DNA from: Naegleria gruberi | Taxonomy: Eukaryota | Assembly (NCBI GenBank): GCA_000004985.1 | Contig: GG738861.1 | Strand: one strand, 5' to 3' | DNA: 64,000 nucleotides | Shown here: piece by piece, positions 1-64,000 of the stretch | Position numbering within the stretch: position 1 is the stretch's first letter | How the letters are laid out: each line of letters starts with the position of its first letter | Made by a program: the position numbers and the translations under genes | The notes under the pieces: generated by a model | Told to the model about the DNA's origin: nothing | The model's database searches: none | The model's input: the letters and a program-made list of their open reading frames with translations, nothing else

Positions 1-239
1 AGTCGAATTGGTTCATCATCTTGTTGTATGTTATTCAAAATATCGGAGTAAATTACAAAGCCTTGTGATGAAAAGAGCCTATTTAATAAGTAGTTGGTTA
101 ATCCAAGAGCACCTTGTCCAGTTTTTTTTTGTTGTTATTTTTAAGTTGGTGAACATACAGGCTTGTTTCCACTCACCACTGGAATCCAGAGAAGGCTGGA
201 AATATTGAAAATACGCGGTAAAAAATAAAACAAACTGAT

Positions 240-1448
240 TTATAAAGTTTTTATTGGTGCAAAACGATAGTGAGCAGGTAATTTCGATCTATTGATAAAG
301 TCCACTGAACGATCATATTGTGGTAACAACTTGCAAACTTGCATGAGGATTTTACCTCTTGAATTTCTGGATTCGGCCATTGAAAATGCTGATTTGATAC
401 TCTCCAAAGACATTTCATTGAATGCTTCGGCAATTCGTGTTTGTATCTTTCCAGTGGTGTGATATTCTGCCAATTGTTCGAGTGTATCCGATTGATTTTT
501 AGTATTGATTGTGAAAAAGACATATTCAGGACCTAGACCTAAAGTTGAAATGACCCTTCTCCATGAATTGTAAGTTCCAATAGATATCATTTTGAGAAGT
601 GAAATTGGTTCATTAGCAAGACCAACTTGTATATATTTTGATTGTCTAGATCTGAGGAATTTCCAAGCTCTCTTCTTCAAATCCTTATCTCCAATAAGGT
701 CGATAATAACATCCACATCAGGTGTATTATATTCAAAATCTTTTACAGTTTCTCCTTCTTTAATTTCATTCTTATCCTCCACTTTGGCATCTCCATAAAT
801 TGAAAATGTTGAGAATGGTTTCAAATCCTTCACAATTTCCATACCAGCATCAGTTGTGCATCCTGCATAAACTTCTGCTTCTAAAACATTTCTAGCGTAT
901 TGAACACAATAAGATCCAACATTTCCAGAAGCTCCCAAAATTAAAACTCTTGACCCCTTCTTTACCTTTCCAATATTCACTAAACTTTGATGAGCAGTCA
1001 ATCCTACCATCGGAATTGTACTTGCTTCAGCGTGTGAAAGTTCCTTTGGTTTCAATGCAATAGATTCCTCATGAAAAATATTATATTCAGCCAAACATCC
1101 TCCTTCTCCATTAATTCCAAATACTTCATCTCCAACTTTAAATCTCGATGCTGATGATCCTGTCTGTACCACAATACCACTCATATCCGATGAAGGTATC
1201 AATGGAAATGATGGTTTTCCGAGGAGAATATTTTGAAAGAAACCACTCCTAATTTTATAATCAAAAGGATTAATACTCGAATAGACAATCTTAACTAGAA
1301 CACTCCTCTCCAATTCCTTTGATGATTTTTTACTCGACTCGAAGGAAGGAACAGGAGTAAATTGATCAGAATATTGCAACACGTCCAAGCCTCCATATTT
1401 TTGATAGTAAATGGCTCTCATGGTTGGAGGAAGTGATTGTGATGACAT
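240..1448 (-). CDS. Medium-chain dehydrogenase/reductase (zinc-type alcohol dehydrogenase / quinone oxidoreductase-like), about 402 aa with a short C-terminal extension
   Basis: Continuous ORF. It has the Rossmann NAD(P)-binding motif 'VLILGASGNVGSYCVQYA' and an N-terminal GroES-like region ('KVGDEVFG'). The core ends in the family-typical '...GKILMQV'. The start is a real ATG. Confidence 0.7.
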   Translation of the reverse strand: MSSQSLPPTMRAIYYQKYGGLDVLQYSDQFTPVPSFESSKKSSKELERSVLVKIVYSSINPFDYKIRSGFFQNILLGKPSFPLIPSSDMSGIVVQTGSSASRFKVGDEVFGINGEGGCLAEYNIFHEESIALKPKELSHAEASTIPMVGLTAHQSLVNIGKVKKGSRVLILGASGNVGSYCVQYARNVLEAEVYAGCTTDAGMEIVKDLKPFSTFSIYGDAKVEDKNEIKEGETVKDFEYNTPDVDVIIDLIGDKDLKKRAWKFLRSRQSKYIQVGLANEPISLLKMISIGTYNSWRRVISTLGLGPEYVFFTINTKNQSDTLEQLAEYHTTGKIQTRIAEAFNEMSLESIKSAFSMAESRNSRGKILMQVCKLLPQYDRSVDFINRSKLPAHYRFAPIKTL

Positions 1449-2159
1449 TTTTTTATATTTTTAATGGAATTTCTAATCTTCAACAAGAATATTTCAACTT
1501 CTTGCACTTTCGATAGATTGTAATGTACATCTTTCTAGTTTGAATCTTAAACTCATAGTTATCATCAAGAATAGTACTTTTGGGGATATGATAGAGTGGT
1601 GTGTAGTGGAGAGTGTGAGATCCATCCAGATCATGCGAAAATCAAAATCGTAGTAGATTCATTGATGATCTTCATCTCTCAGAATACTCAAAATTATTCA
1701 AATTTCATATTTCTCAAAGAAGATAATGCTTTGCAAGATATCCTAAATGAAAAGTTTATTTGAAACTATCCCAAGCAGCCTTCTTCTTGCAATTCTCTTT
1801 ACATCTTTCACCTTAGCTCTCTTGACTTCAAAAATCTTTCCTCCAACTTCAATTTCTTAATCATTGTGCAATAACACATTTATCAACACATTGATTTTGA
1901 AAATTGTGAATTTAGAATGAACAGTATTAAGAGAATTCTTGGATTGAAAACATTTCAATCCTACTTGAAACACTCTAAATTACCTCAATTAACCACCATC
2001 GTTACCACTCAATGTAGTCCATATAAGAACACAAGTGCCATCAAAATAATTATCAATCAAATCAAAATTTATATGAATCAATTCATTAATCATGAAAACA
2101 TCATCAAAATCCAAAATAAATAACCAAAGTTCACTTTAAATTTCCAATCTTCATACGAA

Positions 2160-3037
2160 ATGGTGAACTTTTCAAAGCAAAAAAACATGTCAGCAACTGA
2201 GATGCAACCAAAATCTTATCCCATCTTTGCATTCCTTCGTGACTTTTCCATCACAGGAGGAGTGTATTTTGCCTCGTGTACAATAACAAATCCCATTAGA
2301 GGGGCTGTATTCCACTTGGGAACACAAGACATTTTTTCTGATAAACCAAAATATACAGGAATAATCAATTATCTTGTAAATACTGTTAAGAATAATGGGA
2401 TTAGAGGCTTATGGGCTTTCAATGTTGGAATTTATTTGAGAGAAGTGTCAGGTGTCGCCTTTAACTTTGCTTTTCATGCATCATTCAAGAAAATTCTTCC
2501 ACAATTTTCTCCAGTCAATAATCAATTGGAATACATGTTGATGCAATTCATATCTGGTGGACTAGCAGTTCTTACCACAAGAAGTTTCCAACATCCTCTC
2601 GATTTTTTATCTACTTATGAATATCGTGATCTAAAACCAGGATTTAGAGCTTGCTTTAATGGACTTGGTGATGTAGTATGATTTATGGTGGTTTATATTT
2701 TGGATTATTTGATATTTGGAAAGAAATGAGAAGGAATCAACATTCCTTTGTGGAAAAACTTGGTGTGGCTCATGGAATTTCCCTTATTTCTACAATAGCA
2801 ATTTATCCAGTTGGAATGGCTAAAAGAGAAGCATTTGAAAAAGCACACAACCTTGTATCTCAAAGGAAATTCTATAATGGTACCTTAAAAGAATTATTTA
2901 ACATTGGAAAAGAACAAGGAGTGAAAGGTTTGTTTAGAGGGCTCTCTGGTGGATACCCTATTCTTTCAAGTATTAAACCAGCTTGTACTTTGGTGCTATT
3001 TGATGAAATACGTGGATGGTTATTGAAACAAGAATAG
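2160..3037 (+). CDS. Mitochondrial carrier family (SLC25-like) protein, with the reading frame interrupted near 2676-2681 (apparent +1 frameshift)
   Basis: Two overlapping ORFs (2160..2681 and 2678..3037) together give about 292 aa, the size of one carrier. The end of repeat 2 ('GFRACFNGLGDVV') continues in the other frame as 'IYGGLYFGLFDIWKE'. Repeat 3 follows with the 'PVGMAKRE' signature and '...GLFRG'. No GT-AG intron reconciles the frames without deleting the conserved 'F..YE..K' helix. Confidence 0.6.
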
Positions 3038-3048
3038 AAAATGTATTT

Positions 3049-4172
3049 TTATGGAGATAGTTCATTAATTGTTGTGATGATTTGAATGTCAGTCAGTAAT
3101 TTCCTCAGATAAATATTATACATAGTTGTTATCATTCTATTGGTGATTGGAAGTAAACATGGAGAAATAAAAGGAGTGGTGACATTATCAAAGATTAGTT
3201 CAGTAACTGATCTTACTTCTTCTTCTGAAGTTACATTAACAATATGATAAGAATCGAGATGAAATGAAACTCTTTCCAAATATTCTGTTATGATGGAATT
3301 AATAACTATTCTTTCATTGTAATCATTTGAAATTATTTCCAATTCTGGCCTCACAACTGAATTAATCTTCCTACTATATTCCATTCTTTTCTGCAATTTC
3401 TTTACCAGAATATCTGGCTTTGTAAAGAGAATTACTTTACGAGCATCAGAAAGAAGCCCATTTCCAAACAATTTTCCTATCATTTCCAAAGAATCATTCA
3501 TCACTTCTACATTATTATACTCCACTAAATTAAATTCTGAAAGGGAGACTGTGTAGATCAAAATTTTGATATTTTCAATACAGTAGATCCACTTTCTTCT
3601 TTCAGATCTTCTTCCAAATGCATCAAGAAATTCAACATTTGAATTATTCCAAATAGTTCTATAAGAAGTTATTCCACTGCTTCTCAATTTAATTAATGAG
3701 AAAGGATCAAATATTTTCTTTCTTTCAATTCTTGTGACAAACTCTTCCACATTTTCATATAACATTGCATTCTTAGCCCAGTTTGATTCATAATACTCTT
3801 TAAAGAATGGACAATTCCACAATTTTACCAATAGCCACATGCTGAATCATCTTGTATCCTTTGGATAAAACTTTCGTCAGTAGTTGATTCGAATATATTT
3901 CCCATATCTTCATCAAGATGTTCAACTATTTTTCTTAACTGCTGCTTTGCCTCCTCCTTATCCATCGAGTAATAAATTCGTTCAATAATCCAAAAACTAG
4001 CAAGTTGTAAATTATATTCGAATTTGTCATCATCAAAGTTTCTAATAGTGCATCTTTGAACGGATCGAAAAAAAGTTGATTTACCAGAATGAGATGATCC
4101 CAGTATTAGAACTTTTTGGAGGTTTTTGTCTTCTTTGTTAGCACGCTTGGATTTCGATTTGGATAAACCCAT
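3049..4172 (-). CDS. Heterotrimeric G-protein alpha subunit-like gene, frame-disrupted near 3826-3840 and carrying non-canonical catalytic residues (possible pseudogene)
   Basis: The N-terminal half, 'MGLSKSKSK...KVLILGSSHSGKSTFF', is a myristoylation-type start plus P-loop. The C-terminal half in another frame reads '...RSERRKWIYCIENIKILIYTVSLSEF...KVILFTKPDIL', corresponding to switch II and NKxD. The two halves are out of frame, and I tested for a GT-AG intron of compatible phase and found none. The switch-II motif 'DVGGQ' reads 'DAFGRR' and the NKxD motif reads 'TKPD'. Confidence 0.55.
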
Positions 4173-4272
4173 TTTTTTGAATTAAAACTATTTAAATATT
4201 AAATTGTTAAATACATAATATTAAATATTTCCATTAATTAATAGAAAATGCTATCATCACATTCAAATATTG

Positions 4273-4650
4273 ATGATGAGGAAATTTCTACTGGTACTGG
4301 AGAGAATGATACATGATTGTGAGCAAATGCTTTCTTTTTTACAAAAGATTTCTCTCGCTCTTAATGAGATCCACAAAGATGATTACGTTCATGGAGATAT
4401 TAAGCCAGAACACATCTGGATCTCTCCAGAGGGCACTAGAGTTGGCTCAAACTCAGCTGATATCTACTCATTAGGACTTTCCATCCTCCAAATATTGTAT
4501 GGAAGCAGTGATCCCAATTACATTCGAAACAACAAAGAAAAGCTTTTGGAAAATTTAACTTGTAATGAGCTTAGGTATTCTTGAAAAGATGTTGAAAGAC
4601 AATCCCTTAGAAAGATTTCAAAACGCTTCTCAATTAGTTTACTAGTCTCA
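4273..4650 (+). pseudogene. Protein kinase catalytic-domain relic (catalytic loop plus part of the C-lobe only, with an internal frameshift)
   Basis: 'HKDDYVHGDIKPEHIW' matches the HRDLKPEN catalytic loop and 'ADIYSLGLSILQIL' matches the DIWSLG motif. After a +1 shift near 4560-4583 the kinase-typical tail '...GILEKMLKDNPLERFQNASQLVY*' appears. There is no glycine loop, VAIK motif or alpha-C helix upstream. Only about 100 nt separate this fragment from the neighbouring gene's start, and the in-frame upstream sequence hits a stop without an ATG. Confidence 0.5.
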
Positions 4651-4729
4651 AATCACTAAAGATCAATAATTTCTCTTTTAATTGTTGTGAATTCTTTTAT
4701 GTTTATTAAGCAATTGAGGTGAACATGAA

Positions 4730-4802
4730 GCCGACATAGCTCAGTTGGGAGAGCGTAAGACTGAAGATCTTAAGGTCCCTGGTTCGATCCCTGGTGTCGG
4801 CA
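4730..4802 (+). tRNA. tRNA-Phe: tRNA-Phe (anticodon GAA), 73 nt, intronless
   Basis: The sequence is GCCGACATAGCTCAGTTGGGAGAGCGTAAGACTGAAGATCTTAAGGTCCCTGGTTCGATCCCTGGTGTCGGCA. The acceptor stem has 7 base pairs (GCCGACA/TGTCGGC) with discriminator A. The A-box TAGCTCAGTTGG and B-box GGTTCGATCC are present, and the anticodon loop CTGAAGA gives GAA. It is near-identical in arms to classic eukaryotic tRNA-Phe. A T-run follows (ggcaaatttta). Confidence 0.93.
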
Positions 4803-5560
4803 AATTTTAACTTTGAATCATTACTGCATTTTCAATATTTATTTAATCTTAGAATTTTGGTCTATTCGAAAGCAACAGAGTGAGTTTTTGTGTTGGATCT
4901 GTGTTGTGTTCAAGGAATTCTTTCGAATAACATAAACTAAACGAATACCACTTACCAAGAAGAGAACTATTTCAGTAGCAATAACGGAAAGGTATAATAC
5001 AAAGAGTGAAATATAAATTGGAGTGACGGCAAATCTAATTTCTTGAAATTTGAGCAACAAGTTGACCGTACCATTAGATACAGAAACAGTAACCATTACA
5101 ATCCAAAAATAACAGTTGATGTTCTTTTACCCATAACTGTTTGTAACTATTTCAATCCTAAATATTCGAAAGTAAAGAAAAACTTTCAAAATGGTCAAAA
5201 TGAAAGACATGATGAAACAACTGAAAGGAATCATTTGAAGGAAGGAATGACATTCTCCAAGAATGCAGTTGCCCACAGTAATTTCCATCACTGTCTCCTT
5301 ATCAATAGTTTATATTCACATGAAGTCCAGTCGAATTATAAATTAATCTAAAGAGCAAGGCAATAGCATGGTGAATACGAAACTGAGCATGACCCATGCA
5401 TTCTTTGATGAGTTTAGTTTGAAAATAAGAATCAAATAGATCCAATCATACACAAGAACAGGAAAATGAATTAAAAAAAAATTAATTTATCATTTTATTT
5501 TTAGAAAATTTAAAACCAAAAAGTTTTTGCCCCTTAAAAATAAAATTTAAATTAAAAATA

Positions 5561-5920
5561 ATGCCATCAAACTTCTCATCCGAACAATACAAACAACTTA
5601 ACAAACAAGTTACACCACCAGCTGCAACATTTGAAAGATTGCAACAAAAAACTCCATCTTCTAAAGCAGCTCCAGTCCTCAACAATCTTCCAACTACTCC
5701 ATCAAAGGCAACACAAAGCAAGACTGTGAACTCTTTATTAACCGGAATTAAAAACCTTCCATTGGAAGCTGCTCAATTTAAAAAGAAGAAGGGTGCCGGT
5801 CTTGTCGCTCTCGCTTTAGGTTCATTGATTGTTGGTTCTTATTCCTACACTATCAAGAGTATGAAACAAGAAAACTTTGCCGATGTTGTCATTCCAGATA
5901 CTTTGAAGCTCAAAGAATAA
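5561..5920 (+). CDS. Hypothetical small protein (119 aa) with a C-terminal transmembrane segment, i.e. a tail-anchored topology
   Basis: Real ATG in an A-rich context. It has an S/T/P-rich N-terminal region and one hydrophobic helix, 'GAGLVALALGSLIVGSYSYTI', near the C-terminus. I recognise no family. Confidence 0.35.
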   Translation: MPSNFSSEQYKQLNKQVTPPAATFERLQQKTPSSKAAPVLNNLPTTPSKATQSKTVNSLLTGIKNLPLEAAQFKKKKGAGLVALALGSLIVGSYSYTIKSMKQENFADVVIPDTLKLKE

Positions 5921-6103
5921 TTTAAAATTGTGGATACTTTTAAATCGGATCATATTGTCACTTGATGGTGGATACTCACATTTAGTAATAATGGATATCT
6001 AGCATCGGCTCATGCCACTTATTTAATAATAAAAGAAATTTGGAAATAATAATATTCTGTATTATTTAACATTAAACGCATTGAGAATATTAAATAGGCG
6101 AAA

Positions 6104-7699
6104 TTAATAAGAAGAAAGTCGTGATGATACCGAACCAACATGCTCCACTAGATCGGGTATCACCAAGTATGAATCGAGATCCTTGTGTCGTTTCTTGTAA
6201 ACGTAATTGTAAATTATTCTATCATTTGGATATTCTGATGAGGCTTGTGGTTGCCATTCTCTCAAATAATCAAGAAATGGATTTATGAGTTCAGGTTTGT
6301 TTGGATAAAGCATGGCTAGTAGTACATTAAATATTAATAACTAGAAAATATTAATACAAAACTTACCAACCGCACTACCATAATGAGGGAAATCTCTTTG
6401 CAAATGATATTTTCTTCCAGTTCCTTCATATTCATTGGAGAAGAATTTAGTGAGCTTGATGAATTTGGATTCCAAATAGTGGAATCGAACCAAGAGTAAG
6501 AATCCGAGTGTAATGGCAAACAGTAACACAAATATCCAATAGAATTTAAATCTATTGAGAATAATCTTGTCATTTCCACTATTGAATTGATTTGCTTGAA
6601 TTGTAAAGTAACCAATGGTCATGATGAAGGAAAAGAATAAAGCTACAAAAGAAATCAAGTGCAATCTCTTCTCATTGTAATCATTGTAGGAATGAGAAAA
6701 ATACAATTTCATCCACATAAATGATCTATTTTTGAATAGTCTCTCTCTGTCTTCATTCCTATTTGATGGGTCGTAGAAATCGTGATTCATATTTTTCAAT
6801 AGCTCTCTAATACTATCTAGCCATCCTTTTGGTACTACTGCATCATCCTCCAAAATGATAATATAATCCATATGAGGATAATGTTTCGTACAATATTCAA
6901 TTGCTGTTATATAGTCCAAAGCTTGTTTTTGATGATAGCTCATACTATAAACTTGATCAAAATTACTAGTGAAGAAATGTCTATCTCCCTTGATATCATC
7001 CCTGTGAAAAATGTTAAAAATTTGCTTTTCCTTAATAGCGTTCAAATGTCCAGTTGGGAACGAACTTGCATCAAATATATTGATTGCAATATTGGAGGTG
7101 GGTATCAAATCATTCATGGAGGTATTGGCCAAAATTGAATGAATCAAAACTTCTTGGTATTGTCTGTTTCTGGTAATCGAAGGTATCGAGATGCAAAATT
7201 TAGAATGCTCAACTGGTCCACTACTTGGTGTCTTGGCCTGTTCAAATGATTTCCTCAATAGAGAAACCAATTCTGTAGGCATATTATTAATATAATTCCG
7301 AGCTTTATCAATTCTATCCAATTCATTCCTTTGTATTTCCTCACCCGTAGTGTCGTGATGTTTTGCAAACATTGAAGATGGCAAAACCTTCCGCATCATT
7401 GAAAAGGCATATTGTGCTCTATCCTCCCGTGTGATACTAATCATTACAAATAAAAACAATATTGATAAGAGTATAATTTTGCATGAGGTTATTAAATTTG
7501 ATTTGATCGTCTCCGAGAATGAATGTTCTTCCAATAGAAAATTAGAAATCGGAGATGTTGTTGTTGTGGAAGATTTACTCGGTAATGTAGGTGAATCATC
7601 AGTGATGATATCCGATTCCTTGTGAGTGGTTACATTGGGTTGTTCTACTTCTATTCCTTCACCAAGTGGAGAGGATGCTGCATTGGTACGTAAAGACAT
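6104..7699 (-). CDS. Type-II membrane glycosyltransferase with a GT-A-like fold split by two transmembrane helices (PGAP4/TMEM246-like architecture); two exons
   Basis: Exon 1 is 7699..6367. The intron is 6366..6316 (51 nt, GTAAGT...TACTAG), in phase 1. Exon 2 is 6315..6104, and splicing joins ORF 6341..7699 to ORF 6104..6313 in frame via a split GCC codon. There is an N-terminal signal anchor ('CKIILLSILFLFVMISI'), a DxD-like 'IIILEDDAVVPKGW', and two C-proximal TM helices before the last about 90 aa. Confidence 0.5.
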
Positions 7700-7878
7700 T
7701 TTTTGTAATGTTGAAAACTTTAAATTTCGAATCCTAAGTATTATAATTTATAATATTATAAGTTAATATGAAGGTTTTATGTGTGAAGTTGGTGAATAAA
7801 AACCATCACAAATTAATTAATTAAAACAACAAAAGAAGGATGAAGTTTTTAAATTGAAAAATTAAACTATTAAAAAAA

Positions 7879-9279
7879 ATGAATAATCAACAACAGCAAT
7901 CAATAAAAAATCCATTCGCCAAGTCTGCCCTTCAACTCCAGAAGGAGCAACGAAGGAAGTTGATGTTACAAAGACAACAAGGTGGTAATGCAACACCATC
8001 GGCATCATCATCATCACCAACTCCCAAACCAATAATACAAAACCGATCAGCACCACCTACACATATACCAAGACAAGCACCACCACAAAATGTAAATTAT
8101 AATAGACCACCTCCTAATGTAAATGTTACTGAATTACGTCTTACCAAGGTTGCTACACCGAATGCATACTACATTTGTAAATTCCCAAAGGTTTTGGACT
8201 TTGAATCAATGCCTGGACAATTAAAAATCAGACTTAAAGGAAAGGAGGATGAAGAGGCTGATATGGAGGAAAAACCACAAGAAGAGGAACCAGAACCAGA
8301 AGAAGAAAATCCATTCCAAAAAAAGAAACAAGTAAGAAGAAATCAAAAACATGAATATATTTTCGAAAATGCTGAGCCACCAAAGAAAGCTTTTGAAGGT
8401 ATTCCAGAGGAAACTCAGGATGCCAAATATGCTCTCTTTATCATTAGAGAAAATCCTCAAACAGGACAACAAGAATTTGGAGTTTTACCTGTCGGATCAC
8501 AATGGTTGACTTTCAGGCCAAGAATTTTAAAAGCCAATGCTGTTCCTCTAACTTTGGAACAAGCTGAAAAAAAGATGAAACAAAAAGATTCCCTGATGAG
8601 CGATCAATGGAAGAGAATTAAACCTGAAATTGCTGAGGAATTAAAACATGATAGAAAGAGAAAGAAGGAAAAGGAAATCGATGATGAAATGGACTTTGAG
8701 GATGTTAATGATGATGATGAACAAGATGAATATTCAAAGAAAATTTCTAGGGAAGATAGAATGGAAGCAAAGAAAGTTTTCGGATCTGATGACGAAAATG
8801 GATCTGACTCGGATTCTGACTCTGACGACGAAGAAAAGATGCGTAAGGAAAAGGAAAAGACCTCAAGACGAGAATTGGATAAGCTCATCAAGAAAGAAAA
8901 TGGAGAGGAGGTCGATGAGGAAGATGATGAAAATGAACAATTGAAGGAAAAGATCAAAGAAGCCAAAAAGAGAAAGGTCGAAGAAAACTCTTCTGGTTCA
9001 TCTGAAGTCAAGACAGAAGAACCAGAGGCCAAGAAGGTCAAAACAGAGCCAGTGTCAGAGAATGACAAACTAAAGAACTCAATCCTAAAGTATTTGAAGA
9101 AGAAGGGTGAAGTCAAGACAAGTCGTTTCAAGAAGAAGTTCTTTAAAGATTGCTCTTCTGAACAGGAAAAAGATCAAAGAAAGAACCAAGTTCTCCAAAT
9201 CATGAAGGAAATTGGAGCTAAAACTTATGACCAAAATGGAACCAAAGTTATCAAATTAGATCCAACTGCTCAAGAATGA
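7879..9279 (+). CDS. GTF2F1: General transcription factor IIF large subunit (TFIIF-alpha / RAP74 / Tfg1-like), 466 aa
   Basis: The N-terminal dimerisation-domain segment 'KYALFIIRENPQTGQQEFGVLPVGSQWLTFRP' resembles RAP74 'YYIF...FEAFPV.NWYNFTP'. A long D/E/K/S charged linker follows. The C-terminal winged-helix segment 'LKNSILKYLKKKGEVKTSRFKKKFF...QVLQIMKEIGAKTYDQNGTKVIKLD' resembles the RAP74 C-terminus. Confidence 0.65.
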   Translation: MNNQQQQSIKNPFAKSALQLQKEQRRKLMLQRQQGGNATPSASSSSPTPKPIIQNRSAPPTHIPRQAPPQNVNYNRPPPNVNVTELRLTKVATPNAYYICKFPKVLDFESMPGQLKIRLKGKEDEEADMEEKPQEEEPEPEEENPFQKKKQVRRNQKHEYIFENAEPPKKAFEGIPEETQDAKYALFIIRENPQTGQQEFGVLPVGSQWLTFRPRILKANAVPLTLEQAEKKMKQKDSLMSDQWKRIKPEIAEELKHDRKRKKEKEIDDEMDFEDVNDDDEQDEYSKKISREDRMEAKKVFGSDDENGSDSDSDSDDEEKMRKEKEKTSRRELDKLIKKENGEEVDEEDDENEQLKEKIKEAKKRKVEENSSGSSEVKTEEPEAKKVKTEPVSENDKLKNSILKYLKKKGEVKTSRFKKKFFKDCSSEQEKDQRKNQVLQIMKEIGAKTYDQNGTKVIKLDPTAQE

Positions 9280-9471
9280 TACTCTTCAGAATAAAAATCC
9301 AAGTTTGCTCTTAGTGTCTCAGAAATCTTAATTAAATTAATTTTATTGAGAGAATTTCTTCCATTTTACGTATTCATATTTACATTTAAAATGCTCTATC
9401 TAATTTACTAGTTGAGTTTTCAAAAGTTTAAATTGGTTTCAAATATCCGTATCAATTTCTTTTGAAATATC

Positions 9472-10008
9472 TTAATCATTTCTATCCATATCCTTTTCAA
9501 CTCTTCCTCTTTGCATTTCCAAGAACTTTTTGACTCTTTCGTCATTCTTTGTTTTTTCTTGCCAATACAAATTATAGTTACTGGCATTACCAAGTTCAAC
9601 TTGTTGCATATTCTTGGCCAAATCAACTTCTTCTTGACTTTGTGAAGATTGCCAATTATCCATGTAGGATTTAGTTTCAGGCATTTTAGAAACAATCCAC
9701 TCCTTGATAGCTGGTTGGGAAATGGCAAAAACAACTCCGAAAGGATACAACAAATACCAACCAAACTTGAAAGCTTCACGGCCAAATCTATATTTAATAG
9801 GAGGAATGTGGGAAAGAAGTTTTTGGAAGGAATTTTGTTTTACAGCACGGGTCGGAATTTCACCTAATTTTTGTTTTTCGTCAATGGATTTTTGTATAGA
9901 TTGTTTGTGGAATGTACTATATAAAGTTGGAATATCACCATTTGCACTGTGTTCACGAAGAGGTGTAAATGAAGATGATGATGGTTTGCTGGATGATGAT
10001 TCAGTCAT
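9472..10008 (-). CDS. Hypothetical single-pass membrane protein (about 178 aa from the ATG at 10008)
   Basis: The first real ATG gives 'MTESSSSKPSSSS...'. There is one hydrophobic helix, 'FGWYLLYPFGVVFAISQPAI', and a charged C-terminal tail. The ORF-track start at 10062 is not an ATG. Confidence 0.35.
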   Translation of the reverse strand: MTESSSSKPSSSSFTPLREHSANGDIPTLYSTFHKQSIQKSIDEKQKLGEIPTRAVKQNSFQKLLSHIPPIKYRFGREAFKFGWYLLYPFGVVFAISQPAIKEWIVSKMPETKSYMDNWQSSQSQEEVDLAKNMQQVELGNASNYNLYWQEKTKNDERVKKFLEMQRGRVEKDMDRND

Positions 10009-10555
10009 TTTTTTAATTTGGATAAAATGTGTTTGGAGGACAATTTTGAAACAATTCGCCACCTTCTTAGACTTTTTTCAGCTTCTCAATAATATCAACC
10101 ATAAGAAATACAATTGATTTTCAATTCATAACTCAGTGATTACTTTTCATGGTCACATTGGCTCGGCCCGAAGCAACTGATACTCCGTTCAAAAATTTCA
10201 AAGATTCAAAATTTTATTATTTTTTCAAAAAATGTTCAACCCACAAACATAAGCAAGGAATATTCTCCAATGCTTTTCAGCATTGCATTCCTTCCAATAA
10301 ACTTAGACATTTACAATTATTCACACCTCTCTTGCTGCCCATCTCTGAAAAAGAAGGTCATGTCTTTGATAGTGTGACATAGTGTCGAGAGCAGGCTTTG
10401 CTACCCCTCACGTAATGAGAGGAACGCGTTATAATGCATCCAACATCTCACTTTTTTACAATCAACAAAGTAATTAATAAAATTCTATCGTTTTCAGATT
10501 GGAAGAACATCCACTTGTTGATGGAAGTTTTTAACCCGCCAATAAGCAGAAAAAA

Positions 10556-13500
10556 ATGTCTCAAAATCCTCTTCTTTCTGCTCCGATGAAGAAGGAAAAT
10601 CAAAGTGATTTAAATTCGTTGAAGAGTTGTAATTTAATATTGTTGATTGGGAGAAGATGTTCGAATAAGACACTTTGTTATCAGAGGAATTTTTCAGCGA
10701 GCCATGAGAGGATTTCTCTCGAGGAGTGGAAGAAGGATAATTTATCTATTCATGCTACATTTAAAAAGATTATTAAAAAGTTGGAAAAGGTATAGTATTT
10801 GTGGCGGAATTCTATTAGAAAGTTTAAAGAAAAACGTAGTTATTGATGACACTAATTTGGTGAAAGAAACTAGGAAATCTCTAATTGACAAAATCAAACA
10901 AAGTATTCCTTCATGCACAGTTGGGGCACTCTACTTTAATTGTGAAAATCCAAAATTATTAGAGTTTCAATTTTACATGAATCAAACAATGAGCTTTTTT
11001 GTGGATAGATATTGCTCAAATTCATCTTCTATTCCTCTAACTCTTACTACTGATGGACCATTTCAAACATCAAACATTTTGGATGATGAGAAGAAATCAA
11101 TAGTACCAACTAAGGATGAAGGGTTTGATACAATTATTGAACAACCTGTAAAATTAACTATACTGAACAGGGATAGAATTGAATTTAATCATCAGGGACT
11201 AATTGTGGATGGGTTAATATTTGTTCATTCAATGCTCGTCGATTCGGATACAGATTCTGGACCTCTGTCCCATGTTCATTGGATTTTTACTCAATGGATG
11301 AAAATCAAACCTAACGGTAGAATAATTGTAATTCTTATCGAGAAAGACTTTGATAGGCTGTGTGATTCCCTCAAATCTAAGAAAACATTCGAACAATTTC
11401 AAACCTGGTTATCAAAGACATGTTGTAAATACTTTCCATTCCCAATTTATACTGTACAGATTAGTAACTCTAATTTCTCTCAACTCAAAAGAGATGAAAC
11501 ACTATTATTTTCTACCTTATTTTACTATCAATCACTGGCTGCTTCGGAATCACTAGTTCTGACCTCTCCATTTATATCACAAAGTTTAGCCCAACTCAGT
11601 GGTGCCAATACAACTGCCTCCACAAGACACAAGAAATTTTTCAAGCAAGAATGTAACCTAGATGATTCGTGTATTTACTTTAACAGCGATTTGTACTTTA
11701 AAATGTCTAAAATAGGACTTTTGCTGTTGGATTTTTCAAGTATTTCAGAAATATCAATAGCAGAAATTAACAGCATTCAAATGGAACAAAAATTTGCACT
11801 TTGTCAATTAGATTATAGAACTAATCAGCCATCCTATTTTAAACAAATTGAATTTGTTCAACTTAACGATTGGAAACCAGATGGTAAATCTATTTCAAAA
11901 TTTATAGGAAGATTTCCACTTGTTCAAGAATTAACTGTAAATCACACAAATAATTTCAGTATTGGTATTTTTAAGGATATTCAAAAGAAGGAAATCAAAT
12001 CAATACTCTTTGGCGTCATATTAGACACTCACCATATCAAACAATTCTCTTCTCAAAATGATTTCAACAACTTTGTACAATACTATGAACGAATTAATGA
12101 GTATAGTGTATCTAATCAAATGAACAACGCAATAGAAACCATGAATAATGAAAGAAAGAGATTTTCACCAAAGCAAACTTCTAGGTTATCAAAGGGTCTT
12201 GAGGTTGGAACTAATAGCCCAAGCTCTTCGAAATCTCAAGCTTCTGCTCCTGTAACAACGTCTGATGGAAAAACCTCAGATATTTATCAATTTCCGGTAA
12301 CAGATATGAGTATTTCTTCAATTTGTGACTACTTTGGATTACTGACATTCCAGAAAGGAAGGGACATGGAAACCCAAATTTATGATGTAATGGTAAAACT
12401 CATTCCAGAAAAACCAAATCATTTTAAATTATATGCCAAGTGTTCCAGCGCAACTGAGAAGGATACTTTTTACAGAGAGGAGATCCTTATGAAACAAGGT
12501 AAAATTGTTAAAGGAATTTGTACATGCCCTATTGGAAGCCAAGGAAAATGTAAACATGTTTGTGCCAGTATATTATCCTATGTGTCCATTATTTCTAACA
12601 GGAATATGGGAAATGAGCAGAAAATTGAGGAAAAGGAAAAGATTCTAAAATCTGGATCACTTGGCTCTCAATCAGAAAGTCAACTCAGTGAATCCAAAGT
12701 CATATCCCAAGATCCTCCACCAGTCTCATTTGCTGTAAAGCCAGAATCATCTGTAGAGCCATCTCAAGAACCAAAAAAGAAGAAAACTCTACCAAGTTGG
12801 ATGGGTGGCTCAAAAGAAAAGCCACAAAAGTCTTCCTCCACCAAGTCTGATTCAAAATCGGATCTCAAAAAACCAAAAACTAGTTTCTTTTTGTATTGTG
12901 ATGAGTATAGAGATGCAGTTAAGGAAGAGTTGGGAGGAAAGGTTGCTGCTTCTGAAGTGGCAAAAGAATTAGGAGCCAGGTGGAAGCAATTATCAGAAGA
13001 GGAAAAACAAGTTTATGTTGACAAGCACAAGGAATTAGCCAATGAATACGCCGAGAAGAAGAAGGAAATTAAATCCAAAAACAAAACAGATTCAGAGTCT
13101 ACGAGCACGAATGAAAAACCAAAAACAAACAAAAAGAAAGTGAAAAAGGAATCTGTGGATAATGATCCAATAGAAGAGAGTGATGAAGAGGAAGACGAAT
13201 CATTTGGAAATATATTCTTCTCAAAACAAAAACAAAAATCCTCTGAAGCCAAGCAAGAATCCAAGGATAGCTCCATAAGGCCAATTCCAGAAATGTCACC
13301 AGAGAATGTCACCAAATCAAAACCACAACCTGCAACAATTGTGAAGAAGGAACAACGCAGTGATGACGAAGATGAAGCATTTGGAAATATTTTCTTTTCA
13401 AAACCGTCATCTAAACCTTCAGTTGTCACAACCAGTGAAAAACCAGTTCTCAATTCTGTACCTAGTGTCATCATAAAGCAAGAACCTCAGAGCCCTAAAA

Positions 13501-14264
13501 AGAGAAAGCTCCCCAGTCCTGTTAAGCCAACAGTTCAGAAACAAAATGAAGAGGATGAATCCTCTGATGAGGATGTTGGCAGTATATTCTTTGCAACATC
13601 AAAGAAAAAGAAACCAAATAACTTGGAAGAAACTAATGTAAAACCTGTTAAACCTGTTTTGCAAAGTAATACAGTTGAAGAGAGAAAACCTATCCATGAA
13701 ACAAAACAAGCAATGGATGAAAGCGATGATGAAGATGCAAGCAGCATTTTCTTTTCCTCCTCTAAAAAGAAACCAAATGTCGAAACGAAGAAAGAACAGT
13801 TAATTACGCCCATTAGCTCAACAACAGAAAAAAAAGATTCAAATCTGGGTAAAGATCGAATGGAAGAAAGTGATGATGACGAAGAAGGTGGTATTGCAAA
13901 TATCTTCTTCTCCAAGCAAACAAAGAAGAAACCATCCTCTCCAATTATTACAAAACAATCAACTGTTTCGAATACTAGTGCACTTTCGAGTAATATTTCT
14001 TCAACAAGTAAGCCAACACTAGCTCCAAACAATAAGAAAGATATGGATGAAACAGATGACGATGAGGAAGATGTTAGTTTTGCCAATATTTTCTTCTCCA
14101 AATCTACAAAGAAACAACCTCCTCCAGCTTCATCATCTACAAACTCATCTACTTCATCAGTTCCAAAACCTTCATCTTCCTCTCCATCCAAAACTAATAA
14201 TCAGGAGAAGAACACAAAGAAAGTGACATCCCTTAAAGCTATGATGGCAGAATTTGATTTTTAA
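10556..14264 (+). CDS. Multidomain nuclear protein with a polynucleotide-kinase-like P-loop kinase domain, a SWIM zinc finger, an HMG box, and six acidic 'SDDE-FGNIFFSK-K-rich' repeats; two exons
   Basis: Exon 1 is 10556..10789, with a real ATG. The intron is 10790..10829 (40 nt, GTATAG...AAAG), in phase 0. Exon 2 is 10830..14264. Splicing yields '...LILLIGRRCSNKTLCYQ...RISLEEWKK...ATFKKIIKKLEKKNVVIDDTNLVKETRKSLIDKIKQSIPSCTVGALYFNCENPKLLEF'. This is collinear with the PNKP kinase domain: Walker A 'GxxGSGKST', then '...VAIDNTN...AGVPCRCF'. The SWIM finger is 'CTCPIGSQGKCKHVCASI'. The HMG box is 'KKPKTSFFLYCDEYRDAV...ARWKQLSEEEKQVYVDKHKELANEY'. The repeats are spaced roughly 55-60 aa apart. Confidence 0.7.
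13180..14110 (+). repeat. Six tandem, degenerate coding repeats (about 165-180 nt each), each encoding [acidic S/D/E patch]-F/V/I-G/A-N/S-I-F-F-[S/A]-K-[K-rich]
   Basis: The protein-level copies are 'EESDEEEDESFGNIFFSKQKQK', 'RSDDEDEAFGNIFFSKPSSK', 'SSDEDVGSIFFATSKKKK', 'DESDDEDASSIFFSSSKKK', 'ESDDDEEGGIANIFFSKQTKKK' and 'ETDDDEEDVSFANIFFSKSTKK', all inside the 10556..14264 gene. Confidence 0.8.
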
Positions 14265-14365
14265 AAGATTTAAAAAAACAGCCTTAACAAGCCTTGTTGC
14301 GAATAACTTTTTCAAAAAAATAAACAGCTTCTACAGTGAGAGGGAATCCTTAGATTGACTAAAAG

Positions 14366-15217
14366 ATGATTGGTTGTAAGATTAATGATCCGAGTTTGAT
14401 TTCCAAAGTAATAGAATTGATGAGTCACTTTACAGATTTGGTCAACTTTGAAGTATCCTCCTCAAGTCTATTCATTCATGCTGTGGATAATTATAAGGTT
14501 GTTCTCTTTGAATTTAGATTATTGGAAAATCAAGCCTTCGTATTTGTTAATCAGGATCAAACTAGAAGAATTAAACTACCCAACTTTGAGAAGCACTATG
14601 GAATTAATTTGAAAATATTTTCCCAAGTAACAAAAGGCTTGAAATCCGATGATAGTTTGTATATTCAATTTCCATCCAATGACGAAGCCTCAGACATACT
14701 ACTCCACATCAAGAAGAAGAATCCACTCAGAAAGTTTACCTATCAACTCTCACAATTCGAAATATGTGATAATGAAAGTTATGAAATTAATGATTTTGAC
14801 CAACAAGCAAGAGTGGAAATATTAATGAATACTCAAAACTTTTCTCAAATGATTCAAGACTTGCACCACTTGAATGGTAATCGATTCAGATTAGAAGTAG
14901 AGAAGAGGGATGATTTTGTACTAACTCTCAAAACTTGGAATGAATTCATCAAGGCAAGTATTGATATTTCCAATGGTGAAGAAAATGTTTCCATTAGTAT
15001 AAGTGAGAGGGAAGAAGAATTTGTTAATATTGGTAATGAATATCCATTCAAAATACTATCAGTTATTTCTCGTGCAAGTAAGATTTCAGATCAGGTATTG
15101 TTTCAAGTTTGTGAGAATGGTCCTCTTGGAATATTATATGGATTAGAGGGAGGTAGTTTCCAATTCTTTGTGGCTCCATTCATTCCAAATGATGATTCCG
15201 AAGATGTTGATGATTAA
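14366..15217 (+). CDS. HUS1: HUS1-like checkpoint clamp subunit (PCNA-fold, 9-1-1 complex), 283 aa
   Basis: The start 'MIGCKINDPSLISKVIELMSHFTDLVNFEVSSSSLFI' parallels HUS1 'MKFRAKIVD..L.HF.RI...IAKL.K.C.LRISPDKLNFIL'. The C-terminus 'GGSFQFFVAPFIPNDDSEDVDD' matches the HUS1/PCNA ends '...LQYFIPAL' and 'YYLAPKIEDEEGS'. The length is right for a PCNA-fold clamp subunit. Confidence 0.6.
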   Translation: MIGCKINDPSLISKVIELMSHFTDLVNFEVSSSSLFIHAVDNYKVVLFEFRLLENQAFVFVNQDQTRRIKLPNFEKHYGINLKIFSQVTKGLKSDDSLYIQFPSNDEASDILLHIKKKNPLRKFTYQLSQFEICDNESYEINDFDQQARVEILMNTQNFSQMIQDLHHLNGNRFRLEVEKRDDFVLTLKTWNEFIKASIDISNGEENVSISISEREEEFVNIGNEYPFKILSVISRASKISDQVLFQVCENGPLGILYGLEGGSFQFFVAPFIPNDDSEDVDD

Positions 15218-15309
15218 AATAATTATTCCAATTTATAATAATAAAGAAATTTATCCAATAATTTATATTCTTATTCTTTTGTTCTTCTCCTTTTCTTCTT
15301 GAGCTTCCT

Positions 15310-16020
15310 TCAGTATTGATCTACCTCAGTATCAGGAAGGACTGTATAAACAACTTCTCCAGATTGGTCTTTGGTGAAAGTAATAAACTCTAGTTTTTCA
15401 CTTGATAAACTAGTACTATCCATTGTCTTTGTCATGACCTTGACAGCCAACTTTTTAGCAGCACCAATCTTCAAATCCTCCTTCCATTCTTGTTTCAAGA
15501 TTGATTGAGCAGCTTGATTATTAGCTCCGATTGCTGTAGCTTTCCATCCACCATAATTTCCTGAAGGATCAGAATGATACAATTGATATCCATATTGTTT
15601 ATCCCAACCAGCATACAAGAAACTGACGCCAAATGGTCTCATACCACCAAATTGTGTGTAACTTTGCTTTGAATCACAGAGAGTTTTTACAAGTTGTTCT
15701 ACTGGTATTGGTTCTTGATACATGAATTGATAACGTTGAGCGTGGAGACGAGCAGAGTTAATCAAAATGTTGGCATCAGCTGTAATACCAGCAACAGCAC
15801 ATCCAATATGTTTATCTAATTTGTACATCTTTTCTGTTTTCTTTTCATTATCGAGAAGCTTGGAAGTAATTTTCTTTTCAGCAGCTAATACAATACCATC
15901 GGTGGCAATAATACCGAGAGCAGCACCAGCATGGCTGATAGCTTCCATAGCATATTCGACTTGATACAATCGTCCTTCAGGTGAAAATGTTGTAGTTCTA
16001 TTGTCGTATCTTCTACTCAT
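15310..16020 (-). CDS. PSMA4: 20S proteasome subunit alpha type-4 (alpha3 / Pre9)
   Basis: The N-terminus '[32 protein letters not shown]' is near-identical to PSMA4 '[32 protein letters not shown]'. Further matches include '[10 protein letters not shown]', '[13 protein letters not shown]' and '[15 protein letters not shown]'. Confidence 0.93.
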
Positions 16021-16379
16021 TTTTTATAATGTTTATTACTTCCCTCAATCCAAAAATAACTTGAGAAATCCGCAGCATTTGGCTTGAAGTTTTTGATCAT
16101 CACAAAAATTTAATTTAAAATTATTGATGAAAATACAAAGCTGTGATCCGATGACAAGAAGAGGTTGTTAACAAACCAGATAATTGTTCTAGTTCTATTT
16201 GTTGAATAACAGGTGAATTCACAAAGATAATAACCTCTTTTTTAAGAGGATGATTAGAAAATGTAGAAAAGCTATTTTCAGAAAATTGCCTTACTTGAGT
16301 TGACTAAACAACGTGAGAAATTGTTTAAATATCAAATAGGCAAAAACAAGTTTAAATAACAAAAAAAACAATAATCAAG

Positions 16380-16586
16380 ATGGAAATCTCAAAGAAGGAA
16401 CGGAAAAAGTTTGGAACCACCATTAGTAAGCAACACAAGCCAAAAAAGACTAAAAAACAACAAGCAAATGTTTCAAATGTTTCCAATGTAAATCAAGATT
16501 TGGATCAGAATCAACAAAATGTATTCAGTGACAAACAAGCCAACTTTAATCCGTATGGTGTTGATAATTTGAGTCCAAACAAGTAG
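16380..16586 (+). CDS. Hypothetical small Lys-rich protein (68 aa)
   Basis: Real ATG after an A-rich leader in the spacer between the two proteasome genes. The composition is basic and low-complexity. It may be spurious. Confidence 0.2.
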   Translation: MEISKKERKKFGTTISKQHKPKKTKKQQANVSNVSNVNQDLDQNQQNVFSDKQANFNPYGVDNLSPNK

Positions 16587-16761
16587 ACATATTGTAAATA
16601 AATTCTCAGTTAGTGTTGAACAGCAAGGATTTGCTTTTTCTCTTTGATAATCCAAAATTCTTTAAAACCCAATTCATTAGATTGACATCTTTAAGAAGAA
16701 TTTGATATTTTTAAGATTGGGATAGTTACAATTTTTTTATATGATAATTTACAAAATGGAA

Positions 16762-17589
16762 TTATTCAGAGGTTTGCATTGCTGTGCTAATAGTTTCTTC
16801 AACAACCAACTTTGATTTCAATTCAAGAACCTTTTGGTTCAAAATAGCAGTCGTACCACGAGGAATAACATATTCACGACGATACTTTCTTCCAGAAGGT
16901 ACGTCATAACCACGAATATAGTTAGCTACACCTTCCTTATTAATGACACATAAATCTACATTTGAACCAGAACCCAAATCATTGTAAATACCAGCAGAAA
17001 TAGCCTTGTGAACAATAGCTTTAGCTTCTTCTTCAGACATATCATCCTTATATTCAGCTTCAAAAACTGACATGGCAGCCAATGATCCTGAACCCATAGT
17101 AACGAATGGTAATTTATCAGTAGAACCATGAGGATAGATTGTATAAAGAGAAGGTCCATTAACATCAACACCACCCAAAACCAAAGCAGCACTAACATGT
17201 CCTTGATATTTCCATAACATACGTTTAAACATTGTCATTGATGTATCAACACGTGATTGTTTACCTGTGGCATAACGATGGAGTTGTAATTTAGAACTGA
17301 TCAATGCAGTGGAATTTTCAGTATCGGCAGCAGTACCAGCACCACAACAATAAATGTTTGGAGCAATGTAGTGAATCTTTTCGCAATTCTTATCAGCGAC
17401 AATAGGACCTTCAGTAGCTCTTGTATCAGCTCCCAAAACAACACCATCCTTGTAAACTACACCACAAATTGTTGTACCAGTCTTGAGTACTTTTGGTGGT
17501 GTTACATTAAGATTTGATTGAAGATAAATGTTACGGGCAACATTATCAAATTCAAAGCCTCCAATTGTTGATGACATGTTTATATACAA
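16762..17589 (-). CDS. PSMB7: 20S proteasome subunit beta type-7 (beta2 / Pup1) with propeptide
   Basis: '[53 protein letters not shown]' matches PSMB7 '[53 protein letters not shown]'. The catalytic Thr follows an about 40-aa propeptide. Confidence 0.93.
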
Positions 17590-17920
17590 AATATGATGAA
17601 TATTAAATTCCTGTCCTACAATATTTGATGAAAATTTCCTAACACAAGCAGGGTGTTTTCAGGTATTGAATATTTTTTTGATTAATTTTTCTTCAGAACA
17701 AAGGTTTTCCAGCGTTGAGAATGGAATGGTGTTTTATTTTTAGCATGATAGAATTACTTGAAGAAAATTGGAAACAAAATTTAATTGTTTTTGCTTGTGG
17801 TTACATATAGTGGCAAGCCTCAAAGTTTTTTAAATAATAAAAATCAATCTTCTTGTAATTTATCAGAGTTCTTTACAAACTTTTTGAAATTTTCAATTAA
17901 GATTTCAGTTTCTTCTCAAT

Positions 17921-19384
17921 ATGAAAAAATTAGTAATTAAAAAAATGCCCAAACAGCAGCTGGATGAAGAATACCTTCGGGATGAATATTCAATTTCATC
18001 TCTGGCTATGATTTGTCACTCTACGGATCATGGTTATTATTTTTCTGATTATCAATTCTCGCAGGCTTGCCATTCAATTTCTCATATGATTTGTCTAGTT
18101 CAGAAATCAAGTGTTGCTAGATTGTATAATTCTCCAGAGGTTTCAACGAGACTTGGAATTATCAAAGTAAATTCAATATGGAATGAACCTTATAATATTG
18201 GTAAGATGGAAAAGTTTGGAAATGATTTTCAATTTAAAAAGATAAGGTATCAATATGCTTATTCAACACCATTCGTTGAGGCTCATCCATCGACAAATAA
18301 TGGAACGAGAAAGGTCATTGATTTCTATTGTTTGAAGGATAGCTTTAAATTCATTATTGATTTGAATCAGGAAAATATTTTTTATTCGAGTTTGAATGTT
18401 GAAAAGATACCAAAATTGTTGAGAAGTGAAATATTTTCAAATTGGAATAGCGTTATTCCTCAGCATATTTTCCTTCACAAACCGAATGAAAATGAATTTA
18501 ACAAAATGTGTATGATTGTTCATAACGAACAGGATACAGTACTGAAACCACTTATCATTAGAGATGAAGGGTCTTTGGACGAATTGAGGAAATACGATGT
18601 TAGAATACAACCTCTTCCATTGGATTCAAACAACTATCCATTATATTGGAGTTTTTTAACAAGACTAGACTGTATTGATGAAAATTATCTGACCTATAGT
18701 TATCAAGATGAAAAAAATAAGAAGATTTGTCACATTATTAGAAAAATATCTATCCAATACGATGAAGATACCAAATTATACAGCGGAAAATTATCAAAAT
18801 CTCCCTTACTGGACTTTTTTAAATTTTTCACAGACAATTCTAACATTTCTGGATCTTGCAGATTGACGGATAGTTGTTTCCTCTTTATGCTTTGTAAAAA
18901 TGGACCTTATTGGCACAGTGTTAAATATAAGGATTGGGGGACATTCACTCAAAATGTGAAATGGATTCTAGTTGACCTGAAAAACTCAACAATCAAAAAT
19001 ATTGAACCCTACTCTGGAAATTTGAAGAGCTCACAACCAATTACTAAAGTGGGTACTCTAGTTGATGATGATGGATTTGAAACTACCATCAAGAAAAAGC
19101 ATATCACTCTCAGAAAGAGTAGCACTGAAGTACGAACTGAGGGTGCCGATTTCCTGCATGTTGATTTGGTGGCTTATCAGCCTTTTAAGGGATATCCAGA
19201 GTTGGTAAATGTGATTTGTACTATCCCAGCCTGTGAAACAAGAACTGCACATAGTCAACCAAGGAAGGAAAGTCTCCACACAGTCATCCAAGTTCACTAT
19301 TGCTTTAAAATTCATGATGAATTTAGACAATTATTCAAGGAAACTCCTAAATCTTACAGCGATATTTATTTGAGATTTTGTTAA
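17921..19384 (+). CDS. Hypothetical protein, 487 aa, no family recognised
   Basis: Long uninterrupted ORF with a real ATG and balanced composition. It is transcribed divergently from the beta-7 gene. Confidence 0.4.
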   Translation: MKKLVIKKMPKQQLDEEYLRDEYSISSLAMICHSTDHGYYFSDYQFSQACHSISHMICLVQKSSVARLYNSPEVSTRLGIIKVNSIWNEPYNIGKMEKFGNDFQFKKIRYQYAYSTPFVEAHPSTNNGTRKVIDFYCLKDSFKFIIDLNQENIFYSSLNVEKIPKLLRSEIFSNWNSVIPQHIFLHKPNENEFNKMCMIVHNEQDTVLKPLIIRDEGSLDELRKYDVRIQPLPLDSNNYPLYWSFLTRLDCIDENYLTYSYQDEKNKKICHIIRKISIQYDEDTKLYSGKLSKSPLLDFFKFFTDNSNISGSCRLTDSCFLFMLCKNGPYWHSVKYKDWGTFTQNVKWILVDLKNSTIKNIEPYSGNLKSSQPITKVGTLVDDDGFETTIKKKHITLRKSSTEVRTEGADFLHVDLVAYQPFKGYPELVNVICTIPACETRTAHSQPRKESLHTVIQVHYCFKIHDEFRQLFKETPKSYSDIYLRFC

Positions 19385-19573
19385 TCCTGAGATGTTTGGC
19401 TATTCATTTTAGAATCTTTTACTCCCAATTCTTAAATCACCCAAAAACAGCCCTTGCTCGTTCCACTAGTGTAAGCAAAAGCAGGGAAAATTGAAATCGT
19501 TTTACCAGACTTTTCCTGAATCTTGATTTTAATAAAATATGCAGGAGATATTACAGAGAAATTATTTTACAAT

Positions 19574-20950
19574 TTATTGTCTAGCACCTTGGATCATGTA
19601 TTCCTTGTTAATAAGGTGGTTTGACTTTTCAACCAATTGAAGCAAATTCACAATATCGTGTGACCAAGAGTTCAAAACTTCATTATTGTCACCAGTTTGT
19701 AATTGTTTGAAAACAACAAGACCATCCAATCTGTCCATCTTGGCAAGAATTGTCTTGGAGGTAACCATTCTTGAAATGTATCCTTCAACTTCTTCTTCAC
19801 CCAAGTACAACAATGAGCACAAACGTTTAGTTGGAATTCTAGAATAAAATTGAGCAATGACACGAATATTCTTTTCAACAATTCTACTTCTGAGATCGGC
19901 ATAAGTTTCTGGAGAAGTCTTGAAAATTGGGTGATCCTTAATTAATGAACCAAATGTTGATTCGAATTGTGGCCAATTAATCAAACTACGATTTACAAAT
20001 TGCTTAAGCAAGTTTCTATATGGTTGTAATTGTGGTTCTTCTAATTTCTTTTCTTCAAAGGTTCTATGCATGAGATCGTTTTGTTCATTACCATATTCAG
20101 CCAAAACAATATATAAAACCATACGTTGTAAGATATTCATCCAATCCTTTTCATTTGCTTGAATGATAGGTGTAGTGAAAATTTGTTGGTATGAACGGAA
20201 AATATCTAAATATTGCTTCTTGTTATTATAGAAACGAATCATAAGTTCATGGAAACGAATCTTTAAATCTTGGTGAGATTCTTCAGAAATACTCTTCTTT
20301 GTAATTTTCTTTGATACAATGACAGCACGAACAAAATCTTGCTTTTCAATGCATAATCTAATAGATTCAAGAATAAATTCAATCTTTTCTCTAATTTCCA
20401 TACTTCCGATTGTTTCAACTTGAACATCTTGTAACAATGAAGCAGCTTCAGCAATATTTCCTTCTTCTTCTCTGATCTTTGCCAACATTCTAATAACTCT
20501 AGCACCTTCCAATTCAACAAATATTTTACCTTCAGTAATTTTACGAATATTATTGATTAATTCAATCTTTCTTTCCAAAGATGGAGTAGAATCAATATAT
20601 TTCATAGCTTCTTGAATCATCTTTTGAGTACCACCTCTTGATTGAGCACGTTTCTTACTAAGACTATTTAATTGATCATTCAATTCATCCCAAGCTTGAA
20701 CTTTAGCACAGAAAGCAATTATTTGGACAAGAATTTTAGAGAGATTTTCATAATCTTCAGCAAGACGAACAGTCTTTTCCAAAGCTAAAACAGGTTCAAG
20801 AACTTCCTTTAATTTGTTGATTCCTCCTTGATCCAAAGCAGTAGAAGCACTTTGAAGAGTGGCCTCGGTTTGTTCGGTATAATCAACATTCATCTTTTTA
20901 CTTTGTTGATCTTCAGAAGAATCTTCTGGATCGAATGTTGGAAGTGGCAT
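19574..20950 (-). CDS. PSMD12: 26S proteasome lid subunit Rpn5 / PSMD12 (PCI domain)
   Basis: It is collinear with human PSMD12. 'ITEGKIFVELEGARVIRMLAKIREEEGNIAEAASLLQDVQVETIGSMEIREKIEFILESIRLC' corresponds to '[63 protein letters not shown]'. The C-terminal PCI segment 'KTILAKMDRLDGLVVFKQ' corresponds to 'KTIFAKVDRLAGIINFQR'. Confidence 0.9.
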   Translation of the reverse strand: MPLPTFDPEDSSEDQQSKKMNVDYTEQTEATLQSASTALDQGGINKLKEVLEPVLALEKTVRLAEDYENLSKILVQIIAFCAKVQAWDELNDQLNSLSKKRAQSRGGTQKMIQEAMKYIDSTPSLERKIELINNIRKITEGKIFVELEGARVIRMLAKIREEEGNIAEAASLLQDVQVETIGSMEIREKIEFILESIRLCIEKQDFVRAVIVSKKITKKSISEESHQDLKIRFHELMIRFYNNKKQYLDIFRSYQQIFTTPIIQANEKDWMNILQRMVLYIVLAEYGNEQNDLMHRTFEEKKLEEPQLQPYRNLLKQFVNRSLINWPQFESTFGSLIKDHPIFKTSPETYADLRSRIVEKNIRVIAQFYSRIPTKRLCSLLYLGEEEVEGYISRMVTSKTILAKMDRLDGLVVFKQLQTGDNNEVLNSWSHDIVNLLQLVEKSNHLINKEYMIQGARQ

Positions 20951-21375
20951 TATGTTACTATTATTAAATTAGTATGGATTGGCTTGCAAATTGATGATGG
21001 ATATACAACACGAGTGTTAATGCAAAGCAATTACGCAACAATAGAACACTTGTATTTTTTTAATGTATTTTTGATTTTAAATTTTAAAAATAGAACTTTA
21101 CTTCCTCTTGCCATATGACAAAGCCAAATTTTTCATCTTCGTTTCTTACAACTGTAGAACTTTATTAAGAAAATTATTGAGCATCATCAATAGTTAATAA
21201 TTCTTAGAGTTGAAGTCACTTTACCATTAAGATTCGGTAATTTTTTGATTCAGTCAAGTCAAATAATTTTGAACATCCAGTTTTCGAAAGAATTGACTTT
21301 CCCGCTCTTCCATTGTTAACTAGAAAATTTAAAAAATATTCATATGAAAAAAAATAGTCGTTTTACTTCGATAAC

Positions 21376-24300
21376 ATGATGCAAAATAATTTGGGCCAAC
21401 TTTTGGCAGGCTTTAATAAGAAGCCCTCAAATTCAACTAACAACTCCGGATCTTCATCATCATCAACAACAGGAGGATTCACATTTAAAAGAAAGGCTGA
21501 AACATCACCAAATAATTTTACATCCACAACAACAACAAATAATAGGTATAATAGTTCATCAAGAAATGGTGGTGACACATCAGGTTATGGGTCAATTTTA
21601 AATCCAAAGCCATCATCCACCACAATAGAAGAGCCTACAATTAAAAAGAGAAAAATAGAAGAGGAGGATGAAGAATTAATTGTTGAAGATTTAGATTCCG
21701 ATTCAAATAGTAGCAAACCATCGTCGTTTGTGAGAGCCTCTTCATTACTAAAACCTCCAACAACGACAACAAGTACTAACATAGCCCAACAACAAAAATC
21801 TATGGTACGAATTAAAACAAAACAAGAACCTACTAATAACTCGAGCACTGTCACATTCAAGTCAAATCAAAAAAGGCTTTGGAAGGATAAAGATGAAGAG
21901 GATGCAGAAATGGATGAATTGATTTCATTGACAACCACATCCAATGTAAATAATATTGATGAAATTGATATTACATCCGATGATTTAAATTTTGATGAAT
22001 TAGATGAATCTAATAGTAGTACATCAGCATCAAAACCAAAATTGCCAACTTTTAAAAGTACTTCACTACTTCCTCCACGTAATAATAATAATATTGGCTC
22101 ATCTAATGGTTCAAAGAGCTCAAACAAAACTGAAACAAATATGGTGGATGATGATTTTGTTTTTGAAGAAAATTCAAATCATTCAACAACTAGAACTGAA
22201 ACAATGCCAAAAAAGAAATTTGTAATACCTTCAAAACCAGCAGATACAAATACTGCCAAGCCAAAGAGTTTATTACCAACAAATAGCACCAAGTCAACAA
22301 CAAATTTATTCACCTCACCTTCACTTTCAAAAAGCACACCAAAAAGTGCTTCTAGTAGTAGTAGCAGCAGTGATATTTCAAATTTGAAAAACCTTGTAGA
22401 AAGTTATCAACGATTGACTGCTCATTTTAGTGGACTTCTCAGTGATTGTCTTGATTTTGCTGAACATAATGGAAATTCAGATAATGAAACTCTCCAAGAT
22501 TTCAAAGAGCACAGGGAACAATTGGAAGATTTAAAGAAAACACTAGAAAGTCAAGCTTTGGACTTGCAGTCAGAAAATGTAAATAATCATGATATTTCAA
22601 CACCTTATACACCAGTTAATAATTATTCCAATAATAAGAATACTTCAAATAGCACACCTACCCTCACATCCAAATCTTATACAGAAAATAGTAACACAAG
22701 CCTAAAGTCTACACCCATCTTCTCCTCCAATACATTCACAAAAAGCACTCCAAATGTTTCACCTCCAAATGATGATTATTATGATGATTACAACGATTAC
22801 AACAATACACCACTTGGTGGTGATAACAATCTAGTCCAGATAGAAGATTTGGATGATGAAGATGTTGTTTTTACTGGAAGTCAGTCTAATCATTCAAATT
22901 ATCAAACTAGCACAAACAATAATTTTACAAAGAATAATTATAATAGTAACACTGTAAATATTAATGATGACGATGATGGTTATGGTGCTGTAACTTCAAA
23001 TTATGGTTCAAGCAATTATACATCATATAACGATAATTCATATTCTTCTAAAACAAGTAGTAGCAGGGCAATTGCTAGTAGCAGTAGTTCAAGCAATCAT
23101 GATGCTTCATTTTATGCTAAAGAATCTTTTGAATGGAGTAGTGTTTTAAGAAGTACTTTGAAAGATGTTTTTGGTATTCCATCATTTAGAACTCTACAAC
23201 TTGAAGCTATTAATGCAACATTATCGGGAAGAGATGTTTTTATTATTATGCCAACTGGTGGTGGTAAAAGTCTTTGTTATCAATTACCTGCAATTATTGA
23301 TGTAGGATCAAGTGGAGGTGTAACTATTGTCATTTCTCCTTTACTTTCCTTAATTCAAGATCAAGTTATGTCATTAATCAATTTAGATATTCCAGCAGTA
23401 TTTTTGACAAGTGAACAAGATTCAGAAACTACAAAGGATATTTATAGAGAATTAGGATCTAGAAATCCAAGTTTTAGATTACTTTATGTAACACCAGAAA
23501 AAATTTCTAGGAGTGAAACTTTCTTAAATATTTTGAGAAGATTACATGAAAGAGGATTATTTAAGAGAGTAGTTGTTGATGAAGCTCACTGTGTTAGTAA
23601 TTGGGGTCACGATTTTAGACCTGACTATAGAAAACTAGGTATTTTTAAAGATGAATTTCCAGATGTTCCTTTAATTGCACTTACAGCTACTGCTACAGGA
23701 ATTGTTCAAGAAGACATTATTCATCAACTTAAAATTAAGAATTGTGTATCATTGAAAGGTTCCTTCAATAGAACAAACTTGTATTATGAAGTTAGAAAGA
23801 AACAAACATTAGAAAAAACAGCAAAAGAAATTTCAGAATTTATTAATAAGAAATATCCAAATCAATCAGGAATTATTTATTGTTTGAGTAAGAAGGATTG
23901 TGAAAAAATGGCTGAAGAATTGACCACTCTTGGACATGATGTTGGTGTTTATAACTCTGATATTAAAGCAGCAGACAAACAAGAAGTACATGAAAAATGG
24001 AGCAGAGATGAACTTAAGATTATTGTTGCCACTATTGCTTTTGGTATGGGTATCAATAAGCCTGATGTTAGATTTGTTATTCACCACAGTTTACCAAAAT
24101 CTATTGAAGATTATTATCAAGAATCAGGAAGAGCTGGAAGAGATGGACTACCAAGTCATTGTATTCTTTTCTATTCATATGCAGACAAGGCAAGACAACA
24201 AAAGTTCTTAGAAAATGAAAACACCAACAAGAGTGGCTATGAAAATATTAACAAGATTGTATCATATTGTGAAAATGATTGTGAATGTAGAAGAGTTGTA

Positions 24301-25455
24301 CAATTGAGACACTTTGGTGAATCATTTGATCCAAAAGTCTGTTCAAAAATGTGCGATAATTGTTGTGATGAAACACCTGTTGAAAGAAAGGATTTCACAA
24401 AAGAAGCAGCATCCTTTGTTAAGCTTCTTAAGAGTATTGGTGCTTTTAGATGTACTCTGTCACATGTTGTATCAGTTTGGAGAGGTTCTAACACTCAAAA
24501 AATCAAAACTTTACAACATGATAAGCTTAGTGAGCATGGCTCTGGTAAATCAGTTTCTAAACAAGTTTCAGATTTCCTGGGTTCCAAACTTATTAGTGAG
24601 GGATATATTGAAGAAAAAGTACATGTTAATGATCAGTATGGTGGAAGTTATTCACAAATTGCTGCTTCAAAGAAGGCAGATCTTTTAATTACTGGTAAAG
24701 CTAAGTTTGAAATTCTGGCAAGAAGTAAGAATAAGAAGGCACCAAAGACCTCATTAGAAAAACATCTCAAGTCATCAAAATCAAACTCTTCGAAAGACTT
24801 TGAAAATGCTCTCAAGGAAGCTCTTACACAAAAGAGATCAGAATTGGCTACTGCTAGAGGACAAAGACCTTATGCAATTTTATCAACCAAAATTCTACAA
24901 GATCTCAGTGAAAAACAACCACTCGATATGGAATCTATTGCTTCCATTCCAGGTATGGGTAGACATGTTCTCTCTAACTTTGGTCTCATTTTCTTAGAGT
25001 TAATTCGTTCAATGAGACATAAGGCAATAGGAGATTGTGAACCAATGTCAGAAGCTGAAAAGAAAAAGTTTAGAGAAACCTATAGTAGTACTGGTAGTAG
25101 CAATACCTCAAAACTCAATTTTAAAACAAGTTTTACACGTCCTCAAACTGTCCATGATTCAGATGATGATATTGATGTGGAAAATATAGTTCTAGACGAT
25201 GATGAGCCAACAGCACCATCAAAAAAGGCTTCACTAGGTATTACAAAAGAGGAATGGGATGATATTGGTAATCTTGTGGAAGATTTGGATGACGACTTGT
25301 TGACTGAAAATATTTTCAATAGCACCTCTTCTTCTTCTACTACTCCTAGTGGTGGTTCAACCTCTAACTACCAGTCCACAACTACTAACAATAGTAACAA
25401 TGGCAACAGCTCTACTACGACAACTACTCCAAAGTTTAAATTCAAAAAACTTTAA
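21376..25455 (+). CDS. RecQ-family DNA helicase of the BLM/Sgs1 type (helicase core plus RQC zinc and winged-helix regions plus HRDC), 1359 aa
   Basis: The N-terminus is long and rich in N/S/T/D. The motif-I region is '[33 protein letters not shown]', and the DEAH box is '[19 protein letters not shown]'. The RecQ-Ct zinc cluster is 'CENDCECRR...CSKMCDNCC'. The HRDC-like segment is '[22 protein letters not shown]', followed by an acidic C-terminal tail. Confidence 0.9.
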
Positions 25456-25495
25456 AATTCTCTCCTTCAAGAAATTGCAAGAATTAATAAAAAAA

Positions 25496-27658
25496 ATGTC
25501 AACACAATTCAAGAGGATACATCTTTCTGGTGATAGTAGTAGTGATGAAGATGATAACTCATCGGATGATGATTCAATAATGTCAGATGATGAACCGGTA
25601 ACCTATGATTCCTCTCAATCATCAACCATATCCTTTAATTTTGAAAACATTAAAATTGAAAATATTAAATCGGAGAAGAAAACAACAGCAGATGTTATTG
25701 AAATGGGATTGGATTCGGAAAATGCAATTGATATTGATGAAGAGGATGACGTCATATTTGTAACATCATCACGAGGTCGTATCAAACAAGAAAATGACTT
25801 GTTCATAACTTCGGAATTGGAACTAAAAAGTGTGAGAGTGAAGAGAGCAGGTATTGAAAAATCGTGTTTTATCAGATTTTACTTTCGGGATTGCAAATAC
25901 TTTAAACATTCAAGGTCTGCTATCAGTTATTTTGTTCCGTGCGACCAGAAATTCCAAATATTCATCTACTCTCAACTATTAAAGAATAATTATTTGGATA
26001 GTGGTAGTAGTAGTAGTAAATCTGAATCTCCGATTATTGATTGGAACAATGAGGCTTTTGAAATTATTCCCATGTTTATGTATCCTAAACGAATGATTCC
26101 CTTATGTCCAAAATGTTTTGAAGAGTACAAGAAGGGTCAATCCACTCTAATGTTTGACCACATTTTGAGCACATATCACGGTGGTGGTGGTGCCTCTACA
26201 TCTTCAGAACAAGTGGAAAACATTGGAGTGAAAGTGGAAGTTAAAAAGGAGAATGCATCGGTAGGGAAGAATTCAAGAGAAGTACAATTGAAACCACCTC
26301 ATGATTTGATTGATAGATTAATTTACAATCGAAGAAGATTACAAAGAATATTGGAACATCATTGGTCAATACCCAAGCCAAGAAATAATGAAAATAGTAC
26401 GAGAGTTATTAGAATGATATCTTATATTGAGAGATTATATCTATATTTTAAACATTTAATAGCTGAGAAGGAATTTAGCAAAGCAGATACTATTGGTAAT
26501 TCTATTTTATTGATTATGGCCACTCATGGTCAATATTTCAGTAAGAAAATATCAGGACATTATCCATTATTATGGATGGAAAGAGAAGAGTTGTTAATTA
26601 CACATACTAAGGTAGCTATGGCAAATGCATTTCTGAAAGGAACGACAGCCATGCTTGAAAAATCTCACATCAACAAGACTGGTGTCAAGGCCTACATGAA
26701 CACTAAGATGTTTTCAGATCAGATTCATCTTACTTCATTATTGCAAGTTTCATTCTTCCTGTTCAGAATGACAAAGAAAGAGAAGGGTTTATTTTTGCTA
26801 AACAAATTTACTTTGAGTTGGGTATTCTCTTCATTTTGTAGAGGTTATTATGATATTTTGGTTACAAGACAAACTGGTGGTTATAATGCTGTTGATTTAT
26901 CTGCTTTGGAGAACCTCTTATTCAGATTACCAGGTTTTATTCATAATCATGACTTTTTGGATTTCTTGTCAGAGTGTGCTTTCAAACAGAACAAAAAACC
27001 TCTTGTGAAGGATTATCACGCTAGATTTTATGAAAATGCTCCAAATGATATTTATGCAAAGGTGAAATACATGAAAATACTAATGTCTCTATGTAAGGAG
27101 GAAAAACATTTAATTGTTTCTCTTGCTTTGGAAATATTACAGGTGGATCCACTCTCGACAATAGCAGAAAAGGTTTTGAATATTTATGCTTTTGAGAATT
27201 CTGTAACGAGCTTAAAAGTCAAGCTAAATGCTGGTCAAGTACTATCTCTGATGAAATCATTGTGGAAGTATATTGAAAGTGATTTTGAATTGGATTCACC
27301 ATGGAGAGTTCTATCTAAAACTATTATTTATGCTACAAAATCACTGACACCAGAAGAAACTGTAGCACTTATTAAGGAATTTCGTGAATTTTCCCAACCA
27401 ACATTTGATTTATTTGAAATTGGGGATGTCTTGTACGCATATCTTTTGAAAAGGATGGAAAATGCATCTCCAAAGGTATCTGAAAAAAAGAAAGATCAAA
27501 ATATTCTATTGGCAATGCATTTAATTTATCATAATAATACTGAAGTTGTTGGAGATTTTTCAAATGAAAAATTAATGGAATCTCTAAAGAATTCGATTTG
27601 GCAAAAAGCCCAAAACTTAATAACAGCAGCCAATGTTATTGTTGAGAGATTAAAGTAA
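25496..27658 (+). CDS. Hypothetical alpha-helical protein (about 720 aa) with an acidic Ser-rich N-terminus
   Basis: The ATG at 25496 is in frame with the track ORF 25349..27658, whose upstream part overlaps the RecQ 3' end and is unlikely to be coding. The ORF is long and clean. I recognise no domain. Confidence 0.45.
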   Translation: MSTQFKRIHLSGDSSSDEDDNSSDDDSIMSDDEPVTYDSSQSSTISFNFENIKIENIKSEKKTTADVIEMGLDSENAIDIDEEDDVIFVTSSRGRIKQENDLFITSELELKSVRVKRAGIEKSCFIRFYFRDCKYFKHSRSAISYFVPCDQKFQIFIYSQLLKNNYLDSGSSSSKSESPIIDWNNEAFEIIPMFMYPKRMIPLCPKCFEEYKKGQSTLMFDHILSTYHGGGGASTSSEQVENIGVKVEVKKENASVGKNSREVQLKPPHDLIDRLIYNRRRLQRILEHHWSIPKPRNNENSTRVIRMISYIERLYLYFKHLIAEKEFSKADTIGNSILLIMATHGQYFSKKISGHYPLLWMEREELLITHTKVAMANAFLKGTTAMLEKSHINKTGVKAYMNTKMFSDQIHLTSLLQVSFFLFRMTKKEKGLFLLNKFTLSWVFSSFCRGYYDILVTRQTGGYNAVDLSALENLLFRLPGFIHNHDFLDFLSECAFKQNKKPLVKDYHARFYENAPNDIYAKVKYMKILMSLCKEEKHLIVSLALEILQVDPLSTIAEKVLNIYAFENSVTSLKVKLNAGQVLSLMKSLWKYIESDFELDSPWRVLSKTIIYATKSLTPEETVALIKEFREFSQPTFDLFEIGDVLYAYLLKRMENASPKVSEKKKDQNILLAMHLIYHNNTEVVGDFSNEKLMESLKNSIWQKAQNLITAANVIVERLK

Positions 27659-27695
27659 TGATAATATAAATTATTTATTTTTCCAAGTTAACTTT

Positions 27696-30600
27696 TTACA
27701 AAAGGGAGGATTGAGGTTGACTATTCGCAACCAAATTATTGCTAGTGCTTGCACTGTTAGCTGTACTAGTGACATTACTATTTACATTATTTAGGAGAGT
27801 TTGCTTTCTTACACCTGCACTCATTGAACGACGACTCTGGAGTGGCATAGCTCCATATTTATCCTTGCCATATGTTGGTAGGACTGTTAAAGGGCGAGAC
27901 AAAGTTGTGGAAATAGAACCAATAGCTTGAGATGCCTTTTTGAATTGTTGTAATTGTTGCTGTGTGACACTGGAATTACTATTGGCCTTAGCTTGTGCTC
28001 TTGCAGCACCACTTGTGGCCGGTCTTTTCTTTGCAGCTGTTTGCTCAATCATGAAAATTCCGTTCATTCCATTTTGTGGAGATTCACTTTCGGTTATTGG
28101 TCTCAAAAGTGTTGAAGGTGAAGCAGTTTTTCTACCAGAACTTGGAGGAGAAGGAGTACCATTTATGCCATCCAACATTAGAGGAGCATTCATTAAAATA
28201 CTGGAAACATCTTCATTTTGGCCACTGGCATATCTTTCTAGAGCATTTTTAAGAATAGCGTTTTCCTTTGTTAATTGTTGGAAATCTTCTGTCAATAAAT
28301 GGTATTTTCCTTGCCAATCAACTTGTCCAGTTGAATCTCTGTAATCTTTTAAGGTTTCTAGTTGCTCCATTATCTTACTTTTAAGACTTTGCTCTTTAAC
28401 AAGTTTCTTTTTAAGAGTTTCTATAGTCTTTTGGTTCTTGAAATCGATGGCATTGGTCTTTTCTTTCATTCTTTCCTTCAATTTTTCATAGTGACCAGCC
28501 TCTCTCTTCTTTTCTTCCAATTCTAGTAAGAGCTTATCTACGTTGGTATGACTCCATCTTTCATACTTCTCAACCTTCTCTTCAAGTTCTTCTAATAATT
28601 GAGCATTTTTAACTTTCCAATTGACAAGTTTTTGTTTGTTCTTGATTTGAAGTTGCAAGTCCTTTCTCAATTGTTCAACTTCCATTTCTGCATTACTGAG
28701 TTGTTGTTGAGTCTTGAGTAACTCTTGTCTGAGCTGATTTTCTCTAAGTCCAACCTCATATTTGCTTGCATAAAATTCTTTGAGGGCTTCATCACGTTTA
28801 AGCTCTGCATCTTTGATCAACTTTTCATATTTTGATCGGAGAGAAACTGTTCTGATTTTGTGTAAGGCTAGGAGTTGAGTGTGTTGTACTTTCAAATCTT
28901 CATTTTCTCTTCTAAGCTTATTCAACTCACTGTCTTCCATTGCCACATCTATAGCTTTCTTCTTGAAAGAGGCGTCACCAAAATCTTTTTGGGTAGCAAT
29001 TTCAAAGAAGGTGTTTTCTCTAACTTCGTAAAACTTTTGATCCAAGTTTTGCAAGAAATCCTTTTTGAATTTAGCTACTTTACCGTTGGTGGAAACAAGT
29101 TCTTTGTAAAGACTTCGTACAAGATCCTCATATTCACCAACAAGCTCTTTCCTTACTTCTGATTTGACTTCTTTGAGTCTGTGATCGAGTTCTTTGTTTT
29201 TCCAGAGAATGTTATTAACCAAAAATACTAGATCATAATTCTTATCATCAACTTCGGCGTCAATTCTTCGCTTGAGAGATTTTCTATCTACATCACGTTT
29301 GTAAAGTAAAAACTTTACTTTTTGCTCAGAAGAAAACAAGTTTCGTTTGAGGTGATCGACTATTTCTGATGTCTTGCTTTCTACAATTTGTACATAATCA
29401 TTTTTCCAGTCTCTAATTTTTTGTCCTACTTCTTCCAATGATTTTTCTAATTCTTTCTCATAAATAGTAATTATTGTTTCACCATTTTTCGAAGTACTTT
29501 TACCTCCTCTGGTGGTCAATGTTTCTAAAAAGTTGTGGAAAATATCTAACTTGCTGTCCAAAGTAGTATCATCGAAATCTTTTTCTTCCATAGCGAATAA
29601 CTCCTTTTTCAAGGCAGAAGTATTCTCTTTCATTGTTTGAATATGTTTGGAGATTAGTAGTTTTGAAATTTCCTGCGATAAAATTTGAACTTGCTTATCT
29701 CTGAGCTCCTTTTCTCTCTTTCTTTTGGCTTTTTGCTGAGTAGCTACATCAAAAATGTCATTTGTTGTCTTTTGCTCTAAGGTAGCAATGAGACCTTTGA
29801 GCTGCTTTTCATAAATCCTCTTGGCTTTTCTAAATACAGTAAAATTGTATAAATCTTCCATCTTTGCTTCATCCATAAGCATCAACTTGGAATTTTCACA
29901 ACTCAATTCTAAGAAAATATCTCTTAGTCTGTACATTAGAACTGATGCTTTCACAAATTCTACTTGAATCTTAATTGCTTGTTCGGGCATACTGTTTGCA
30001 TAGACTTTCTCCTCTGTTAGTAACTCTTCCATACAAAGTGAAACATTCGCATCTTCAGCTGAGAAATAGTTTCTCTCAGAGTCAGGGAAATCCAGAAGGA
30101 AAGACTTTAAACATGAAAGAGGAAGGATATGAGCATTTTGGTAATCGATTCCTTTGTACTTGATTCTTATTTCTTCATCCATGTAGCAAGGAGAAAAGGT
30201 GAAGAATTGAGAGTCTATTATCGCCTCTTCTGTTTTTTCATTACAAAGCTGTAAAAAGTATTTCTCAGGAATAGTGTACGAGTTCATATTTTCTTTCCTT
30301 AACTTGTGTTTTAAATTATCCAATACAAGTAGGTATTTGTGGAATAAGAGATCACATTTAGAACTCAAGTAAATTATAACAGACAAAGGATTTTCAGGTT
30401 GACGTAAATGTTCTAATTCAGAAATTAATGCTTTGCAGAAGTCGCCTAGTGGCTTTGACAATCCATTTCCTTCATTCAAAGTTACATCGTATAGTCTTTG
30501 AGTTGCCTGAATACTCACAGTCCAGAATCGCAAAATCAAATAAATTCTTTGTAAAATTTGAAGTAGATTGGAGAAGTTTTCGATAGAAGGATCTACCTCT

Positions 30601-33600
30601 TCATTGACTTGAATGAATGTTGTTCGCATCACTTGAACATAATGAGGAACATAAGTTATATTTACAACCTCACCATCCTTAGCAAGAACACACTTGTTGG
30701 AGTGATCATCCTTATTCTTTGAAACAACACCATGAGATGCAACTTGCACGTTGTGCTCAGGTCTTCCCAATGAAAATCCACTCTCTTCTGGAATAGTTGA
30801 AACCAGATTTCTGTATTCCTTTACCACTTCAATAACTTCACATTTGAGAATATATGGTTGAATAGCAGCCATCATGGAACTACAAAAACTAGCTGATAAT
30901 CGAAATTTAAGTTCTCTCAAGTATCTTCTAACAGTGTTGGCCCTTTTGCTTTTGATGATACTGTCAGACAATTTTTGATATTCTTTAAGTATTCTTTGTC
31001 TGATTGGAACTTTCATATTATTGAAGGATAGGAACAATTCTTGTAAAACTTCCTTTGTAAAGAATAATGAGGTGTCGTTATTAGTATTCATGGAAGTCAA
31101 AAAGAATTCCTTCTTTTCTTGATTGACAAAGTATTCATCCATTGGTGTTTGATTATACTTTACAGCAGTTTCATAAAGTATCTTTTGGAGTAATTGGTAT
31201 TGATATACGTGGCGAAGTTCAAACAATCCAACTGAAGTAGCCAACCTTTTGATTCCATCAAATGTTGTAAAATTAACTTCAGCCATAGAACTATCAAACT
31301 CAACTATTGCAAGGTTTGTAAGATATTGAGCTCTTATTTCACTGGTATCCATTCTTGATTCATTAAATAGATCCTTATTATCAAAATTGATAGGAGCTAA
31401 TGTTGGATTGGTGACTTGTTGGGTTGAACCAATCATGTTTGATTGAGAAATAAAAACTGAAGATAAAATCTCTGTTTCGTGTAATTCTTTTGAGAGTTGT
31501 TTCCACAGAGTAATCATTTCAATTGTGTTAGAAAAACATTGTAGAGCAGTTGACTCCTTTTCACTCATGTGGTATCCTCCTTCTGTCTCTCTTTGTACAA
31601 CATTTTCCTGATCATCGTTATGCTTACTGGCCCTTTCGTTTTCAATTACACCCTCAAGCATGTAAATTAATTCGTTTGGATCCTCCAATAAGTTTGCATC
31701 GTCAATTTCGTCGGAGAGCTTATTTTTGAGTGCTCTTTGAATCTTTTCCTCCTTAGAAATAAGCTTCCATTCCACTATTAACTGCTGCAAAACAGCTCTC
31801 TTAACAGCATTCAGAGAAAGTACATTTTTAAACTTGAAAGAACCATTAATATTGTTAACTACTTTTTCTAGATGTTCATGTATTCTGCCAATAGTAACAA
31901 TAGAAGGGAAAAAGTCTAAAAATGCTATCTTTGAGGAGCCAGGGAATAGTTCGGTCTGTGCATAATTTTCTGTATTAATATTGTCTGGAAAACCTGACCG
32001 TTCTGAGGTTGGTTCCAGTGCTTCATAAATGAATGAGAGGTAATCTCTCTCATCTTTGATTTGTTCTTTGATAATATCCTTCAGTAAAGAGTGATAAAGC
32101 TCATGACAAATAATTTCAGATGCATAGCTTTCAGAAAAATATTGACTCTCGAGATTCAATTTTGGTGTTTGTCTCATAACTTTCATAATAGCAGTTGCCA
32201 AACGTTCTTGTTCTTTTGGTTCATAACAATGTTCATAGGCTTCCATATAACAATCAATAACCTTTCTCTTTGAATCTTGATACCAAGTCTCGCTTTCTAA
32301 TAAACTTTCAAGAACCATAAATCTGTCAACTTGCAGTTTGGGATGGGTAGCTTGGTTTCTTTCAATAAAGTAAGATCCAATCTTTAGTAACCGTTCCTCC
32401 AGTTCTTCATAATCGCTTAAGGCACTATCATACATTACTTTGAGACCGTTCGCATCTCTAACTACCACATCCCTCTTTAAATGTAGAGAATACTTATCAT
32501 CCCTATATGTTACATCCAATGGAAGAGAGTCTGATATTGTTGCTTTTTCCAGATCGTCGGCTGCAACAAAGAATTTTCTAATAAATGTAGAACTATTCCC
32601 TCCTTGCTTAATAGAATACCCAGTAGAATCAAAGTATAATCTTTTTTCGACAGATCTAAAATAATTGAGCAAATCAAGAAGCTTTCTCTTGAATTCCCTT
32701 ATTCTAATAAATCTCAATAAATACAAAGCTGAAATTTTGTTATATAAAGACTTGTTCTCATTGCTTGACTGTTCTTCCTCTCCACTTTCTGCAGTTTTTC
32801 TTTCTGCTACATATCCTTCATTCAAATAATTTTGCACTTCATCTTCCACTCTTGCTCTCTTAAAATGAGTGTCTGATTGTTCCTTCAGCCTTTTACGAGC
32901 ATATTGTAATTCTGTTGTATGTAAAAATCCACATTCAATTTGTAATTGAGGATCCACCCGAAGATCGTTTGTTAGTAAAATCCTTTGTTTTTGATCTAAA
33001 TAAGAGGATTCAGGGAAAAAGACTTGAGATGATTTAAACTCCTCATCTCTATTCCAGCTAGACTCCTTGAGATATGTGAAAGTGTCTGATGCCAATTCTG
33101 CTTTTTTCTCGTCTATATCCTTATAAGGATAAGGCAATACTTTCAGTTTCGCTGATTGGGCTTTGAAAATAGCATCAAACTTATTTCTTACCAAATATAA
33201 AAACTCTTGACCTGTTTCATCAGCAGGAAGCTTTTTCATTTCAACACATTCTTTCAGCATTTCCAACTGATCCTCAATTTCTGTTTTTACAACTGAAAGG
33301 GCTGGTGCTCTACAATCTGTCTGCATTCCAGGGAGGTCAAATGCTTTTTTAAATAAATTAAACCTTTCAGAATACGGTAACCAATTCATCTTTACGAGAA
33401 ATTGATCTACTTTTCGTCTTGATCTTATATCATACAATTGTTTTCTAATTATCGTCTGTAGGTCAGAAGGTTGAATGATGTTTTTAGAAAGTGATTTCCC
33501 AAGTTGTGCTTGGATGTCCTTTTCCCTTATGGAAGCTGTTTCAAATTCTCGTTGAATTCTTATTGTTCTTGCTTGATACATAGGTTGTGCTCTTTCAATA

Positions 33601-34703
33601 ATATCTGACCTATCTGCAAATTTTTGCCATCTTGTATTAACTTTGTAGTATTGTAATCTTAGTATTTCTCTCCAGTAGTTATAGAAATTACAAACAAATC
33701 CCTCCATATATGTTTTGGAATTCTTCTTCTCAATAGAAAAATCCAATTTTTTTTCCAATAACTTGTGTGTTGGTTCCTTGTACGAAATTGATGGCAGCGT
33801 CTGCATTTGTTCTAAAAGTTCATTCCTCTCCTTTCTATAATCCAAATAAGTTTTTCGTTGCTCACTGAAAGGCACTGAACTGAATTTAACTTTATCGGAA
33901 GCAGCTGTTGTCATTATCGACGATTTACCATCAACAATTTCATCCCTTTTCTTTTGTACTTTTTCCAACTCCAATTCCAATAATATTTCTGCTAGAGTAA
34001 CATTTCCCATCACGGTTCTCTCCACAACTGGTTCAGGAGCTTGTACCTTTGGTGTTTGTTTTTCTTCATCTGTTTCATCCTCTTCTTCCTCACCATCTTC
34101 CTGTGTTGTTTGGATTGGAAGTTGACTTGGCAAAGTTGGTTCCGAAATGTAGGAAAGAAAAAGGGGTTGATCCTTTAGCGAGTTAAAGAGAGGGTATTTT
34201 TTTTGCAGATCCTTTAGCACTACTAATTTCTTTTTTTCCAATTCATATTCTTCATCAATTAGTGTATCTGTATTATCATCAACAATTTCTCCTAGTTCTT
34301 GTACTACTTGTGATGCCAATTTGTTTCCATTAATTGCTTTCTCAACATTTGAGACTTTGATATCTAGAGAGGCATCATAGTAAGGGACTCTATCCTCTGG
34401 TGATATTTCTTCAATCTCGTGCTCCGTTGATGATGAAAAAGCTGAGGCTGTATCTACAAGTTCAACTGCACCATATGCTCTTGTTTGCCAATCATTATCG
34501 TTTGATGCAGTTAAATCGGATGGTGTTTCCTTAGCAGCAGCTTGTATGAGATTTTTTGCAGAGAGGCTGGCCTTAGTTTTTAATAATGGTTGTTGTTGTT
34601 GCTGTTGAGTTGTTGATGATACTTGTTGTTGATTACTAGAACTCCTAGATACAATGGGTTTCAATTTACGTTGTTGAGTTCCACCTCCAACAACTTGCTT
34701 CAT
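27696..34703 (-). CDS. Very large hypothetical protein (2335 aa): about 1400 aa helical/globular N-terminal part plus about 800 aa coiled-coil C-terminal part and an S/T/N/Q-rich tail
   Basis: A single uninterrupted 7-kb ORF. The C-terminal third shows heptad-like K/E/L/Q periodicity ('LEELEEKVEKYERW...LKERMKEKTNAID...'). I could not assign a family from sequence alone. Confidence 0.6.
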   Translation of the reverse strand: MKQVVGGGTQQRKLKPIVSRSSSNQQQVSSTTQQQQQQPLLKTKASLSAKNLIQAAAKETPSDLTASNDNDWQTRAYGAVELVDTASAFSSSTEHEIEEISPEDRVPYYDASLDIKVSNVEKAINGNKLASQVVQELGEIVDDNTDTLIDEEYELEKKKLVVLKDLQKKYPLFNSLKDQPLFLSYISEPTLPSQLPIQTTQEDGEEEEDETDEEKQTPKVQAPEPVVERTVMGNVTLAEILLELELEKVQKKRDEIVDGKSSIMTTAASDKVKFSSVPFSEQRKTYLDYRKERNELLEQMQTLPSISYKEPTHKLLEKKLDFSIEKKNSKTYMEGFVCNFYNYWREILRLQYYKVNTRWQKFADRSDIIERAQPMYQARTIRIQREFETASIREKDIQAQLGKSLSKNIIQPSDLQTIIRKQLYDIRSRRKVDQFLVKMNWLPYSERFNLFKKAFDLPGMQTDCRAPALSVVKTEIEDQLEMLKECVEMKKLPADETGQEFLYLVRNKFDAIFKAQSAKLKVLPYPYKDIDEKKAELASDTFTYLKESSWNRDEEFKSSQVFFPESSYLDQKQRILLTNDLRVDPQLQIECGFLHTTELQYARKRLKEQSDTHFKRARVEDEVQNYLNEGYVAERKTAESGEEEQSSNENKSLYNKISALYLLRFIRIREFKRKLLDLLNYFRSVEKRLYFDSTGYSIKQGGNSSTFIRKFFVAADDLEKATISDSLPLDVTYRDDKYSLHLKRDVVVRDANGLKVMYDSALSDYEELEERLLKIGSYFIERNQATHPKLQVDRFMVLESLLESETWYQDSKRKVIDCYMEAYEHCYEPKEQERLATAIMKVMRQTPKLNLESQYFSESYASEIICHELYHSLLKDIIKEQIKDERDYLSFIYEALEPTSERSGFPDNINTENYAQTELFPGSSKIAFLDFFPSIVTIGRIHEHLEKVVNNINGSFKFKNVLSLNAVKRAVLQQLIVEWKLISKEEKIQRALKNKLSDEIDDANLLEDPNELIYMLEGVIENERASKHNDDQENVVQRETEGGYHMSEKESTALQCFSNTIEMITLWKQLSKELHETEILSSVFISQSNMIGSTQQVTNPTLAPINFDNKDLFNESRMDTSEIRAQYLTNLAIVEFDSSMAEVNFTTFDGIKRLATSVGLFELRHVYQYQLLQKILYETAVKYNQTPMDEYFVNQEKKEFFLTSMNTNNDTSLFFTKEVLQELFLSFNNMKVPIRQRILKEYQKLSDSIIKSKRANTVRRYLRELKFRLSASFCSSMMAAIQPYILKCEVIEVVKEYRNLVSTIPEESGFSLGRPEHNVQVASHGVVSKNKDDHSNKCVLAKDGEVVNITYVPHYVQVMRTTFIQVNEEVDPSIENFSNLLQILQRIYLILRFWTVSIQATQRLYDVTLNEGNGLSKPLGDFCKALISELEHLRQPENPLSVIIYLSSKCDLLFHKYLLVLDNLKHKLRKENMNSYTIPEKYFLQLCNEKTEEAIIDSQFFTFSPCYMDEEIRIKYKGIDYQNAHILPLSCLKSFLLDFPDSERNYFSAEDANVSLCMEELLTEEKVYANSMPEQAIKIQVEFVKASVLMYRLRDIFLELSCENSKLMLMDEAKMEDLYNFTVFRKAKRIYEKQLKGLIATLEQKTTNDIFDVATQQKAKRKREKELRDKQVQILSQEISKLLISKHIQTMKENTSALKKELFAMEEKDFDDTTLDSKLDIFHNFLETLTTRGGKSTSKNGETIITIYEKELEKSLEEVGQKIRDWKNDYVQIVESKTSEIVDHLKRNLFSSEQKVKFLLYKRDVDRKSLKRRIDAEVDDKNYDLVFLVNNILWKNKELDHRLKEVKSEVRKELVGEYEDLVRSLYKELVSTNGKVAKFKKDFLQNLDQKFYEVRENTFFEIATQKDFGDASFKKKAIDVAMEDSELNKLRRENEDLKVQHTQLLALHKIRTVSLRSKYEKLIKDAELKRDEALKEFYASKYEVGLRENQLRQELLKTQQQLSNAEMEVEQLRKDLQLQIKNKQKLVNWKVKNAQLLEELEEKVEKYERWSHTNVDKLLLELEEKKREAGHYEKLKERMKEKTNAIDFKNQKTIETLKKKLVKEQSLKSKIMEQLETLKDYRDSTGQVDWQGKYHLLTEDFQQLTKENAILKNALERYASGQNEDVSSILMNAPLMLDGINGTPSPPSSGRKTASPSTLLRPITESESPQNGMNGIFMIEQTAAKKRPATSGAARAQAKANSNSSVTQQQLQQFKKASQAIGSISTTLSRPLTVLPTYGKDKYGAMPLQSRRSMSAGVRKQTLLNNVNSNVTSTANSASTSNNLVANSQPQSSLL

Positions 34704-34778
34704 TTTTTTGTATTGTCTTTGGCGGGAAAACTACAATTTCCAAATAAAAAGTTTGGTGGTATTTTTAAATGGATTTTA

Positions 34779-35708
34779 TTATCCCAACAACTTTGGCAAT
34801 TCTCTGTCAAGTTCACTATAAAGTAGAAAGTGATATCCTGTAATTTTATCCATCTCTTCAAAAGTTTGTTCAGGTAGGGCATTGTGAGCTTGGTCAAACC
34901 AATATTTCAGTGCATCATCCAAAGGTTCTTTTCCTAAAATTTCAAATTTACCTTGTTGTCTTGTGTGAATGAGGCCAATTTTATAAAAACACATGGCTTG
35001 CATTACTTTTAATTGCCATATTTCTTCTGGTGTGCTATAGAATTTTCCTTCCACTTCTCTCGATTCTTGAATACATCTCTGATAGGCTACAAGACATGAC
35101 TTGTACACTCCCTCTTGATATAATGTCTCACAATATCTGAAATAAAGATCAAATAAATTAATTCCCTTAAAATACGATGATAAGATTGTATCCTTGAATA
35201 ATGGGTCAATGCTCGATGAAAATTCCTTGTTTTTTTCCATAATTATTGAGATATCATCGGAATAATTTCCTAATAATTCAAATCTATAAAAAGTTTGATT
35301 TTGTAAAAACATGTTAATCATTTGATTTTGTAGTAATAATGCCTGATGAACTGGTATCGAAGCATTAAACTTTTTTCTAGCCTCCTTAGGTGGATTCATA
35401 CAAGAAAGTTTCATCAACTCTGTTGTGTACAATCCCAATTGATAACTAAATAAACTCATCCTATAAAAATTAATCTTCGGAAATAATTGGTCCTCCATTT
35501 TCACAGTTTGTTTTTGATGTTTAAATCGTTGATTATATTCCGCCAGTGTTGCATTAAATCTTTGCAATTCATTCAATAGCACAGGAACCTTATTATGTGG
35601 TCCATTAGTTTGTTCAATCAATTTCGACACGTTAAAATATGTTTGTCGGAAAGCCTCTTGTACATTGGAGGCAAAATGTGAAACCACTCCCTTCTTCATT
35701 TTTTTCAT
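34779..35708 (-). CDS. Hypothetical protein, 309 aa
   Basis: Real ATG and a clean ORF ending in TAA, 76 nt upstream of the 2335-aa gene's ATG. It is a separate gene with its own stop. No family recognised. Confidence 0.4.
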   Translation of the reverse strand: MKKMKKGVVSHFASNVQEAFRQTYFNVSKLIEQTNGPHNKVPVLLNELQRFNATLAEYNQRFKHQKQTVKMEDQLFPKINFYRMSLFSYQLGLYTTELMKLSCMNPPKEARKKFNASIPVHQALLLQNQMINMFLQNQTFYRFELLGNYSDDISIIMEKNKEFSSSIDPLFKDTILSSYFKGINLFDLYFRYCETLYQEGVYKSCLVAYQRCIQESREVEGKFYSTPEEIWQLKVMQAMCFYKIGLIHTRQQGKFEILGKEPLDDALKYWFDQAHNALPEQTFEEMDKITGYHFLLYSELDRELPKLLG

Positions 35709-35953
35709 CTTTGCATTAAATATTATAATAAATTTGAATTTATTGAATGTAAATAAATTATTGTTTCCTTTGTAAAAATTGTTAATATTTCAATCATAAC
35801 ACGTTTTTTCTCAAGAACTTTAAAATGTAATTTTTTGGAGGGAAATTTGAATTGTATTTGCGGAAATCAAAACAATTATCAAAAAATAGAACAAACTTGA
35901 AAAAGGAAGGGTTTTGTTTTTTCTCTCTCGGAATAAGAAGAATTGAATACAAT

Positions 35954-36955
35954 ATGATAGCAAGCCAGCCACCATCTGGAGAACATAAGAAAGAATGTGT
36001 TTGTGATACATGCAAGGAAATGGATGAAAAGGAAGGAGTTGTAGAGGAAGCCATTGTGGAAGAAAATAATGAAAATACAACAGCAAACACTACATCTTCC
36101 GATCCTTCTAAGGAATCAACCCTTACTGAGAAGGATATTAGCTTGGAAGAATTTGATCATTTACCTAAATCTCTTCAAAATAGACTGGGAGCTTTGAAAT
36201 TATTGAAAGAAAAGGGAAATGATTTGTATCGTCGTAATTTATTTGAGGAAGCAGTTGAGGAATATGCCAAAGTGGATCGTTTTATGGGTGTGCTCTTCAA
36301 AAAGACTGAAACTTCTCCTGAGGAGATGACCTATGTAATTCCTTTTCAAACAGCTTGTCAGCTCAACATTGCTCAATGTCTTATGAAAGTTGGAAAATAC
36401 TCAAAAGCATTAGATCACTTAGATACTGCAGAGGAATACAATAAGGAATACAAGGACAAGCCATCTGAAAAGAAAATACTTTTCAGACGTGCCAAATGTT
36501 ATCTGGACGGAATTGAAGTTGAAAAGGGCAAAGATTTAATGAAACAAGTGAAAGAAAAATATCCAGAAGATCCAGCTCTGATAAAACTTGTCGATGCTGA
36601 ATTGAAGAAGTATAAGGAGCAATTTAAGAGTGATCTTCAAAACTCTTCATTTAAGGGAATGTTCAATAAGAAGGAGCTGTATGATGATATGCCTGAACCC
36701 GTCATTAGTGTCACCCCAAGCCCAGAAACAAACTCTGAAACAATCAATGCAGAAAATGATCAAACAGACACAAACGAACCATTAACTGAACCAACTAACA
36801 ATAGACTCTCCACTAACGAAGTAAGCAATGAAACGTATGCTGCACTTGCTCAATTGATAGGAAATAATTCAACAAGTTATAATTTCCAACTCATTGTCAT
36901 ATTCCTTTTCTTGGCTATTGTTGTAGCAACAATACTCACTTATATACTTAATTAA
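35954..36955 (+). CDS. TPR-repeat protein with a C-terminal transmembrane tail anchor (about 334 aa from the ATG at 35954)
   Basis: TPR-like helices span 'LGALKLLKEKGNDLYRRNLFEEAVEEYAKV...QCLMKVGKYSKALDHLDTA...FRRAKCYLDGIEVEKGKDLMKQV'. The terminal hydrophobic helix is 'FQLIVIFLFLAIVVATILTYILN*'. The architecture resembles FKBP8 or plant-type Tom20 (TPR plus tail anchor). The ORF-track start at 35852 precedes the first good ATG. Confidence 0.5.
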   Translation: MIASQPPSGEHKKECVCDTCKEMDEKEGVVEEAIVEENNENTTANTTSSDPSKESTLTEKDISLEEFDHLPKSLQNRLGALKLLKEKGNDLYRRNLFEEAVEEYAKVDRFMGVLFKKTETSPEEMTYVIPFQTACQLNIAQCLMKVGKYSKALDHLDTAEEYNKEYKDKPSEKKILFRRAKCYLDGIEVEKGKDLMKQVKEKYPEDPALIKLVDAELKKYKEQFKSDLQNSSFKGMFNKKELYDDMPEPVISVTPSPETNSETINAENDQTDTNEPLTEPTNNRLSTNEVSNETYAALAQLIGNNSTSYNFQLIVIFLFLAIVVATILTYILN

Positions 36956-36999
36956 ACTATTCAGCTTTTATTTGTACTTATATTTGGTCAACCAACAAG

Positions 37000-37212
37000 C
37001 TATTTCTTTTCAGATACTTTCTTTTCATCTTCATTCAAATTTTCATCCTTTTCTCTGTTTTCTACATGAAACATGGAAAGGTTTTCCTTGATGAAAGTTG
37101 GACTATCAGAATAGTTAACATAAGCCAAAGATCTTGAAAGAGGGGATCTTGGTTCGTTTTGGAATGCTGTATCTTTTGATTGTTGCTTATTTTCCTGCTT
37201 ATTGTCTGACAT
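37000..37212 (-). CDS. Hypothetical small acidic protein (70 aa)
   Basis: Real ATG (caaaaaATGtca). The product is hydrophilic and K/E/N-rich. Confidence 0.25.
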   Translation of the reverse strand: MSDNKQENKQQSKDTAFQNEPRSPLSRSLAYVNYSDSPTFIKENLSMFHVENREKDENLNEDEKKVSEKK

Positions 37213-37318
37213 TTTTTAGTGTACTCAAATAACCTAACAGGTTCTCATTAAATAAATGAATTGAGAATATTTCCAAATTCAAATAAAATCCAAATTAGTT
37301 TAAATTTTAGTTTAAGAT

Positions 37319-39144
37319 TTATTCCATATCGACTGATGGATAACCCCAGTGTTTGAGTGGCATAAATGTTTCCTTAACAGCACGAACACTAGTCCATCTC
37401 AAAAGCATATACTCAGAACCAGCCTTATCATTTGTACCAGAAGTACGACTACCACCGAAAGGTTGTTGACCAACAATTGCACCTGTACTCTTATCGTTAA
37501 TATAAAAGTTACCAGCACTATGTCTTAATCTTTCAACACATTTGGAAATATCAGCACGATCACGAGCAAAGATGGCACCAGTCAAACCATAAGCTGAAGT
37601 TGAGTCAATTAACTTGAGAGTTTGATCGAGGTATGTTTGTTGAGAATCGTCATAAGCATAAATAGTTAAAACTGGACCAAAGACTTCTTGTTCCATAGTT
37701 TCAGAGTTAGGATCAGTTGTTTCAATAATTGTTGGTTCAACAAAGTAACCAACTTCCTTACTACAATTTCCTCCAGCAATAATCTTACATGATGGATTCT
37801 TTCTGGCTCTTTCGATAAATCCAGAAATTCTATCAAATGATCTTTCATCAATAACAGCACTAGTAAATGAGGTAGGATCATTTGGTTGACCAATCTTAAG
37901 CTTCTTAGTTTCTTCAACTAATCTATCTCTGATGGTAGCATATTTAGATTTTGGAATATAACATCTTGAGGTAGCACTACACTTTTGACCACTGTATTCA
38001 AAAGCACCACGAATAGTTTGATTAATAAAGTTATCGACATCACAGTTTGGATGCATCAAGTGGAAATTCTTACCACCAGTTTCACCAACAATTCTAGGAA
38101 TACTCTTATATTTTGGAAGATTAGTAGAAATTTCATTGTACAAGTATTGGAATGTCTTGGTACTTCCTGTAAAGTGAAGACCAGCAAAATTAGTATCATT
38201 CAAAACAACATCACCAAAATGAGATGGAACCTTGGTTGGAACAAATTGAATAACACCCTTTGGTAAACCAGCTTCTTCCAAAGCCAAATATAATAAATAA
38301 TTACTCAACAAGGCAGTTTCACTTGGTTTCCACAAAATAACATTACCCATTTGAGCAGGAGCACAAGCCAAATTACCACCAATAGCAGTAAAATTGAATG
38401 GTGAAACTGCAGCAACAAAACCTTCAAGTGCACGATATTCAACACGATTCCATGTTCCTGCACTGTGATGGTCAATTTGCTTTCCGAAAAGTTGTGATGC
38501 ATAATAAGCATTAAATCTCAAAAAATCTATCAACTCTGCACTGCTATCAATTTCAGATTGGTACATGGTTTTACCTTGACCCATCATGGTTGCAGCATTA
38601 ATCTTGTATCTATAAAAATCTGGGCTTGAAAGTAAATCGGCTGCCTTTAAGAAAATTGCACACTTGTATTCAAGAGGCATATCTTCCCATTCCTTTTTAG
38701 CAGAAAGAGAACCTTCAATAGCATGTTGGATAACTTGCTTATCAGCTCCGTGCATATGATAGAGGGTATGACTACGGAGGGAAGGCATTTCTCTGCTAAA
38801 TATTAAATCTTGATTAGATTGGTAAATACGTTCTCCATTAACAATGCAAGGAATTTCAAGTGGCTGACTCTTTAAAATCTTATCACATTCAGCCAATAAT
38901 CCAACTCTCTCGGATGATCCTTTAGCATAGGTTTTCTATTAAAATTGATCCCAAGTTTACAATAAGCACCAGATAACAATCCAAAAAAACATACCATTGG
39001 TTCATTAGTAATAGTTGGTAATTTAATTGTACCATGACTTGTTAATCTACTTGATGAAGTCATTGAAAAACCTCTCGTAGAACAAGTGGTCTTCATGCAT
39101 GTAGAGGAGACACTTCTAACTGTTGTTTGGACGGACTTATGCAT
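37319..39144 (-). CDS. ALDH4A1: Delta-1-pyrroline-5-carboxylate dehydrogenase (ALDH4A1/Put2-type, mitochondrial); two exons, with the presequence on exon 1
   Basis: Exon 1 is 39144..38995 and encodes 'MHKSVQTTVRSVSSTCMKTTCSTRGFSMTSSSRLTSHGTIKLPTITNEPM', which is basic, hydroxylated and non-acidic like a mitochondrial targeting presequence. The intron is 38994..38936 (59 nt, GTATGT...AATAG), in phase 0. Exon 2 is 38935..37319 and reads 'KTYAKGSSERVGLLAECDKILKSQPLEIPCIVNGERI...', collinear with ALDH4A1 '...ANEPVLAFTQGSPERDALQKALKDLKGRMEAIPCVVGDEEV'. The aldehyde dehydrogenase catalytic region is present (e.g. 'FEYSGQKCSA'). Confidence 0.85.
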
Positions 39145-39356
39145 TTTTTTTGGCTTTAAATGCGTTCGTGTTTTGTTTTGGTGGTGTTTGCTGGCTCCGA
39201 AAACATGAACTTTTTTGCTTGCTAGTCCCAATTTGTTGCCCTTCTTTTTTTCACAAGGCCCACACAAACGAAAATCTATCTACAATTTTGCCATGCATTC
39301 TTGAAAAATTGATAATGTTGTGAATTATGAGAATTATCCTCTCTATTGTGACTATC

Positions 39357-41129
39357 TTATTCCTCATCAGATGGTTCTTCCGTGTCTTCAATGAATGAAT
39401 TATCTTCTTCTGTCAAGCTGTTACTACAACTATTTGAGCTAGGAAGGAAATGATAAAAGGATTTCCAATTAATTATATTTCTGCGATTTTCATTTCTCAG
39501 TGCTTCACATGGGATAATTCCTTCAAGGGTTCGGAGAAGTTTATAATAGACATCCTCTTGACCCTCCTCTTTGAGTTGTGGTAGATAATTAAGGAGATTC
39601 GAATCTCCTTTAAAAATATTTTGGTACAAATGGTTTTTGAGCATTAATTGTTGAACCTCAAATCTTTTGAGATAGATATTCTCTAGTTCTTTCTTATTTT
39701 TAAAGTTGAACAATCGACAGGGGAATCTAGCCCTTCTCTTGTCAAATTTCTTGGCAAGATCTCGATGAGGAACAATAGTTTGAGTTGTTTGCTTATTCAC
39801 TCTCTTTGGTAACCATCTACAAATGTAACTATTTGGAATGTCTGAATAAATAATACTAGTTGATGTGATTTCTGGTTTTCTCTTATCCTTAGTGTTGAGC
39901 AGTAATTCTTTCTCCAATTGTTTCATTTCTTCCTCATTAAAACAAAATCTATTTTTGAAATCCTCAATATCATTAAATGATTCCTTTGCTTTCGAGCATT
40001 TAGTAATAATGGAGTTGTATCTATTTTGCATAGATATTTTAGGAGGTTGAGTAGCAGCTGTTTTCTTAGAATGAATATGTTTTGGAGGAATGAGGTGCCA
40101 TCCACTCTTTTTTGATAATTTGGAAGATAATTCCTCAACTCTTTCATTCACATCGTTGAAAGATTGTAAAACAGAAACAAAGTGTTGGAACCTCTCATCA
40201 ATTGTTACAAAGCTTAGTTTAGGTTCTTCCTCAGATTGTTGAATAGAGTTTTGTGGCTCTTCCTCAGGTTCCGTTTCCTCATTCAAAATTTGTTTTTGTA
40301 CAGGTTCAATATTTACATATTTTTCCTCATTCTCAACTACAGTTCTAGTTGCTGGCTCCTCCTCTCTAGTTCTAATTTTTCTTGCCATTGCAAGAATATC
40401 CTCAAGCTTTTTCTTCTGATTGCTTACTGGTTTTGGTTTTTCTGGAATGTTTGACTCAACTGGAGGAGTTTTGTTTTTTTCATTTACAGTTTTCGAAACA
40501 GTTCCTTTCTTTGCAGGTGTTGAGTTCTGGGCAATGGTTGCCTTCTTTTGAGGAATTGATTTTCTATTTGGTTGAGGTGTTGGTTCTGGCAGAATTTCCA
40601 CTTGCTTAGGTTTTGGTGTTTCTATTTGAGGGGGTTCAAATTTTACAGAGTTTTGCTCTTGTTTAAGTGGAATTGAGTTTGGAACCTTCCTTCTCCTATT
40701 CTTCTTGTCAATCAGTAATTGAGCATTTCTTTCTTCCAACATCTTTTTAATTTGAGCCCTCTCAATCTGTTCCTTTTGTTTTAAAAACACAAATTCTTTC
40801 AATGCCTTTTTAGTGGAAGCATTCACAGATGAAAATACCAAATTAGCAATTTCCAAATCCTTCAATATTGGCTCCAATATTTTCCTATTCAATTTTAATA
40901 ATTTAACTCCCAATTCATTTGTAATCACCCCACTGCCATTTGTATTTCTCCTCTCCGAATTAAAACTATTTGAAACATTTTCATAAATATTTGGCGATGA
41001 TTCATCTCCAGTTGTTGGTGTTGTATTTTTGATTGGTGTCATTGCTTCAAAGTTGTTTGTTATTTCCGAAGTTCTTGCCTCTCTAGATTGTATGATGGTG
41101 TATTGAGGGAGCAAGGTATTTGGTAGCAT
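39357..41129 (-). CDS. Hypothetical protein (590 aa) with a K/E/P-rich central region
   Basis: Long clean ORF. The low-complexity charged middle is flanked by more ordered N- and C-terminal regions. No family recognised. Confidence 0.45.
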   Translation of the reverse strand: MLPNTLLPQYTIIQSREARTSEITNNFEAMTPIKNTTPTTGDESSPNIYENVSNSFNSERRNTNGSGVITNELGVKLLKLNRKILEPILKDLEIANLVFSSVNASTKKALKEFVFLKQKEQIERAQIKKMLEERNAQLLIDKKNRRRKVPNSIPLKQEQNSVKFEPPQIETPKPKQVEILPEPTPQPNRKSIPQKKATIAQNSTPAKKGTVSKTVNEKNKTPPVESNIPEKPKPVSNQKKKLEDILAMARKIRTREEEPATRTVVENEEKYVNIEPVQKQILNEETEPEEEPQNSIQQSEEEPKLSFVTIDERFQHFVSVLQSFNDVNERVEELSSKLSKKSGWHLIPPKHIHSKKTAATQPPKISMQNRYNSIITKCSKAKESFNDIEDFKNRFCFNEEEMKQLEKELLLNTKDKRKPEITSTSIIYSDIPNSYICRWLPKRVNKQTTQTIVPHRDLAKKFDKRRARFPCRLFNFKNKKELENIYLKRFEVQQLMLKNHLYQNIFKGDSNLLNYLPQLKEEGQEDVYYKLLRTLEGIIPCEALRNENRRNIINWKSFYHFLPSSNSCSNSLTEEDNSFIEDTEEPSDEE

Positions 41130-41202
41130 TTTTTGTATGATTTTAGGAGATCAGCAGTTAATTCTGATAATTGAGATAATTTGTTGAGTATTAATAGATT
41201 TA

Positions 41203-43959
41203 TTAATCAACCATTCGCATATGTTCACTTTGAATATTTGTCCAAGCATTTTTGGCTACCTTTTCCACAAATTCCGATTTCTGGGTTGGCTTGATGAGAT
41301 TGAAGAAATTAGTGAAATTGTACATCTGCTTGTGGAAAGTTTGATTATGCTTGTCAGATAACTGTTTCAAGTGTTGCCATGTGTCACTTGAGAGAGATTG
41401 ACCGTAATTTGTTTGCATTATTTTCTTTAACAATCTTTGAGCACGAACACCATCTTCCATATTTCTCAAATAACTTTCACCACATTCACGAAGTAATTCA
41501 CACATGAATTCCAATTCAGTTCTGGCTGCTTTTGCTTCGAACTCTGGATCGTCTGAATAGCCGCTGAAATGATATTTAAATGGAGCGTCTGATGATTGTT
41601 TCAGATATCCTGTTATCGTTTCCTTCAATTTTGGACATTCTGCTGCTTTAGCACCGGTGAGCATTGCTGGGATACTTTGCTTTGAATCCATGTGGAAAAA
41701 GTCTGGATAAATTGTCACATGTTTTTCAAGTGGTTTGCCTTCACATACATTGATAGCAAATTTAGCCCAAAGTGCAGATGGATCCCAAATCTTCAAATAT
41801 TTCAAAACTGAAATGACATAATGTCCAGTATTGCTGTTCTTTTCATCATAGAATTGAGAACAGTTCCATGCACAGTTGAATTCAGCCAATCTATAAAGGA
41901 AGCTATCAATTTCTTCATTCTTTCTAACTTTGTAAATGTTACAATCATAGAAGGTTTGATAGAGGAAATTTTCTTTCTTTTCTTGATCTTCAATAACTAT
42001 CAAGTGAGTTTTGTCATCAAAAGAAATAACAAACTTGGCAAAGAAAAGAGCCACTTTCAATTTTGGAATATTGTTTTGTGCATCTTGGGAAGGAAGTGCA
42101 TTAGCATCGTATATAACAAATTTGAGATTGAGATATGGAACTTTGTCATTTCTGGCGTGACGTTTTCCTGGATTGTAATTAGCTTCTAAGTGTTTTGGAA
42201 CAACAGTGTTGATGACAATATACTCTTCAGCTTGTTTTGTATCAAGGTCACTGCTCTTTTTGTGTGCCAATGTTTGCACAGAGTTTTCAATCATCTTCTC
42301 ATCTTCTAAAGGAATTCTATTTTGAATAGATTTTACAATCATATCAGTTGCCTCTTCTGCGCCAAATACCTTTTCTTCTTTTCGGACCTCAGCTGGTTTA
42401 ATTGTTACTAATTGTTCACTGGAACTAGCAGGATAAATCACTTCTTCAAATGTGACACCTTCTACCTCAAATCCATTGGATTTGAGGAATCCAGCAAAGT
42501 TGTATCCAAATATGTCAATTATTTTACCGAATTGCATTTGGAAATTTTCAATGAAATGACCTAAATTCTCAAATTTATCCTTAGATTGTTGGTATTGTTG
42601 TTTTGCAAATTGTCCAATGTTCAATATGGTGACAACTGGGGAGTATTTACTAAGAACCGAGTTGTCCCACTGGTAACCAAAGCTTGAATAGTTTGAAGTT
42701 GTTTGGGTATTACCTCCTTGTTGGGTAGTGTACTGAACCCCTCTCATGCTTTGTCCATTATCTTCCGGATTGTAACTAGTTATTGGTTGAATATTATTTG
42801 ATTGAGCTGCCTTGGAAGTGTCAAAAAATGTATAGTCAACTAGTCCATCTATTATTTCATTATTAATTACCAAGAAAATACAAGTCTCTAAATCACTCTC
42901 AAAATGAGTAAGAACTGGCGAAGTAACAAAATGGAGGCCAGCATAATTTCCAATTTCACTGATATGAAGTAATTGTGGAAGAGCAACTTGTACTTCTGGG
43001 TGATCCTTTGGTACAAACCACATACTGATACTTTGCATTGAATGATTTTTTAGCATTTCATACAATCCAGTTCTTGAGCTTTCTTTGAATGATAAATAAA
43101 GAGTGTTTGGCTGTCCACCCATTTTAGGCCCATTTTCAAAATGGATTTTTGTGTATGTGACGGTATTGTAAAAATCAGTAAGTGGATTTGGATAATCAAT
43201 TTCATCATCATCTTTGTCAGATTGTTCAACAGCAATAATGTTAGGAGTAAGGCTGTCAAGAGAATCTGTTTTGCCTTCCATAAAATTTTCCAATATTTGT
43301 TGTACAATGACACTTCCAAAGTTTGCCTTCCTGTTTGGTGTTCTCCTCCTGTTGGTTGGACTTGAACAATTACTTAAAGAAGAGCCTAAAGAGTTAAACC
43401 TTAAAAAAGCCTGAATGAATTCATCCTCCTCATTTTGAACAGCATCTGAAATGAAACATGATTCTTTGGTTGTGCAACCTCTTTCTCCAACGCCACTTCC
43501 TCTTTGAGTTTTCATAGTGATGTAAGCCTGATAGTATTGGTTCTGATACTGGATCTCGAATACCAGGGCTACGAACTTGATTTGTGTTCTTCCTGGATTC
43601 TTTCCATAGTTTCCCACTTTAATAAAAAGTGATTTACCATCATCAGATTGTGTCACCTCTTTCGGTGTAATAGAAGTTTGAAATGTGACAATTCTTGTCA
43701 AGGGGTCAATGTGCATATCACTCAAATTTCCACTACCACCAAGACTGCTATTTCTCGTACTTATTACACTACTTGGTTCACACAAGCAAGCAGCCGAATA
43801 CAACAACCTAATGTTCCCATCTCCATAGGGATTATCAATAAAAACGTTGAATTTTCTGTTTTTCAAGTTATGGAAGGGACTCCACAACTTCAAGGAAAGA
43901 TACAACCCATCTCCAGCCAATAACTTCTTAGATAGAGTTTGCTCCGGCATCACATCCAC
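41203..43959 (-). CDS. Hypothetical protein, 918 aa
   Basis: A 2.7-kb uninterrupted ORF with a real ATG and balanced composition. No family recognised. Confidence 0.5.
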   Translation of the reverse strand: MDVMPEQTLSKKLLAGDGLYLSLKLWSPFHNLKNRKFNVFIDNPYGDGNIRLLYSAACLCEPSSVISTRNSSLGGSGNLSDMHIDPLTRIVTFQTSITPKEVTQSDDGKSLFIKVGNYGKNPGRTQIKFVALVFEIQYQNQYYQAYITMKTQRGSGVGERGCTTKESCFISDAVQNEEDEFIQAFLRFNSLGSSLSNCSSPTNRRRTPNRKANFGSVIVQQILENFMEGKTDSLDSLTPNIIAVEQSDKDDDEIDYPNPLTDFYNTVTYTKIHFENGPKMGGQPNTLYLSFKESSRTGLYEMLKNHSMQSISMWFVPKDHPEVQVALPQLLHISEIGNYAGLHFVTSPVLTHFESDLETCIFLVINNEIIDGLVDYTFFDTSKAAQSNNIQPITSYNPEDNGQSMRGVQYTTQQGGNTQTTSNYSSFGYQWDNSVLSKYSPVVTILNIGQFAKQQYQQSKDKFENLGHFIENFQMQFGKIIDIFGYNFAGFLKSNGFEVEGVTFEEVIYPASSSEQLVTIKPAEVRKEEKVFGAEEATDMIVKSIQNRIPLEDEKMIENSVQTLAHKKSSDLDTKQAEEYIVINTVVPKHLEANYNPGKRHARNDKVPYLNLKFVIYDANALPSQDAQNNIPKLKVALFFAKFVISFDDKTHLIVIEDQEKKENFLYQTFYDCNIYKVRKNEEIDSFLYRLAEFNCAWNCSQFYDEKNSNTGHYVISVLKYLKIWDPSALWAKFAINVCEGKPLEKHVTIYPDFFHMDSKQSIPAMLTGAKAAECPKLKETITGYLKQSSDAPFKYHFSGYSDDPEFEAKAARTELEFMCELLRECGESYLRNMEDGVRAQRLLKKIMQTNYGQSLSSDTWQHLKQLSDKHNQTFHKQMYNFTNFFNLIKPTQKSEFVEKVAKNAWTNIQSEHMRMVD

Positions 43960-44553
43960 TAAATTTTTCGTATTTTTTTTAAATTAATCTTTGCATCACG
44001 TTGGTGATGTTTTTTTTATAGTTGTTTTTGAAACGTGATCGTGCTTTCTTTACAACGTGATGGAAACGCATTTATTAAATAATGTAATTCCAAGTTGGAC
44101 ATTTAACTTGTTGCAAGTTAAAAAAAACAGCTAAAAAGAGTGGTGACTTTGCCGATTTAAATTGGCTCAAAGAAAGCACTTCCCTTCAGTCAACTGGCTC
44201 ATTTCCTACTCTAAATACATTAACTCTTTTAACCTTTCATTTTGTTCTTGTGGAATTGTATCTAGTTGGTTTTTAAAAACTATTGCGTTTGTTTTTTGAT
44301 AGTCCACACATGGAATTTCTTGCTCTAATCATATATTGATAGTGCTTGTGGGAACAACGTTATTATTTGATGAGTTGCGCTAATAGCCAATCATCGGCAG
44401 TTATTGTTGGACTCTTACTATCGATCACATGTTCAAGACGAAGGATGTTCTTTCATCTGCACATTTAGATTTTACAAACCTTCTCCAGTGTTTAACGTTC
44501 TTCATTTTTTTAATTTTTTTTAGAAATTTAATTTATTACAATTTACAGCACGT

Positions 44554-45306
44554 TTACTTCAAGTGCTCTTCAACAGCCGCTCTTGCAGTATTCATCAGCT
44601 TACGGAAATTGTTAATTGGATTACCAACATGGAAATCATCAGGTCCAGGAAACTTTTGCTCGGATTGGAGTTGTTTGACACGTTCTCTTTCGTTCCTTTC
44701 ATCTGCAATTTTCTTCTTTTTTGCCTCTCTTTCTTCTTGTTTGGCTTGTTTTTCTAATGCTTTCTTTTCTTGTTCAGCTTCTCTTGTTCTTTTCTTTTCT
44801 TCGCGTTTCTTTTCCTTCTCCAACTCCTCGGCTTGCTTTTCCTGTTTCTTCTTTTCCCTTTCTTGCTCCTTCTCTTCCTTTTTCTTCTTTTTTTGCCAAA
44901 AGGGACATTCTTCTCCTTCTGGGCAGTCGCCATCACCTGTGCAGCTCTTTTCTGTACAAGTCCCTCTTCTGTGACCACGACCATGACACTTACTACACAG
45001 TTGACTTGAGACTTTACAATGTTTGAAATAATAATAAAAAATTAAATATAATAATTATAACTTACCTTTAAAACTTGATGTTGCACTTGAGGCTACACTT
45101 GATGCTCTAGTGATACTGCTGATTGTGGACAGTTGGTCCTGTGCCAATTCTTGTGCATCATCTTTCCAAACAGGGAAGGTTGAATTCATCTGAGAATTGG
45201 AAAATGTATTTGTTGAAAAGGTATCTTGGGACCCACTTTGTACATTTTGAAAATCGAGTCCAACGAAAGGATTGAAAATTGGAGGAGATGTTTCAGATTT
45301 ATGCAT
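44554..45306 (-). CDS. CCHC zinc-knuckle protein with a K/E-rich coiled region; two exons
   Basis: Exon 1 is 45306..45066, an S/T-rich N-terminal part ending '...SSFK'. The intron is 45065..45012 (54 nt, GTAAGT...TGTAAAG), in phase 1. Exon 2 is 45011..44554 and reads 'VSSQLCSKCHGRGHRRGTC...' (C-X2-C-X4-H-X4-C), then an E/K-rich region, then '...KFPGPDDFHVGNPINNFRKLMNTARAAVEEHLK*'. An alternative acceptor 7 nt downstream (..TCAAG) would instead give a short, purely basic KR-rich ORF. Confidence 0.55.
44690..44900. repeat. About 200-nt near-perfect polypyrimidine(+)/polypurine(-) mirror-like tract (AAG/GAA-type), coding for the K/E-rich region of the CCHC protein
   Basis: The + strand reads 'cttcttttttgcctctctttcttcttgtttggcttgtttttctaatgctttcttttcttgttcagcttctcttgttcttttcttttcttcgcgtttcttttccttctccaactcctcggcttgcttttcctgtttcttcttttccctttcttgctccttctcttcctttttcttc'. 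All three frames on both strands stay open, which explains the spurious ORFs 44429..44974(+), 44721..45026(+) and 44754..44984(-). Confidence 0.7.
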
Positions 45307-45615
45307 AGATGAGCTTCCAATATTAACATCAATACTTCAAATAATCATTATCTGAAATATAATAATAAAAAACAAACCTTGAGGGATGATTCATATAAGA
45401 ATGAATATTCCATTGTGGAATAGTGTTTGGTTGGTTATTTGGTAACCAATTCCATTGGTGTGGATGTAATTGTTTATTATTTGCATTCTTTATATTTGGA
45501 ATTGACCAAACAATTTTGCTTTCCATTGACCATCTAGGGAATTCAATAATAGAAAGAAAGTTCCCAATACACTTGGTCTTCTCGGCATGAATGAAATACA
45601 ACAATATAAAAAAAT

Positions 45616-46857
45616 ATGGAGACAAGAAGTAGGATATTCACAAGTTCTGGCAGCACCAGTAACTTGTCAAATGCAGAGGAAAATACATTACCTGCTAATA
45701 TCCACCATCATCAAGTGAATGTAGAGAAGGAAACAGATCCAATACCTAATTTTAAAAGAACAGTCGATTCGAATAAGAAGATTTCTAATATCTTTAGGCG
45801 AATTGTGAGAAGTTGTTGCAATAAGATTCCATTTTTTGGTAGTTTTACTTCATCAAATGATGAAAGTATTGTTGGAAGAAAAGTTGTGGAACAAACTTCC
45901 GAAACCAATTTTCCATATTGTAAAATATTAATGCTAGTAATACTTGGTTTTCTAATTGCCTCCTTTATATTGGGAGTTGTACTTTACATGATTGTTTCCC
46001 GATGGGTAAGAGATCAAGCAGGTGATTTTATTGTTCATGAAATTGTTCGTAAAGGAAATTTAAAACACATTTTACAACAAGTGGTTGATCGTGTTTATTT
46101 GTATGATGTTGAGGGAGATTTCAAAAATCCAAGATATCAACTTGCAGTGGATACTTCTCATGATGGTGAATTCTCGGTTCTCGTTCAACACATGTTAAAT
46201 AATCCAGAGTTTGAGAATTATGAAGAACAAATCCATAGAAATGAGAAGAGATATACCATTGTTGATATTGGAGCTCATGATTGTGTTAGTGGTTCAAATA
46301 GTTTCAATTTTATCAAGATGGGATTCGATGCAATTGTTGTTGAGCCATCTCCAGTTAATATGAAATTGTGTAAGAGTAATTTGGAGAGAGCTAGAAGAAC
46401 ATTTAAATTTGATCAACATCATCCTCGTCAACGTATTGAATTTGTGGAGGCTGCCATTACTGATGCTGATGGAACAGCAACTTTGGGCAATAGAGATGAG
46501 AAGGATAGTTGGGGAATGCAATTCTTTGTGGATAAGGAGAATCCAAATGCTGGAAATCTTGGTAATGCTCCAGTTGTTAAAACTCTCAAATTTGGAACAT
46601 TTGCTGCGGAAAGTGAGCTTCCAAAGAAGTTTTCAGTCTTGTCTATCGATGCTGAAGGTCAAGATGTTAAGATTTTATTGAACTTCTTGAGAGAGGGCTA
46701 TAAACCATTATATTTGATTTATGAAGGACTTCATGGCACTGGTTTAAAGGTAGAAGTGATGAGTACCTATGGTTATCAATTGATTGGTGAGAGAGGATGG
46801 AATCAAATCTATGTTTACAGAGTTGAAACTGATACTATTTTAAAGAAAAAGAAATAG
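45616..46857 (+). CDS. FkbM-family SAM-dependent methyltransferase with an N-terminal signal anchor (type-II membrane topology)
   Basis: The TM helix is 'ILMLVILGFLIASFILGVVLYMIV'. The FkbM-type core is 'YTIVDIGAHDCVSGSNSFNFIKMGFDAIVVEPSPVNMKLCKSNLE...IEFVEAAITDADGTATLG'. Confidence 0.6.
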   Translation: METRSRIFTSSGSTSNLSNAEENTLPANIHHHQVNVEKETDPIPNFKRTVDSNKKISNIFRRIVRSCCNKIPFFGSFTSSNDESIVGRKVVEQTSETNFPYCKILMLVILGFLIASFILGVVLYMIVSRWVRDQAGDFIVHEIVRKGNLKHILQQVVDRVYLYDVEGDFKNPRYQLAVDTSHDGEFSVLVQHMLNNPEFENYEEQIHRNEKRYTIVDIGAHDCVSGSNSFNFIKMGFDAIVVEPSPVNMKLCKSNLERARRTFKFDQHHPRQRIEFVEAAITDADGTATLGNRDEKDSWGMQFFVDKENPNAGNLGNAPVVKTLKFGTFAAESELPKKFSVLSIDAEGQDVKILLNFLREGYKPLYLIYEGLHGTGLKVEVMSTYGYQLIGERGWNQIYVYRVETDTILKKKK

Positions 46858-46880
46858 ATGTATAATAAATAATATGTAAA

Positions 46881-48426
46881 TTATTTATTGCAACTATCTT
46901 TCATTTCAATATCGTCAGTTTCATTGGCCTTTTCTACAGCATCCTTATATTCCTCTTCAGAGAGGTATGGTCGAATGAGATCGAGTTTACCAATTCTTTG
47001 CAATCCTCTTCTCAATAATTTGGCCATACGAGGGCTTCTCTTAACAAGATCAGAATAAACCAAATGGACATTGGAGCTGTCACAAAAGTTTTGAGTGACT
47101 GCAAAGGTATCATCCAAATTCAAGACCATATGCCACCAAGTACTTGGTACAAAGATTAAATCACCAGGATATTGAACACATTCCCAAGGTCTTCTTCCTT
47201 GATTAAGGGCTTCATAATATTCATTGGTCAACCATTGAATTGGTTCAGAACAAGGTACATAGCTTGGAACTGGTTGAGCATTGTCCTTAATTTCAAATTC
47301 ATCTTCATAAATCTTGTTAATTTTACCTTCGTGTAATAATTTAGTCTTGATTTGCTTTTCGAATTGCAACTTTTCTTGAATCATTTCTTGTTCTGCACTC
47401 TTCATTTCTTCAATTGCTTCCTCCAAATCTTCACTCACATGACTCATTGGATAGAAGAGCCATCTCTTACGACCACTCAATAAGGCATTCCAAGCACTTG
47501 TCAAGTATGGATCCATGTGGAACTAATTACTCTGTTTAGTATAATTTAACACAAATAATACTTACTTGAGTACCACTTCTTGCAGGTCCAACAACCAGCC
47601 ATCTAAAGAGTGGTCTTTCATCAAGTGATAGACATTGCTCGAAAAAGTCTTCCTTGAATAATTGTGGAATTTCATATTCATCCAAAAGTCTTACATCTCT
47701 TTCTGCAAACTTTGAATCAAAAACATAGATTGGATTTTCATCTTGATTATGTTTCATATAATTGGCATAATTTTGAAACTTGATTTTGATATTGCCTTCC
47801 TTTCTGTGTTCATCGTATTTACTCAAATCCTTTCCTTCCTTTTTATCTTGAAGATATTCTCTGTACAATTCTGAATAATGAGGACCCAAGTGTGAAACTT
47901 GTTGATCTGTTTTAAATTCAACTTCACCATACTTTTCCAAGAATGAATCCAATTTCCAATTAGTCATGGCTTTCCAGCTTGAAAGAGCTCCTGTAATAAT
48001 TACAGGAATTTGAAACTTGTTATACTTTTCAGTAAATTGTTCATAAGTAATACTCTCGGCAGGTATTCTTTCAATGTGTGAAAATGGAATATCAAAAAGT
48101 GACATGTCAAATTGAGATCTACTCCATCTACTGTACAAGGTACCTGAAAATCCAGTAAATGGACATGGTTTCTCAATCTTTTTACTCAACCACCATGCAT
48201 GGATATAGGTATATTTCCATGATTTTTCATACCAAAAGTTTCCTTGAAATTCATTCAATGTAAATTGTCTCCACATACTATGATCTTCACTCAATACGAG
48301 TAGAGTTTTAGAAACCAATGAAAGATTACAAAGCTCACTCTTTGATAGGTATGGAATGATAATTTCAACAATACCATCATCAGGAATTTCCTGGAGTAAA
48401 CCCAATCCTTTTCTAATTATCATCAT
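46881..48426 (-). CDS. F-box / JmjC-domain protein (2-oxoglutarate/Fe(II)-oxygenase fold); two exons
   Basis: Exon 1 is 48426..47566. It carries the F-box 'IIPYLSKSELCNLSLVSKTLLVLSEDHSMWRQF' and the JmjC N-terminal part up to '...LVVGPARSGTQ'. The intron is 47565..47523 (43 nt, GTAAGT..TACTAAAC..TAG), in phase 0. Exon 2 is 47522..46881 and begins 'FHMDPYLTSAWNALLSGRKRWLFYP', which carries the HxD. The second His is in '...DLIFVPSTWWHMVLNLDDTFAVTQNF'. Confidence 0.8.
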
Positions 48427-48929
48427 TTGTTAATATCATTGTCATCATCATGAGACAATTCAACCATCATCATTATCAATATGATCACTTGTTTAATTTA
48501 AAGAACAACTTACTCTCTAATAATTGGCTTGAAATTTTCTTGTGCTTGTGCTGGTTCCTTGTTGATCGGATCAACAACAGATACTCCTGGAGCAGTGATT
48601 GTTGTCATGTGTTAATGGTGTGGAGTATGCAATGAGGTTTACCGGTATTTTTTTCTTATGTTCTAAAAAGAACAATTTGGTGTATTGTTCGATTTTGGAT
48701 AATTGGATGGCAATTCGAAATAATGTACATGAGGATGAACATTTGGTTTTTGGGTGCTCTTAGTAGATGGGGTTACATCCATGATTGATTTGCATTACAA
48801 TCATGGATGGAGAAAAGATAAGGCATTAAGTTTAGAATAAATCATTCGAAAAAAAGATTAATTGGTAACAGTGAATTTATTTGATACAAACTATACATTA
48901 CATTTTCATCTGAGAGAGATGAAGAGAGT

Positions 48930-49832
48930 TTAATTGCCATCGAGCAATGGAACATTGTCCAAAATACCCTTTTCAGGAGCATATTTACCATAGTGCAATT
49001 CATTCATGTCAGTGCTGGAAATCTTTGTCCAACCATCAGAACGAATCAAATATACATTGATAATACCACCAGAGTAAGCATCACGGTGAGTAGCGTGATA
49101 AATAGCACGACGACCTAATTCACAAGCTTCTTCTTCTGTCAAATCAGCACGATAACCTTGATCCAAAACACCATAGGCATATAATGATCCTGAACCAACT
49201 GAGAATCTTGTTCCCTTCAAACGAGTACCATCGTTATCAACCATGAACAAGTTTGGACCTGTGTGATCCCAACCAGCAATCATAGTACCCATAGAGAGTC
49301 CATGATCCTTATATTGATATACAATATTGCTGAGCAACTTTGATGCAGCAGCAACAGAAATACGACGCTTATTTCTCAATTCATACAATCTACATTGCAT
49401 ACCCAAATAACGTTCCCAAAATTGACAATCAGCAGCACCACCAGCCATAGTTCCCAAAAGGTATGGATTGATTTCAATGACCTTCTTAACATTTTGTGAT
49501 GAAATGTAATTACCCATAGAAGCACGGGAATCGACTGCAATCACAATACCCTTATTAAATACAAAACCTAATGTTGTAGTACCCTTGGCATAAGTCTTTT
49601 CCAATTTTTCCTTTTGATGTATAAAACCAGAATTATTGAGTGATGGTGGAAGAGCAAATCCTTGTTGTCCATCCAATCCGTATGAAATATCTAAACAAGG
49701 ATCTTGAAGAATAACATTATCTTCATCTTGAGGTCCAATAGAAAGTGAAGTAAAATCACTCGATAATACACTCGACAAGTTTGCTCCTTGCTTGAATGAT
49801 TTTGTTGTCTTTGTTGATGGGAATGAGAGCAT
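48930..49832 (-). CDS. PSMB5: 20S proteasome subunit beta type-5 (Pre2; chymotrypsin-like site) with propeptide
   Basis: '[91 protein letters not shown]' matches PSMB5 '[91 protein letters not shown]'. Confidence 0.95.
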
Positions 49833-50197
49833 TTTTTTATATTAATAATTTTCAATAATGATCTAAAAATAAAATATTTTTTCCTCTTTCCCATCACTTA
49901 TTAAATTCCTTTCCTCTTGAAGACAATTTCAAGCTTGTTTTTCATCCAACAAAGTAATATCGACAGCAATGAAATCAATTGAGATCTATGATGGTCAAAG
50001 AGGACATGGTCAGCGGATTTGTTATTCAATAAGTTTGGCTTTGATCAATTAATGAAAAATTAATAATTTATTTTTAAAATTTAAAAAAAAATTGATCGGA
50101 TCACAGTTCATAATTTTAAAACGAATTTTTTTTCTAAAATCATCATTGGATCGTAATCTTTTAATCAAAATAGTCCTAGAATAATAATAATTTGAAA

Positions 50198-51784
50198 ATG
50201 GAATATCTTGTGGATGCATTAACGAGAGCACCAACACAAGTTTTGGTAAAAAGTGCTACTCAATTCGGTGAAGATGCTGCAAGAGTTTTGGGAGCAGCCA
50301 TTGAAGAATCACTTAAAAATTGTACAGAGGAAATTACAACTAGTATTAAAGAAAATTTGAGAGTATCCGGAAAGGGAATATCAAAAGAATTAGATAAATT
50401 TTCCCAGGTTTTTAAAGAGACTGCAGTTGAAGGATTTACAGAGTGGGGTATTGGTATTGAAAGAGCATTCTATCATTTAGGTCATAAATTGGAAAATGGT
50501 TTAAATAATACAGCTAATAGATTGGCTGTTCAATTGGATACAAGTATTGAAAATAATTTATCAAAAATTGATTTGACAGTTAGAGATAGTGTCGATGTTT
50601 TTTCGAAAGGTTTTTTAAAAGAACAAGTTCCACATTGGAGAAATAGTTTTATGAGAGAATTGAATATTGTGATGATATGTTTACTACTTGTTAGTATTGG
50701 AATATTTATTTTGTGTATGAGTTGGGCTCTTGGAGGATATCAAATCATTACCCACATTTTGACAAAAGAGTTCAGTACATTGTGCTTTTTAATTTTTGCT
50801 GTTATTAATGGAATCTCCCTGTATATATGGAGCAAGTCACTGAAAGAAGGTGAAAGCTCAAACGCTTCTGTACAACAGCAATCTGAAGAAGCTGCAACTC
50901 CAAACACCAAATGGGTTAGAAATATCATAACAGAACAACACTTTTATTACAAGAAGAATCCCCAATTAATGCTGATATTTGTGGGGTGTTTGAGTTTCTT
51001 AATGGGTCATTTGGGAAGAGATGTTTTTTCATTCTCCTCGTTTTTAACTCCTTCATCTGGAATTGTTTTTCAAGCACTAACTCACTTGACTTCATGGTTC
51101 CATATTTTGATAATTCTCATACTTATGATTGCCATCACTCTGATTATTAATAAGATACTCTTATTCCAAGTAACCTTAAAGGTTTACACTTTATGGAAAG
51201 ATTGGATGAAATTCAGAGAATTGATGAGAAATGATTCTCGTATTGTTACCTCTAGTCCTATTCAAGAAGACTCGGTAAAGCAAGAAGTAGTTATTGAAAG
51301 AGTTGAATCAGTCAAGTCTCATACTAATATTGGTGTTGGAGATGAAGTTCAACAACCAACACTTCCTCCTGTACGTACATCTTTGACTAACATTCCAAGA
51401 ATTTCTCCAAAGAGCTATTCATCTGGAAACATACCTGTCAGACAACAGAGTAGTGCAGAACCACTGTCAAAGAGAGCTCATAGTGGTGATCATTTAGAAT
51501 CTTTCAATGATGATTCCAGTAGTGACAGTAGTGAGGAATCAAGCAGTAGCGATAGCAGTACTGAAGAAGAGGAACCAAAAATCACTCGTGTTGGGGACAT
51601 CCCAATCTCTGGTGCACCTTTCCTCTTGTTCTGCAAACAGAATAGACCTAAGCTCACTCAACAAAATCCAAACGCATCCTTCTTTGAAGTAAGGAAAAAG
51701 CTAGATGAAATGTGGATGAACCTGAGTGAGGATGAGAAACATGTCTATGAAGAACAAGTGGAGAAGTTAAAGGAAGAGCTGTAA
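50198..51784 (+). CDS. Multi-pass membrane protein (about 4 predicted TM helices) with a canonical C-terminal HMG box
   Basis: The real ATG is at 50198; the track start at 50192 is TTG. Hydrophobic helices include 'IVMICLLLVSIGIFILCMSW', 'FSTLCFLIFAVINGISLYIW', 'LMLIFVGCLSFLMGHL' and 'WFHILIILILMIAITLII'. A Ser/acidic linker follows. The C-terminal segment 'PFLLFCKQNRPKLTQQNPNASFFEVRKKLDEMWMNLSEDEKHVYEEQVEKLKEE' aligns residue-for-residue with HMGB box '[57 protein letters not shown]'. Confidence 0.7.
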   Translation: MEYLVDALTRAPTQVLVKSATQFGEDAARVLGAAIEESLKNCTEEITTSIKENLRVSGKGISKELDKFSQVFKETAVEGFTEWGIGIERAFYHLGHKLENGLNNTANRLAVQLDTSIENNLSKIDLTVRDSVDVFSKGFLKEQVPHWRNSFMRELNIVMICLLLVSIGIFILCMSWALGGYQIITHILTKEFSTLCFLIFAVINGISLYIWSKSLKEGESSNASVQQQSEEAATPNTKWVRNIITEQHFYYKKNPQLMLIFVGCLSFLMGHLGRDVFSFSSFLTPSSGIVFQALTHLTSWFHILIILILMIAITLIINKILLFQVTLKVYTLWKDWMKFRELMRNDSRIVTSSPIQEDSVKQEVVIERVESVKSHTNIGVGDEVQQPTLPPVRTSLTNIPRISPKSYSSGNIPVRQQSSAEPLSKRAHSGDHLESFNDDSSSDSSEESSSSDSSTEEEEPKITRVGDIPISGAPFLLFCKQNRPKLTQQNPNASFFEVRKKLDEMWMNLSEDEKHVYEEQVEKLKEEL

Positions 51785-51957
51785 ATAAAATTAGTTCACT
51801 AAAGATGTTCCTCTTGTTGTAAAATTCAAAGAGATCTTTAGAAATTATAAAAAAGATTAGGACATAAGTTTTTGCAAAGTAATAATTTATGTATGTTGGT
51901 TTTTAGTACAGTTTAGAAAAATATAAGGAGGTATAAGTGAGAAAATCATAAGTCAGA

Positions 51958-53321
51958 TTATTGGGATTTCAAAGTAGAAATTTCCTTTTCCAAAACTTCC
52001 ATTCTCTTCTTGAGTTGTTCCATTTCACGTTCTCTGGCAGCAATCTTGTCACCTTCCTTGAAACCACGTTGAATCATCCAGTCATCGTTCAAGAACTTTG
52101 ACAAATAGTTTCTAATAGAATCTGGCAACAAGACAACAATTCTCTTGTCAGCACTGAGATTGAGCTTCTTAGCAGCAGCAATAGCAGCATACATAGCAGT
52201 ACCAGAGGAACCACCACACAAAAGACCTTCTTCCTTAATCAATTCTCTAGCAATAGTGAATGATGGTTCATCTTCAGTCTTAATCCAAACATCAATCAAG
52301 CTTCTATCCAAAACATCAGGAACAAAGTCATAACCAATACCTTCAACTTGATAAGTTCCGACCTTATCATTTTCAGGATCAGCCAAAAGTGAACCAACTG
52401 GGTCAGCACCAACAACAATGATACCAGGAACCTTTTCCTTGAGCTTCTTTGCAATACCAGAAGCAGTACCACCAGTACCAACACCCATGACAATAACATC
52501 AATTTTACCACCAGTTTGCTTGAGAATTTCTTCAGCAGTACCTTCGTAGTGAGCCATTGGGTTGTCAATATTCTTGTATTGATCCAAAATGTGAGCAGTT
52601 TCACCAATTTCTTCCTTCATACGAGCAGCAACACCAATATGTGAATCAGGTGAGTTCCAGTCAGCTTCAGTTGGAGTTCTGATAATATCAGCACCCAAAC
52701 CCTTCAAGACAGAAACCTTTTCTTGAGACATCTTTTCTGGCAAGGTAATAATCATCTTGTATCCCTTAACAGCAGCAGTCAAAGCCAAACCAATACCAGT
52801 ATTACCAGAGGTTGGTTCAATGAGAGTGTCACCTGGTTTAATACGGCCACTCTTTTCAGCTTCCAAGAGCATACGTTTACCAATTCTATCCTTGACTGAA
52901 CCACCAGCGTTGAAATATTCACATTTAACCAAGACTTCACATTCAACTCCGTGCATCTTTGGAACACGATGCAAACGAACCATTGGGGTGTTACCAATAG
53001 CATCAAGTACGGTATCAAAAATTTGTCTACATTTACAACATCATGGGTTAGAATTTTGTGGGTAACATGCGAGATTGAATTTTGGTAGAATTTTAGTTGA
53101 ATGCATATAACAAAGCACATATATATTCATCAAAGTGGATTTTATGAATTGGATCAAAATTATTGAATTATTATTAATATAAATAATAATTGGATAATTC
53201 AATAACAAAAAACCAAAAGCAACAAACACCACACAAGATGGATTTTTAAAAATAAAAACAACATCGGTTGTTATTCTACGATAGTAATACAATACAATAC
53301 TTACTCTCTGTTGGCAGACAT
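51958..53321 (-). CDS. Cysteine synthase / O-acetylserine sulfhydrylase-type PLP enzyme (about 361 aa); exon 2 is certain, and the 17-nt exon 1 plus 278-nt intron are tentative
   Basis: Exon 2 is 53026..51958 and reads '(E)[24 protein letters not shown]...[19 protein letters not shown]...[10 protein letters not shown]...'. That is the canonical cysK/CBS N-terminus, followed by a short C-terminal coiled tail. The in-frame sequence upstream of 'MVRL' is open but lacks an ATG. The proposed exon 1 is 53321..53305 ('ATG TCT GCC AAC AGA GA'), followed by GTAAGT and ending ...TTCTAACCCATGATGTTGTAAATGTAG at 53027. The phase fits, giving '[22 protein letters not shown]...'. Confidence 0.7.
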
Positions 53322-54099
53322 ATTGTTTATGTAGTGTGCGTTGATTGCTTTCTAAAAGACTCTTTTAAGTGTGTGGGTAAAGAGAAAAAAAATGTATTTT
53401 TTTCTAAAGAATTTTAAATTGTCGCCGCGCAAGCATTAACCAAGTCCTAACTGGGTTCAACACAATATTGGAGGAGTTTTTGCAATGAACCACCAGCTAG
53501 GAGTTAAAAATCTCTATTGTAAACTTGGTTTCCAGCGTCGCTCCTTTTAAATAATCGTCGTTTTGTAAGATGTGGATTCTTTTTGGTGCATAATAAAATA
53601 ATATGGATATGAATTTACAGTTGTTTCAAATCAGATTATTTCATGTTGTTTTTCATTGTGGTTGTTGAAATTTGTGAACGTTCTGGATTTGGGTTGTTGT
53701 AAAGGATCAGCGGAGTTTATTATTTTCTCATGAATTAAAAATATCTAATATAGTTGCTTAAAATTGTGGTGTTTCAACTCTGATCTCATTCCCCTCAATA
53801 TCATTTCACATTTAATAAATATTAAAATTTAACATGACTTGAATTCATTGCTGCCAAAATTGAGCGTCCTGTTAATACTAAAAAATCACAATTTTTCAAT
53901 CCTTCATATTCCAATTTGCAGATTTTAATTTGCAGCTATTAAATTAATCTAATGCACATTGAATAATACTCTTAAAATACATCCAGGATAAAAAAGCTGA
54001 TCAATATGATGTAGATTTATGAATTTCCTCAATTCAAAATCATTATTATGGCTCCAAACCAAAAACATCATCAGCAAGTGGAAACAAACAAAATGAAAG

Positions 54100-54785
54100 T
54101 GTTGATGTGAAGAAGATTGAAAACTACTCTGAGTGGTACTCTACCAAGAGTGATTTCCTTGATTATTATGAAGTGGGGAAACCATTTGGAACAATTGCAC
54201 AAATGAACTTATGAAGAAATTCTTGCGGTTCCAGTTATTGAGGGTAGGAAGACTGAAACTGAAAAGTTTTCTGCCGCAGATTTCACAACAACCATTGAGG
54301 CTTTCATTCCAACAAACGGAAGAGCTGATCAAGCTGCCATAAGTTGGGTGTTATGATCATGGTGATGACAAGGATATGGTCTTGCCACCAAGTTGCCTTC
54401 ACTCTAGTTGTTCTTATTCCTTTTTCTGTAAGAATAAGGATAATAGTCAACGGAAATTTTCACTCTCCTAGACCAAAATGGGATTCGTATTAAGATTGAT
54501 TATCGTTTGGAAAAGACTCAAATTGGGAAATTCAAATATTGGGAACTTTATGGTATTCCATTGAGAATTGAAATTGGTCTAAAGGAAACTGGCCAAGCCA
54601 AGCTCTGTAGAAGAGACAATGGAGAAATGGACAGTCTCTCTTGATCAACCCACTGCTCAATATATCAATGGCACTTTGGATATGATTCACAATTCCATGT
54701 TGGAAAAAGCTTCACTGGGTGGTTGTAAAGTTTTCTGTACAGAATTGACTGACAGAAAACCAAACAAGAGGGCTATTTGGTAAAT
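54100..54785 (+). pseudogene. Decayed fragments of a class-II prolyl-tRNA synthetase (eukaryote/archaeal type)
   Basis: Out-of-frame, stop-interrupted segments align to ProRS. 'ENYSEWYSTKSDFLDYYEV' matches '[22 protein letters not shown]'. '[28 protein letters not shown]' matches '[28 protein letters not shown]'. '[10 protein letters not shown]...' matches 'VMTMVHGDNMG'. 'KYWELYGIPLRIEIGLKETGQAKLCRRDNGEM' matches '[34 protein letters not shown]'. The whole catalytic core (motifs 2 and 3) between the first two fragments is missing. Confidence 0.7.
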
Positions 54786-55391
54786 TGAATAAACAAATTA
54801 GATTTAAAGTGTGTAAGTAAACAAGGGACAATTTTCTAATGCTCATAGTTTTTCATTAAGGGATTCAAGGAGATTAAGTTTCTCTAGGTTCTTCTGAATA
54901 TAAGTAGACCTTAAAAAATAGCTGAAAGCTCAACATTTTTTCTCATGAAGTCCCTTTCCTCAAATCCATTCACTATGTTGTTTAGTATTAGAGAAATTGA
55001 TAGGACTTCAATTTTAGCAATCATGCAAGCATATTGAACAAGAAAGAAGCAAGATAGTGGAGAAGAAAAACCAGGGGTAACATCATTTACTCAGGAATAA
55101 ACTTCTTCTTGATAAATTTTCATTAAGAGAGTAGAATCTATCACGATGTTGCAAAGACATAAAAGGATCGGAACCTAAGACAGTGTTTTGTAATTGCCAT
55201 TTTCTATACCAAATCAAATCTCTAAAATACTGTAACATTGGTTCTGTACAGGAAACGTCTGATGCTTTTATTGACCAAAAAAGTTCACTTTAATAATCAC
55301 AAACATCAACAACAAGATGTGTAACCAACCTAAAATAAATGAATCCAACTACCTAGCGCACAGACACTGGAAACTAAACGAAAAAAATTCA

Positions 55392-56597
55392 ATGAGAACA
55401 ATCCTTGTTTTATTGGCTTTGTGTGTTTTAGCACTCGCTGTGAATGGTGCTGACATTAGTTTTATCAGCTCATTTGATGATTATAAACTTTCTTGCAACT
55501 TAAAGACAAAGAATAATACAGTGAATCCAATCTCATCTGGTTATTTGGTTGGGTTATATGCTGAGGGTGGCTCTAGCTATCGTTTGGCCATGATTGACTT
55601 GGACAGTAATGCCATTACTTACATTGGTAATGATGTCTTTAATTCTTATTCATTGGGTGGTGTCGCCATCGACCCAATTAACCACAGATTATTCATCATG
55701 GTTGTTCCATCTCAAACTCCAACAATGAGAACATACAGTCTATTAACTGGTAAAATGTTGTATCAAGTGAATACTTCTGAAATTTCCAACTTGGTTTTTG
55801 AACCAGCATTGGGTAATCTCTATGGATTAGGTTACAATGATTCAATGGTCACAATTTTGGATATTGATTGGGAAACTGGTGAGGATACAATTGTTGCAAC
55901 TACTCCACTCAAAGGATCTACCAATATGATTCGTAATATTAATCCAGCAACATCTGTGATGTATATTTATGGATATGATAGTACCTATTTCAATACTATG
56001 ATTGCTGTCAATTTAACAAGTGGAAGTTGGAAATATTTCAATCCTCCTTCTATTACTTCCTATGTTGCTTTGTTTTCAAATGGTTATCAAGGTAAATCCA
56101 ATGTCCTTGCAATTGCTGAATACGAAGGAAAATATGCTCCTGTTTCCATTGATAGCAATACAAATGTCACTGTAATTGGTTCAACAAGGTTTAATTCATT
56201 GGTCCTGTCTGACAAGGCTTATGACGTTAAGGAAAATGTCATTATTGGAACATTGGAAGATACAAGCAAGATTGTAGTTCTTAATATGACTAGTGGATTG
56301 ATTGTAAAACAAATTCCATTGAATAGTGGTGCTTCTCTTGGACCTGTCTCATACCAACAAATTTGTGTCTGTTGTATTGCTTCTCAAAACACAAGAAGTA
56401 TCTATGGTGGTTCATTGGACAAGTCAATTGTTCTTCCATGTCAAACCAATACTGCATCATCCACCAAAGTAATTGGTACTACTAGTAGTAATGGTACTAT
56501 CAAACCATCTCAGAGCAGAGTTAGTTCTTCCAATTCAAATTTCAATATTTCACTTGTATTCATTGTGATTGTAGGATTTTTGATGGGTCTGTTCTAA
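55392..56597 (+). CDS. Secreted or GPI-anchored Ser/Thr-rich surface protein (about 401 aa from the ATG at 55392)
   Basis: It has a cleavable signal peptide 'MRTILVLLALCVLALAVNGADI', many N-glycosylation sequons, and a Ser/Thr-rich stalk 'TNTASSTKVIGTTSSNGTIKPSQSRVSSSNSN'. The hydrophobic C-terminus 'ISLVFIVIVGFLMGLF*' is consistent with a GPI-attachment signal. The upstream ATG at 55317 would add 25 hydrophilic residues. Confidence 0.55.
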   Translation: MRTILVLLALCVLALAVNGADISFISSFDDYKLSCNLKTKNNTVNPISSGYLVGLYAEGGSSYRLAMIDLDSNAITYIGNDVFNSYSLGGVAIDPINHRLFIMVVPSQTPTMRTYSLLTGKMLYQVNTSEISNLVFEPALGNLYGLGYNDSMVTILDIDWETGEDTIVATTPLKGSTNMIRNINPATSVMYIYGYDSTYFNTMIAVNLTSGSWKYFNPPSITSYVALFSNGYQGKSNVLAIAEYEGKYAPVSIDSNTNVTVIGSTRFNSLVLSDKAYDVKENVIIGTLEDTSKIVVLNMTSGLIVKQIPLNSGASLGPVSYQQICVCCIASQNTRSIYGGSLDKSIVLPCQTNTASSTKVIGTTSSNGTIKPSQSRVSSSNSNFNISLVFIVIVGFLMGLF

Positions 56598-56617
56598 ATA
56601 GATCATGTAGAATAAAA

Positions 56618-58241
56618 TTACTTTCCAAATATTTTTAATCTTTGAATTTCCAATTGTGATTGAATATGATTTAAATCAGTGTTTTGATCCAAAAGCACTT
56701 TGGTTTGAGTTGAATCATTCATTAGAGTGAAGTGCTCAAATAAAGGTTGTTTTAAAAGGATGGAATCATCCATCTCCGTGTTAAAGGTGTCTGAATTTTC
56801 TTGTGAAATTTTCATAGTATCTGAGAGCACCACAAAAGGAATATTGTAAAATCTGGAAATCGAATAGAGTACGCTTGTGCCAGTCTTGTTAGAAATTACA
56901 ATGTCTCCATGACTATAATGGATTGAATCTGATCCTACACACATAAGATCAACCTTTCCAGAACGTGAGAGTAAAGCAACTGCTGCTTCAGTGCAAACTT
57001 GAACTCTTAGATTTTTGATACCCTGATCTAAGGCAAAGTCCTTCAGAGATTTAGCTGTTTTGTACCCTTCCTTTTCTGGCTGAGACTCTGTACAATAGAT
57101 GGTTAAATCAATGGATGCATGTTTTGCATGTAAGTCTAACATTAAATCTTTCAATGATTTAATAACAACACTGCTCCAACTGTGGGTCAATATTGAGATT
57201 TTCTGGGTGTTATCTTTTAAAAATTCTGATTTCACATAATTTTGAAACTTATTTGATAGTAACTGAGTATTGTTTGATATCTTAATGCCAAATTTGTTCA
57301 ATCTGTCTTTCATTTTCTGTACCATATTTTCAAAAGTTTGTTCAGAAATTTGTTTGACAATACTATCCTGATCAAATTGTAATTCACCATTCATTATTTC
57401 TACAAGAGATTGAACAGCCACATTCCTAATCATTGGCATTTCAATTCTACATTGATCTAAAATCCAAACAATGTCTCTCAGTTTCGAAGTTAAAAAAACA
57501 GCTCTCATGCTATCCATATCTATTGAAGAATTCATCAATTTGAAATAATCTGGTATATCTTCAGATGAAAATAAGTTCAAGGCCTTTTTCATAATATCTA
57601 TCGTTTTCAAAGCAATGGTAGTTGCACCATCTGTAAAATTATTAACAATGGTATTGTCTATTTCTACCAATAATTCAGTCTCCAATCCATAGAAAAAGTA
57701 TAATCTGTGAAGAGTGTCTCTTAGATTGGGAACTGTTTCATGTAGGGTGGGAGTGGTGCTGTCATTCATACCCTTCCTCAGAAATTGCTCAGTATCAAAA
57801 ACATTGAATGAATCGTGTTCCCAATCAATCTTGAATCCTAAATTATCAAGTTGGCTAGGGATATCTTTTGAATTTTCTACTGACAATCTAAATAGAAAAG
57901 GATAAACAATAAATCCCTTTCCATTATTTAAAGGCAAATATTGTGGACGACCACTTCGGATGAAGTTCAAATGTTTTCCAACTTGTAATTGTGTTTCTTC
58001 TTGGATTTCTCTGAAGGCACTCCATCGGGCTTTCCACAAAATAATCACCAACCCTATAATCAAACCGATCATTTGAAGAATAATCCACAGGTGGATTGTT
58101 AACCAAGTCAATAGAACCAGAAATTGAAGCCCACATTTTCGGATAAGAATTAACCTTCTCCGATCTTTTAAATAGTAGAATATGTGATTTTTCTTCCTTT
58201 ATCACTTCAATAAAGCCAGTGGCTACTCTTCTCCATTTCAT
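56618..58241 (-). CDS. Nudix hydrolase domain fused to an eIF-2B / methylthioribose-1-phosphate-isomerase-like (IF-2B family) domain; the reading frame switches once near 58060-58115 (unannotated intron or frameshift)
   Basis: The upstream ORF (58241..57924) reads 'MKWRRVATGFIEVIKEEKSHILLFKRSEKVNSYPKMWASISGSID', which looks like Nudix beta-strands and the 'W.lPGG' region. The Nudix box continues in the other frame as '...AFREIQEETQLQVG'. Downstream, '...ILTHSWSSVV...IYCTESQPEKEGYKTAKSL...MCVGSDSIHYSHGDIVISNKTGTSVLYSISRFYNIPFVVLSDTMKI' aligns to the IF-2B-family core 'VLTHCNTG...ETRP.lQG.RLTa.EL...GADRv.aNGDtaNKIGTy.lA..A....IPFyV'. A candidate 46- or 55-nt intron with a GTTTGA donor would join the frames. 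Confidence 0.55.
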
Positions 58242-58312
58242 TTTTTTAAGTTTTGATTTAACTTGAATCTACATATTAAATAAATTAATTTGAATATTTC
58301 CTGATTATAATA

Positions 58313-58540
58313 TTATTTAAATTTCATATTCAAAACAGCATTCATATTATCACTTTCCAATAATGAATCCAAATTAATCCACTTTTTTGAATCGGATTTA
58401 TTTTTCAATTTTGTTTTTTGTTTTTCAACAAGATTATACAATATTCTAGTTCTTTCCTGTTTTTCCAACTCATACTTGGCTTTAATTTGCATCAAGTGAT
58501 TGAAAAAAGCTTGAAGTAACACTTCCGAATCATTTCCCAT
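58313..58540 (-). CDS. Hypothetical small protein (75 aa)
   Basis: Real ATG after an A-rich leader. It starts 'MGN' and has a K/E-rich helical composition. No family recognised. Confidence 0.25.
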   Translation of the reverse strand: MGNDSEVLLQAFFNHLMQIKAKYELEKQERTRILYNLVEKQKTKLKNKSDSKKWINLDSLLESDNMNAVLNMKFK

Positions 58541-58810
58541 TTTTTTAAAGTTAAAAAAACAAAATTTTATGAAAACAATGAAAAAATTGAAATGACCCTT
58601 AGAAATAGAGGCTTATTGTCATGTTGTTAGAAGCTTTTAAGAATATCATGGAAACAATTTAATATCTACTATTTACTGTTATCATTGCTACTCCTTCGCT
58701 TCATTTTCATTTCTAATCTGGAGTTTATAAAACAGTACACCAGGCTCCGTTCTAATTCGCTCACAAAGAAAAAAAGCCTCAAAAGCCTCTTACTGTAAAC
58801 AACAAACAAA

Positions 58811-59293
58811 ATGGAATACCAACCTTTGAATCAACAAACCAAATACGATCCAAATCAAGTCTACCAACAACCACAACAAGTACCACCTCAAAATGTAGTC
58901 TACTCCCAGCAACCAATTTATACTCAAGAACAACAATATTATGCTTCAACACAACCTATTTATCAACAATCCCATGTTGTGACAACCACCACACAAGGAG
59001 ATGTTGATTATTTGGAAAAGCAAAAGCAAGATCAAACTTCCATGATGTTGTTTATTATTGGTTTCTTTGTTGGTATTGTGTGGATTGTTAACTTTATTCT
59101 CGTAAGTTATTATTATTTGCTTTTTAATTTAACATGTATTATTATTAAATAGCATCGTAATTCACCAAGTGAATCCGCAAGAAAGTTTGCCAAGGCTTCA
59201 ATTATTTGTTTTGCTTTGAGCTTTGTTTTTGCTGCTGTTGCTGTTGGTATTTATTTGATTGTCTTTTTCTCCATCTTCCAATCTGCTTATTAA
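58811..59293 (+). CDS. CD225/dispanin-like two-TM protein with a Q/Y/P-rich N-terminus; two exons
   Basis: Exon 1 is 58811..59101. The intron is 59102..59152 (51 nt, GTAAGT...AAATAG), in phase 0. Exon 2 is 59153..59293. The spliced product is Q/Y/P-rich, then TM1 'MMLFIIGFFVGIVWIVNFIL', then the loop 'HRNSPSESARKFAKAS', then TM2 'IICFALSFVFAAVAVGIYLIVFF', ending SIFQSAY*. This is the dispanin topology and loop signature. Confidence 0.55.
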
Positions 59294-59547
59294 TTATTGT
59301 TATTAATATTATTCCAACTCCATCCTTCTCTCACTCCCACTTTCTAACATTTTAAACCAATTCTCCCAATATATTTATTTTAATTATTCTGTTACATTAA
59401 TTTTCATTCTTATGTTCGTGCAAAGATGAACCTAGTTTCATTGAACCGGGGAAGTCAATTTTGAATTTGTTCAATTTCACACTTTACACTCAAAACGAAT
59501 GTTAAGACTTGTGAAGTCCATCAGTACTCTAATAACATTACAAAAAA

Positions 59548-61332
59548 ATGCCATCACAAGATAATACAGAACAAACAAGCTTTTCCTTCAGAGTGCGGGT
59601 TGCTGACAATGCCAAAGTTAAAGAAGAAAAGTTCATCGTGGTTGATTCTCAGAAATTACCAAAGAGCATTGATGAATTATTCAAATTGGGAAAAGCCAAA
59701 TTAAATTTAAAGAAGAAGGTGCTTGCACTTTATAATGGAAAATCAGGACAAGTCATTGAATCGGATAGTATTATTCAAAAGTTATTCAATGATTTTACAA
59801 CAGCTAAGAGAAAACAATTACAGGAAGAACAATTAATTGGATCAACAGGATTAGGATCAAAGCCTTCCGATGATTTATTCTTTGTTTTTTCGACCAATTT
59901 AAAACAAACTTTCCAAGGAAAGATTACGCAACCAGTTGAATCGAGTGACAATAATACAACAACATCTTCATCATCAGTTGAAAAGACACCAGAAGTAGTT
60001 GTCTTGATAAAGGACAGTTGGTTGGATGATGGAGCTATTAAACAATTGCAAGATACTGCTCGTACATTGAAATGTGTAAGAAGAGCCACTGGTCAACCTG
60101 ACCTTCATCCAGGTAAAACATTCCCAGTAGGAGCTGCCATTTCAACTGTAGATTACATCTACCCACCACTCGTTGGTAATGATATTGGGTGTGGTATGAG
60201 TTTGTATCAAACTAATTTAACATCAGATAGAGGATTGAAACAATTAGAAAAATGGGTGAAACAACTCAACGGATTAGAAAGAGGAGGAATTAGCGGCGAT
60301 GAAAGTAGACCTGTATTGGATGTTGAAAGAAAATTCTTTGGATTGGATTCTAGTGAGGATTTGCTTTCAGCCACATCTACTAACTCTGAAAATGTAGATT
60401 TTGAATTACATGAAGCCACAACTGAATTTATTGAAAAATATTTAACCTATTTTGATGTAGATTTGGGTCAACTCCAAGAAGTTACTCCAAATCTTGAATC
60501 GGAAGAGGGTGTTACCTCTCCGCCAAAGAGTGAAAATAAGGCCTTGGAATTTGCCATTCGTCAACTTGGTACTGTCGGAGGTGGAAATCACTTTGCAGAG
60601 CTTCAAATCGTCGAAAAGATTTGTAATGAAAAGATTTTTGAAGAAGAATTGAAACTTTCAAAGGATGCTTGCTTTTTGATGGTTCATAGTGGATCAAGAT
60701 CCCTTGGTGATCATATTCTTGGAGAACATGAGGATAAATTTGGAAATAGTGGCTTGCTTTTTGACTCGGATGATGCAAAGCACTATATGAAATGTCACGA
60801 CAATGCTTGTAGATGGGCAAAGGCCAACAGAGCTCTCATTGCCAGAAAGTTCCTTACTTGCATTAACGGAAATGGTAAAATGATTCTTGACATTTGCCAC
60901 AACAATGTTGTAGAAAAACAAGTTGAAAATGAAAGAGTTTTCATTCACAGAAAGGGTGCTGCACCAACAGATGCTGGTTACTTCTGCATTCCTGGTTCGA
61001 GAGGATCATTCTCCTATCTTGTTCGTGGACGTGAAGAAGATATTGAAAGCCAAATTCGTTGTAATTTTTCAGCTGCACACGGTGCTGGCAGAAAATGGAA
61101 GCGTTCCAAATCAGTTGGTATGGCCGCAAAGGAAAATGTTCAATCCTTCACAGTTACTGACCTCGGATCTCATGTCATTTGTGAAGATAAGAATTTACTT
61201 TTTGAAGAACAACCTGCTGCTTACAAGGATATCGATGCAGTCATTTCAGATTTAGTTCATTTTGGGGTTGTTGAAGTTGTTGCCATTATGAGACCACTCA
61301 TTACCTACAAGATGAGAAACTGTTGCCATTAA
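59548..61332 (+). CDS. RtcB-family RNA 3'-phosphate ligase-like protein with an about 170-aa N-terminal extension (divergent from the canonical eukaryotic HSPC117-type RtcB)
   Basis: RtcB signatures are present: 'QPDLHPGKTFPVGAAIS...VGNDIGCGMSLY', 'GTVGGGNHFAELQ', 'IHRKGAAPT', 'IPGSRGSFSYLVRG' and 'SAAHGAGRKWKRS'. The N-terminal about 170 aa ('FRVRVADNAKVKEEKFIVVDSQKLPKSIDELFKLGKAKLNL...') is extra. Confidence 0.65.
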   Translation: MPSQDNTEQTSFSFRVRVADNAKVKEEKFIVVDSQKLPKSIDELFKLGKAKLNLKKKVLALYNGKSGQVIESDSIIQKLFNDFTTAKRKQLQEEQLIGSTGLGSKPSDDLFFVFSTNLKQTFQGKITQPVESSDNNTTTSSSSVEKTPEVVVLIKDSWLDDGAIKQLQDTARTLKCVRRATGQPDLHPGKTFPVGAAISTVDYIYPPLVGNDIGCGMSLYQTNLTSDRGLKQLEKWVKQLNGLERGGISGDESRPVLDVERKFFGLDSSEDLLSATSTNSENVDFELHEATTEFIEKYLTYFDVDLGQLQEVTPNLESEEGVTSPPKSENKALEFAIRQLGTVGGGNHFAELQIVEKICNEKIFEEELKLSKDACFLMVHSGSRSLGDHILGEHEDKFGNSGLLFDSDDAKHYMKCHDNACRWAKANRALIARKFLTCINGNGKMILDICHNNVVEKQVENERVFIHRKGAAPTDAGYFCIPGSRGSFSYLVRGREEDIESQIRCNFSAAHGAGRKWKRSKSVGMAAKENVQSFTVTDLGSHVICEDKNLLFEEQPAAYKDIDAVISDLVHFGVVEVVAIMRPLITYKMRNCCH

Positions 61333-61550
61333 TCCTAGTTAACAATGACTGGAAAACACATTGAAGCATCATTTAAGAGTAGACATTGCACTCTTTTATC
61401 CAATGATTCAAACCCTTCCTTCCAGCTTCGCCCAGGACTCAACTTTACAATGGAGGTGAATCTTCAACTCGAAATAATATCATTGCACACGCTGGGTTGA
61501 GTTTGGAAAATTTCAATTAAAATTAAAATTTTTTAAAAAAATATTTGAAA

Positions 61551-62891
61551 ATGCTCGCCTCCAAGATCGTCCAAAGAACAACCAGCAAGATTTCTTGTTC
61601 CGCAATCAAGAAGAATGACTCTGTTCGTTGTTTCTCATCATCATCTATCATGAATGCCGAAGCTAAAAAGACACTCTTGTATGATTTCCATGCTAAACAT
61701 GAGGCTACTTTTGTTGATTTTGCCGGATACAAGATGCCTGTGATGTATCAATTAAGTAAATTTAAAGATGCCTTGAAGAGAGAACATATGCAATGCAGAA
61801 ATTCTGCAGCTTTGTTTGATGTTTCTCACATGGGTCAAGTTAAAGTTTCTGGTGCTGATGCTCAAGAATTCCTTGAAAAGGTCACACCTGCAAATATTAT
61901 TCAATTGAAGATTAATCAAGCTCGTCTTACACAATTCACCAATGAAAATGGTGGTATTTTGGATGATTTGATGATCACAAAGAAATCCGAATCTAATGGA
62001 GTTTTTGATTTTTATGTTGTTATCAATGCTGCTTGTGTTGATAGTGACATGGCTCATTTGGCTACTCAAGTTTCCACTTTGAAGTGTGATAGAACTGGAA
62101 AGTCATTCAAGGAATCTGATTTAAAGATTGAAATGATTAATGGTAAGAGTTTAATTGCTCTCCAAGGTCCAAAGGCAGTTGAAGCCTTGTTGCCACTTTT
62201 GGAAAATGATACTGCCAGAGAAAGAGTTAAATCATTGAAATTCATGACTTGCTCTGATGAAGTTATTGTTTTACCAGGTGGTGAAAAGACCTCTGTTCAA
62301 GTTTCTAGATGTGGTTATACTGGTGAAGACGGTTTTGAAATTTCAGTTCCAGATCAATCAGTTGTTGCCATGTCAGGTGCCTTGTTGCAAGTTGGTGGTG
62401 CTGAACCATTGGTTGGTTTGGCTGGTTTGGGTTGCAGAGATACTTTGCGTCTTGAAGCTGGTTTGTGTTTGATGGGTCACGATATGACTCCAAAGATTAC
62501 ACCAATTGAAGCTGCTTTGAATTTCACAATTGCTAAGCGTCGTCGTGAAGAAGGTGGTTTCCCAGGTCATCATGTTGTCAAGAAGAATTTGGAAGAAGGT
62601 GTTCAACAATTGAGAGTTGGTTTCTCATATGGTCAAGAATTAGTTGGTTCTGGTAAGCCAGCTGTTATTGCTCGTGAAGGTTATAAATTCAAGGATTTGA
62701 AGACTGGTGAAGAAATTGGTTATGTGACCAGTGGTACTTTGTCACCATGTTTGGGTCATCCAATTGGTATGGGTTATATTAAGAGTGAATTTGCTAAGGA
62801 AGGTACTGAATTTGGTATTCAAATCAGAAACACTTTGCAAGTTGCCAAGATTACCAAGATGCCATTCGTTCCAACCAGATATGCTAAATAA
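61551..62891 (+). CDS. AMT: Aminomethyltransferase (glycine cleavage system T protein), mitochondrial
   Basis: 'LLYDFHAKHEATFVDFAGYKMPVMY', 'LFDVSHMGQVKVSG', 'SRCGYTGEDGFEIS' and 'GLGCRDTLRLEAGLCLMGHDM' are GcvT hallmarks. The N-terminal 35 aa are presequence-like. The real ATG is at 61551; the track start at 61545 is TTG. Confidence 0.88.
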   Translation: MLASKIVQRTTSKISCSAIKKNDSVRCFSSSSIMNAEAKKTLLYDFHAKHEATFVDFAGYKMPVMYQLSKFKDALKREHMQCRNSAALFDVSHMGQVKVSGADAQEFLEKVTPANIIQLKINQARLTQFTNENGGILDDLMITKKSESNGVFDFYVVINAACVDSDMAHLATQVSTLKCDRTGKSFKESDLKIEMINGKSLIALQGPKAVEALLPLLENDTARERVKSLKFMTCSDEVIVLPGGEKTSVQVSRCGYTGEDGFEISVPDQSVVAMSGALLQVGGAEPLVGLAGLGCRDTLRLEAGLCLMGHDMTPKITPIEAALNFTIAKRRREEGGFPGHHVVKKNLEEGVQQLRVGFSYGQELVGSGKPAVIAREGYKFKDLKTGEEIGYVTSGTLSPCLGHPIGMGYIKSEFAKEGTEFGIQIRNTLQVAKITKMPFVPTRYAK

Positions 62892-62956
62892 ATTTACAAT
62901 CCAATTTTGAATCTTGTTCTAAAATTCAACACTTTCTAAAACTCATTACAAAAAAA

Positions 62957-63898
62957 ATGGAAACATTACAAGATGAGTGGATTATTATTTGTTCTTTTAT
63001 GAATGTTAGAAGTTTATTAAATTTTCAATTGGCATGCAGGGATTTCTATCGGATTGGATCTTGTGATATCATATGGAAGAGTATTTATCAATATTATTGG
63101 AAAAGTTGGTCATCAGATTTGCATCCGAATCAAAATATAAAGTTTGGATTGTGTGGTCATCTCTCCATCATTAACAAGGAAATGCCAACAGAAAATTACA
63201 AATATCATGTGATGGGAGTGTATGAATTGCAACATTTAAGAACGGATGGGAAGATTAAATTTCAAAAATATGAGTCAATACTGAAAAAACCACTTGATGA
63301 AATGCATTCGAAAGTGACTCACATGAAGATATCAATTTTAGGAGAAGGAAATGGAGTCACATCTCTGTTGATGAGATTGAAATTAGGAGCATTCCCACAA
63401 ACAGCATTAAATATTGGAAGTCTGCCGGCTATGGAAACCTTTAGGCATGAAACTGTAAAAGAAGGAAGAAAATTCTCAATTGATTTCATTGACCTTTCAG
63501 ATATTGGATATTCACGATTAATGCCATTGCTTTTGTATGGTTGTGATCTTTTCGTTCCAACATTTTCTCTCAATAATGCGCATTCTTCATTTGAAAGAGT
63601 TGAGATCAAGTGGATCCCAACAATTGAACATTACATGTGCAATGCACCAATTATAATATTGGGAACGAAACTAGATGAAAAAAGTAATACACACGTTATT
63701 ACAGAGAAGAAGTTATCACAACAGTCTAATTGTATCACTTATTATGAAATATCAGCACTCACAGCAGATGATGACCAAATGAATCAATTTGTTGAGCTAT
63801 GTGTCAAATCTGTTCTCATGACTCACAAACCAATAATAACAAGTGAGAACAGCTTTGCAACAACTTTTGGAAAACCAAAAAAATGTTTCCTTCAATAG
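62957..63898 (+). CDS. F-box-like N-terminus fused to a degenerate Ras-superfamily small-GTPase-like domain (313 aa)
   Basis: The F-box-like segment is 'WIIICSFMNVRSLLNFQLACRDFYRIGSCDIIWKSI'. The G1-like 'KISILGEGNGVTSLLM' lacks the P-loop Lys/Ser. The G4 motif 'ILGTKLDE' (N/TKxD) is retained. The later part resembles a Rho/Ras fold ('ISALTADDDQMNQFVELCVKSVL'). Confidence 0.45.
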   Translation: METLQDEWIIICSFMNVRSLLNFQLACRDFYRIGSCDIIWKSIYQYYWKSWSSDLHPNQNIKFGLCGHLSIINKEMPTENYKYHVMGVYELQHLRTDGKIKFQKYESILKKPLDEMHSKVTHMKISILGEGNGVTSLLMRLKLGAFPQTALNIGSLPAMETFRHETVKEGRKFSIDFIDLSDIGYSRLMPLLLYGCDLFVPTFSLNNAHSSFERVEIKWIPTIEHYMCNAPIIILGTKLDEKSNTHVITEKKLSQQSNCITYYEISALTADDDQMNQFVELCVKSVLMTHKPIITSENSFATTFGKPKKCFLQ

Positions 63899-64000
63899 AA
63901 ACTCGGTAATGTTTATTTGACAAAGTATTTGCTGTAAAAGGATTTGAGTGGCTGTAGGGTCTCTTGACTTTCAGTCATGCTATTGGACTGTGAAACATGA

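What the first reader, a model, noticed from the sequence alone, without database searches (positions are those of the whole stretch)
2160..4650. A 2.5-kb patch where three consecutive genes (mitochondrial carrier, G-alpha, protein-kinase relic) all carry frame disruptions
Each gene is recognisable by family motifs but needs a plus-or-minus 1 shift to read through, and I found no GT-AG intron that fixes any of them. The kinase-like element additionally lacks its whole N-lobe. Three lesions in adjacent genes suggest either a local low-quality stretch of the assembly (indels) or a small region of relaxed selection with decaying paralogues.
Basis: seen in the sequence. Interest (0 to 1): 0.5.

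Follow-up and report, generated by a model that had tools for sequence, protein, structure and literature searches.

The report
Three broken neighbouring genes in Naegleria
In the Naegleria gruberi reference genome, a transporter-like gene and a G-protein-like gene that sit next to each other are each broken by a small deletion, and a fragment of a kinase-like gene lies beside them; this looks like ordinary gene decay (or partly a sequencing error), not a new mechanism.

Summary
The window is a Naegleria gruberi NEG-M scaffold.

- **Carrier (2187-3037, +).** This is NAEGRDRAFT_66225, a very derived ADP/ATP-carrier-like gene. It is broken by a 10-nt deletion at 2673/2674, not a 1-nt slip. An independent metagenome contig from a close relative (about 97% identical) has those 10 nt and an intact 292-aa ORF. 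Between the two strains the gene shows 10 non-synonymous and 3 synonymous changes (pN/pS 0.93). The neighbouring dehydrogenase gives 0.14.
- **G-alpha-like gene (4172-3049, -).** This is NAEGRDRAFT_66226. It lines up residue for residue with an intact N. gruberi paralogue except for one missing base at about 3835. No other defect was found. I cannot tell a real mutation from a base-calling error.
- **Kinase-like element (4273-4645, +).** This is a remnant with no N-lobe, no DFG-APE segment and a +1 shift. It has generic kinase similarity only.

Introns and programmed frameshifting are excluded, because the intact homologues are collinear across the breaks and there is no slippery site. The best reading is recent inactivation of dispensable, lineage-specific genes plus an older relic. 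Interest is low.

The parts
2187..2681 (+). Carrier-like gene, 5' part. It equals the public model NAEGRDRAFT_66225 (164 aa) and ends at a premature TGA at 2679-2681.
   Evidence: Exact match to P0005 / XP_002678546. Pfam Mito_carr E 1.7e-8.
2667..2680 (+). Site of the 10-nt deletion, between 2673 and 2674. The window reads GGTGATG|TAGTATG; the relative reads GGTGAGG-TTGCACCAAT-TAGTATG.
   Evidence: DNA alignment A3 with ENA contig L002. The intact 292-aa ORF is P0114.
2675..3037 (+). Carrier-like gene, 3' part, in the -1 frame. The stop is TAG at 3035-3037.
   Evidence: tblastn places P0114 residues 167-283 on 2675-3025, 96% identical. Pfam Mito_carr E 2.6e-5.
3026..3051 (.). Junction of the two convergent genes. 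Only 11 nt separate the two stop codons (3037 and 3049). The relative carries about 181 extra nt here.
   Evidence: Alignment A3; the inserted segment was extracted.
3825..4172 (-). G-alpha-like gene, N-terminal ORF of 115 aa. It has an MG start and the P-loop GSSHSGKST. It is not annotated in the public model.
   Evidence: Pfam G-alpha profile positions 11-88. tblastn places paralogue P0107 residues 1-111 on 4172-3837.
3834..3837 (-). Frame break of the G-alpha-like gene. One residue of the paralogue corresponds to only 2 nt (3836-3835), so one base is missing.
   Evidence: Protein alignment A2 is collinear across the junction. tblastn frames are -3 then -2.
3049..3840 (-). G-alpha-like gene, C-terminal ORF. 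It equals the public model NAEGRDRAFT_66226 (263 aa).
   Evidence: Exact match to P0004 / XP_002678655. Pfam G-alpha 2.4e-30. The repaired protein matches profile positions 11-332 of 333 at 138 bits.
4273..4584 (+). Kinase-like remnant, first frame. It covers subdomain V to the catalytic loop (HGDIKPEH), then runs directly into subdomain IX (DIYSLG). There is no N-lobe and no DFG-APE segment.
   Evidence: Pfam Pkinase profile positions 92-134 only, at 26.7-27.7 bits, below the cut-off. phmmer best hit 1.1e-14. Alignments.
4571..4645 (+). Kinase-like remnant, last 24 codons in the +1 frame (GILEKMLKDNPLERFQNASQLVY, stop at 4643-4645).
   Evidence: Reading of the sequence. Self tblastn shows frame 1 then frame 2. 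The segment aligns to subdomain XI of kinases.
4730..4802 (+). tRNA-Phe (GAA). Intact right-hand neighbour that bounds the patch.
   Evidence: ARAGORN.

Best explanation
The patch lies in the Naegleria gruberi NEG-M reference scaffold. It holds two recently inactivated, lineage-specific genes and one older gene remnant.

1. **Carrier.** A highly derived ADP/ATP-carrier-like SLC25 gene lost 10 nt at the start of transmembrane helix 4. The reading frame shifts and stops after 164 codons. The same gene is intact in a closely related environmental Naegleria. It has been changing at about the neutral rate, so it was probably already dispensable.
2. **G-alpha-like gene.** The convergent neighbour belongs to a Naegleria-specific G-alpha-like subfamily. 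It lacks one base in the helical-domain region, which cuts it into 115- and 263-codon ORFs. Everything else about it looks functional, so the lesion is very young, or it is a base-calling error.
3. **Kinase-like piece.** The piece upstream of the G-alpha-like gene is a dead remnant.

Shown directly: the lesions, their exact nature, and the absence of introns or recoding signals. Inferred: that these are true null alleles in the strain, and that relaxed selection on dispensable genes explains why they sit together.
For: - **Organism and gene models:** (ADH-like gene, G-alpha C-terminal model, COA3-like gene; carrier model P0005).
- **Intact carrier in an independent assembly:** 292 aa, 97% nt identity, with the extra 10 nt.
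- **The longer state is ancestral, by inference.** It keeps the ORF open. By my own reading of the sequences, FNGLGEVAPISMIYGGLYFG matches YNGFGVSVAGIIPYRGVYFG in length. The MAFFT alignments place the gap differently.
- **Selection:** carrier pN/pS 0.93 (10 non-synonymous, 3 synonymous); omega <= 0.2 is rejected at p = 0.011. The ADH control gives 0.14 at the same pS of about 0.015.
- **Lost carrier motifs.** The carrier has lost most matrix-network PX[DE]XX[KR] residues and the RRRMMM signature.
- **G-alpha-like gene:**
  - It is collinear with the intact paralogues P0106 and P0107 across the break, with a deficit of one base.
  - The repaired protein gives one end-to-end Pfam match of 138 bits.
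  - It keeps 60 of 90 columns that are invariant in three subfamily members.
- **Kinase remnant:** significant but generic kinase similarity, with the N-lobe and DFG-APE missing.
- **Real introns in the window:** they are 43-59 nt with GTAAGT or GTATGT donors. No such intron fits the carrier break; the three formal fits at the G-alpha break (149-287 nt) would remove conserved sequence.
Against: - No reads or transcripts of strain NEG-M could be inspected, so a sequencing or assembly error is not excluded. This applies most to the 1-nt G-alpha lesion.
- The difference in pN/pS between carrier and control rests on 13 and 6 substitutions. A direct comparison is not significant (Fisher p = 0.13).
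- The carrier keeps a 292-codon open frame in the relative despite near-neutral change, so it may still be used there.
- No orthologue of this G-alpha-like gene from another strain was found. Constraint on it is therefore untested.
- The strain may be heterozygous, with an intact second allele that the assembly does not show.
Confidence: 0.65

Rival explanations
1. The frame breaks are errors of the Sanger draft assembly (a locally poor stretch), and the genes are intact in the organism.
For: - Three indels fall within 2.5 kb.
- The G-alpha-like gene has no defect other than one missing base, and it keeps its MG start, P-loop, DxxG motif and subfamily-conserved residues.
- A further possible frame break exists 53 kb away in the NUDIX/IF-2B gene. 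That would fit a general error rate.
Against: - A 10-nt deletion next to a substitution is not a typical base-calling error.
- Apart from that deletion, the carrier coding sequence agrees with an independent assembly without frame-disrupting indels up to the roughly 181-nt indel at its last codons. The adjacent ADH gene matches its contig at 98.9%.
- The kinase remnant's missing N-lobe and DFG-APE segment cannot be sequencing errors.
- The near-neutral pN/pS of the carrier fits real decay.
Confidence: 0.25
2. Unmodelled splicing (short or unusual introns) restores the frames, so the genes are normal.
For: Formal GT/GC-AG pairs with the right length class exist around both junctions. N. gruberi does have short introns.
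Against: - The intact relative (carrier) and the intact paralogues (G-alpha) are collinear with the window across the breaks. Nothing needs to be removed; instead, 10 nt and 1 nt are missing.
- The least costly candidate introns listed at each break would still delete 63 nt (carrier) or 93 nt (G-alpha) of ORF sequence that aligns to the homologues.
- No GTAAGT/GTATGT-type donor fits the carrier break. The only such fits at the G-alpha break are 149-287 nt long and would remove conserved sequence, unlike the three control introns.
Confidence: 0.02
3. The breaks are decoded by programmed ribosomal frameshifting, transcriptional slippage or RNA editing.
For: Both recent lesions need the same direction of shift (-1, that is, one base short).
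Against: - The only stretches where a shift could work are TGTAGTATGA (2672-2681) and TTCAGCATGTGGCTATTGGTAA (3846-3825, minus strand). Neither contains an X XXY YYZ heptamer or a homopolymer run (direct reading).
- The relative encodes the carrier in one frame, with 10 extra nt.
- As far as I know, nuclear insertional editing is not known in Naegleria.
Confidence: 0.02

Closest known systems
ADP/ATP carriers (SLC25A4/5/6, AAC family) of the mitochondrial carrier superfamily
   Same: The best database relatives are all ADP/ATP carriers, at 26-31% identity over about 90% of the length. The gene has the three-repeat layout. It keeps conserved blocks such as AFNFAF, YTGI, PLDF and YFGLFD.
   Different: - It is only about 30% identical, where true AACs have a mean column identity of about 60% in the same alignment.
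- It is about 21-24 residues shorter in repeat 2, and this is also true of the intact relative.
- The matrix-network motifs are mostly lost (PIRGAV, PLDFLS, PVGMAK).
- RRRMMM is replaced by KREAFE.
- In the window the gene is also frame-shifted by a 10-nt deletion.
N. gruberi G-alpha-like paralogue NAEGRDRAFT_59438 (P0106) and its relatives P0115, P0107 and P0108
   Same: - About 45% identity over the full length, collinear throughout.
- An end-to-end Pfam G-alpha match.
- Shared subfamily traits: [TV]KPD in place of NKxD, an Arg in place of the catalytic Gln in P0106 and in this gene, and a roughly 45-residue C-terminal extension FISPC..NRM..LTDIQIIT.
   Different: The window copy lacks one base and is split into two ORFs. 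Its G3 motif reads DAFGR where P0106 and P0107 have DVGG[RQ]. The loci of the relatives (L003, L004, L005) have different neighbouring genes.
Unitary pseudogenes or strain-specific null alleles of dispensable genes
   Same: There is a recognisable homologue of a working gene with a disabling indel. An intact copy exists in a close relative. Change is near-neutral.
   Different: The ORFs on either side of each break are still free of stop codons. Inactivation is therefore very recent, and for the G-alpha-like gene it is not proven.
Protein kinase catalytic domain (PF00069) and short kinase-like proteins such as metagenomic P0166
   Same: It has a catalytic-loop-like HGDIKPEH, DIYSLG (subdomain IX) and DNPLERF (subdomain XI). 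P0166 aligns with it from end to end at 37% identity and also lacks DFG-APE.
   Different: It has no N-lobe, no DFG and no APE. It scores below the Pfam cut-off and has a +1 shift before subdomain XI. No specific parent was found; the best hits are scattered over bacteria, a plant and an oomycete.

Membership tests
Mitochondrial carrier (SLC25) / ADP/ATP carrier | Three tandem Mito_carr repeats of about 100 residues | tested here: inconclusive
   Pfam finds repeat 1 (ORF1 residues 28-114) and repeat 3 (ORF2 residues 22-117). The intact relative P0114 gives 2 stretches. Repeat 2 is recognisable only in alignment and is about 21-24 residues short.
Mitochondrial carrier (SLC25) / ADP/ATP carrier | PX[DE]XX[KR] signature on the odd helices of all three repeats | tested here: not met
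   Read from alignments A1 and A4: PIRGAV, PLDFLS and PVGMAK. Each lacks at least one charged position.
Mitochondrial carrier (SLC25) / ADP/ATP carrier | AAC signature RRRMMM after the third PX[DE] motif | tested here: not met
   KREAFE stands at that position, both in the window and in the intact relative.
Mitochondrial carrier (SLC25) / ADP/ATP carrier | Uninterrupted reading frame | tested here: not met
   A 10-nt deletion at 2673/2674 leads to a premature TGA at 2679-2681. The frame is intact in ENA contig L002.
Heterotrimeric G-protein alpha subunit (PF00503) | Full-length match to the G-alpha profile, including the helical domain | tested here: met
   After adding one residue at the break, the protein scores 138 bits against profile positions 11-332 of 333 in one stretch.
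Heterotrimeric G-protein alpha subunit (PF00503) | P-loop GxxxxGK[ST] and an N-terminal MG lipidation start | tested here: met
   GSSHSGKST and MGLSKS, read from the translation.
Heterotrimeric G-protein alpha subunit (PF00503) | Catalytic Gln in DxxGQ and Asn in NKxD | tested here: not met
   DAFGR and TKPD. Paralogue P0106 also has R and VKPD, so these are subfamily traits rather than decay.
Heterotrimeric G-protein alpha subunit (PF00503) | Uninterrupted reading frame | tested here: not met
   The frame changes from -3 to -2 at 3837/3834, with one base missing.
Protein kinase (PF00069) | Score above the Pfam gathering cut-off | tested here: not met
   27.7 bits against a cut-off of 31.7, even after the frame is repaired.
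Protein kinase (PF00069) | N-lobe (Gly-rich loop, VAIK Lys, alpha-C Glu) | tested here: not met
   The match starts at profile position 92. Only about 100 nt lie between the element and the G-alpha start codon on the other strand. No plus-strand ORF of 50 aa or more lies between 3037 and 4270.
Protein kinase (PF00069) | DFG and APE motifs (activation segment) | tested here: not met
   HGDIKPEHIWISPEGTRVGSNSADIYSLG runs straight from the catalytic loop to subdomain IX. There are gaps of about 46-49 residues against P0116.
Spliceosomal intron | A GT-AG intron whose removal gives a protein collinear with homologues | tested here: not met
   The homologues are already collinear and need added bases, not removed ones. 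The control introns in the window are 43-59 nt with GTAAGT or GTATGT donors.
Programmed -1 ribosomal frameshift | Slippery heptamer X XXY YYZ within the overlap of the two frames | tested here: not met
   Direct reading of 2672-2681 and of 3846-3825 (minus strand).
Pseudogene / null allele | A disabling lesion plus relaxed constraint | tested here: inconclusive
   For the carrier the lesion is shown and pN/pS is 0.93, but this rests on 13 substitutions. For the G-alpha-like gene the lesion is shown but constraint was not testable. The kinase remnant has multiple lesions.

The most novel reading that the evidence does not exclude
The two convergent genes may have been silenced together by one local event, and then each picked up a frameshift while free of selection. 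In NEG-M only 11 nt separate their stop codons, whereas the relative has about 181 more. If NEG-M lost that segment, both genes would have lost their 3' ends at once. A related reading is that these are losses acquired during decades of axenic laboratory culture of NEG-M.
Probability: 0.1. Interest if true: 0.3.

Novelty: new member of a known kind. Interest (0 to 1): 0.15.

Why it matters
The main value is for annotation.
- NAEGRDRAFT_66225 and NAEGRDRAFT_66226 are deposited as short 'predicted proteins'. They are in fact truncated halves of a carrier-like gene and a G-alpha-like gene.
- Counts of carriers and G-alpha subunits in Naegleria should treat them as probably non-functional in NEG-M.
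- The case also shows that environmental metagenome contigs can separate true strain-specific lesions from assembly error in a protist reference genome.

It does not point to a new mechanism.

Tried and rejected
- **Ciliate-type codes, tiny introns and Trichomonas.** I considered these as source organisms first. The exact protein look-ups that identified N. gruberi ruled them out.
- **Intron enumeration.** I listed all frame-restoring GT/GC-AG introns. Many formal pairs exist, but all remove sequence that aligns to intact homologues.
- **Independent copies of the G-alpha locus.**
  - The public contig index has no record for the N. gruberi models.
  - Two JGI metagenome scans, with the G-alpha-like protein and with the intact carrier, found nothing.
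  - The ENA contig that carries the carrier stops 27 nt into the G-alpha gene.
- **Segmental duplication.** The contigs that carry relatives of the G-alpha-like gene (L003-L005) have unrelated neighbours. No second copy of the patch exists in the window.
- **Parent of the kinase remnant.** The word-indexed search found nothing. The full search found only generic kinases.
- **Literature.** Searches for the locus tags, accessions and the ENA project gave nothing relevant.
- **My first alignment of the carrier.** It put a 24-residue deletion exactly at the frameshift. The intact relative showed that this shortening is an in-frame lineage trait, and that the NEG-M-specific lesion is only the 10 nt.
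Full report
**Source and setting**

Exact look-ups place the window in a 507-kb scaffold of Naegleria gruberi.
- ORF 240-1448(-) is NAEGRDRAFT_66224.
- ORF 3049-3840(-) is NAEGRDRAFT_66226.
- ORF 5561-5920(+) is NAEGRDRAFT_66227.

The sequence is about 33% G+C throughout. The patch is bounded on the left by an intact dehydrogenase-like gene. On the right it is bounded by tRNA-Phe at 4730-4802 and a COA3-like gene.

Yes. Pfam recognises Mito_carr in both plus-strand ORFs (2160-2681 and 2678-3037) and G-alpha in both minus-strand ORFs (3825-4172 and 3049-3840). It finds a sub-threshold Pkinase match in 4270-4584 that covers only the catalytic-loop region. The public annotation models each of the first two genes as a single truncated ORF. 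The carrier model is 164 aa and the G-alpha model is the 263-aa C-terminal ORF. The kinase-like element was not checked against the public models.

**Carrier-like gene**

- **Family.** A protein search gave ADP/ATP carriers as the only relatives, at 26-31% identity, plus the gene's own model.
- **Intact relative.** The 90% cluster of that model holds a second member, P0114. It is 292 aa and comes from an ENA metagenome contig (L002, 1613 bp).
- **The lesion.** The contig is about 97% identical to the window. At the frame break the contig reads GGTGAGGTTGCACCAATTAGTATG, and the window reads GGTGATG----------TAGTATG. The lesion is therefore a 10-nt deletion between 2673 and 2674.
- **Which state is ancestral.** The longer version keeps one open frame. 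By my own reading of the sequences, its helix-4 segment FNGLGEVAPISMIYGGLYFG has the same length as YNGFGVSVAGIIPYRGVYFG of true carriers. The MAFFT alignments place the gap differently. I take the longer state as ancestral; this is an inference.
- **Derived features shared by both strains.** Both versions are about 21-24 residues shorter than AACs in repeat 2. Both lack most of the PX[DE]XX[KR] residues and the RRRMMM signature. These are lineage traits, not part of the NEG-M lesion.
- **Selection.** Between the two strains the gene differs by 10 non-synonymous and 3 synonymous changes, giving pN/pS 0.93. Omega of 0.2 or less is rejected at p = 0.011. The neighbouring dehydrogenase, compared with contig L001 from the same metagenome, gives 2 and 4 changes (pN/pS 0.14) at the same pS of about 0.015. 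The direct contrast between the two genes is not significant (p = 0.13).
- **Other differences from the relative.** It lacks about 207 nt upstream, including the ATG at 2160, so ATG 2187 is the likely start. It has about 181 extra nt just before the carrier stop.

**G-alpha-like gene**

- **Relatives.** A search with the joined protein found an intact N. gruberi paralogue, P0106 (NAEGRDRAFT_59438, 376 aa, about 45% identical). It also found P0107 from the ENA metagenome and P0108 from a Logan assembly. A cluster look-up added P0115, a near-identical ENA counterpart of P0106.
- **The lesion.** The alignment is collinear across the break. The window reads DSAC/(W)LLVKLW against DDCCEILVTLW in the paralogue. 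tblastn places P0107 residues 1-111 on 4172-3837 in frame -3, and residues 113-371 on 3834-3070 in frame -2. One residue therefore corresponds to two bases, so exactly one base is missing.
- **The rest of the gene.**
  - With one residue added, the protein matches the Pfam G-alpha profile over positions 11-332 of 333 in one stretch at 138 bits.
  - The odd motifs (TKPD, DAFGR, a long C-terminal tail) are shared with the paralogues.
  - The gene keeps 60 of 90 columns that are invariant in three subfamily members.
  - I found no second defect.
- **Limits.** No independent sequence of this gene could be obtained. A real mutation and a base-calling error remain equally open on the evidence for this gene alone.

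**Kinase-like element**

- The frame that is open from 4225 reads from subdomain V through HGDIKPEH. It then passes directly to DIYSLG. After a +1 shift near 4571-4575 it continues to DNPLERF...VY.
- It scores 27.7 bits against Pkinase, below the 31.7-bit cut-off.
- A full phmmer scan of 1.84 billion representatives gave 203 hits at E<=1e-3, the best at 1.1e-14. The ten hits I looked up come from bacteria, a plant, an oomycete and unnamed metagenome contigs, so no specific parent can be named.
- Pairwise alignments show a gap of about 46-49 residues where DFG-APE should be.
- One metagenomic protein, P0166, lacks the same segment and aligns from end to end at 37% identity.
- The G-alpha start codon at 4172 on the other strand leaves no room for an N-lobe.

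**Introns and recoding**

Three control genes in the window have clear short introns:
- 47565-47523, with donor GTAAGT;
- 6366-6316, with donor GTAAGT;
- 38994-38936, with donor GTATGT.

No such intron fits the carrier break. The three formal fits at the G-alpha break (149-287 nt) would remove conserved sequence. The homologues require added bases, not removed ones. The short stretches where a ribosome could change frame contain no slippery heptamer and no homopolymer run.

**Why are the lesions together?**

The two recent lesions sit in convergent neighbours whose stop codons are 11 nt apart. Both genes are lineage-specific and fast-evolving: the searches returned no closer relative for either outside this N. 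gruberi-like group. Co-location of dispensable genes is the simplest account. A shared silencing event at the roughly 181-nt indel is possible but untested. A local low-quality stretch is the main rival.

A further possible frame break lies at about 58,020 in a NUDIX/IF-2B gene. The NUDIX match appears only when two frames are joined. Weak intron alternatives score almost as well, so the background rate of such breaks in this assembly is not settled.

**Verdict**

The region is best read as ordinary recent gene inactivation plus an old relic in a draft reference genome. It has annotation value but little wider interest.

Noticed in passing
window 56618-58241 (-), junction near 58,020: A NUDIX + IF-2B gene appears split between two overlapping frames. 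Pfam NUDIX is detected only when the 105-aa ORF (58241-57924) is joined to the 497-aa ORF (26.2 bits). No GTAAGT-type intron fits. Weak GT-AG alternatives score 23-24 bits. This may be a fourth frame break in the window.
   Followed up: partly
window 3026-3051; L002 about 1386-1565: The carrier and G-alpha genes converge with only 11 nt between their stop codons. The related strain has about 181 extra nt here, which changes the carrier C-terminus (LLKQE* versus LLTTCTCTSST*). Which state is ancestral is unknown.
   Followed up: partly
window about 1997-2203 versus L002: A segment of about 207 nt upstream of the carrier, including the ATG at 2160, is absent from the related strain. Several smaller indels (4-75 nt) lie in the same intergenic region. 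The locus is rich in indels compared with the ADH gene next door.
   Followed up: partly
P0106, P0115, P0107 (L003, L004) and P0108 (L005): These form a small G-alpha-like subfamily that seems restricted to Naegleria-like organisms. It has [TV]KPD instead of NKxD, an Arg in place of the catalytic Gln in some members, and a conserved C-terminal extension FISPC..NR...TDI.IIT. Its function is unknown.
   Followed up: partly
P0166 (metagenomic, 366 aa): This kinase-like protein lacks the DFG-APE segment in the same way as the window's remnant. It aligns to the remnant from end to end at 37% identity. Some of the remnant's 'missing' parts could therefore be a family trait rather than decay.
   Followed up: no
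window 4839-5291 (-): Two short hydrophobic ORFs lie on the minus strand, with a GTAAGT donor at 4955. Together they suggest a small multi-exon membrane-protein gene ending close to tRNA-Phe. I did not model it.
   Followed up: no
window 46881-48426 (-) and 62957-63898 (+): Two F-box fusions: F-box + JmjC/Cupin_8 (split by a 43-nt intron) and F-box + Ras-like GTPase.
   Followed up: no
L001, L002, L003, L004 (ENA sample ERZ929261): One environmental metagenome holds contigs 97-99% identical to N. gruberi NEG-M, and also a second, more distant G-alpha-like sequence (P0107, 77% identical to P0106). It may contain more than one Naegleria lineage.
   Followed up: no

What the first reader, a model, noticed from the sequence alone, without database searches (positions are those of the whole stretch)
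13180..14110. Six copies of an acidic-patch plus 'FGNIFFSK' plus lysine-run motif, reminiscent of histone-chaperone or repair-factor short linear motifs
Each copy has a casein-kinase-2-like acidic Ser/Asp/Glu cluster, then an invariant hydrophobic/aromatic core (I-F-F), then a K-rich stretch. Acidic-plus-aromatic 'cap/anchor' motifs are the recognised way that histone chaperones (FACT, ANP32E, Chz1, Swr1/YL1) bind H2A-H2B. CK2-phosphorylated acidic clusters are also the ligands of FHA domains in XRCC1/XRCC4 and PNKP/APLF systems. Here the motif is multimerised six times on an HMG-box, PNK-like protein. The repeat logic, kinase module plus its own docking-type motifs, looks like a previously undescribed arrangement.
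Basis: inference. Interest (0 to 1): 0.7.

Follow-up and report, generated by a model that had tools for sequence, protein, structure and literature searches.

The report
Conserved repeated FF docking motif
The six repeats are real copies of an old, selection-maintained short docking peptide (acidic patch, hydrophobic-x-x-Ile-Phe-Phe, lysine run) in the disordered tail of an uncharacterised Naegleria DNA-repair-type scaffold protein. They look most like the FF-based "RIR/PIP-like" partner-recruiting peptides of XRCC1 and translesion polymerases, and less like histone-chaperone or FHA ligands.

Summary
The window is Naegleria gruberi DNA. One gene (10556-14264, + strand, with a 40-nt intron) encodes a 1222-aa protein. 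Its 402-aa disordered tail holds six copies of acidic cluster, [NS]-I-F-F-[SA] and a K-run. None of 200,000 shuffles of the tail reached six IFF.

The copies are only 60-78% identical as DNA and use all Ile and Phe codons, so selection acts on the peptide.

The motif is older than Naegleria. Eleven relatives carry 29 copies of acidic - Φ-[ED]-[DNS]-[ILV]-F-F-[SG] - basic. They include a second N. gruberi paralogue, N. lovaniensis, Willaertia and Acrasis.

The family shares:
- a SWIM finger
- an HMG box or an OB fold
- a conserved C-terminal KK[VI]SLKxL

HMG-type members also carry [KR]xxPxWM, which fits the core of the APLF-type Ku-binding motif.

The histone-chaperone and FHA readings are not supported. 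The Ser/Thr is not conserved, only one copy in six has Thr, and the basic flank is conserved.

The best fit is an FF docking peptide of the RIR/PIP-like class (compare XRCC1 LFFSR, Pol iota SFFSKK). RIR membership holds for only 15-18 of 29 copies, and the partner is unknown.

I rate it a new variant of a known kind, of moderate interest.

The parts
10556..10789 (+). Exon 1 of the gene. It begins at the ATG and includes a degenerate Walker A / P-loop, LILLIGRRCSNKT (nt 10634-10672).
   Evidence: I built the splice model. It matches the N. lovaniensis model P0002 (..KKLEKQCKIVIDDENL). The NCBI model of the N. gruberi gene (P0001) starts 131 aa later and lacks this part.
10790..10829 (+). A 40-nt GT..AG intron.
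   Evidence: removing it joins frame 2 to frame 0 and gives ..KKLEK|KNVVIDD, as in the orthologue.
10830..14264 (+). Exon 2, ending with the TAA stop. Together the two exons encode 1222 aa.
   Evidence: 100% identical to 'predicted protein [Naegleria gruberi]'.
10625..11585 (+). PNK-like P-loop kinase domain followed by a HAD-like alpha/beta domain, in the same order as T4 Pnk. Limits are approximate and span the intron.
12321..12584 (+). SWIM-type zinc-finger domain (core CTCPIGSQGKCKHVCA, 12519-12566). It is the most conserved part of the family.
   Evidence: Invariant C..C..C.H columns in alignments A1 and A4. Pfam SWIM is sub-threshold (E 0.017). AlphaFold2 pLDDT is about 90.
12774..12803 (+). 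KKKKTLPSWM, a candidate APLF-type Ku-binding motif.
   Evidence: [KR]xxPxW[MLF] is found 52-101 aa after the SWIM finger in five HMG-type and related members, with a near-variant (KAKLPGWM) in a sixth, and in none of about 138 other HMG proteins retrieved. The core KBM is R-x-x-P-x-W (PMC4831024).
12867..13070 (+). HMG box.
   Evidence: Pfam PF00505 E 2.3e-13. AlphaFold2 pLDDT 85-93 with three helices.
13170..13238 (+). Motif copy 1: IEESDEEEDESFGNIFFSKQKQK.
13356..13415 (+). Motif copy 2: RSDDEDEAFGNIFFSKPSSK. It aligns with N. lovaniensis copy 1.
13548..13613 (+). Motif copy 3: EEDESSDEDVGSIFFATSKKKK.
13716..13772 (+). Motif copy 4: DESDDEDASSIFFSSSKKK.
13863..13931 (+). Motif copy 5: EESDDDEEGGIANIFFSKQTKKK. 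It has no counterpart in N. lovaniensis.
14046..14114 (+). Motif copy 6: DETDDDEEDVSFANIFFSKSTKK. It aligns with the last N. lovaniensis copy.
14217..14261 (+). Conserved C-terminal motif KKVTSLKAMMAEFDF (family consensus KK[VI]SLKxL[LIM]).
   Evidence: It is present at the C-terminus of family members. It is the only tail segment predicted helical (pLDDT 52-59).

Best explanation
The six repeats are copies of a short linear docking motif kept by selection on the peptide. Its core is Φ-x-x-[I/L]-F-F-[S/G], with an acidic N-terminal flank and a basic C-terminal flank.

The motif is a hallmark of an uncharacterised protein family. Every member with a named source is a heterolobosean. The family is built from a PNK-like kinase, a HAD-like domain, a SWIM finger, a DNA-binding module (HMG box or OB fold), a disordered tail and a C-terminal KK[VI]SLKxL motif. 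HMG-type members also carry a Ku-binding-motif-like LPxWM.

I infer that each copy works like the FF-centred RIR/PIP-like peptides of genome-maintenance proteins. The two Phe and the preceding I/L would insert into a hydrophobic pocket of a partner, and the charged flanks would steer and strengthen binding.

Six copies on an HMG-box protein would give multivalent, high-avidity recruitment of that partner to DNA. The most likely partners are a Rev1 C-terminal-domain-type hub, or a PNK-type catalytic domain as shown for the XRCC1 FF motif.

Shown here: the motif, its conservation and the domain context. Inferred: the docking function and the class of partner.
For: Reality and selection:
- Six IFF in the tail against a maximum of 3 in 200,000 shuffles, and 15 of 17 tail Phe lie in the motifs.
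- DNA identity between copies is 60-78%, with synonymous codon variation at the invariant I-F-F.
- The N. gruberi and N. lovaniensis tails are 27% identical overall, with identity concentrated at the motifs. Four of the six copies align position for position with the four N. lovaniensis copies.

Ancient and family-specific:
- A HMMER search of 1.84 billion representatives found relatives whose only shared tail features are this motif and the C-terminal motif.
- The 29 instances give acid at -10..-6, Φ at -3 (25/29), [ED] at -2, [DNS] at -1, I/L/V at 0, F and F (29/29), S/G at +3, and K/R enriched at +4..+8.
- Members with a named source are an N. gruberi paralogue, Willaertia magna and Acrasis kona.
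- Among the 151 retrieved proteins, the 11 that carry the tail motif all have the SWIM finger. Two further hits in other proteins lie in hydrophobic stretches without the charged flanks.

Genome-maintenance context:
- PNKP is the best structural match of the N-terminal module.
- The DNA-binding module is an HMG box or an OB fold.
- A KBM-like [KR]xxPxWM is present.
- N. gruberi has DNA-PKcs (PMC8021618) and POLI (PMC8595933).

Resemblance to FF docking peptides:
- Verified RIRs are Pol iota VLSFFSKKQ, p66 SNFFGKAA, Pol kappa KSFFDKKR and Pol eta EPFFKQKS (PMC5295019).
- The ELM RIR expression ..FF[^P]{0,2}[KR]{1,2}[^P]{0,4} matches 4 of 6 N. gruberi copies, all 4 N. lovaniensis copies and 13 of 19 HMG-type instances.
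- The XRCC1 motif (F173, F191, F192) binds PNKP's catalytic domain, Rev1 and SSRP1. From my memory, checked only against the paper's residue numbers, its local sequence is F173-RVKEEDESANSLRPGA-LFFSRINK: an acidic cluster, then Φ-F-F-S-[KR], like IFFSK here.
Against: - No binding data exist, and no complex could be modelled with these tools.
- RIR rules are weakly informative here. With 17% K/R and 8% Pro in the tail, about 40% of random FF sites would pass the ELM expression (my arithmetic). Four of six is therefore not significant.
- Across the family only 15 of 29 instances pass the ELM rule and 18 of 29 pass the x-FF-yyyy no-proline rule. In the OB-type paralogues 5 of 6 have Pro within four residues after FF. 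That fits badly with the helix that RIRs form after FF.
- What is conserved lies upstream of FF (Φ at -3, acid at -2/-1, I at 0), and RIRs do not conserve these positions.
- A canonical PIP box is absent (0 of 29).
- AlphaFold2 of the exon-2 protein leaves all six motifs as low-confidence coil (pLDDT 30-40). It therefore gives no sign of docking onto the protein's own domains. That model lacks the P-loop exon and rests on 15 sequences.
- I did not show that Naegleria Rev1 has a C-terminal domain of this type.
Confidence: 0.45

Rival explanations
1. Self-docking or paralogue-docking. The FF motifs bind the PNK-like kinase/HAD module of the same protein (autoregulation), of another copy (oligomerisation), or of the OB-type paralogue with an intact P-loop. 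This would mirror the way the XRCC1 phenylalanine motif binds and stimulates PNKP.
For: XRCC1's FF motif binds PNKP's catalytic domain and stimulates its turnover. The N-terminal module here is PNKP-like in fold. The motif and the PNK-like module co-occur in every full-length member. HMG-type members have degenerate P-loops and many FF copies, whereas OB-type members have canonical P-loops and one or two copies. That pattern would fit a scaffold and enzyme pair.
Against: AlphaFold2 of the exon-2 protein shows no ordering of any FF motif. This is a weak test, because the P-loop exon is missing and the alignment is shallow. The similarity to XRCC1 covers about 5 residues plus an acidic patch. 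No co-variation could be assessed.
Confidence: 0.15
2. Histone H2A-H2B (or H3-H4) binding 'cap/anchor' or DEF/Y-type motifs, which would make the protein a histone chaperone.
For: Each copy has an acidic run followed by aromatic residues. APLF, another protein with a Ku-binding motif, carries an acidic histone-chaperone domain (titles and abstracts). The XRCC1 FF motif is reported to contact the FACT subunit SSRP1.
Against: A basic run directly follows the aromatic core in most family instances, and it would repel basic histones. The acidic run is reduced or absent in several family instances, for example P0005 TTTTDFESIFFG and P0056 KKRLSSSMENIFFG, while I-F-F is invariant. Known anchors are single Y/F/W residues embedded in acid on both sides (from my knowledge, not tested).
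Confidence: 0.1
3. CK2-phosphorylated acidic clusters act as ligands for FHA/BRCT or PIH-type phosphopeptide readers (as with XRCC1/XRCC4-PNKP, or the MDC1 SDT repeats), and the FF is secondary.
For: All six N. gruberi copies contain [ST]-x-x-[DE] (sequence). Several read [DE]-S-D-D-[DE].
Against: Only one copy has Thr. The phospho-acceptor is mostly missing from the N. lovaniensis copies and from many family instances, while I-F-F is invariant. No FHA or BRCT domain was detected in this protein.
Confidence: 0.08
4. A non-specific polyampholyte with aromatic 'stickers'. Blocks of acid, aromatic and base would drive condensation, or fold back on the HMG box and DNA as the HMGB1 acidic tail does, without a dedicated partner pocket. 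Alternatively they act as ΦxxΦΦ acidic activation motifs of an HMG-box transcription factor.
For: The charge pattern is blocky and all aromatic residues of the tail sit in the repeats. The core fits ΦxxΦΦ. The tail is predicted fully disordered.
Against: Position-specific conservation across very divergent proteins (Φ at -3 in 25/29, I/L/V at 0 in 29/29, FF in 29/29, S/G at +3) is stricter than sticker or activation-domain models require. OB-type paralogues keep a single copy, which cannot give multivalency. The PNK-like, SWIM and KBM-like context does not suggest a transcription factor.
Confidence: 0.15

Closest known systems
XRCC1 'phenylalanine motif' containing its Rev1-interacting region (F173, F191, F192)
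   Same: An FF pair preceded by a hydrophobic residue and followed by Ser-basic (LFFSR against IFFSK), with an acidic cluster a few residues upstream. It lies in a disordered linker of a DNA-repair scaffold. [quoted passage not shown] The XRCC1 local sequence is from my memory and is consistent with the paper's numbering.
   Different: XRCC1 has a single copy, 17 residues lie between the first Phe and FF, and XRCC1 has no kinase, SWIM or HMG domain. Here there are six copies with Φ at -3, on the same chain as a PNK-like module. No homology between the proteins was detected.
RIR motifs of Pol eta, iota, kappa and POLD3 (ELM LIG_REV1ctd_RIR_1)
   Same: They are FF-centred with basic residues after FF. 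FFSK occurs in Pol iota and FFGK in p66. Most HMG-type instances satisfy the ELM expression.
   Different: RIRs do not conserve the upstream positions and need a proline-free helix after FF. Here the upstream Φ-[ED]-[DN]-I is conserved and Pro often follows FF (11 of 29 fail the no-proline rule).
PIP box (Q-x-x-[ILM]-x-x-[FY]-[FY]) and PIP-like motifs
   Same: A C-terminal aromatic pair with a basic flank, in a genome-maintenance context. Pol kappa's PIP is KHTLDIFFK.
   Different: No Gln at position 1. The hydrophobic residue sits at -4 and -1 relative to the first Phe, not at -3. Zero of 29 instances match the core and 2 of 29 match even [ILMV]xxFF.
APLF (FHA, Ku-binding motif, PBZ fingers, acidic histone-chaperone tail)
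   Same: A disordered scaffold with a basic-LPxWM peptide that fits the core KBM R-x-x-P-x-W, plus acidic tail segments.
   Different: No FHA or PBZ domain. Here there are a PNK-like kinase/HAD module, a SWIM finger and an HMG box. Ku binding is untested.
PNKP / T4 polynucleotide kinase-phosphatase
   Different: The Walker A motif is degenerate in this protein (GRRCSNKT). The HAD motif I DxDxT is replaced by D-G-L or D-A-H. No sequence-level match to PNKP was found. Activity is doubtful for the HMG-type paralogue.
NBS1 C-terminal ATM-binding motif (acidic region, FxF/Y, KRRR)
   Same: The same charge layout: an acidic stretch, an aromatic core, then a basic end.
   Different: The NBS1 core is F-x-[FY]. 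None of the 29 instances has it.

Membership tests
Rev1-interacting region (RIR) | Two adjacent Phe | tested here: met
   FF is present in 29 of 29 family instances, including all six in the window.
Rev1-interacting region (RIR) | No proline in the four residues after FF (x-F-F-y-y-y-y; Ohashi 2009 as quoted in PMC13244153) | tested here: inconclusive
   Five of six window copies pass (copy 2, FFSKP, fails). Across the family 18 of 29 pass, but only 1 of 6 in OB-type paralogues. About 72% would pass by composition alone (my arithmetic).
Rev1-interacting region (RIR) | ELM expression ..FF[^P]{0,2}[KR]{1,2}[^P]{0,4} | tested here: inconclusive
   Four of six window copies match, as do 4 of 4 N. 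lovaniensis copies and 15 of 29 in the family. About 40% is expected from tail composition.
Rev1-interacting region (RIR) | Binds the Rev1 C-terminal four-helix bundle and forms a helix after FF | not testable with these tools
   Only monomer prediction was available. In the monomer model the motifs are coil with pLDDT 30-40.
PIP box | Q-x-x-[ILM]-x-x-[FY]-[FY] | tested here: not met
   Zero of 29 instances match. The relaxed form [ILMV]xxFF matches 2 of 29.
FHA-domain phosphopeptide ligand (XRCC1/XRCC4/MDC1 type) | Conserved phospho-Thr in an acidic CK2 context | tested here: not met
   Thr occurs in 1 of 6 copies. The acceptor is not conserved in N. lovaniensis or the wider family.
H2A-H2B 'cap/anchor' or DEF/Y histone-binding motif | An aromatic anchor embedded in acidic residues that binds the H2A-H2B DNA-binding surface | not testable with these tools
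   An acidic run plus aromatic residues is present, but a conserved basic run follows. No binding test was possible.
Polynucleotide kinase (PNKP / T4 Pnk-like P-loop kinase) | P-loop kinase fold closest to polynucleotide kinases | tested here: met
Polynucleotide kinase (PNKP / T4 Pnk-like P-loop kinase) | Canonical Walker A GxxxxGK[ST] | tested here: not met
   The window protein has GRRCSNKT, with Asn in place of the second Gly. OB-type paralogues are mostly canonical: GPPCSGKT and GPPCAGKT fit, GLPFLGKS is canonical, and GPPFSGKR ends in Arg instead of Ser/Thr.
HAD phosphatase (PNKP-phosphatase/GmhB/HisB subfamily) | HAD Rossmann-like fold and the catalytic DxDxT motif | tested here: inconclusive
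HMG box | Pfam PF00505 above the gathering score | tested here: met
   50.8 bits against a cut-off of 25.4.
SWIM zinc finger | The CxCxnCxH signature in a beta-beta-alpha context | tested here: met
   CTCPIGSQGKCKHVCA has invariant C, C, C and H across the family. Pfam SWIM is sub-threshold (E 0.017 and 0.0038). The AlphaFold2 model shows strands followed by a helix with pLDDT about 90.
APLF-type Ku-binding motif (KBM) | Core R-x-x-P-x-W after a basic patch (PMC4831024), binding the Ku80 vWA domain | tested here: inconclusive
   KKKKTLPSWM fits with Lys in place of Arg. The motif sits at the same place in five relatives, with a near-variant in a sixth. The authors note that more than 600 human proteins match the core, and binding is untested.

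The most novel reading that the evidence does not exclude
Heterolobosean amoebae, and possibly relatives seen only in metagenomes, have a so far unrecognised DNA-break-repair scaffold family. It would do in one polypeptide what XRCC1/APLF plus PNKP do in animals. It comprises a PNK-type kinase/phosphatase-fold module (probably catalytically dead in the HMG paralogue, possibly kinase-active in the OB paralogue), a Ku tether (LPxWM), a DNA-binding module, and multimerised XRCC1-like FF motifs. Those motifs would bind the PNK-type catalytic module (in cis, or of the paralogue) or Rev1, assembling a multivalent end-processing hub.
Probability: 0.15. Interest if true: 0.7.

Novelty: new variant of a known kind. 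Interest (0 to 1): 0.45.

Why it matters
If the reading is right, the window holds a compact example of how short docking peptides evolve and multiply. One ancestral copy is present in both paralogue types. In the HMG-type lineage it has expanded to four to six copies, with copies gained and lost between Naegleria species.

It also points to an uncharacterised repair-type scaffold in a deep-branching eukaryotic lineage that includes the pathogen N. fowleri's genus. That scaffold combines modules which animals spread over XRCC1, APLF and PNKP.

The result gives concrete peptides and domains for pulldown experiments. It corrects two gene models. It also shows that the histone-chaperone and FHA readings are not the best fit.

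Tried and rejected
1. A word-indexed homologue search with the whole protein returned only the protein itself, and one with a family profile returned only the protein and its orthologue P0002. Low-complexity words filled the candidate cap. The exhaustive HMMER search was what uncovered the family.
2. Sequence profiles on the N-terminal 527 aa (Pfam, PDB) gave nothing significant. The ERCC4 hit at E 0.011 was rejected as sub-threshold and unsupported by fold.
I therefore modelled the orthologue's N-terminus and the exon-2 protein separately.
4. I tested the following and rejected them for the FF core: canonical PIP box, FFAT, NBS1 FxF/Y and LEDGF IBM (all 0 of 29), and LIR (9 of 29, because the first aromatic residue is not conserved).
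5. A functional link to the neighbouring divergent PCNA gene was rejected as unsupported. That gene is not adjacent in N. lovaniensis.
6. I tried to verify the XRCC1 RIR peptide sequence in the PDB and in Gabel et al. 2013. It is not in the PDB sequences and the paper is not held. The sequence is therefore quoted from memory, checked only against the residue numbers.
7. Of the 12 metagenome loci, I read only the three best matches (L003-L005) and used L003 and L004. L006-L014 are weak, partial matches to the SWIM region and were not examined.


Full report
**What is there**

The window is Naegleria gruberi nuclear DNA. The large + strand ORF 10647..14264 is 100% identical to 'predicted protein [Naegleria gruberi]'. 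The public model starts too late. An upstream ATG at 10556, a 234-nt first exon and a 40-nt GT..AG intron (10790-10829) restore an N-terminus with a P-loop. This matches the N. lovaniensis annotation (..KKLEKQCKIVIDDENL). The full product is 1222 aa.

The tail after the HMG box is 402 aa, rich in S, K, E, P, T and D. It contains six copies of an acidic cluster, then [NS]-I-F-F-[SA], then a lysine run. The I-F-F codons start at nt 13212, 13389, 13584, 13746, 13902 and 14088. The literal 'FGNIFFSK' occurs in only two copies.

**Is it more than chance?**

- Shuffling the tail 200,000 times never produced six IFF (maximum 3). Fifteen of the tail's 17 Phe are in the motifs, and the other two are in the C-terminal EFDF.
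- The copies are not a recent DNA amplification. Tandem Repeats Finder sees no array. Pairwise DNA identity is 60-78%. The invariant Ile and Phe are spelled with ATA/ATT/ATC and TTC/TTT. Conservation therefore acts on the peptide.
- No other acid-[ILV]FF-basic site occurs in the six-frame translation of the remaining 60 kb, or of the two related loci outside the orthologous gene.

**Orthologues**

N. lovaniensis has the same gene, split by annotation into C9374_012405 and C9374_012406, with an apparent frameshift between them. Its tail is only 27% identical overall. It retains four copies ([IV]FFSK) at positions that align with N. gruberi copies 2, 3, 4 and 6. N. gruberi copy 1 aligns with a decayed site there (NIAMLSEPF), and copy 5 has no counterpart.

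A third Naegleria species, on a Logan contig, has NIFASK at the first site before the contig ends. This gain, loss and decay of copies in a fast-evolving disordered region, with islands of conservation, is the typical behaviour of short linear motifs.

**A wider family**

The exhaustive HMMER search found many HMG-box proteins. It also found a set of proteins that share the non-HMG parts. Those with a named source are a second N. gruberi protein (XP_002678062.1), Willaertia magna KAL9656276.1 and Acrasis kona KAL0488844.1. All three are Heterolobosea. The rest are metagenomic, and two more came from a metagenome scan.

The shared architecture is:
- an N-terminal P-loop domain
- a second alpha/beta domain
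- a poorly conserved middle region
- a very well conserved SWIM finger (invariant C, C, C, H)
- a DNA-binding module, either an HMG box or an OB fold (Pfam tRNA_anti-codon E 3e-5)
- a disordered tail
- a conserved C-terminus, KK[VI]SLKxL[LIM]

Every tail examined except one carries one to six copies of the FF motif. The exception, P0018, has a decayed copy (EDEMDNVFKPSSNKKK).

The 29 instances give this consensus:
- acidic residues at -10..-6
- [S/D/T] at -4
- a hydrophobic residue at -3 (25 of 29, mostly Phe)
- [E/D] at -2
- [D/N/S] at -1
- I/L/V at 0
- F and F (29 of 29)
- S or G at +3
- K/R enriched at +4..+8

Among the 151 proteins retrieved, the 11 that carry the tail motif all have the SWIM finger. 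The motif is therefore an ancient hallmark of one family. It is not a Naegleria low-complexity quirk and not a general property of HMG proteins. HMG-type members have two to six copies, counting a decayed second copy in P0017 (IFL). OB-type members have one or two.

**The N-terminal module**

Sequence profiles are silent on this region. An AlphaFold2 model of the N. lovaniensis N-terminus, built on a nine-sequence family alignment, is confident in the first domain (pLDDT 75-90).
- Foldseek ranks four mammalian PNKP structures first (E about 1e-4).

Kinase followed by HAD is the T4 Pnk order.

Catalytic integrity is doubtful in the window's protein. Its Walker A is GRRCSNKT, and HAD motif I lacks the second Asp. 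OB-type paralogues keep GPPCSGKT-type loops.

**What the motif most likely does**

The strict, position-specific conservation of a six-residue hydrophobic core in otherwise unalignable disorder points to a peptide that docks into a defined pocket. The domain context is that of DNA-end processing and repair: a PNK-like module, a DNA-binding module and a Ku-binding-motif-like peptide. The known docking peptides built around FF in this area are the RIR/PIP-like class.

Verified RIRs are Pol iota VLSFFSKKQ, p66 SNFFGKAA, Pol kappa KSFFDKKR and Pol eta EPFFKQKS.

The XRCC1 RIR lies in a conserved 'phenylalanine motif' (F173, F191, F192). That motif binds the catalytic domain of PNKP and stimulates it, and it also contacts Rev1 and SSRP1. 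As I remember the human sequence, it reads F173-RVKEEDESANSLRPGA-L-F191-F192-SRINK. The numbering fits the paper. The layout is an acidic cluster, then Φ-F-F-S-basic, which is the closest look-alike of EEEDESFGN-IFF-SKQKQK.

I therefore propose multivalent FF docking of a genome-maintenance partner onto a DNA-bound scaffold. The charged flanks would provide electrostatic steering, and the acidic flank could be tuned by CK2.

**How far this goes**

Membership in the RIR class is not established.
- The ELM expression matches 4 of 6 window copies and 15 of 29 family instances.
- The no-proline rule holds for 18 of 29, and for only 1 of 6 in the OB paralogues.
- With 17% K/R and 8% Pro in the tail, about 40% and 72% of random FF sites would pass these rules (my arithmetic). 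The matches therefore carry little weight.
- The conserved upstream positions are not an RIR feature.
- Zero of 29 instances fit canonical PIP, FFAT, NBS1 FxF/Y or LEDGF IBM patterns.
- AlphaFold2 of the exon-2 protein leaves all six motifs as coil at pLDDT 30-40, so it gives no hint of docking onto the protein's own SWIM, HMG or HAD-like domains. That model lacks the P-loop exon and has a shallow alignment.

The safest statement is this: a new, family-specific FF motif, related in kind to RIR/PIP-like peptides, with an unidentified partner.

FHA ligands need phospho-Thr. Only copy 6 has Thr, and the acceptor is not conserved in N. lovaniensis or the wider family, while I-F-F is invariant.

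Histone 'cap/anchor' binding could not be tested. The conserved lysine run beside the core, and family instances with little acid upstream, argue against it as the primary function.

**Other rivals**

The other rivals are self- or paralogue-docking onto the PNK-like module, and non-specific aromatic 'sticker' or activation-domain behaviour. They remain open and are scored separately.

**Novelty and interest**

No paper or annotation describes this family. The building blocks are known kinds (PNK fold, SWIM, HMG/OB, FF docking peptide, KBM-like peptide). The combination and the motif's consensus are new. Everything functional is inferred, so I rate interest as moderate.

Noticed in passing
window 12774-12803: KKKKTLPSWM lies between the SWIM finger and the HMG box. 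It fits the core APLF-type Ku-binding motif (R-x-x-P-x-W). It sits at the same place in five relatives, with a near-variant in a sixth, and in none of about 138 other HMG proteins retrieved.
   Followed up: partly
window 14217-14261: The protein's last 15 residues (KKVTSLKAMMAEFDF) belong to a family-wide C-terminal motif, KK[VI]SLKxL[LIM]. It is the only tail segment predicted helical. Its partner is unknown.
   Followed up: partly
window 14366-15217 (+): About 100 bp downstream lies a divergent PCNA paralogue. It aligns full-length to PCNAs only, at E 1e-8 to 1e-12, far weaker than I would expect for a canonical PCNA (my judgement). The adjacency is not conserved in N. lovaniensis.
   Followed up: partly
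window 10556-10829; locus L002 5850-6060: There are gene-model problems. The NCBI N. gruberi model omits exon 1 and the first 131 aa, including the P-loop. The N. lovaniensis orthologue is split into two models, with an apparent frameshift between ..MPNTSHQ and ..TSTIDGKTSD.
   Followed up: yes
P0026 (N. gruberi XP_002678062.1); P0022, P0063; L003, L004: A paralogous branch has an RPA-like OB fold in place of the HMG box. Most members keep a canonical Walker A (P0018 ends GKR). They have one or two FF motifs, often followed by Pro, and no LPxWM. P0026 as deposited lacks the kinase N-terminus.
   Followed up: partly
window 15310-16020 (-) and 16762-17589 (-): Two genes lie side by side on the minus strand: a proteasome alpha subunit (Pfam E 6.5e-58) and, judged only from reading its translation, a proteasome beta-type subunit.
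   Followed up: no
window 9472-10062 (-): The upstream neighbour, a 196-aa ORF that I did not scan for domains, is conserved next to the orthologous gene in both other Naegleria loci (69-72% identity).
   Followed up: no

What the first reader, a model, noticed from the sequence alone, without database searches (positions are those of the whole stretch)
15310..49832. Four proteasome genes (alpha-4, beta-7, Rpn5/PSMD12, beta-5) within 35 kb, with two core subunits only 740 nt apart
With about 33 proteasome genes in a typical eukaryotic genome of about 10^4 genes, the chance of four falling in a 40-gene window is very small. Proteasome genes are dispersed in yeast and animals. This clustering suggests local co-regulation, such as a shared chromatin domain, or an ancestral duplication or translocation event. 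All four genes are on the minus strand.
Basis: partly seen in the sequence, partly recalled or inferred. Interest (0 to 1): 0.55.

Follow-up and report, generated by a model that had tools for sequence, protein, structure and literature searches.

The report
Young proteasome gene neighbourhood in Naegleria
Four ordinary proteasome subunit genes do sit unusually close together in this stretch of the Naegleria gruberi genome, but only one pair is also neighbours in related amoebae, so the cluster is a recent by-product of genome rearrangement rather than a conserved co-regulated unit.

Summary
The window is Naegleria gruberi nuclear DNA. The four ORFs are single-copy orthologues of PSMA4/alpha3, PSMB7/beta2, PSMD12/Rpn5 and PSMB5/beta5. 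All are on the minus strand, and they make up 4 of only 16 annotated genes, not 40. Under random gene placement this is rare, about 1e-4 per genome.

The cluster is not conserved. Only the Rpn5->beta2 pair is shared within the genus: adjacent in N. fowleri, 6.5 kb apart or less in N. lovaniensis. In N. fowleri, alpha3, beta2/Rpn5 and beta5 lie on three different contigs. In Willaertia, alpha3, Rpn5 and beta5 lie on three different contigs. In three species alpha3 sits next to an ADH gene, and in N. gruberi that ADH orthologue is 14 kb away.

The three core genes are ancient paralogues (20-28% identity), so this is not a local duplication. Unrelated genes on both strands are interspersed, and each proteasome gene has its own upstream region. 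The PACE-like TGGCAAG is at chance level.

A different candidate element, a GGAA-rich stretch followed by CTAAAAATA, lies upstream of proteasome genes in five heterolobosean species whether or not they are linked. It was found post hoc and is weak in N. gruberi.

Verdict: a real, statistically odd, lineage-specific co-location with no evidence of cluster-dependent regulation.

The parts
15310..16020 (-). 20S proteasome alpha3 subunit gene (PSMA4 / yeast Pre9 orthologue; annotated EFC45914, 236 aa)
   Evidence: Pfam Proteasome_A_N + Proteasome. PDB phmmer gives PSMA4 at 1e-95 and Pre9 at 1e-91. 93-94% identical to the N. fowleri, N. lovaniensis and Willaertia alpha3 genes. The Lys/Glu-rich C-terminal tail present in relatives and in P0121 is out of frame here.
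16021..16761 (.). 741-nt spacer between beta2 (upstream) and alpha3. It contains alpha3's own upstream region and an unannotated 68-aa ORF on the + strand (16380-16586).
   Evidence: Sequence read directly and ORF list. No Pfam match for the small ORF. The alpha3-proximal sequence CGGATTTCTCAAGTTATTTTTGG resembles the alpha3 upstream regions of N. fowleri and N. lovaniensis when compared by eye.
16762..17577 (-). 20S proteasome beta2 subunit gene (PSMB7 / yeast Pup1 orthologue; annotated EFC45915, 271 aa)
   Evidence: Pfam Proteasome + Pr_beta_C. PDB PSMB7 at 1.6e-104. The exact protein is in the collection as P0367. The Gly|Thr-Thr processing site, Asp17 and Lys33 are visible in the translation.
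17578..17920 (.). Divergent spacer between beta2 and the orphan gene.
17921..19384 (+). Lineage-restricted gene of unknown function (annotated EFC45807, 479 aa from Met-9), inserted on the opposite strand between Rpn5 and beta2
   Evidence: No Pfam family. Only 3 hits among 1.84 billion representative proteins. No homologue at the Rpn5/beta2 loci of N. fowleri or N. lovaniensis. AlphaFold model unusable, pLDDT 39.8.
19574..20950 (-). 19S lid subunit Rpn5 gene (PSMD12 orthologue; annotated EFC45916, 458 aa)
   Evidence: Pfam PSMD12-CSN4_N + PCI + RPN5_C. PDB PSMD12 at 8e-104 and yeast Rpn5 at 1.7e-85. 100% identical to the N. gruberi protein P0001.
20951..21375 (.). Divergent spacer between Rpn5 and a RecQ helicase gene. 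It holds GGAAGTAAAGTTCTATTTTTAA (21084-21105, -), AAAATCAAAAA (21068-21078, -) and TGGCAAG (21107-21113, -).
   Evidence: RecQ identified by Pfam.
48930..49832 (-). 20S proteasome beta5 subunit gene (PSMB5 / yeast Pre2 orthologue; annotated EFC45924, 300 aa)
   Evidence: Pfam Proteasome. PDB PSMB5 at about 1e-91. 100% identical to N. gruberi P0247 and 83% identical to N. fowleri beta5. Gly|Thr-Thr-Thr, Asp17 and Lys33 are visible in the translation.
49833..50191 (.). Upstream region of beta5 (divergent with an HMG-box gene). It holds GGAAAGAGGAAAAAATATTTTATTTTTAG (49863-49891, -), that is, the CTAAAAATA core inverted, 31-59 nt before the ATG.
240..1448 (-). Zinc-type alcohol dehydrogenase gene. 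It is the orthologue of the gene directly adjacent to alpha3 in N. fowleri, N. lovaniensis and Willaertia, and so marks alpha3's ancestral neighbourhood.
   Evidence: Pfam ADH_N + ADH_zinc_N_2. tblastn gives 49-56% identity to the ADH next to alpha3 in L004, L006 and L007.

Best explanation
This is a lineage-specific co-location of four independently transcribed, single-copy housekeeping genes for the 26S proteasome in Naegleria gruberi. It was assembled by ordinary chromosomal rearrangement and is not an operon-like or selection-maintained unit.

Shown:
- An older neighbour pair, Rpn5 followed by beta2 on the same strand, exists throughout the genus Naegleria. It tolerates insertions: an orphan gene in N. 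gruberi, and GH2 plus NHL-BTB genes in N. lovaniensis.
- alpha3 and beta5 are unlinked to that pair in every other species examined.
- alpha3's ancestral neighbour (ADH) is now 14 kb away in N. gruberi.

Inferred:
- In the N. gruberi lineage, breakage next to alpha3 joined it to the downstream side of beta2, and beta5 ended up 28 kb away on the same scaffold.
- Each gene is driven from its own upstream region.
- Any coordinated expression comes from trans-acting factors that recognise elements repeated at each gene. The candidate is a GGAA-rich stretch followed by CTAAAAATA, often with ATCAAAA downstream, which is seen at linked and unlinked proteasome genes alike.
- The proximity itself contributes little or nothing.
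For: Organism and identities.

Conservation:
- N. fowleri has Rpn5(+) 8231-9622 directly followed by beta2(+) 10001-10831 (L009; same layout in a second strain, L011).
- N. lovaniensis has two copies of the pair with 1-2 genes inserted (L001/L002).
- Rpn5 has no proteasome neighbour within 10 kb in Willaertia (L003) or Acrasis (L010).
- alpha3 lies in a conserved alpha3-ADH-FF context in N. fowleri, N. lovaniensis and Willaertia, with no proteasome neighbour.
- N. fowleri beta5 has no proteasome neighbour.
- Contigs differ for alpha3, beta2/Rpn5 and beta5 in N. fowleri, and for alpha3, Rpn5 and beta5 in Willaertia.
- Apart from beta2, Rpn5, alpha3, ADH and beta5, no window gene has a homologue in the fetched relatives' loci. 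This fits the published low N. fowleri / N. gruberi synteny (bioRxiv 10.1101/2020.01.16.908186).

Anatomy:
- Unrelated genes on both strands lie between the four genes.
- Spacers are 741 nt, 2 kb and 28 kb.

Motif:
- CTAAAAATA on either strand lies within 250 nt upstream of 8/14 proteasome genes against 1/76 control genes.
- ATCAAAA is found in 9/14 against 4/76.
- Both include unlinked genes in four other species.
Against: Random placement makes the four-gene arrangement improbable: about 1e-4 per genome. Even taking the Rpn5-beta2 pair as given, my own estimate for gaining an adjacent alpha3 plus a beta5 within about 15 genes is roughly 3e-4. A purely neutral account therefore has to invoke the look-elsewhere effect.

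The Rpn5-beta2 pair survived in three species although almost all other local synteny between N. gruberi and N. fowleri is gone. That could reflect weak selection.

The positions of the other ~29 proteasome genes in N. gruberi could not be examined.

The candidate promoter element was defined after looking at the data, and orthologous promoters are not independent. A weight matrix trained on the other species does not recover the four N. gruberi upstream regions.
Confidence: 0.6

Rival explanations
1. The neighbourhood is favoured by selection. Bringing subunits of one stable complex together improves co-expression or dosage balance, as proposed for yeast complex subunits by Teichmann and Veitia 2004. 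N. gruberi would then be in the process of accreting proteasome genes around an old Rpn5-beta2 core.
For: The probability under random placement is low. The Rpn5->beta2 order and orientation are retained in N. gruberi, N. fowleri and both N. lovaniensis copies despite extensive rearrangement of everything around them. All four genes are on the same strand. alpha3 was joined precisely at the downstream end of beta2.
Against: Relatives function with alpha3, beta5 and the Rpn5/beta2 pair on separate contigs. Insertions between Rpn5 and beta2 were tolerated twice. Unrelated genes are interspersed, among them an orphan gene, a RecQ helicase and a 2335-aa coiled-coil protein. An adjacent pair among 33 genes is expected in about 6% of random genomes. 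[quoted passage not shown] No co-expression data are available.
Confidence: 0.3
2. Rpn5, beta2 and alpha3 form an operon-like, co-transcribed unit: one primary transcript or read-through transcription on the minus strand.
For: Same strand and order. In N. fowleri the Rpn5-beta2 spacer is only 378 nt.
Against: An opposite-strand gene lies between Rpn5 and beta2 in N. gruberi. The spacers of 741 nt and 2 kb are large for this compact genome. beta2 carries its own promoter-like module about 35 nt before its ATG in N. fowleri and N. lovaniensis, and alpha3 carries its own conserved proximal upstream sequence. To my knowledge, polycistronic nuclear transcription has not been described in Naegleria.
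Confidence: 0.04
3. The cluster is a remnant of local gene duplication of proteasome subunits.
For: Three of the four genes share the Ntn-hydrolase proteasome fold.
Against: Pairwise identity is only 20-28%. Each gene is the clear orthologue of a different human or yeast subunit, so the duplications predate the last eukaryotic common ancestor. Rpn5 is unrelated in fold. Outgroups have the genes dispersed.
Confidence: 0.01
4. The co-location is an assembly artefact: a mis-join in the N. gruberi draft scaffold.
For: The reference is a 2010 draft assembly. alpha3 carries an apparent frameshift, which hints at local sequence error.
Against: The window has no Ns. alpha3, beta2 and Rpn5 lie within 5.7 kb of continuous sequence. 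The Rpn5-beta2 linkage is independently confirmed in two other species. Only the 28-kb link to beta5 rests on this single assembly.
Confidence: 0.03

Closest known systems
Clustering of genes for subunits of stable complexes and 'functional neighbourhoods' in eukaryotes (Teichmann & Veitia 2004, cited in PMC2951340 and PMC4150778; Al-Shahrour et al. 2010, PMC2951340)
   Same: Non-homologous genes for one stable complex lie closer together than random placement predicts. They are separately transcribed and have unrelated genes between them.
   Different: Those reports are statistical genome-wide tendencies. Here a single locus was seen, its genome-wide context could not be measured, and cross-species comparison shows that only a two-gene core is conserved.
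Vertebrate MHC-linked immunoproteasome genes PSMB8/PSMB9 with TAP1/TAP2 (own knowledge)
   Same: Two catalytic beta-subunit genes lie within a few kb of each other in a eukaryote. This is the classic example of linked proteasome genes, with shared inducible regulation.
   Different: Those are specialised, interferon-inducible paralogues embedded in an antigen-processing cluster that is conserved across jawed vertebrates. Here the genes are the constitutive alpha3, beta2, beta5 and Rpn5, the arrangement is not conserved, and no shared inducible control is shown.
Prokaryotic proteasome operons (actinobacterial prcB-prcA with pup/mpa/dop/pafA; archaeal psmA in the exosome superoperon) (own knowledge)
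   Same: Alpha- and beta-type subunit genes lie side by side on one strand.
   Different: Those are polycistronic units with overlapping or near-abutting genes and deep conservation. Here there are 741-nt to 28-kb gaps, an opposite-strand gene inside the cluster, separate promoters, and no conservation beyond the genus.
Dispersed proteasome regulons driven by a shared cis-element: yeast Rpn4/PACE (GGTGGCAAA), animal Nrf1/ARE, plant NAC53/78 (own knowledge)
   Same: If the GGAA-rich + CTAAAAATA module is real, Heterolobosea would coordinate proteasome genes in the same way: one element repeated at each gene, independent of position.
   Different: The sequence is unrelated to PACE, which was tested and is absent. 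The binding factor is unknown. The element resembles a TATA-like or MADS/MEF2-like A/T core and may simply be a core-promoter type. It has been seen at only four subunit genes.

Membership tests
20S proteasome alpha3 (PSMA4/Pre9) | Alpha-type N-terminal signature plus proteasome fold; closest to PSMA4/Pre9 rather than to other alpha types | tested here: met
   PF10584 (3.7e-14) and PF00227 (6.5e-58). PSMA4 at 1e-95 and Pre9 at 1e-91, against about 1e-48 or weaker for other eukaryotic alpha types (alpha2 about 1.5e-50).
20S proteasome beta2 (PSMB7/Pup1) | Proteasome fold with the beta2-specific C-terminal extension; propeptide cleaved at Gly|Thr1; Asp17 and Lys33 present | tested here: met
   PF00227 at 1.5e-52. 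PF12465 scores 24.7 bits, just under the 25-bit cut-off. PSMB7 at 1.6e-104, against about 1e-29 to 3e-30 for beta1. ...KTG|TTICG..., D17 and K33 read from the translation.
20S proteasome beta5 (PSMB5/Pre2) | Closest to PSMB5/Pre2; Gly|Thr1 processing site with Asp17 and Lys33 | tested here: met
   PSMB5 at about 1e-91 and Pre2 at 1e-83. ...AKG|TTTLGF..., D17 and K33 read from the translation.
19S lid subunit Rpn5 (PSMD12) | PSMD12/CSN4 N-terminal helical repeat + PCI domain + Rpn5 C-terminal helix; closer to Rpn5 than to CSN4 | tested here: met
   PF22241 at 4.8e-80, PF01399 at 5.2e-15 and PF18098 at 4.4e-13. PSMD12 at 8e-104 against CSN4 at 4e-15.
Operon-like / polycistronic gene cluster | Uninterrupted same-strand genes with short spacers and no internal promoters | tested here: not met
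   An opposite-strand gene at 17921-19384 lies between Rpn5 and beta2. Spacers are 741 nt, 2 kb and 28 kb. There are 12 unrelated annotated genes in the interval. Promoter-like modules lie directly upstream of beta2 and beta5 orthologues.
Operon-like / polycistronic gene cluster | A common transcript | not testable with these tools
   No transcript data are available.
Evolutionarily conserved (selection-maintained) gene cluster | The same genes are linked in independently diverged relatives while the surrounding synteny decays | tested here: inconclusive
   Met for the Rpn5-beta2 pair within Naegleria but not in Willaertia or Acrasis. Not met for alpha3 or beta5 in any relative.
Tandem-duplication gene cluster | Neighbouring genes are each other's closest paralogues | tested here: not met
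   20-28% identity between alpha3, beta2 and beta5. Each is orthologous to a different universal subunit.
Rpn4/PACE-type proteasome regulon | GGTGGCAAA (PACE) upstream of the proteasome genes, above background | tested here: not met
   No exact PACE in the window. With up to 1 mismatch there are 15 matches against 11.3 expected, none in the four upstream regions. TGGCAAG occurs 12 times against 6.5 expected, and 4/100 shuffles reach 12. TGGCAA is in 0/16 proteasome upstream regions against 9/85 controls.
Rpn4/PACE-type proteasome regulon | Presence of an Rpn4 orthologue | not tested

The most novel reading that the evidence does not exclude
N. gruberi is accreting constitutive proteasome genes around a genus-old Rpn5->beta2 core because proximity improves stoichiometric co-expression. 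Heterolobosea would also possess their own proteasome regulon element, a GGAA-rich stretch followed by CTAAAAATA, with a MADS/MEF2-like or TATA-like core. This would be analogous to, but unrelated to, yeast Rpn4/PACE, animal Nrf1/ARE and plant NAC53/78. It would amount to an independently evolved proteasome control circuit in a deep-branching eukaryote lineage, plus a rare case of complex-subunit clustering caught in formation.
Probability: 0.15. Interest if true: 0.6.

Novelty: new member of a known kind. Interest (0 to 1): 0.3.

Why it matters
If the co-location were selected, it would be a clean, datable example of gene-order evolution driven by the need to balance the subunits of one complex, in a free-living protist with a compact, rearrangement-prone genome. 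As it stands, the main value is negative. The cluster is lineage-specific, so it should not be read as evidence for a proteasome chromatin domain or for an ancient arrangement.

Two by-products are worth a cheap follow-up:
- the genus-wide Rpn5->beta2 neighbour pair;
- a candidate promoter element shared by linked and unlinked proteasome genes in Naegleria, Willaertia and Acrasis. I found no paper describing how Heterolobosea regulate proteasome genes, and this could make the question testable. N. fowleri is a lethal pathogen for which proteasome inhibitors are of interest; that relevance is from my own knowledge.

Tried and rejected
- Exact look-ups of the window's alpha3, Rpn5 and beta5 proteins found no gene positions on record. 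The rest of the 507-kb N. gruberi scaffold and the other proteasome genes therefore could not be fetched, and genome-wide mapping was impossible with these tools.
- Two metagenome scans for Rpn5 relatives, one with a single protein and one with a five-sequence alignment, returned nothing.
- PACE/TGGCAAG is rejected as being at chance level.
- A weight matrix built from the eight motif instances in other species did not rank any of the four N. gruberi upstream regions in the window's top 40. The canonical module is therefore not claimed for N. gruberi; only looser matches are reported.
- A search for any shared 8-12-mer among the four N. gruberi upstream regions gave only ATCAAAAA, which 3.7% of random control quartets equal or beat. 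The 10- and 12-mers were unremarkable.
- The orphan gene between Rpn5 and beta2 was checked as a possible proteasome factor. It has no Pfam match and only 3 relatives in 1.84 billion representatives, and its AlphaFold model has pLDDT 39.8, so no fold search was run.
- The remaining large ORFs were scanned for other proteasome or assembly-chaperone genes. None was found, only two F-box proteins.
- Literature searches found no report of proteasome gene clustering or proteasome promoter elements in Naegleria. The Teichmann & Veitia paper is not held in the library.

Full report
**What the window is.** The window is 33% G+C, gene-dense and nearly intron-free, with no Ns. The Rpn5, beta5, beta2 and several other ORF products are 100% identical to annotated Naegleria gruberi NEG-M proteins on a 507,294-bp scaffold.

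**Check of the observation.**
- 15310-16020 has the alpha-type N-terminal signature plus the proteasome fold. It matches PSMA4 (1e-95) and yeast Pre9/alpha3 (1e-91) far better than any other eukaryotic alpha type, which score about 1e-48 to 1e-50.
- 16762-17589 (annotated start 17577) is PSMB7/beta2 with the beta2 C-terminal extension.
- 19574-20950 is Rpn5/PSMD12, with all three diagnostic domains.
- 48930-49832 is PSMB5/beta5.

The beta2 and beta5 translations show the Gly|Thr1 processing site, Asp17 and Lys33, so both look catalytically competent (read directly). The alpha3-beta2 gap is 741 nt.

There are two corrections. First, the interval contains 16 annotated genes, not about 40: UniProt identifiers run along the scaffold from D2VBI9 to D2VBK4. 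No further proteasome-fold gene is hidden in the window (tblastn). None of the other large ORFs is a proteasome or assembly factor. They include a Rad1/PCNA-like protein, a RecQ helicase, an aldehyde dehydrogenase, a JmjC F-box protein, HMG-box proteins and several orphans.

**Is it more than chance?** I placed 33 genes at random among 15,727 genes; the N. gruberi gene count is from my own knowledge of the genome paper. At least four fell within a 17-gene span in 1.2e-4 of simulated genomes, and at least three within a 4-gene span in 4e-4. A simple adjacent pair occurred in 6%. The four-gene arrangement is therefore genuinely unusual under the naive null, while a single adjacent pair is not. 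These figures are per genome and per gene class. A scan that would flag any clustered complex in any window carries a substantial look-elsewhere penalty that I cannot quantify.

**Cross-species test.** This is the most informative evidence.
- Rpn5 and beta2. In N. fowleri, Rpn5 is immediately followed on the same strand by beta2 with a 378-nt spacer (L009). A second strain has the same layout (L011).
- N. lovaniensis carries two 99.3-99.6% identical copies of the pair on one contig. GH2 and NHL-BTB genes are inserted between Rpn5 and beta2, and one copy is partly inverted (L001/L002).
- In N. gruberi the same order and orientation persist, with one orphan gene inserted on the opposite strand.
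- In Willaertia magna and Acrasis kona, Rpn5 has no proteasome neighbour within 10 kb.
- alpha3. In N. fowleri, N. lovaniensis and Willaertia it sits in a conserved alpha3(+) / ADH(-) / FF-domain(-) context, with no proteasome gene within 10 kb, and on a different contig from Rpn5/beta2.
- The orthologue of that ADH (49-56% identity) is in the N. gruberi window at 240-1448, 14 kb from alpha3 and in changed relative orientation. A rearrangement next to alpha3 is therefore the simplest account of how alpha3 came to lie downstream of beta2.
- beta5. N. fowleri beta5 is on a third contig with unrelated neighbours. Willaertia beta5 is on a contig different from that species' alpha3 and Rpn5.
- Apart from the proteasome genes and ADH, no N. 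gruberi window gene has a homologue in any fetched locus. [quoted passage not shown]

The four-gene cluster is thus specific to the N. gruberi lineage. It is built on a genus-level two-gene core that tolerates insertions.

**Duplication.** alpha3, beta2 and beta5 are only 20-28% identical to each other, and each is the orthologue of a different universal subunit. The 'ancestral duplication' reading is rejected.

**Shared regulation.** The PACE idea fails.
- TGGCAAG occurs 12 times in the window against 6.5 expected. 4 of 100 shuffles reach 12, and most sites are in coding sequence.
- GGTGGCAAA has no exact match. Its one-mismatch matches (15 against 11.3 expected) avoid the four upstream regions.
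- TGGCAA is in none of 16 proteasome upstream regions against 9 of 85 controls.

Among the four N. gruberi upstream regions, the only shared word is ATCAAAAA, which 3.7% of random quartets of control promoters equal or beat.

Comparing 14 non-redundant proteasome upstream regions from five species with 76-78 control upstream regions from the same loci did turn up a recurrent module. It is a GGAA-rich stretch, then CTAAAAATA, then often AAAATCAAAAA.
- CTAAAAATA (either strand, within 250 nt of the ATG) is present at 8/14 proteasome genes against 1/76 controls (Fisher 3.3e-7).
- ATCAAAA is present at 9/14 against 4/76 (1.6e-6). The A+T content of the two sets is similar.
- The pattern GGAA-N(1-12)-[CGA]TAAAAA[TC]A has 11 distinct hits in 507 kb of sequence counted on both strands. 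Eight lie within about 210 nt upstream of a proteasome gene: Rpn5 and beta2 of N. lovaniensis; Rpn5, beta2 and beta5 of N. fowleri; alpha3 and (inverted) Rpn5 of Willaertia; and Rpn5 of Acrasis.

The caveats are serious.
- The pattern was defined after seeing the data.
- After correcting for the number of words tested, the evidence is only moderate.
- Orthologous promoters are not independent.
- Only four subunit genes were available.
- A weight matrix trained on the non-gruberi instances does not recover the N. gruberi promoters. Looser matches exist there at beta2 (17735-17743), Rpn5 (21084-21105) and beta5 (49863-49891).

The element may be a TATA-like core promoter or a factor-binding site; its A/T core resembles a MADS/MEF2 site. 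Its distance from the ATG varies from about -35 at beta2 and beta5 to about -200 at Rpn5, and it is inverted at two genes. Whatever it is, it occurs at unlinked genes, so coordinated expression would not depend on clustering.

**Most likely account (confidence 0.6).** This is a recent, rearrangement-born co-location of four independently transcribed housekeeping genes, with a genus-old Rpn5->beta2 pair as its seed and no cluster-dependent function. The main rival (0.3) is weak selection for proximity of complex subunits, for dosage balance or co-expression as proposed for yeast complexes. That reading is favoured by the low random-placement probability and by the survival of the pair. It is disfavoured by the dispersed arrangement in all relatives, by the tolerated insertions and by the interspersed unrelated genes. 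Operon-like co-transcription (0.04), an assembly artefact (0.03) and a duplication origin (0.01) are minor.

**Comparison with known systems.** The arrangement works like the loosely defined 'functional neighbourhoods' and complex-subunit clustering described statistically in yeast and animals. It is not a member of any operon-type, tandem-duplicate or PACE-type class, since each defining feature tested was not met. It differs from the vertebrate PSMB8/PSMB9 pair in involving constitutive subunits and in lacking conservation. I found no paper describing this locus or any proteasome promoter element in Naegleria.

**Verdict.** The finding is modestly interesting (0.3). It is a new instance of a known kind of phenomenon, with two testable by-products.

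Noticed in passing
L001:9793-9812 and 17818-17837; L009:8025-8043 and 9955-9974; L008:9949-9969; L007:9948-9968; L003:9802-9822 (inverted); L010:9959-9976; window 17735-17743, 21084-21105, 49863-49891: A GGAA-rich stretch followed by CTAAAAATA, often followed by AAAATCAAAAA, recurs just upstream of proteasome genes in N. fowleri, N. lovaniensis, Willaertia, Acrasis and, more loosely, N. gruberi. CTAAAAATA is found at 8/14 proteasome upstream regions against 1/76 controls. It is a candidate heterolobosean proteasome promoter element, found post hoc.
   Followed up: partly
window 15262-15312 (minus strand): alpha3 stops at ...VDQY*, but the next reading frame continues [10 protein letters not shown]..., which matches the Lys/Glu-rich tail present in P0121 (otherwise 100% identical, 256 aa) and in the N. 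fowleri and Willaertia alpha3 proteins. A 1-nt frameshift, either a sequencing error or a strain difference, truncates the annotated 236-aa protein.
   Followed up: partly
L001 and L002 (N. lovaniensis PYSW02000044.1, 126.7-148.1 kb and 237.1-258.5 kb): There are two 99.3-99.6% identical copies of the Rpn5+GH2 block and of the beta2+319-aa+rhodanese block about 110 kb apart. One is rearranged or inverted, and repeated NHL/BTB genes sit at the junctions. This is either a recent segmental duplication or an assembly duplication.
   Followed up: partly
window 17921-19384 (+): The annotated 479-aa protein inserted between Rpn5 and beta2 is almost an orphan. It has only two relatives (35-36% identity) among 1.84 billion representative proteins, no Pfam domain, and an AlphaFold model with pLDDT 39.8.
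   Followed up: yes
window 16380-16586 (+): An unannotated 68-aa basic ORF (MEISKKERKKFGTTISKQHKPKK...) lies on the opposite strand in the alpha3-beta2 spacer. It has no Pfam match, and whether it is a real gene is unknown.
   Followed up: partly
window 10647-14264 (+): A large HMG-box protein carries about six copies of an acidic run followed by (G/A)(N/S)IFF(S/A) and then a Lys-rich stretch (for example EEDESFGNIFFSKQKQK and DEDEAFGNIFFSKPSSK). This is a repeated short linear motif of unknown function. A second HMG-box gene lies at 50192-51784, next to beta5.
   Followed up: no
window 46881-47516 and 47536-48426 (-): Two adjacent ORFs together encode one F-box + JmjC/cupin protein, with the halves separated by about 20 nt. 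This implies a short intron or a frameshift. A second F-box protein, fused to a Ras-like GTPase domain, lies at 62957-63898.
   Followed up: no
window 240-1448 (-) versus L004, L006 and L007: alpha3 / ADH / FF-domain (PRPF40-like) micro-synteny is conserved from Willaertia to N. fowleri and N. lovaniensis. The upstream neighbour of alpha3 differs in every species (tubulin, a kinase, a TPR protein, and beta2 in N. gruberi), which suggests a recurrent breakpoint just upstream of alpha3.
   Followed up: partly

Follow-up and report, generated by a model that had tools for sequence, protein, structure and literature searches.

The segment at positions 54056-54784 (729 bp, plus strand) of the analyzed window, a 64,000-nucleotide stretch of contig GG738861.1 from Naegleria gruberi, is very probably a non-functional pseudogene that was copied, within the N. 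gruberi lineage, from the gene for the cytosolic prolyl-tRNA synthetase (ProRS) of eukaryote/archaeal type, and the rest of the 2-kb gene-poor island in which it lies is probably plain spacer. The relic, further referred to as psiProRS, combines the features by which pseudogenes are recognized, namely, homology to a functional gene located on another scaffold, disabling lesions, and relaxed constraint. The core reading of an earlier note on this DNA, that of a shattered but collinear ProRS pseudogene with a missing catalytic core in an unusually gene-poor island, was upheld, while several of its details had to be revised.

Borders and content of the gene-poor island

The products of six ATG-initiated ORFs in the window are identical to EFC/XP proteins of N. 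gruberi NEG-M, which places the window on a 507,294-bp scaffold. The island itself is a divergent intergenic region of 1,995 bp between the gene for cystathionine beta-synthase (CBS), transcribed from the minus strand, and EFC45813, transcribed from the plus strand. The left border is set by exon 1 of CBS (EFC45925/D2VBK6; 53305-53321, minus strand), with the start codon at 53321-53319; on the same strand it is followed by an intron (53304-53027, GTAAGT...AG) and exon 2 (53026-51958), and the spliced product (MSANREQIFDTV..., 361 aa) matches XP_002678669/D2VBK6 exactly. The right border is formed by EFC45813 (XP_002678557, D2VBK7; 55317-56597, plus strand), a predicted protein of 426 aa that is also an exact match and for which no Pfam family was matched. 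Farther along the window, the RtcB ligase EFC45815 (59548-61332) is likewise identical to the N. gruberi NEG-M protein, and the NUDIX/IF-2B gene shows an apparent gap of 2 bp in the NEG-M sequence at 58010-58025. The HMG-box gene, CBS, and the gene for the 426-aa protein have consecutive UniProt accessions (D2VBK5, D2VBK6, and D2VBK7, respectively), and the EFC numbers are consecutive on each strand; hence, the annotation has no protein model in the interval from CBS to EFC45813. The relic appears to be unannotated in NEG-M, and no paper describing psiProRS was found in the literature.

Stop-to-stop ORFs of at least 100 codons cover 85% of the window. By this criterion, the region 53365-55274 (1,910 bp) is by far the largest gap in ORF cover, the next one spanning 741 bp, in agreement with the initial impression that the island is the only stretch without a long ORF. 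As for its size, the relic would simply pad out an otherwise ordinary bidirectional promoter region.

On the CBS side, the spacer upstream of the relic (53322-54055), which is presumably the promoter and 5' region of CBS, contains no recognizable feature. The six-frame Pfam scan of 53324-54060 yielded no matches, and the Rfam search of 53322-54055 at E <= 1 gave nothing credible. A non-coding RNA was considered for the slightly GC-richer segment 53415-53575 and rejected, given the lack of an Rfam match and fold z-scores of -1.78 and +0.70 for the two strands. On the other side, the downstream spacer (54785-55316), which presumably holds the EFC45813 promoter and 5' region, contains no recognizable remnant either, and three minus frames and one plus frame of this segment produced no Pfam matches. 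The island was also examined for repeats and transposable elements, which had been proposed as a check on its nature, and none were found.

Antisense to the downstream spacer, the earlier note reported a further protein-like reading, which could be taken for a small orphan protein encoded by the minus strand of 54900-55290, since an ORF of 68 codons (55086-55289, minus strand; ..PMLQYFRDLIWYRKWQLQNTVLGSDPFMSLQHRDRFYSL..) is followed there by one of 59 codons in another frame. The length of the longer ORF is what chance provides: in a simulation, 91% of composition-matched random sequences held an ORF of at least 69 codons (P = 0.91 for a maximal ORF of that length). It has no Pfam match, and its sole match among 1.84 billion representative proteins, with E = 6.6e-4, is a junk ORF produced by tandem repeats. 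In a second allele of the locus, described below, this ORF is destroyed by indels of 1, 2, 3, and 1 bp as well as by stops, and the region around it is the most divergent one between the two alleles. The orphan protein is thus very improbable, and the antisense reading is regarded as a chance ORF.

Anatomy of the ProRS relic

In tblastn searches with the N. fowleri and N. gruberi enzymes as queries, similarity to ProRS is limited to approximately 54056-54784, with E-values of individual fragments down to 4e-22 for the N. gruberi ProRS. Neither 53340-54055 nor 54785-55316 showed any similarity to ProRS in these searches, which also gave no sign of a second copy elsewhere in the window. The ProRS-derived region, originally drawn as 53340-55316, therefore shrinks to 54056-54784, where it is confirmed; the first ~700 bp, in particular, hold no ProRS remnant. 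The stitched plus-strand translation matches 6NAB, the ProRS of N. fowleri (PMC7990177), with E = 1.7e-59. Alignment of the 575-aa functional N. gruberi ProRS to the DNA by a frameshift-aware dynamic program scored 799.5, compared with 110-119 for shuffled DNA, and paired 240 collinear codons, ~75% of them identical, so the fragments indeed follow one another in the order of the parent.

The relic keeps about 240-250 of the 575 parent codons. In the parent, the domain limits according to Pfam are aa 144-316 for the class II core (tRNA-synt_2b), 335-426 for the anticodon-binding domain, and 459-575 for the C-terminal domain; the pieces retained in the relic correspond to aa 29-79, 225-274, 304-350, 352-445 (nearly the whole anticodon-binding domain), and the last ~25 residues. 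Three large deletions have removed aa 80-224, i.e., the first half of the catalytic core, aa 275-315, and aa 446-548, and they are accompanied by one in-frame TGA, at least seven frameshifts, and several small deletions. The description of ProRS-derived segments with stops and frameshifts is borne out by these lesions, as is the statement that the catalytic core is missing between the first two segments, with the absent part being aa 80-224. The domain labels given to the segments proved only roughly right: all of the segments are collinear pieces of ProRS, and some of the labels do not fit.

All blocks of the relic lie on the plus strand. Block A (54056-54175), as delimited by tblastn and the alignment, covers the N-terminal region preceding the catalytic core (aa 29-77); in the NEG-M allele it is without 10 bp after 54066 and without codons 64-66 (QVI). 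Block B (54177-54353) abuts block A directly, aa 80-224 being deleted at the junction. It consists of a class II core segment (aa 225-274) and short remnants (aa 79, 126-129, and 304-317), carries the in-frame TGA at 54204-54206 (codon 229), and has lost aa 275-315 at its 3' end. Block C (54355-54450), which corresponds to the end of the core (HGDDKG..LPPRVA) and the linker (aa 318-350), is spread over three frames, with frameshifts at approximately 54354, 54391, 54423, and 54452. The anticodon-binding domain and the next helix (aa 352-445) are represented by blocks D and E (54453-54711), of which D occupies 54453-54623 (aa 352-415) and E occupies 54625-54711 (aa 417-445). The domain is interrupted by a frameshift at approximately 54624, and the Pfam family HGTP_anticodon (PF03129) matches the stitched translation with E = 9.5e-9. 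Block F (54712-54784) is joined in frame to aa 445, with aa 446-548 deleted, and has a frameshift at approximately 54769; its ~25 residues (aa 549-573) are all that is left of the ProRS C-terminal domain (PF09180). The stitched translation gave no match to PF00587, which represents the class II catalytic core (motifs 1-3). The relic has no continuous reading frame, and the longest ORF in the island comprises 69 codons. An enzyme cannot be encoded by this locus: it has lost the initial half of the class II core along with the bulk of the C-terminal domain, and what is left is scattered over three frames.

Collinear fragments on one strand could also be the exons of an intact, heavily intron-split ProRS gene, the alternative by which the initial observation was to be judged. 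This explanation is barely conceivable. Neighboring fragments are only 0-2 nt apart, which leaves no room for introns and thereby excludes an intact split gene. Approximately 300 of the 575 codons, including 145 codons of the core, have no counterpart anywhere in the window, and the in-frame TGA lies within a well-aligned block. Moreover, the two available alleles differ by frameshifting indels, and a complete 575-aa ProRS is encoded elsewhere in the genome.

Parent gene and a second allele

The functional copy, the existence of which the earlier note had presumed, was found on a separate scaffold of 695,587 bp and is a full-length protein of 575 aa (XP_002680626, EFC47882, D2V5Y9). Over the retained columns, the relic is 75.7% identical to this protein (239 columns), 61.5% to the ProRS of a metagenomic Naegleria, 59.8% to that of N. 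fowleri, 54.4% to that of Willaertia, and 42.1% to that of Acrasis. Compared with the functional N. gruberi enzyme, the relic has the same segment order and 37 common lineage-specific residues, but the initial half of the core is missing from it, as are a core portion close to motif 3 and the bulk of the C-terminal domain. The best match to the relic among solved structures is the N. fowleri ProRS (PDB 6NAB/6UYH; PMC7990177), which has the three-domain layout of the parent family; with an identity of only 59.8% to the relic, this enzyme is an orthologue of the parent rather than the source. The metagenome scan with the N. gruberi ProRS returned relatives that are at most 61% identical.

Sequence evolution is faster in the functional ProRS of N. 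gruberi than in the enzyme of N. fowleri, and the former seems to have additional sequence within the C-terminal domain.

When amino acid changes were polarized against three outgroups (N. fowleri, Naegleria sp., and Willaertia), 37 derived residues proved to be common to the relic and the N. gruberi enzyme, and the private changes numbered 35 in the relic versus 7 in the functional gene. Among 66 columns with a conservation of at least 90% across 119 other ProRS proteins, the functional gene departs from the consensus at 5, and the relic departs at the same 5 and at 11 more (16 in total). The common derived residues, taken together with the imbalance of private changes, show that the relic was copied from the host gene late on the N. 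gruberi branch, after most of the lineage-specific ProRS change, and lost selective constraint after copying. Its protein-level evolution since then is estimated to be approximately five times faster, as expected without constraint. Small and large deletions have eliminated more than half of the codons of the copy, and the erosion continues strain by strain.

A second allele of the locus is contained in the ENA metagenome contig L089 (ERZ929261, 4,870 bp), which was reached via a member of the EFC45813 protein cluster and aligns to positions 53461-58276 of the window. The three large deletions, the frameshifts, and the TGA of the relic are all common to L089 and NEG-M. Other lesions are specific to one allele. 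The 10 bp after 54066 (AACAACAAGG, coding for ..QQQG) are kept in L089 and lost in NEG-M. NEG-M is also without 30 bp after 54779, in which the codons for ..GRSY, the stop, and the first part of the 3' flank were located; this deletion is bounded by the direct repeats CTATTTG and CTATTTTG, and L089 retains TTTGGTAGATCATACTAA, the authentic end of the gene (FGRSY followed by the stop). Lesions seen in L089 only are a 13-bp deletion at 54282 and an additional stop codon created by 54264 A>T. Over the 729-bp relic, the two alleles are distinguished by 7 substitutions and 3 indels (53 bp), over the adjacent 1,281-bp coding sequence by 9 substitutions and 0 indels, and over 54785-55316 (532 bp), the most variable part of the locus, by 19 substitutions and 6 indels. 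Thus, the relic is still decaying independently in different strains, with deletions dominant.

The presence of the same relic in the same context in an independent metagenome assembly, together with allele-specific lesions, rules out an assembly artefact. Another conceivable source is a fragment captured from a giant virus: the genome of Naegleriavirus carries a ProRS gene, and this Naegleria-infecting giant virus both encodes and packages the enzyme (PMC11043551). The relic, however, has 37 derived residues in common with the host enzyme at 75.7% identity, and viral contigs, when scanned by a method of limited sensitivity, yielded no relative. An artefact of assembly or sequencing and viral capture can both be set aside as extremely improbable.

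Mode of origin and a possible ancestral neighborhood

The relic could be a processed pseudogene, i.e., a 5'-truncated ProRS cDNA that was inserted between CBS and EFC45813 and subsequently decayed. Such an origin is consistent with the location of parent and relic on different scaffolds, the restriction of homology essentially to coding sequence (from codon ~29-39 to the stop), the lack of introns in the relic, and an AATAAA signal ~35 nt past the ancestral stop that is followed by a mildly A-rich stretch. However, ProRS is an uninterrupted ORF, located immediately downstream of Surp/PRP21, in N. fowleri, the metagenomic Naegleria, and Willaertia, so that the absence of introns from the relic is uninformative on the mechanism. 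In contrast to processed pseudogenes, psiProRS lacks the hallmarks of a poly(A) tail (past the ancestral stop, A-runs do not exceed 6 nt in either allele) and of a target-site duplication flanking 54056-54784, although a short duplication could have eroded at ~25% protein divergence. Nor is there any transposable-element or repeat sequence nearby, and a retro-copy would leave the presence of RtcB near both the relic and the Willaertia ProRS unexplained. Taken as a whole, these observations make a retro-copy unlikely. Because detectable homology starts near codon 29-39, the relic may have been 5'-truncated and dead on arrival; this is a weak reading, as the 5' limit of homology falls within a fast-evolving, low-complexity N-terminal extension.

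The proximity of RtcB to ProRS in Willaertia hints that the relic most likely derives from a DNA-level duplication or rearrangement. A more specific version of such an origin places the relic at the ancestral ProRS neighborhood, or has it dragged along with that neighborhood: in a duplication with staggered breaks, the RtcB-linked copy would have lost its 5' end and promoter and then decayed, whereas the copy that stayed intact would be the one found elsewhere today. In Willaertia magna (L006), RtcB lies 2.3 kb downstream of the functional ProRS, and in the window it lies 4.8 kb downstream of the relic, the two RtcB proteins being ~68% identical. The N. gruberi genome comprises about 41 Mb, and the chance of a coincidence was estimated at roughly 0.005, on the basis of a 12-kb target in a genome of this size multiplied by ~14 neighboring genes tested. 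On the CBS side of the relic, synteny with N. lovaniensis and Willaertia is broken, which also speaks for an ancestral neighborhood; the CBS loci of these two species have only CBS in common with the window, plus RecQ in N. lovaniensis (28 kb away here).

Other features of the neighborhood argue against this version. Relative to ProRS, RtcB points in opposite directions in the two genomes, different genes lie in between, and a search for remnants of the Willaertia RlaP gene came out negative. Surp/PRP21, the conserved upstream neighbor of ProRS in three species, is absent from the window, and no RtcB is located within 10 kb of ProRS in N. fowleri. The ProRS neighbors of N. fowleri, Naegleria sp., and Willaertia (the small upstream gene, the serpin, RlaP, and the 185-aa gene) gave no significant tblastn match around the relic. 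A duplication with staggered breaks at the ancestral neighborhood is therefore considered doubtful. It is improbable that the relic marks the RtcB-linked ProRS site of the Naegleria/Willaertia ancestor and that the working N. gruberi ProRS is a relocated copy. If this were true, duplication followed by degeneration would have transferred an essential aminoacyl-tRNA synthetase to a new genomic site, and its dead original could still be seen eroding in wild strains.

By whichever route it was copied, psiProRS is a real but ordinary duplicated-gene pseudogene that reveals no new mechanism and no new kind of element. Like housekeeping-gene pseudogenes in general, it is dispersed, disabled, and unconstrained, with deletion-dominated decay and lesions that are polymorphic between strains. 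The relic accounts for an unusual gap of 2 kb in the otherwise compact genome of this protist and adds an unannotated pseudogene to the annotation of N. gruberi NEG-M. On a small scale, its two alleles offer a clear picture of how neutral sequence decays in Naegleria: lesions accrue independently in different strains, deletions predominate, and short direct repeats bound at least one of these; the locus can serve to estimate indel bias and, as a neutral marker, to type strains.

Gene content around the ProRS relic

The only RNA gene found in the window by Rfam or ARAGORN is that of tRNA-Phe (GAA), at positions 4730–4802 of the plus strand. The gene-poor island holding the decayed prolyl-tRNA synthetase (ProRS) pseudogene is bordered on its left by the cystathionine beta-synthase (CBS) gene, which occupies 51958–53321 on the minus strand. 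The Naegleria enzyme is of a short form (361 aa) comprising the PALP domain only, without the C-terminal CBS/Bateman pair; among the matches listed, many eukaryotic homologues contain PF00571. The CBS region is rearranged between N. gruberi and N. lovaniensis, since a RecQ-type helicase gene (11719–16026 of contig L007, the N. lovaniensis CBS locus) lies directly downstream of CBS in the latter species, whereas its N. gruberi counterpart (21376–25455) is in a different orientation and approximately 28 kb away from CBS.

Differences between the two alleles

Comparison with the second allele of the relic locus, represented by the environmental metagenome contig L089, revealed segments of 45 and 11 bp that are absent from NEG-M, near positions 53749 and 53920 in the spacer upstream of CBS (53322–54055). 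Thus, the spacer, like the relic, differs between the alleles chiefly by length changes. The gene for a NUDIX/IF-2B-like fusion protein (56618–58241, minus strand) forms a single unbroken ORF of 541 aa in L089, whereas in NEG-M it is split into two overlapping ORFs (57924–58241 and 56618–58111) because of a 2-bp gap at 58017 (CA absent, within 58010–58025). Either the reference contains a sequencing error at this point, or the laboratory strain NEG-M carries a true frameshift.

Evolution of the functional ProRS and its possible ancestral linkage to RtcB

The functional ProRS of N. gruberi (XP_002680626), encoded on another scaffold, has evolved faster than that of N. fowleri: in Tajima's relative-rate test, for which Willaertia served as the outgroup, the former shows 69 unique changes and the latter 28 (p = 3e-5). 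For CBS, the rates are equal (14 versus 12). The metagenomic Naegleria ProRS is likewise faster than the N. fowleri enzyme, and hence the difference may be partly due to slow evolution in N. fowleri. Judged by eye, the N. gruberi protein also seems to have approximately 30 additional residues in its C-terminal domain.

In Willaertia magna, the gene for the RNA ligase RtcB (13949–15523 of contig L006) is no more than a few kb from ProRS; in N. gruberi, RtcB (59548–61332) is likewise a few kb from the relic. In N. fowleri, there is no RtcB gene within 10 kb of ProRS. The proximity of RtcB to ProRS or its relic may be a leftover of ancestral linkage.
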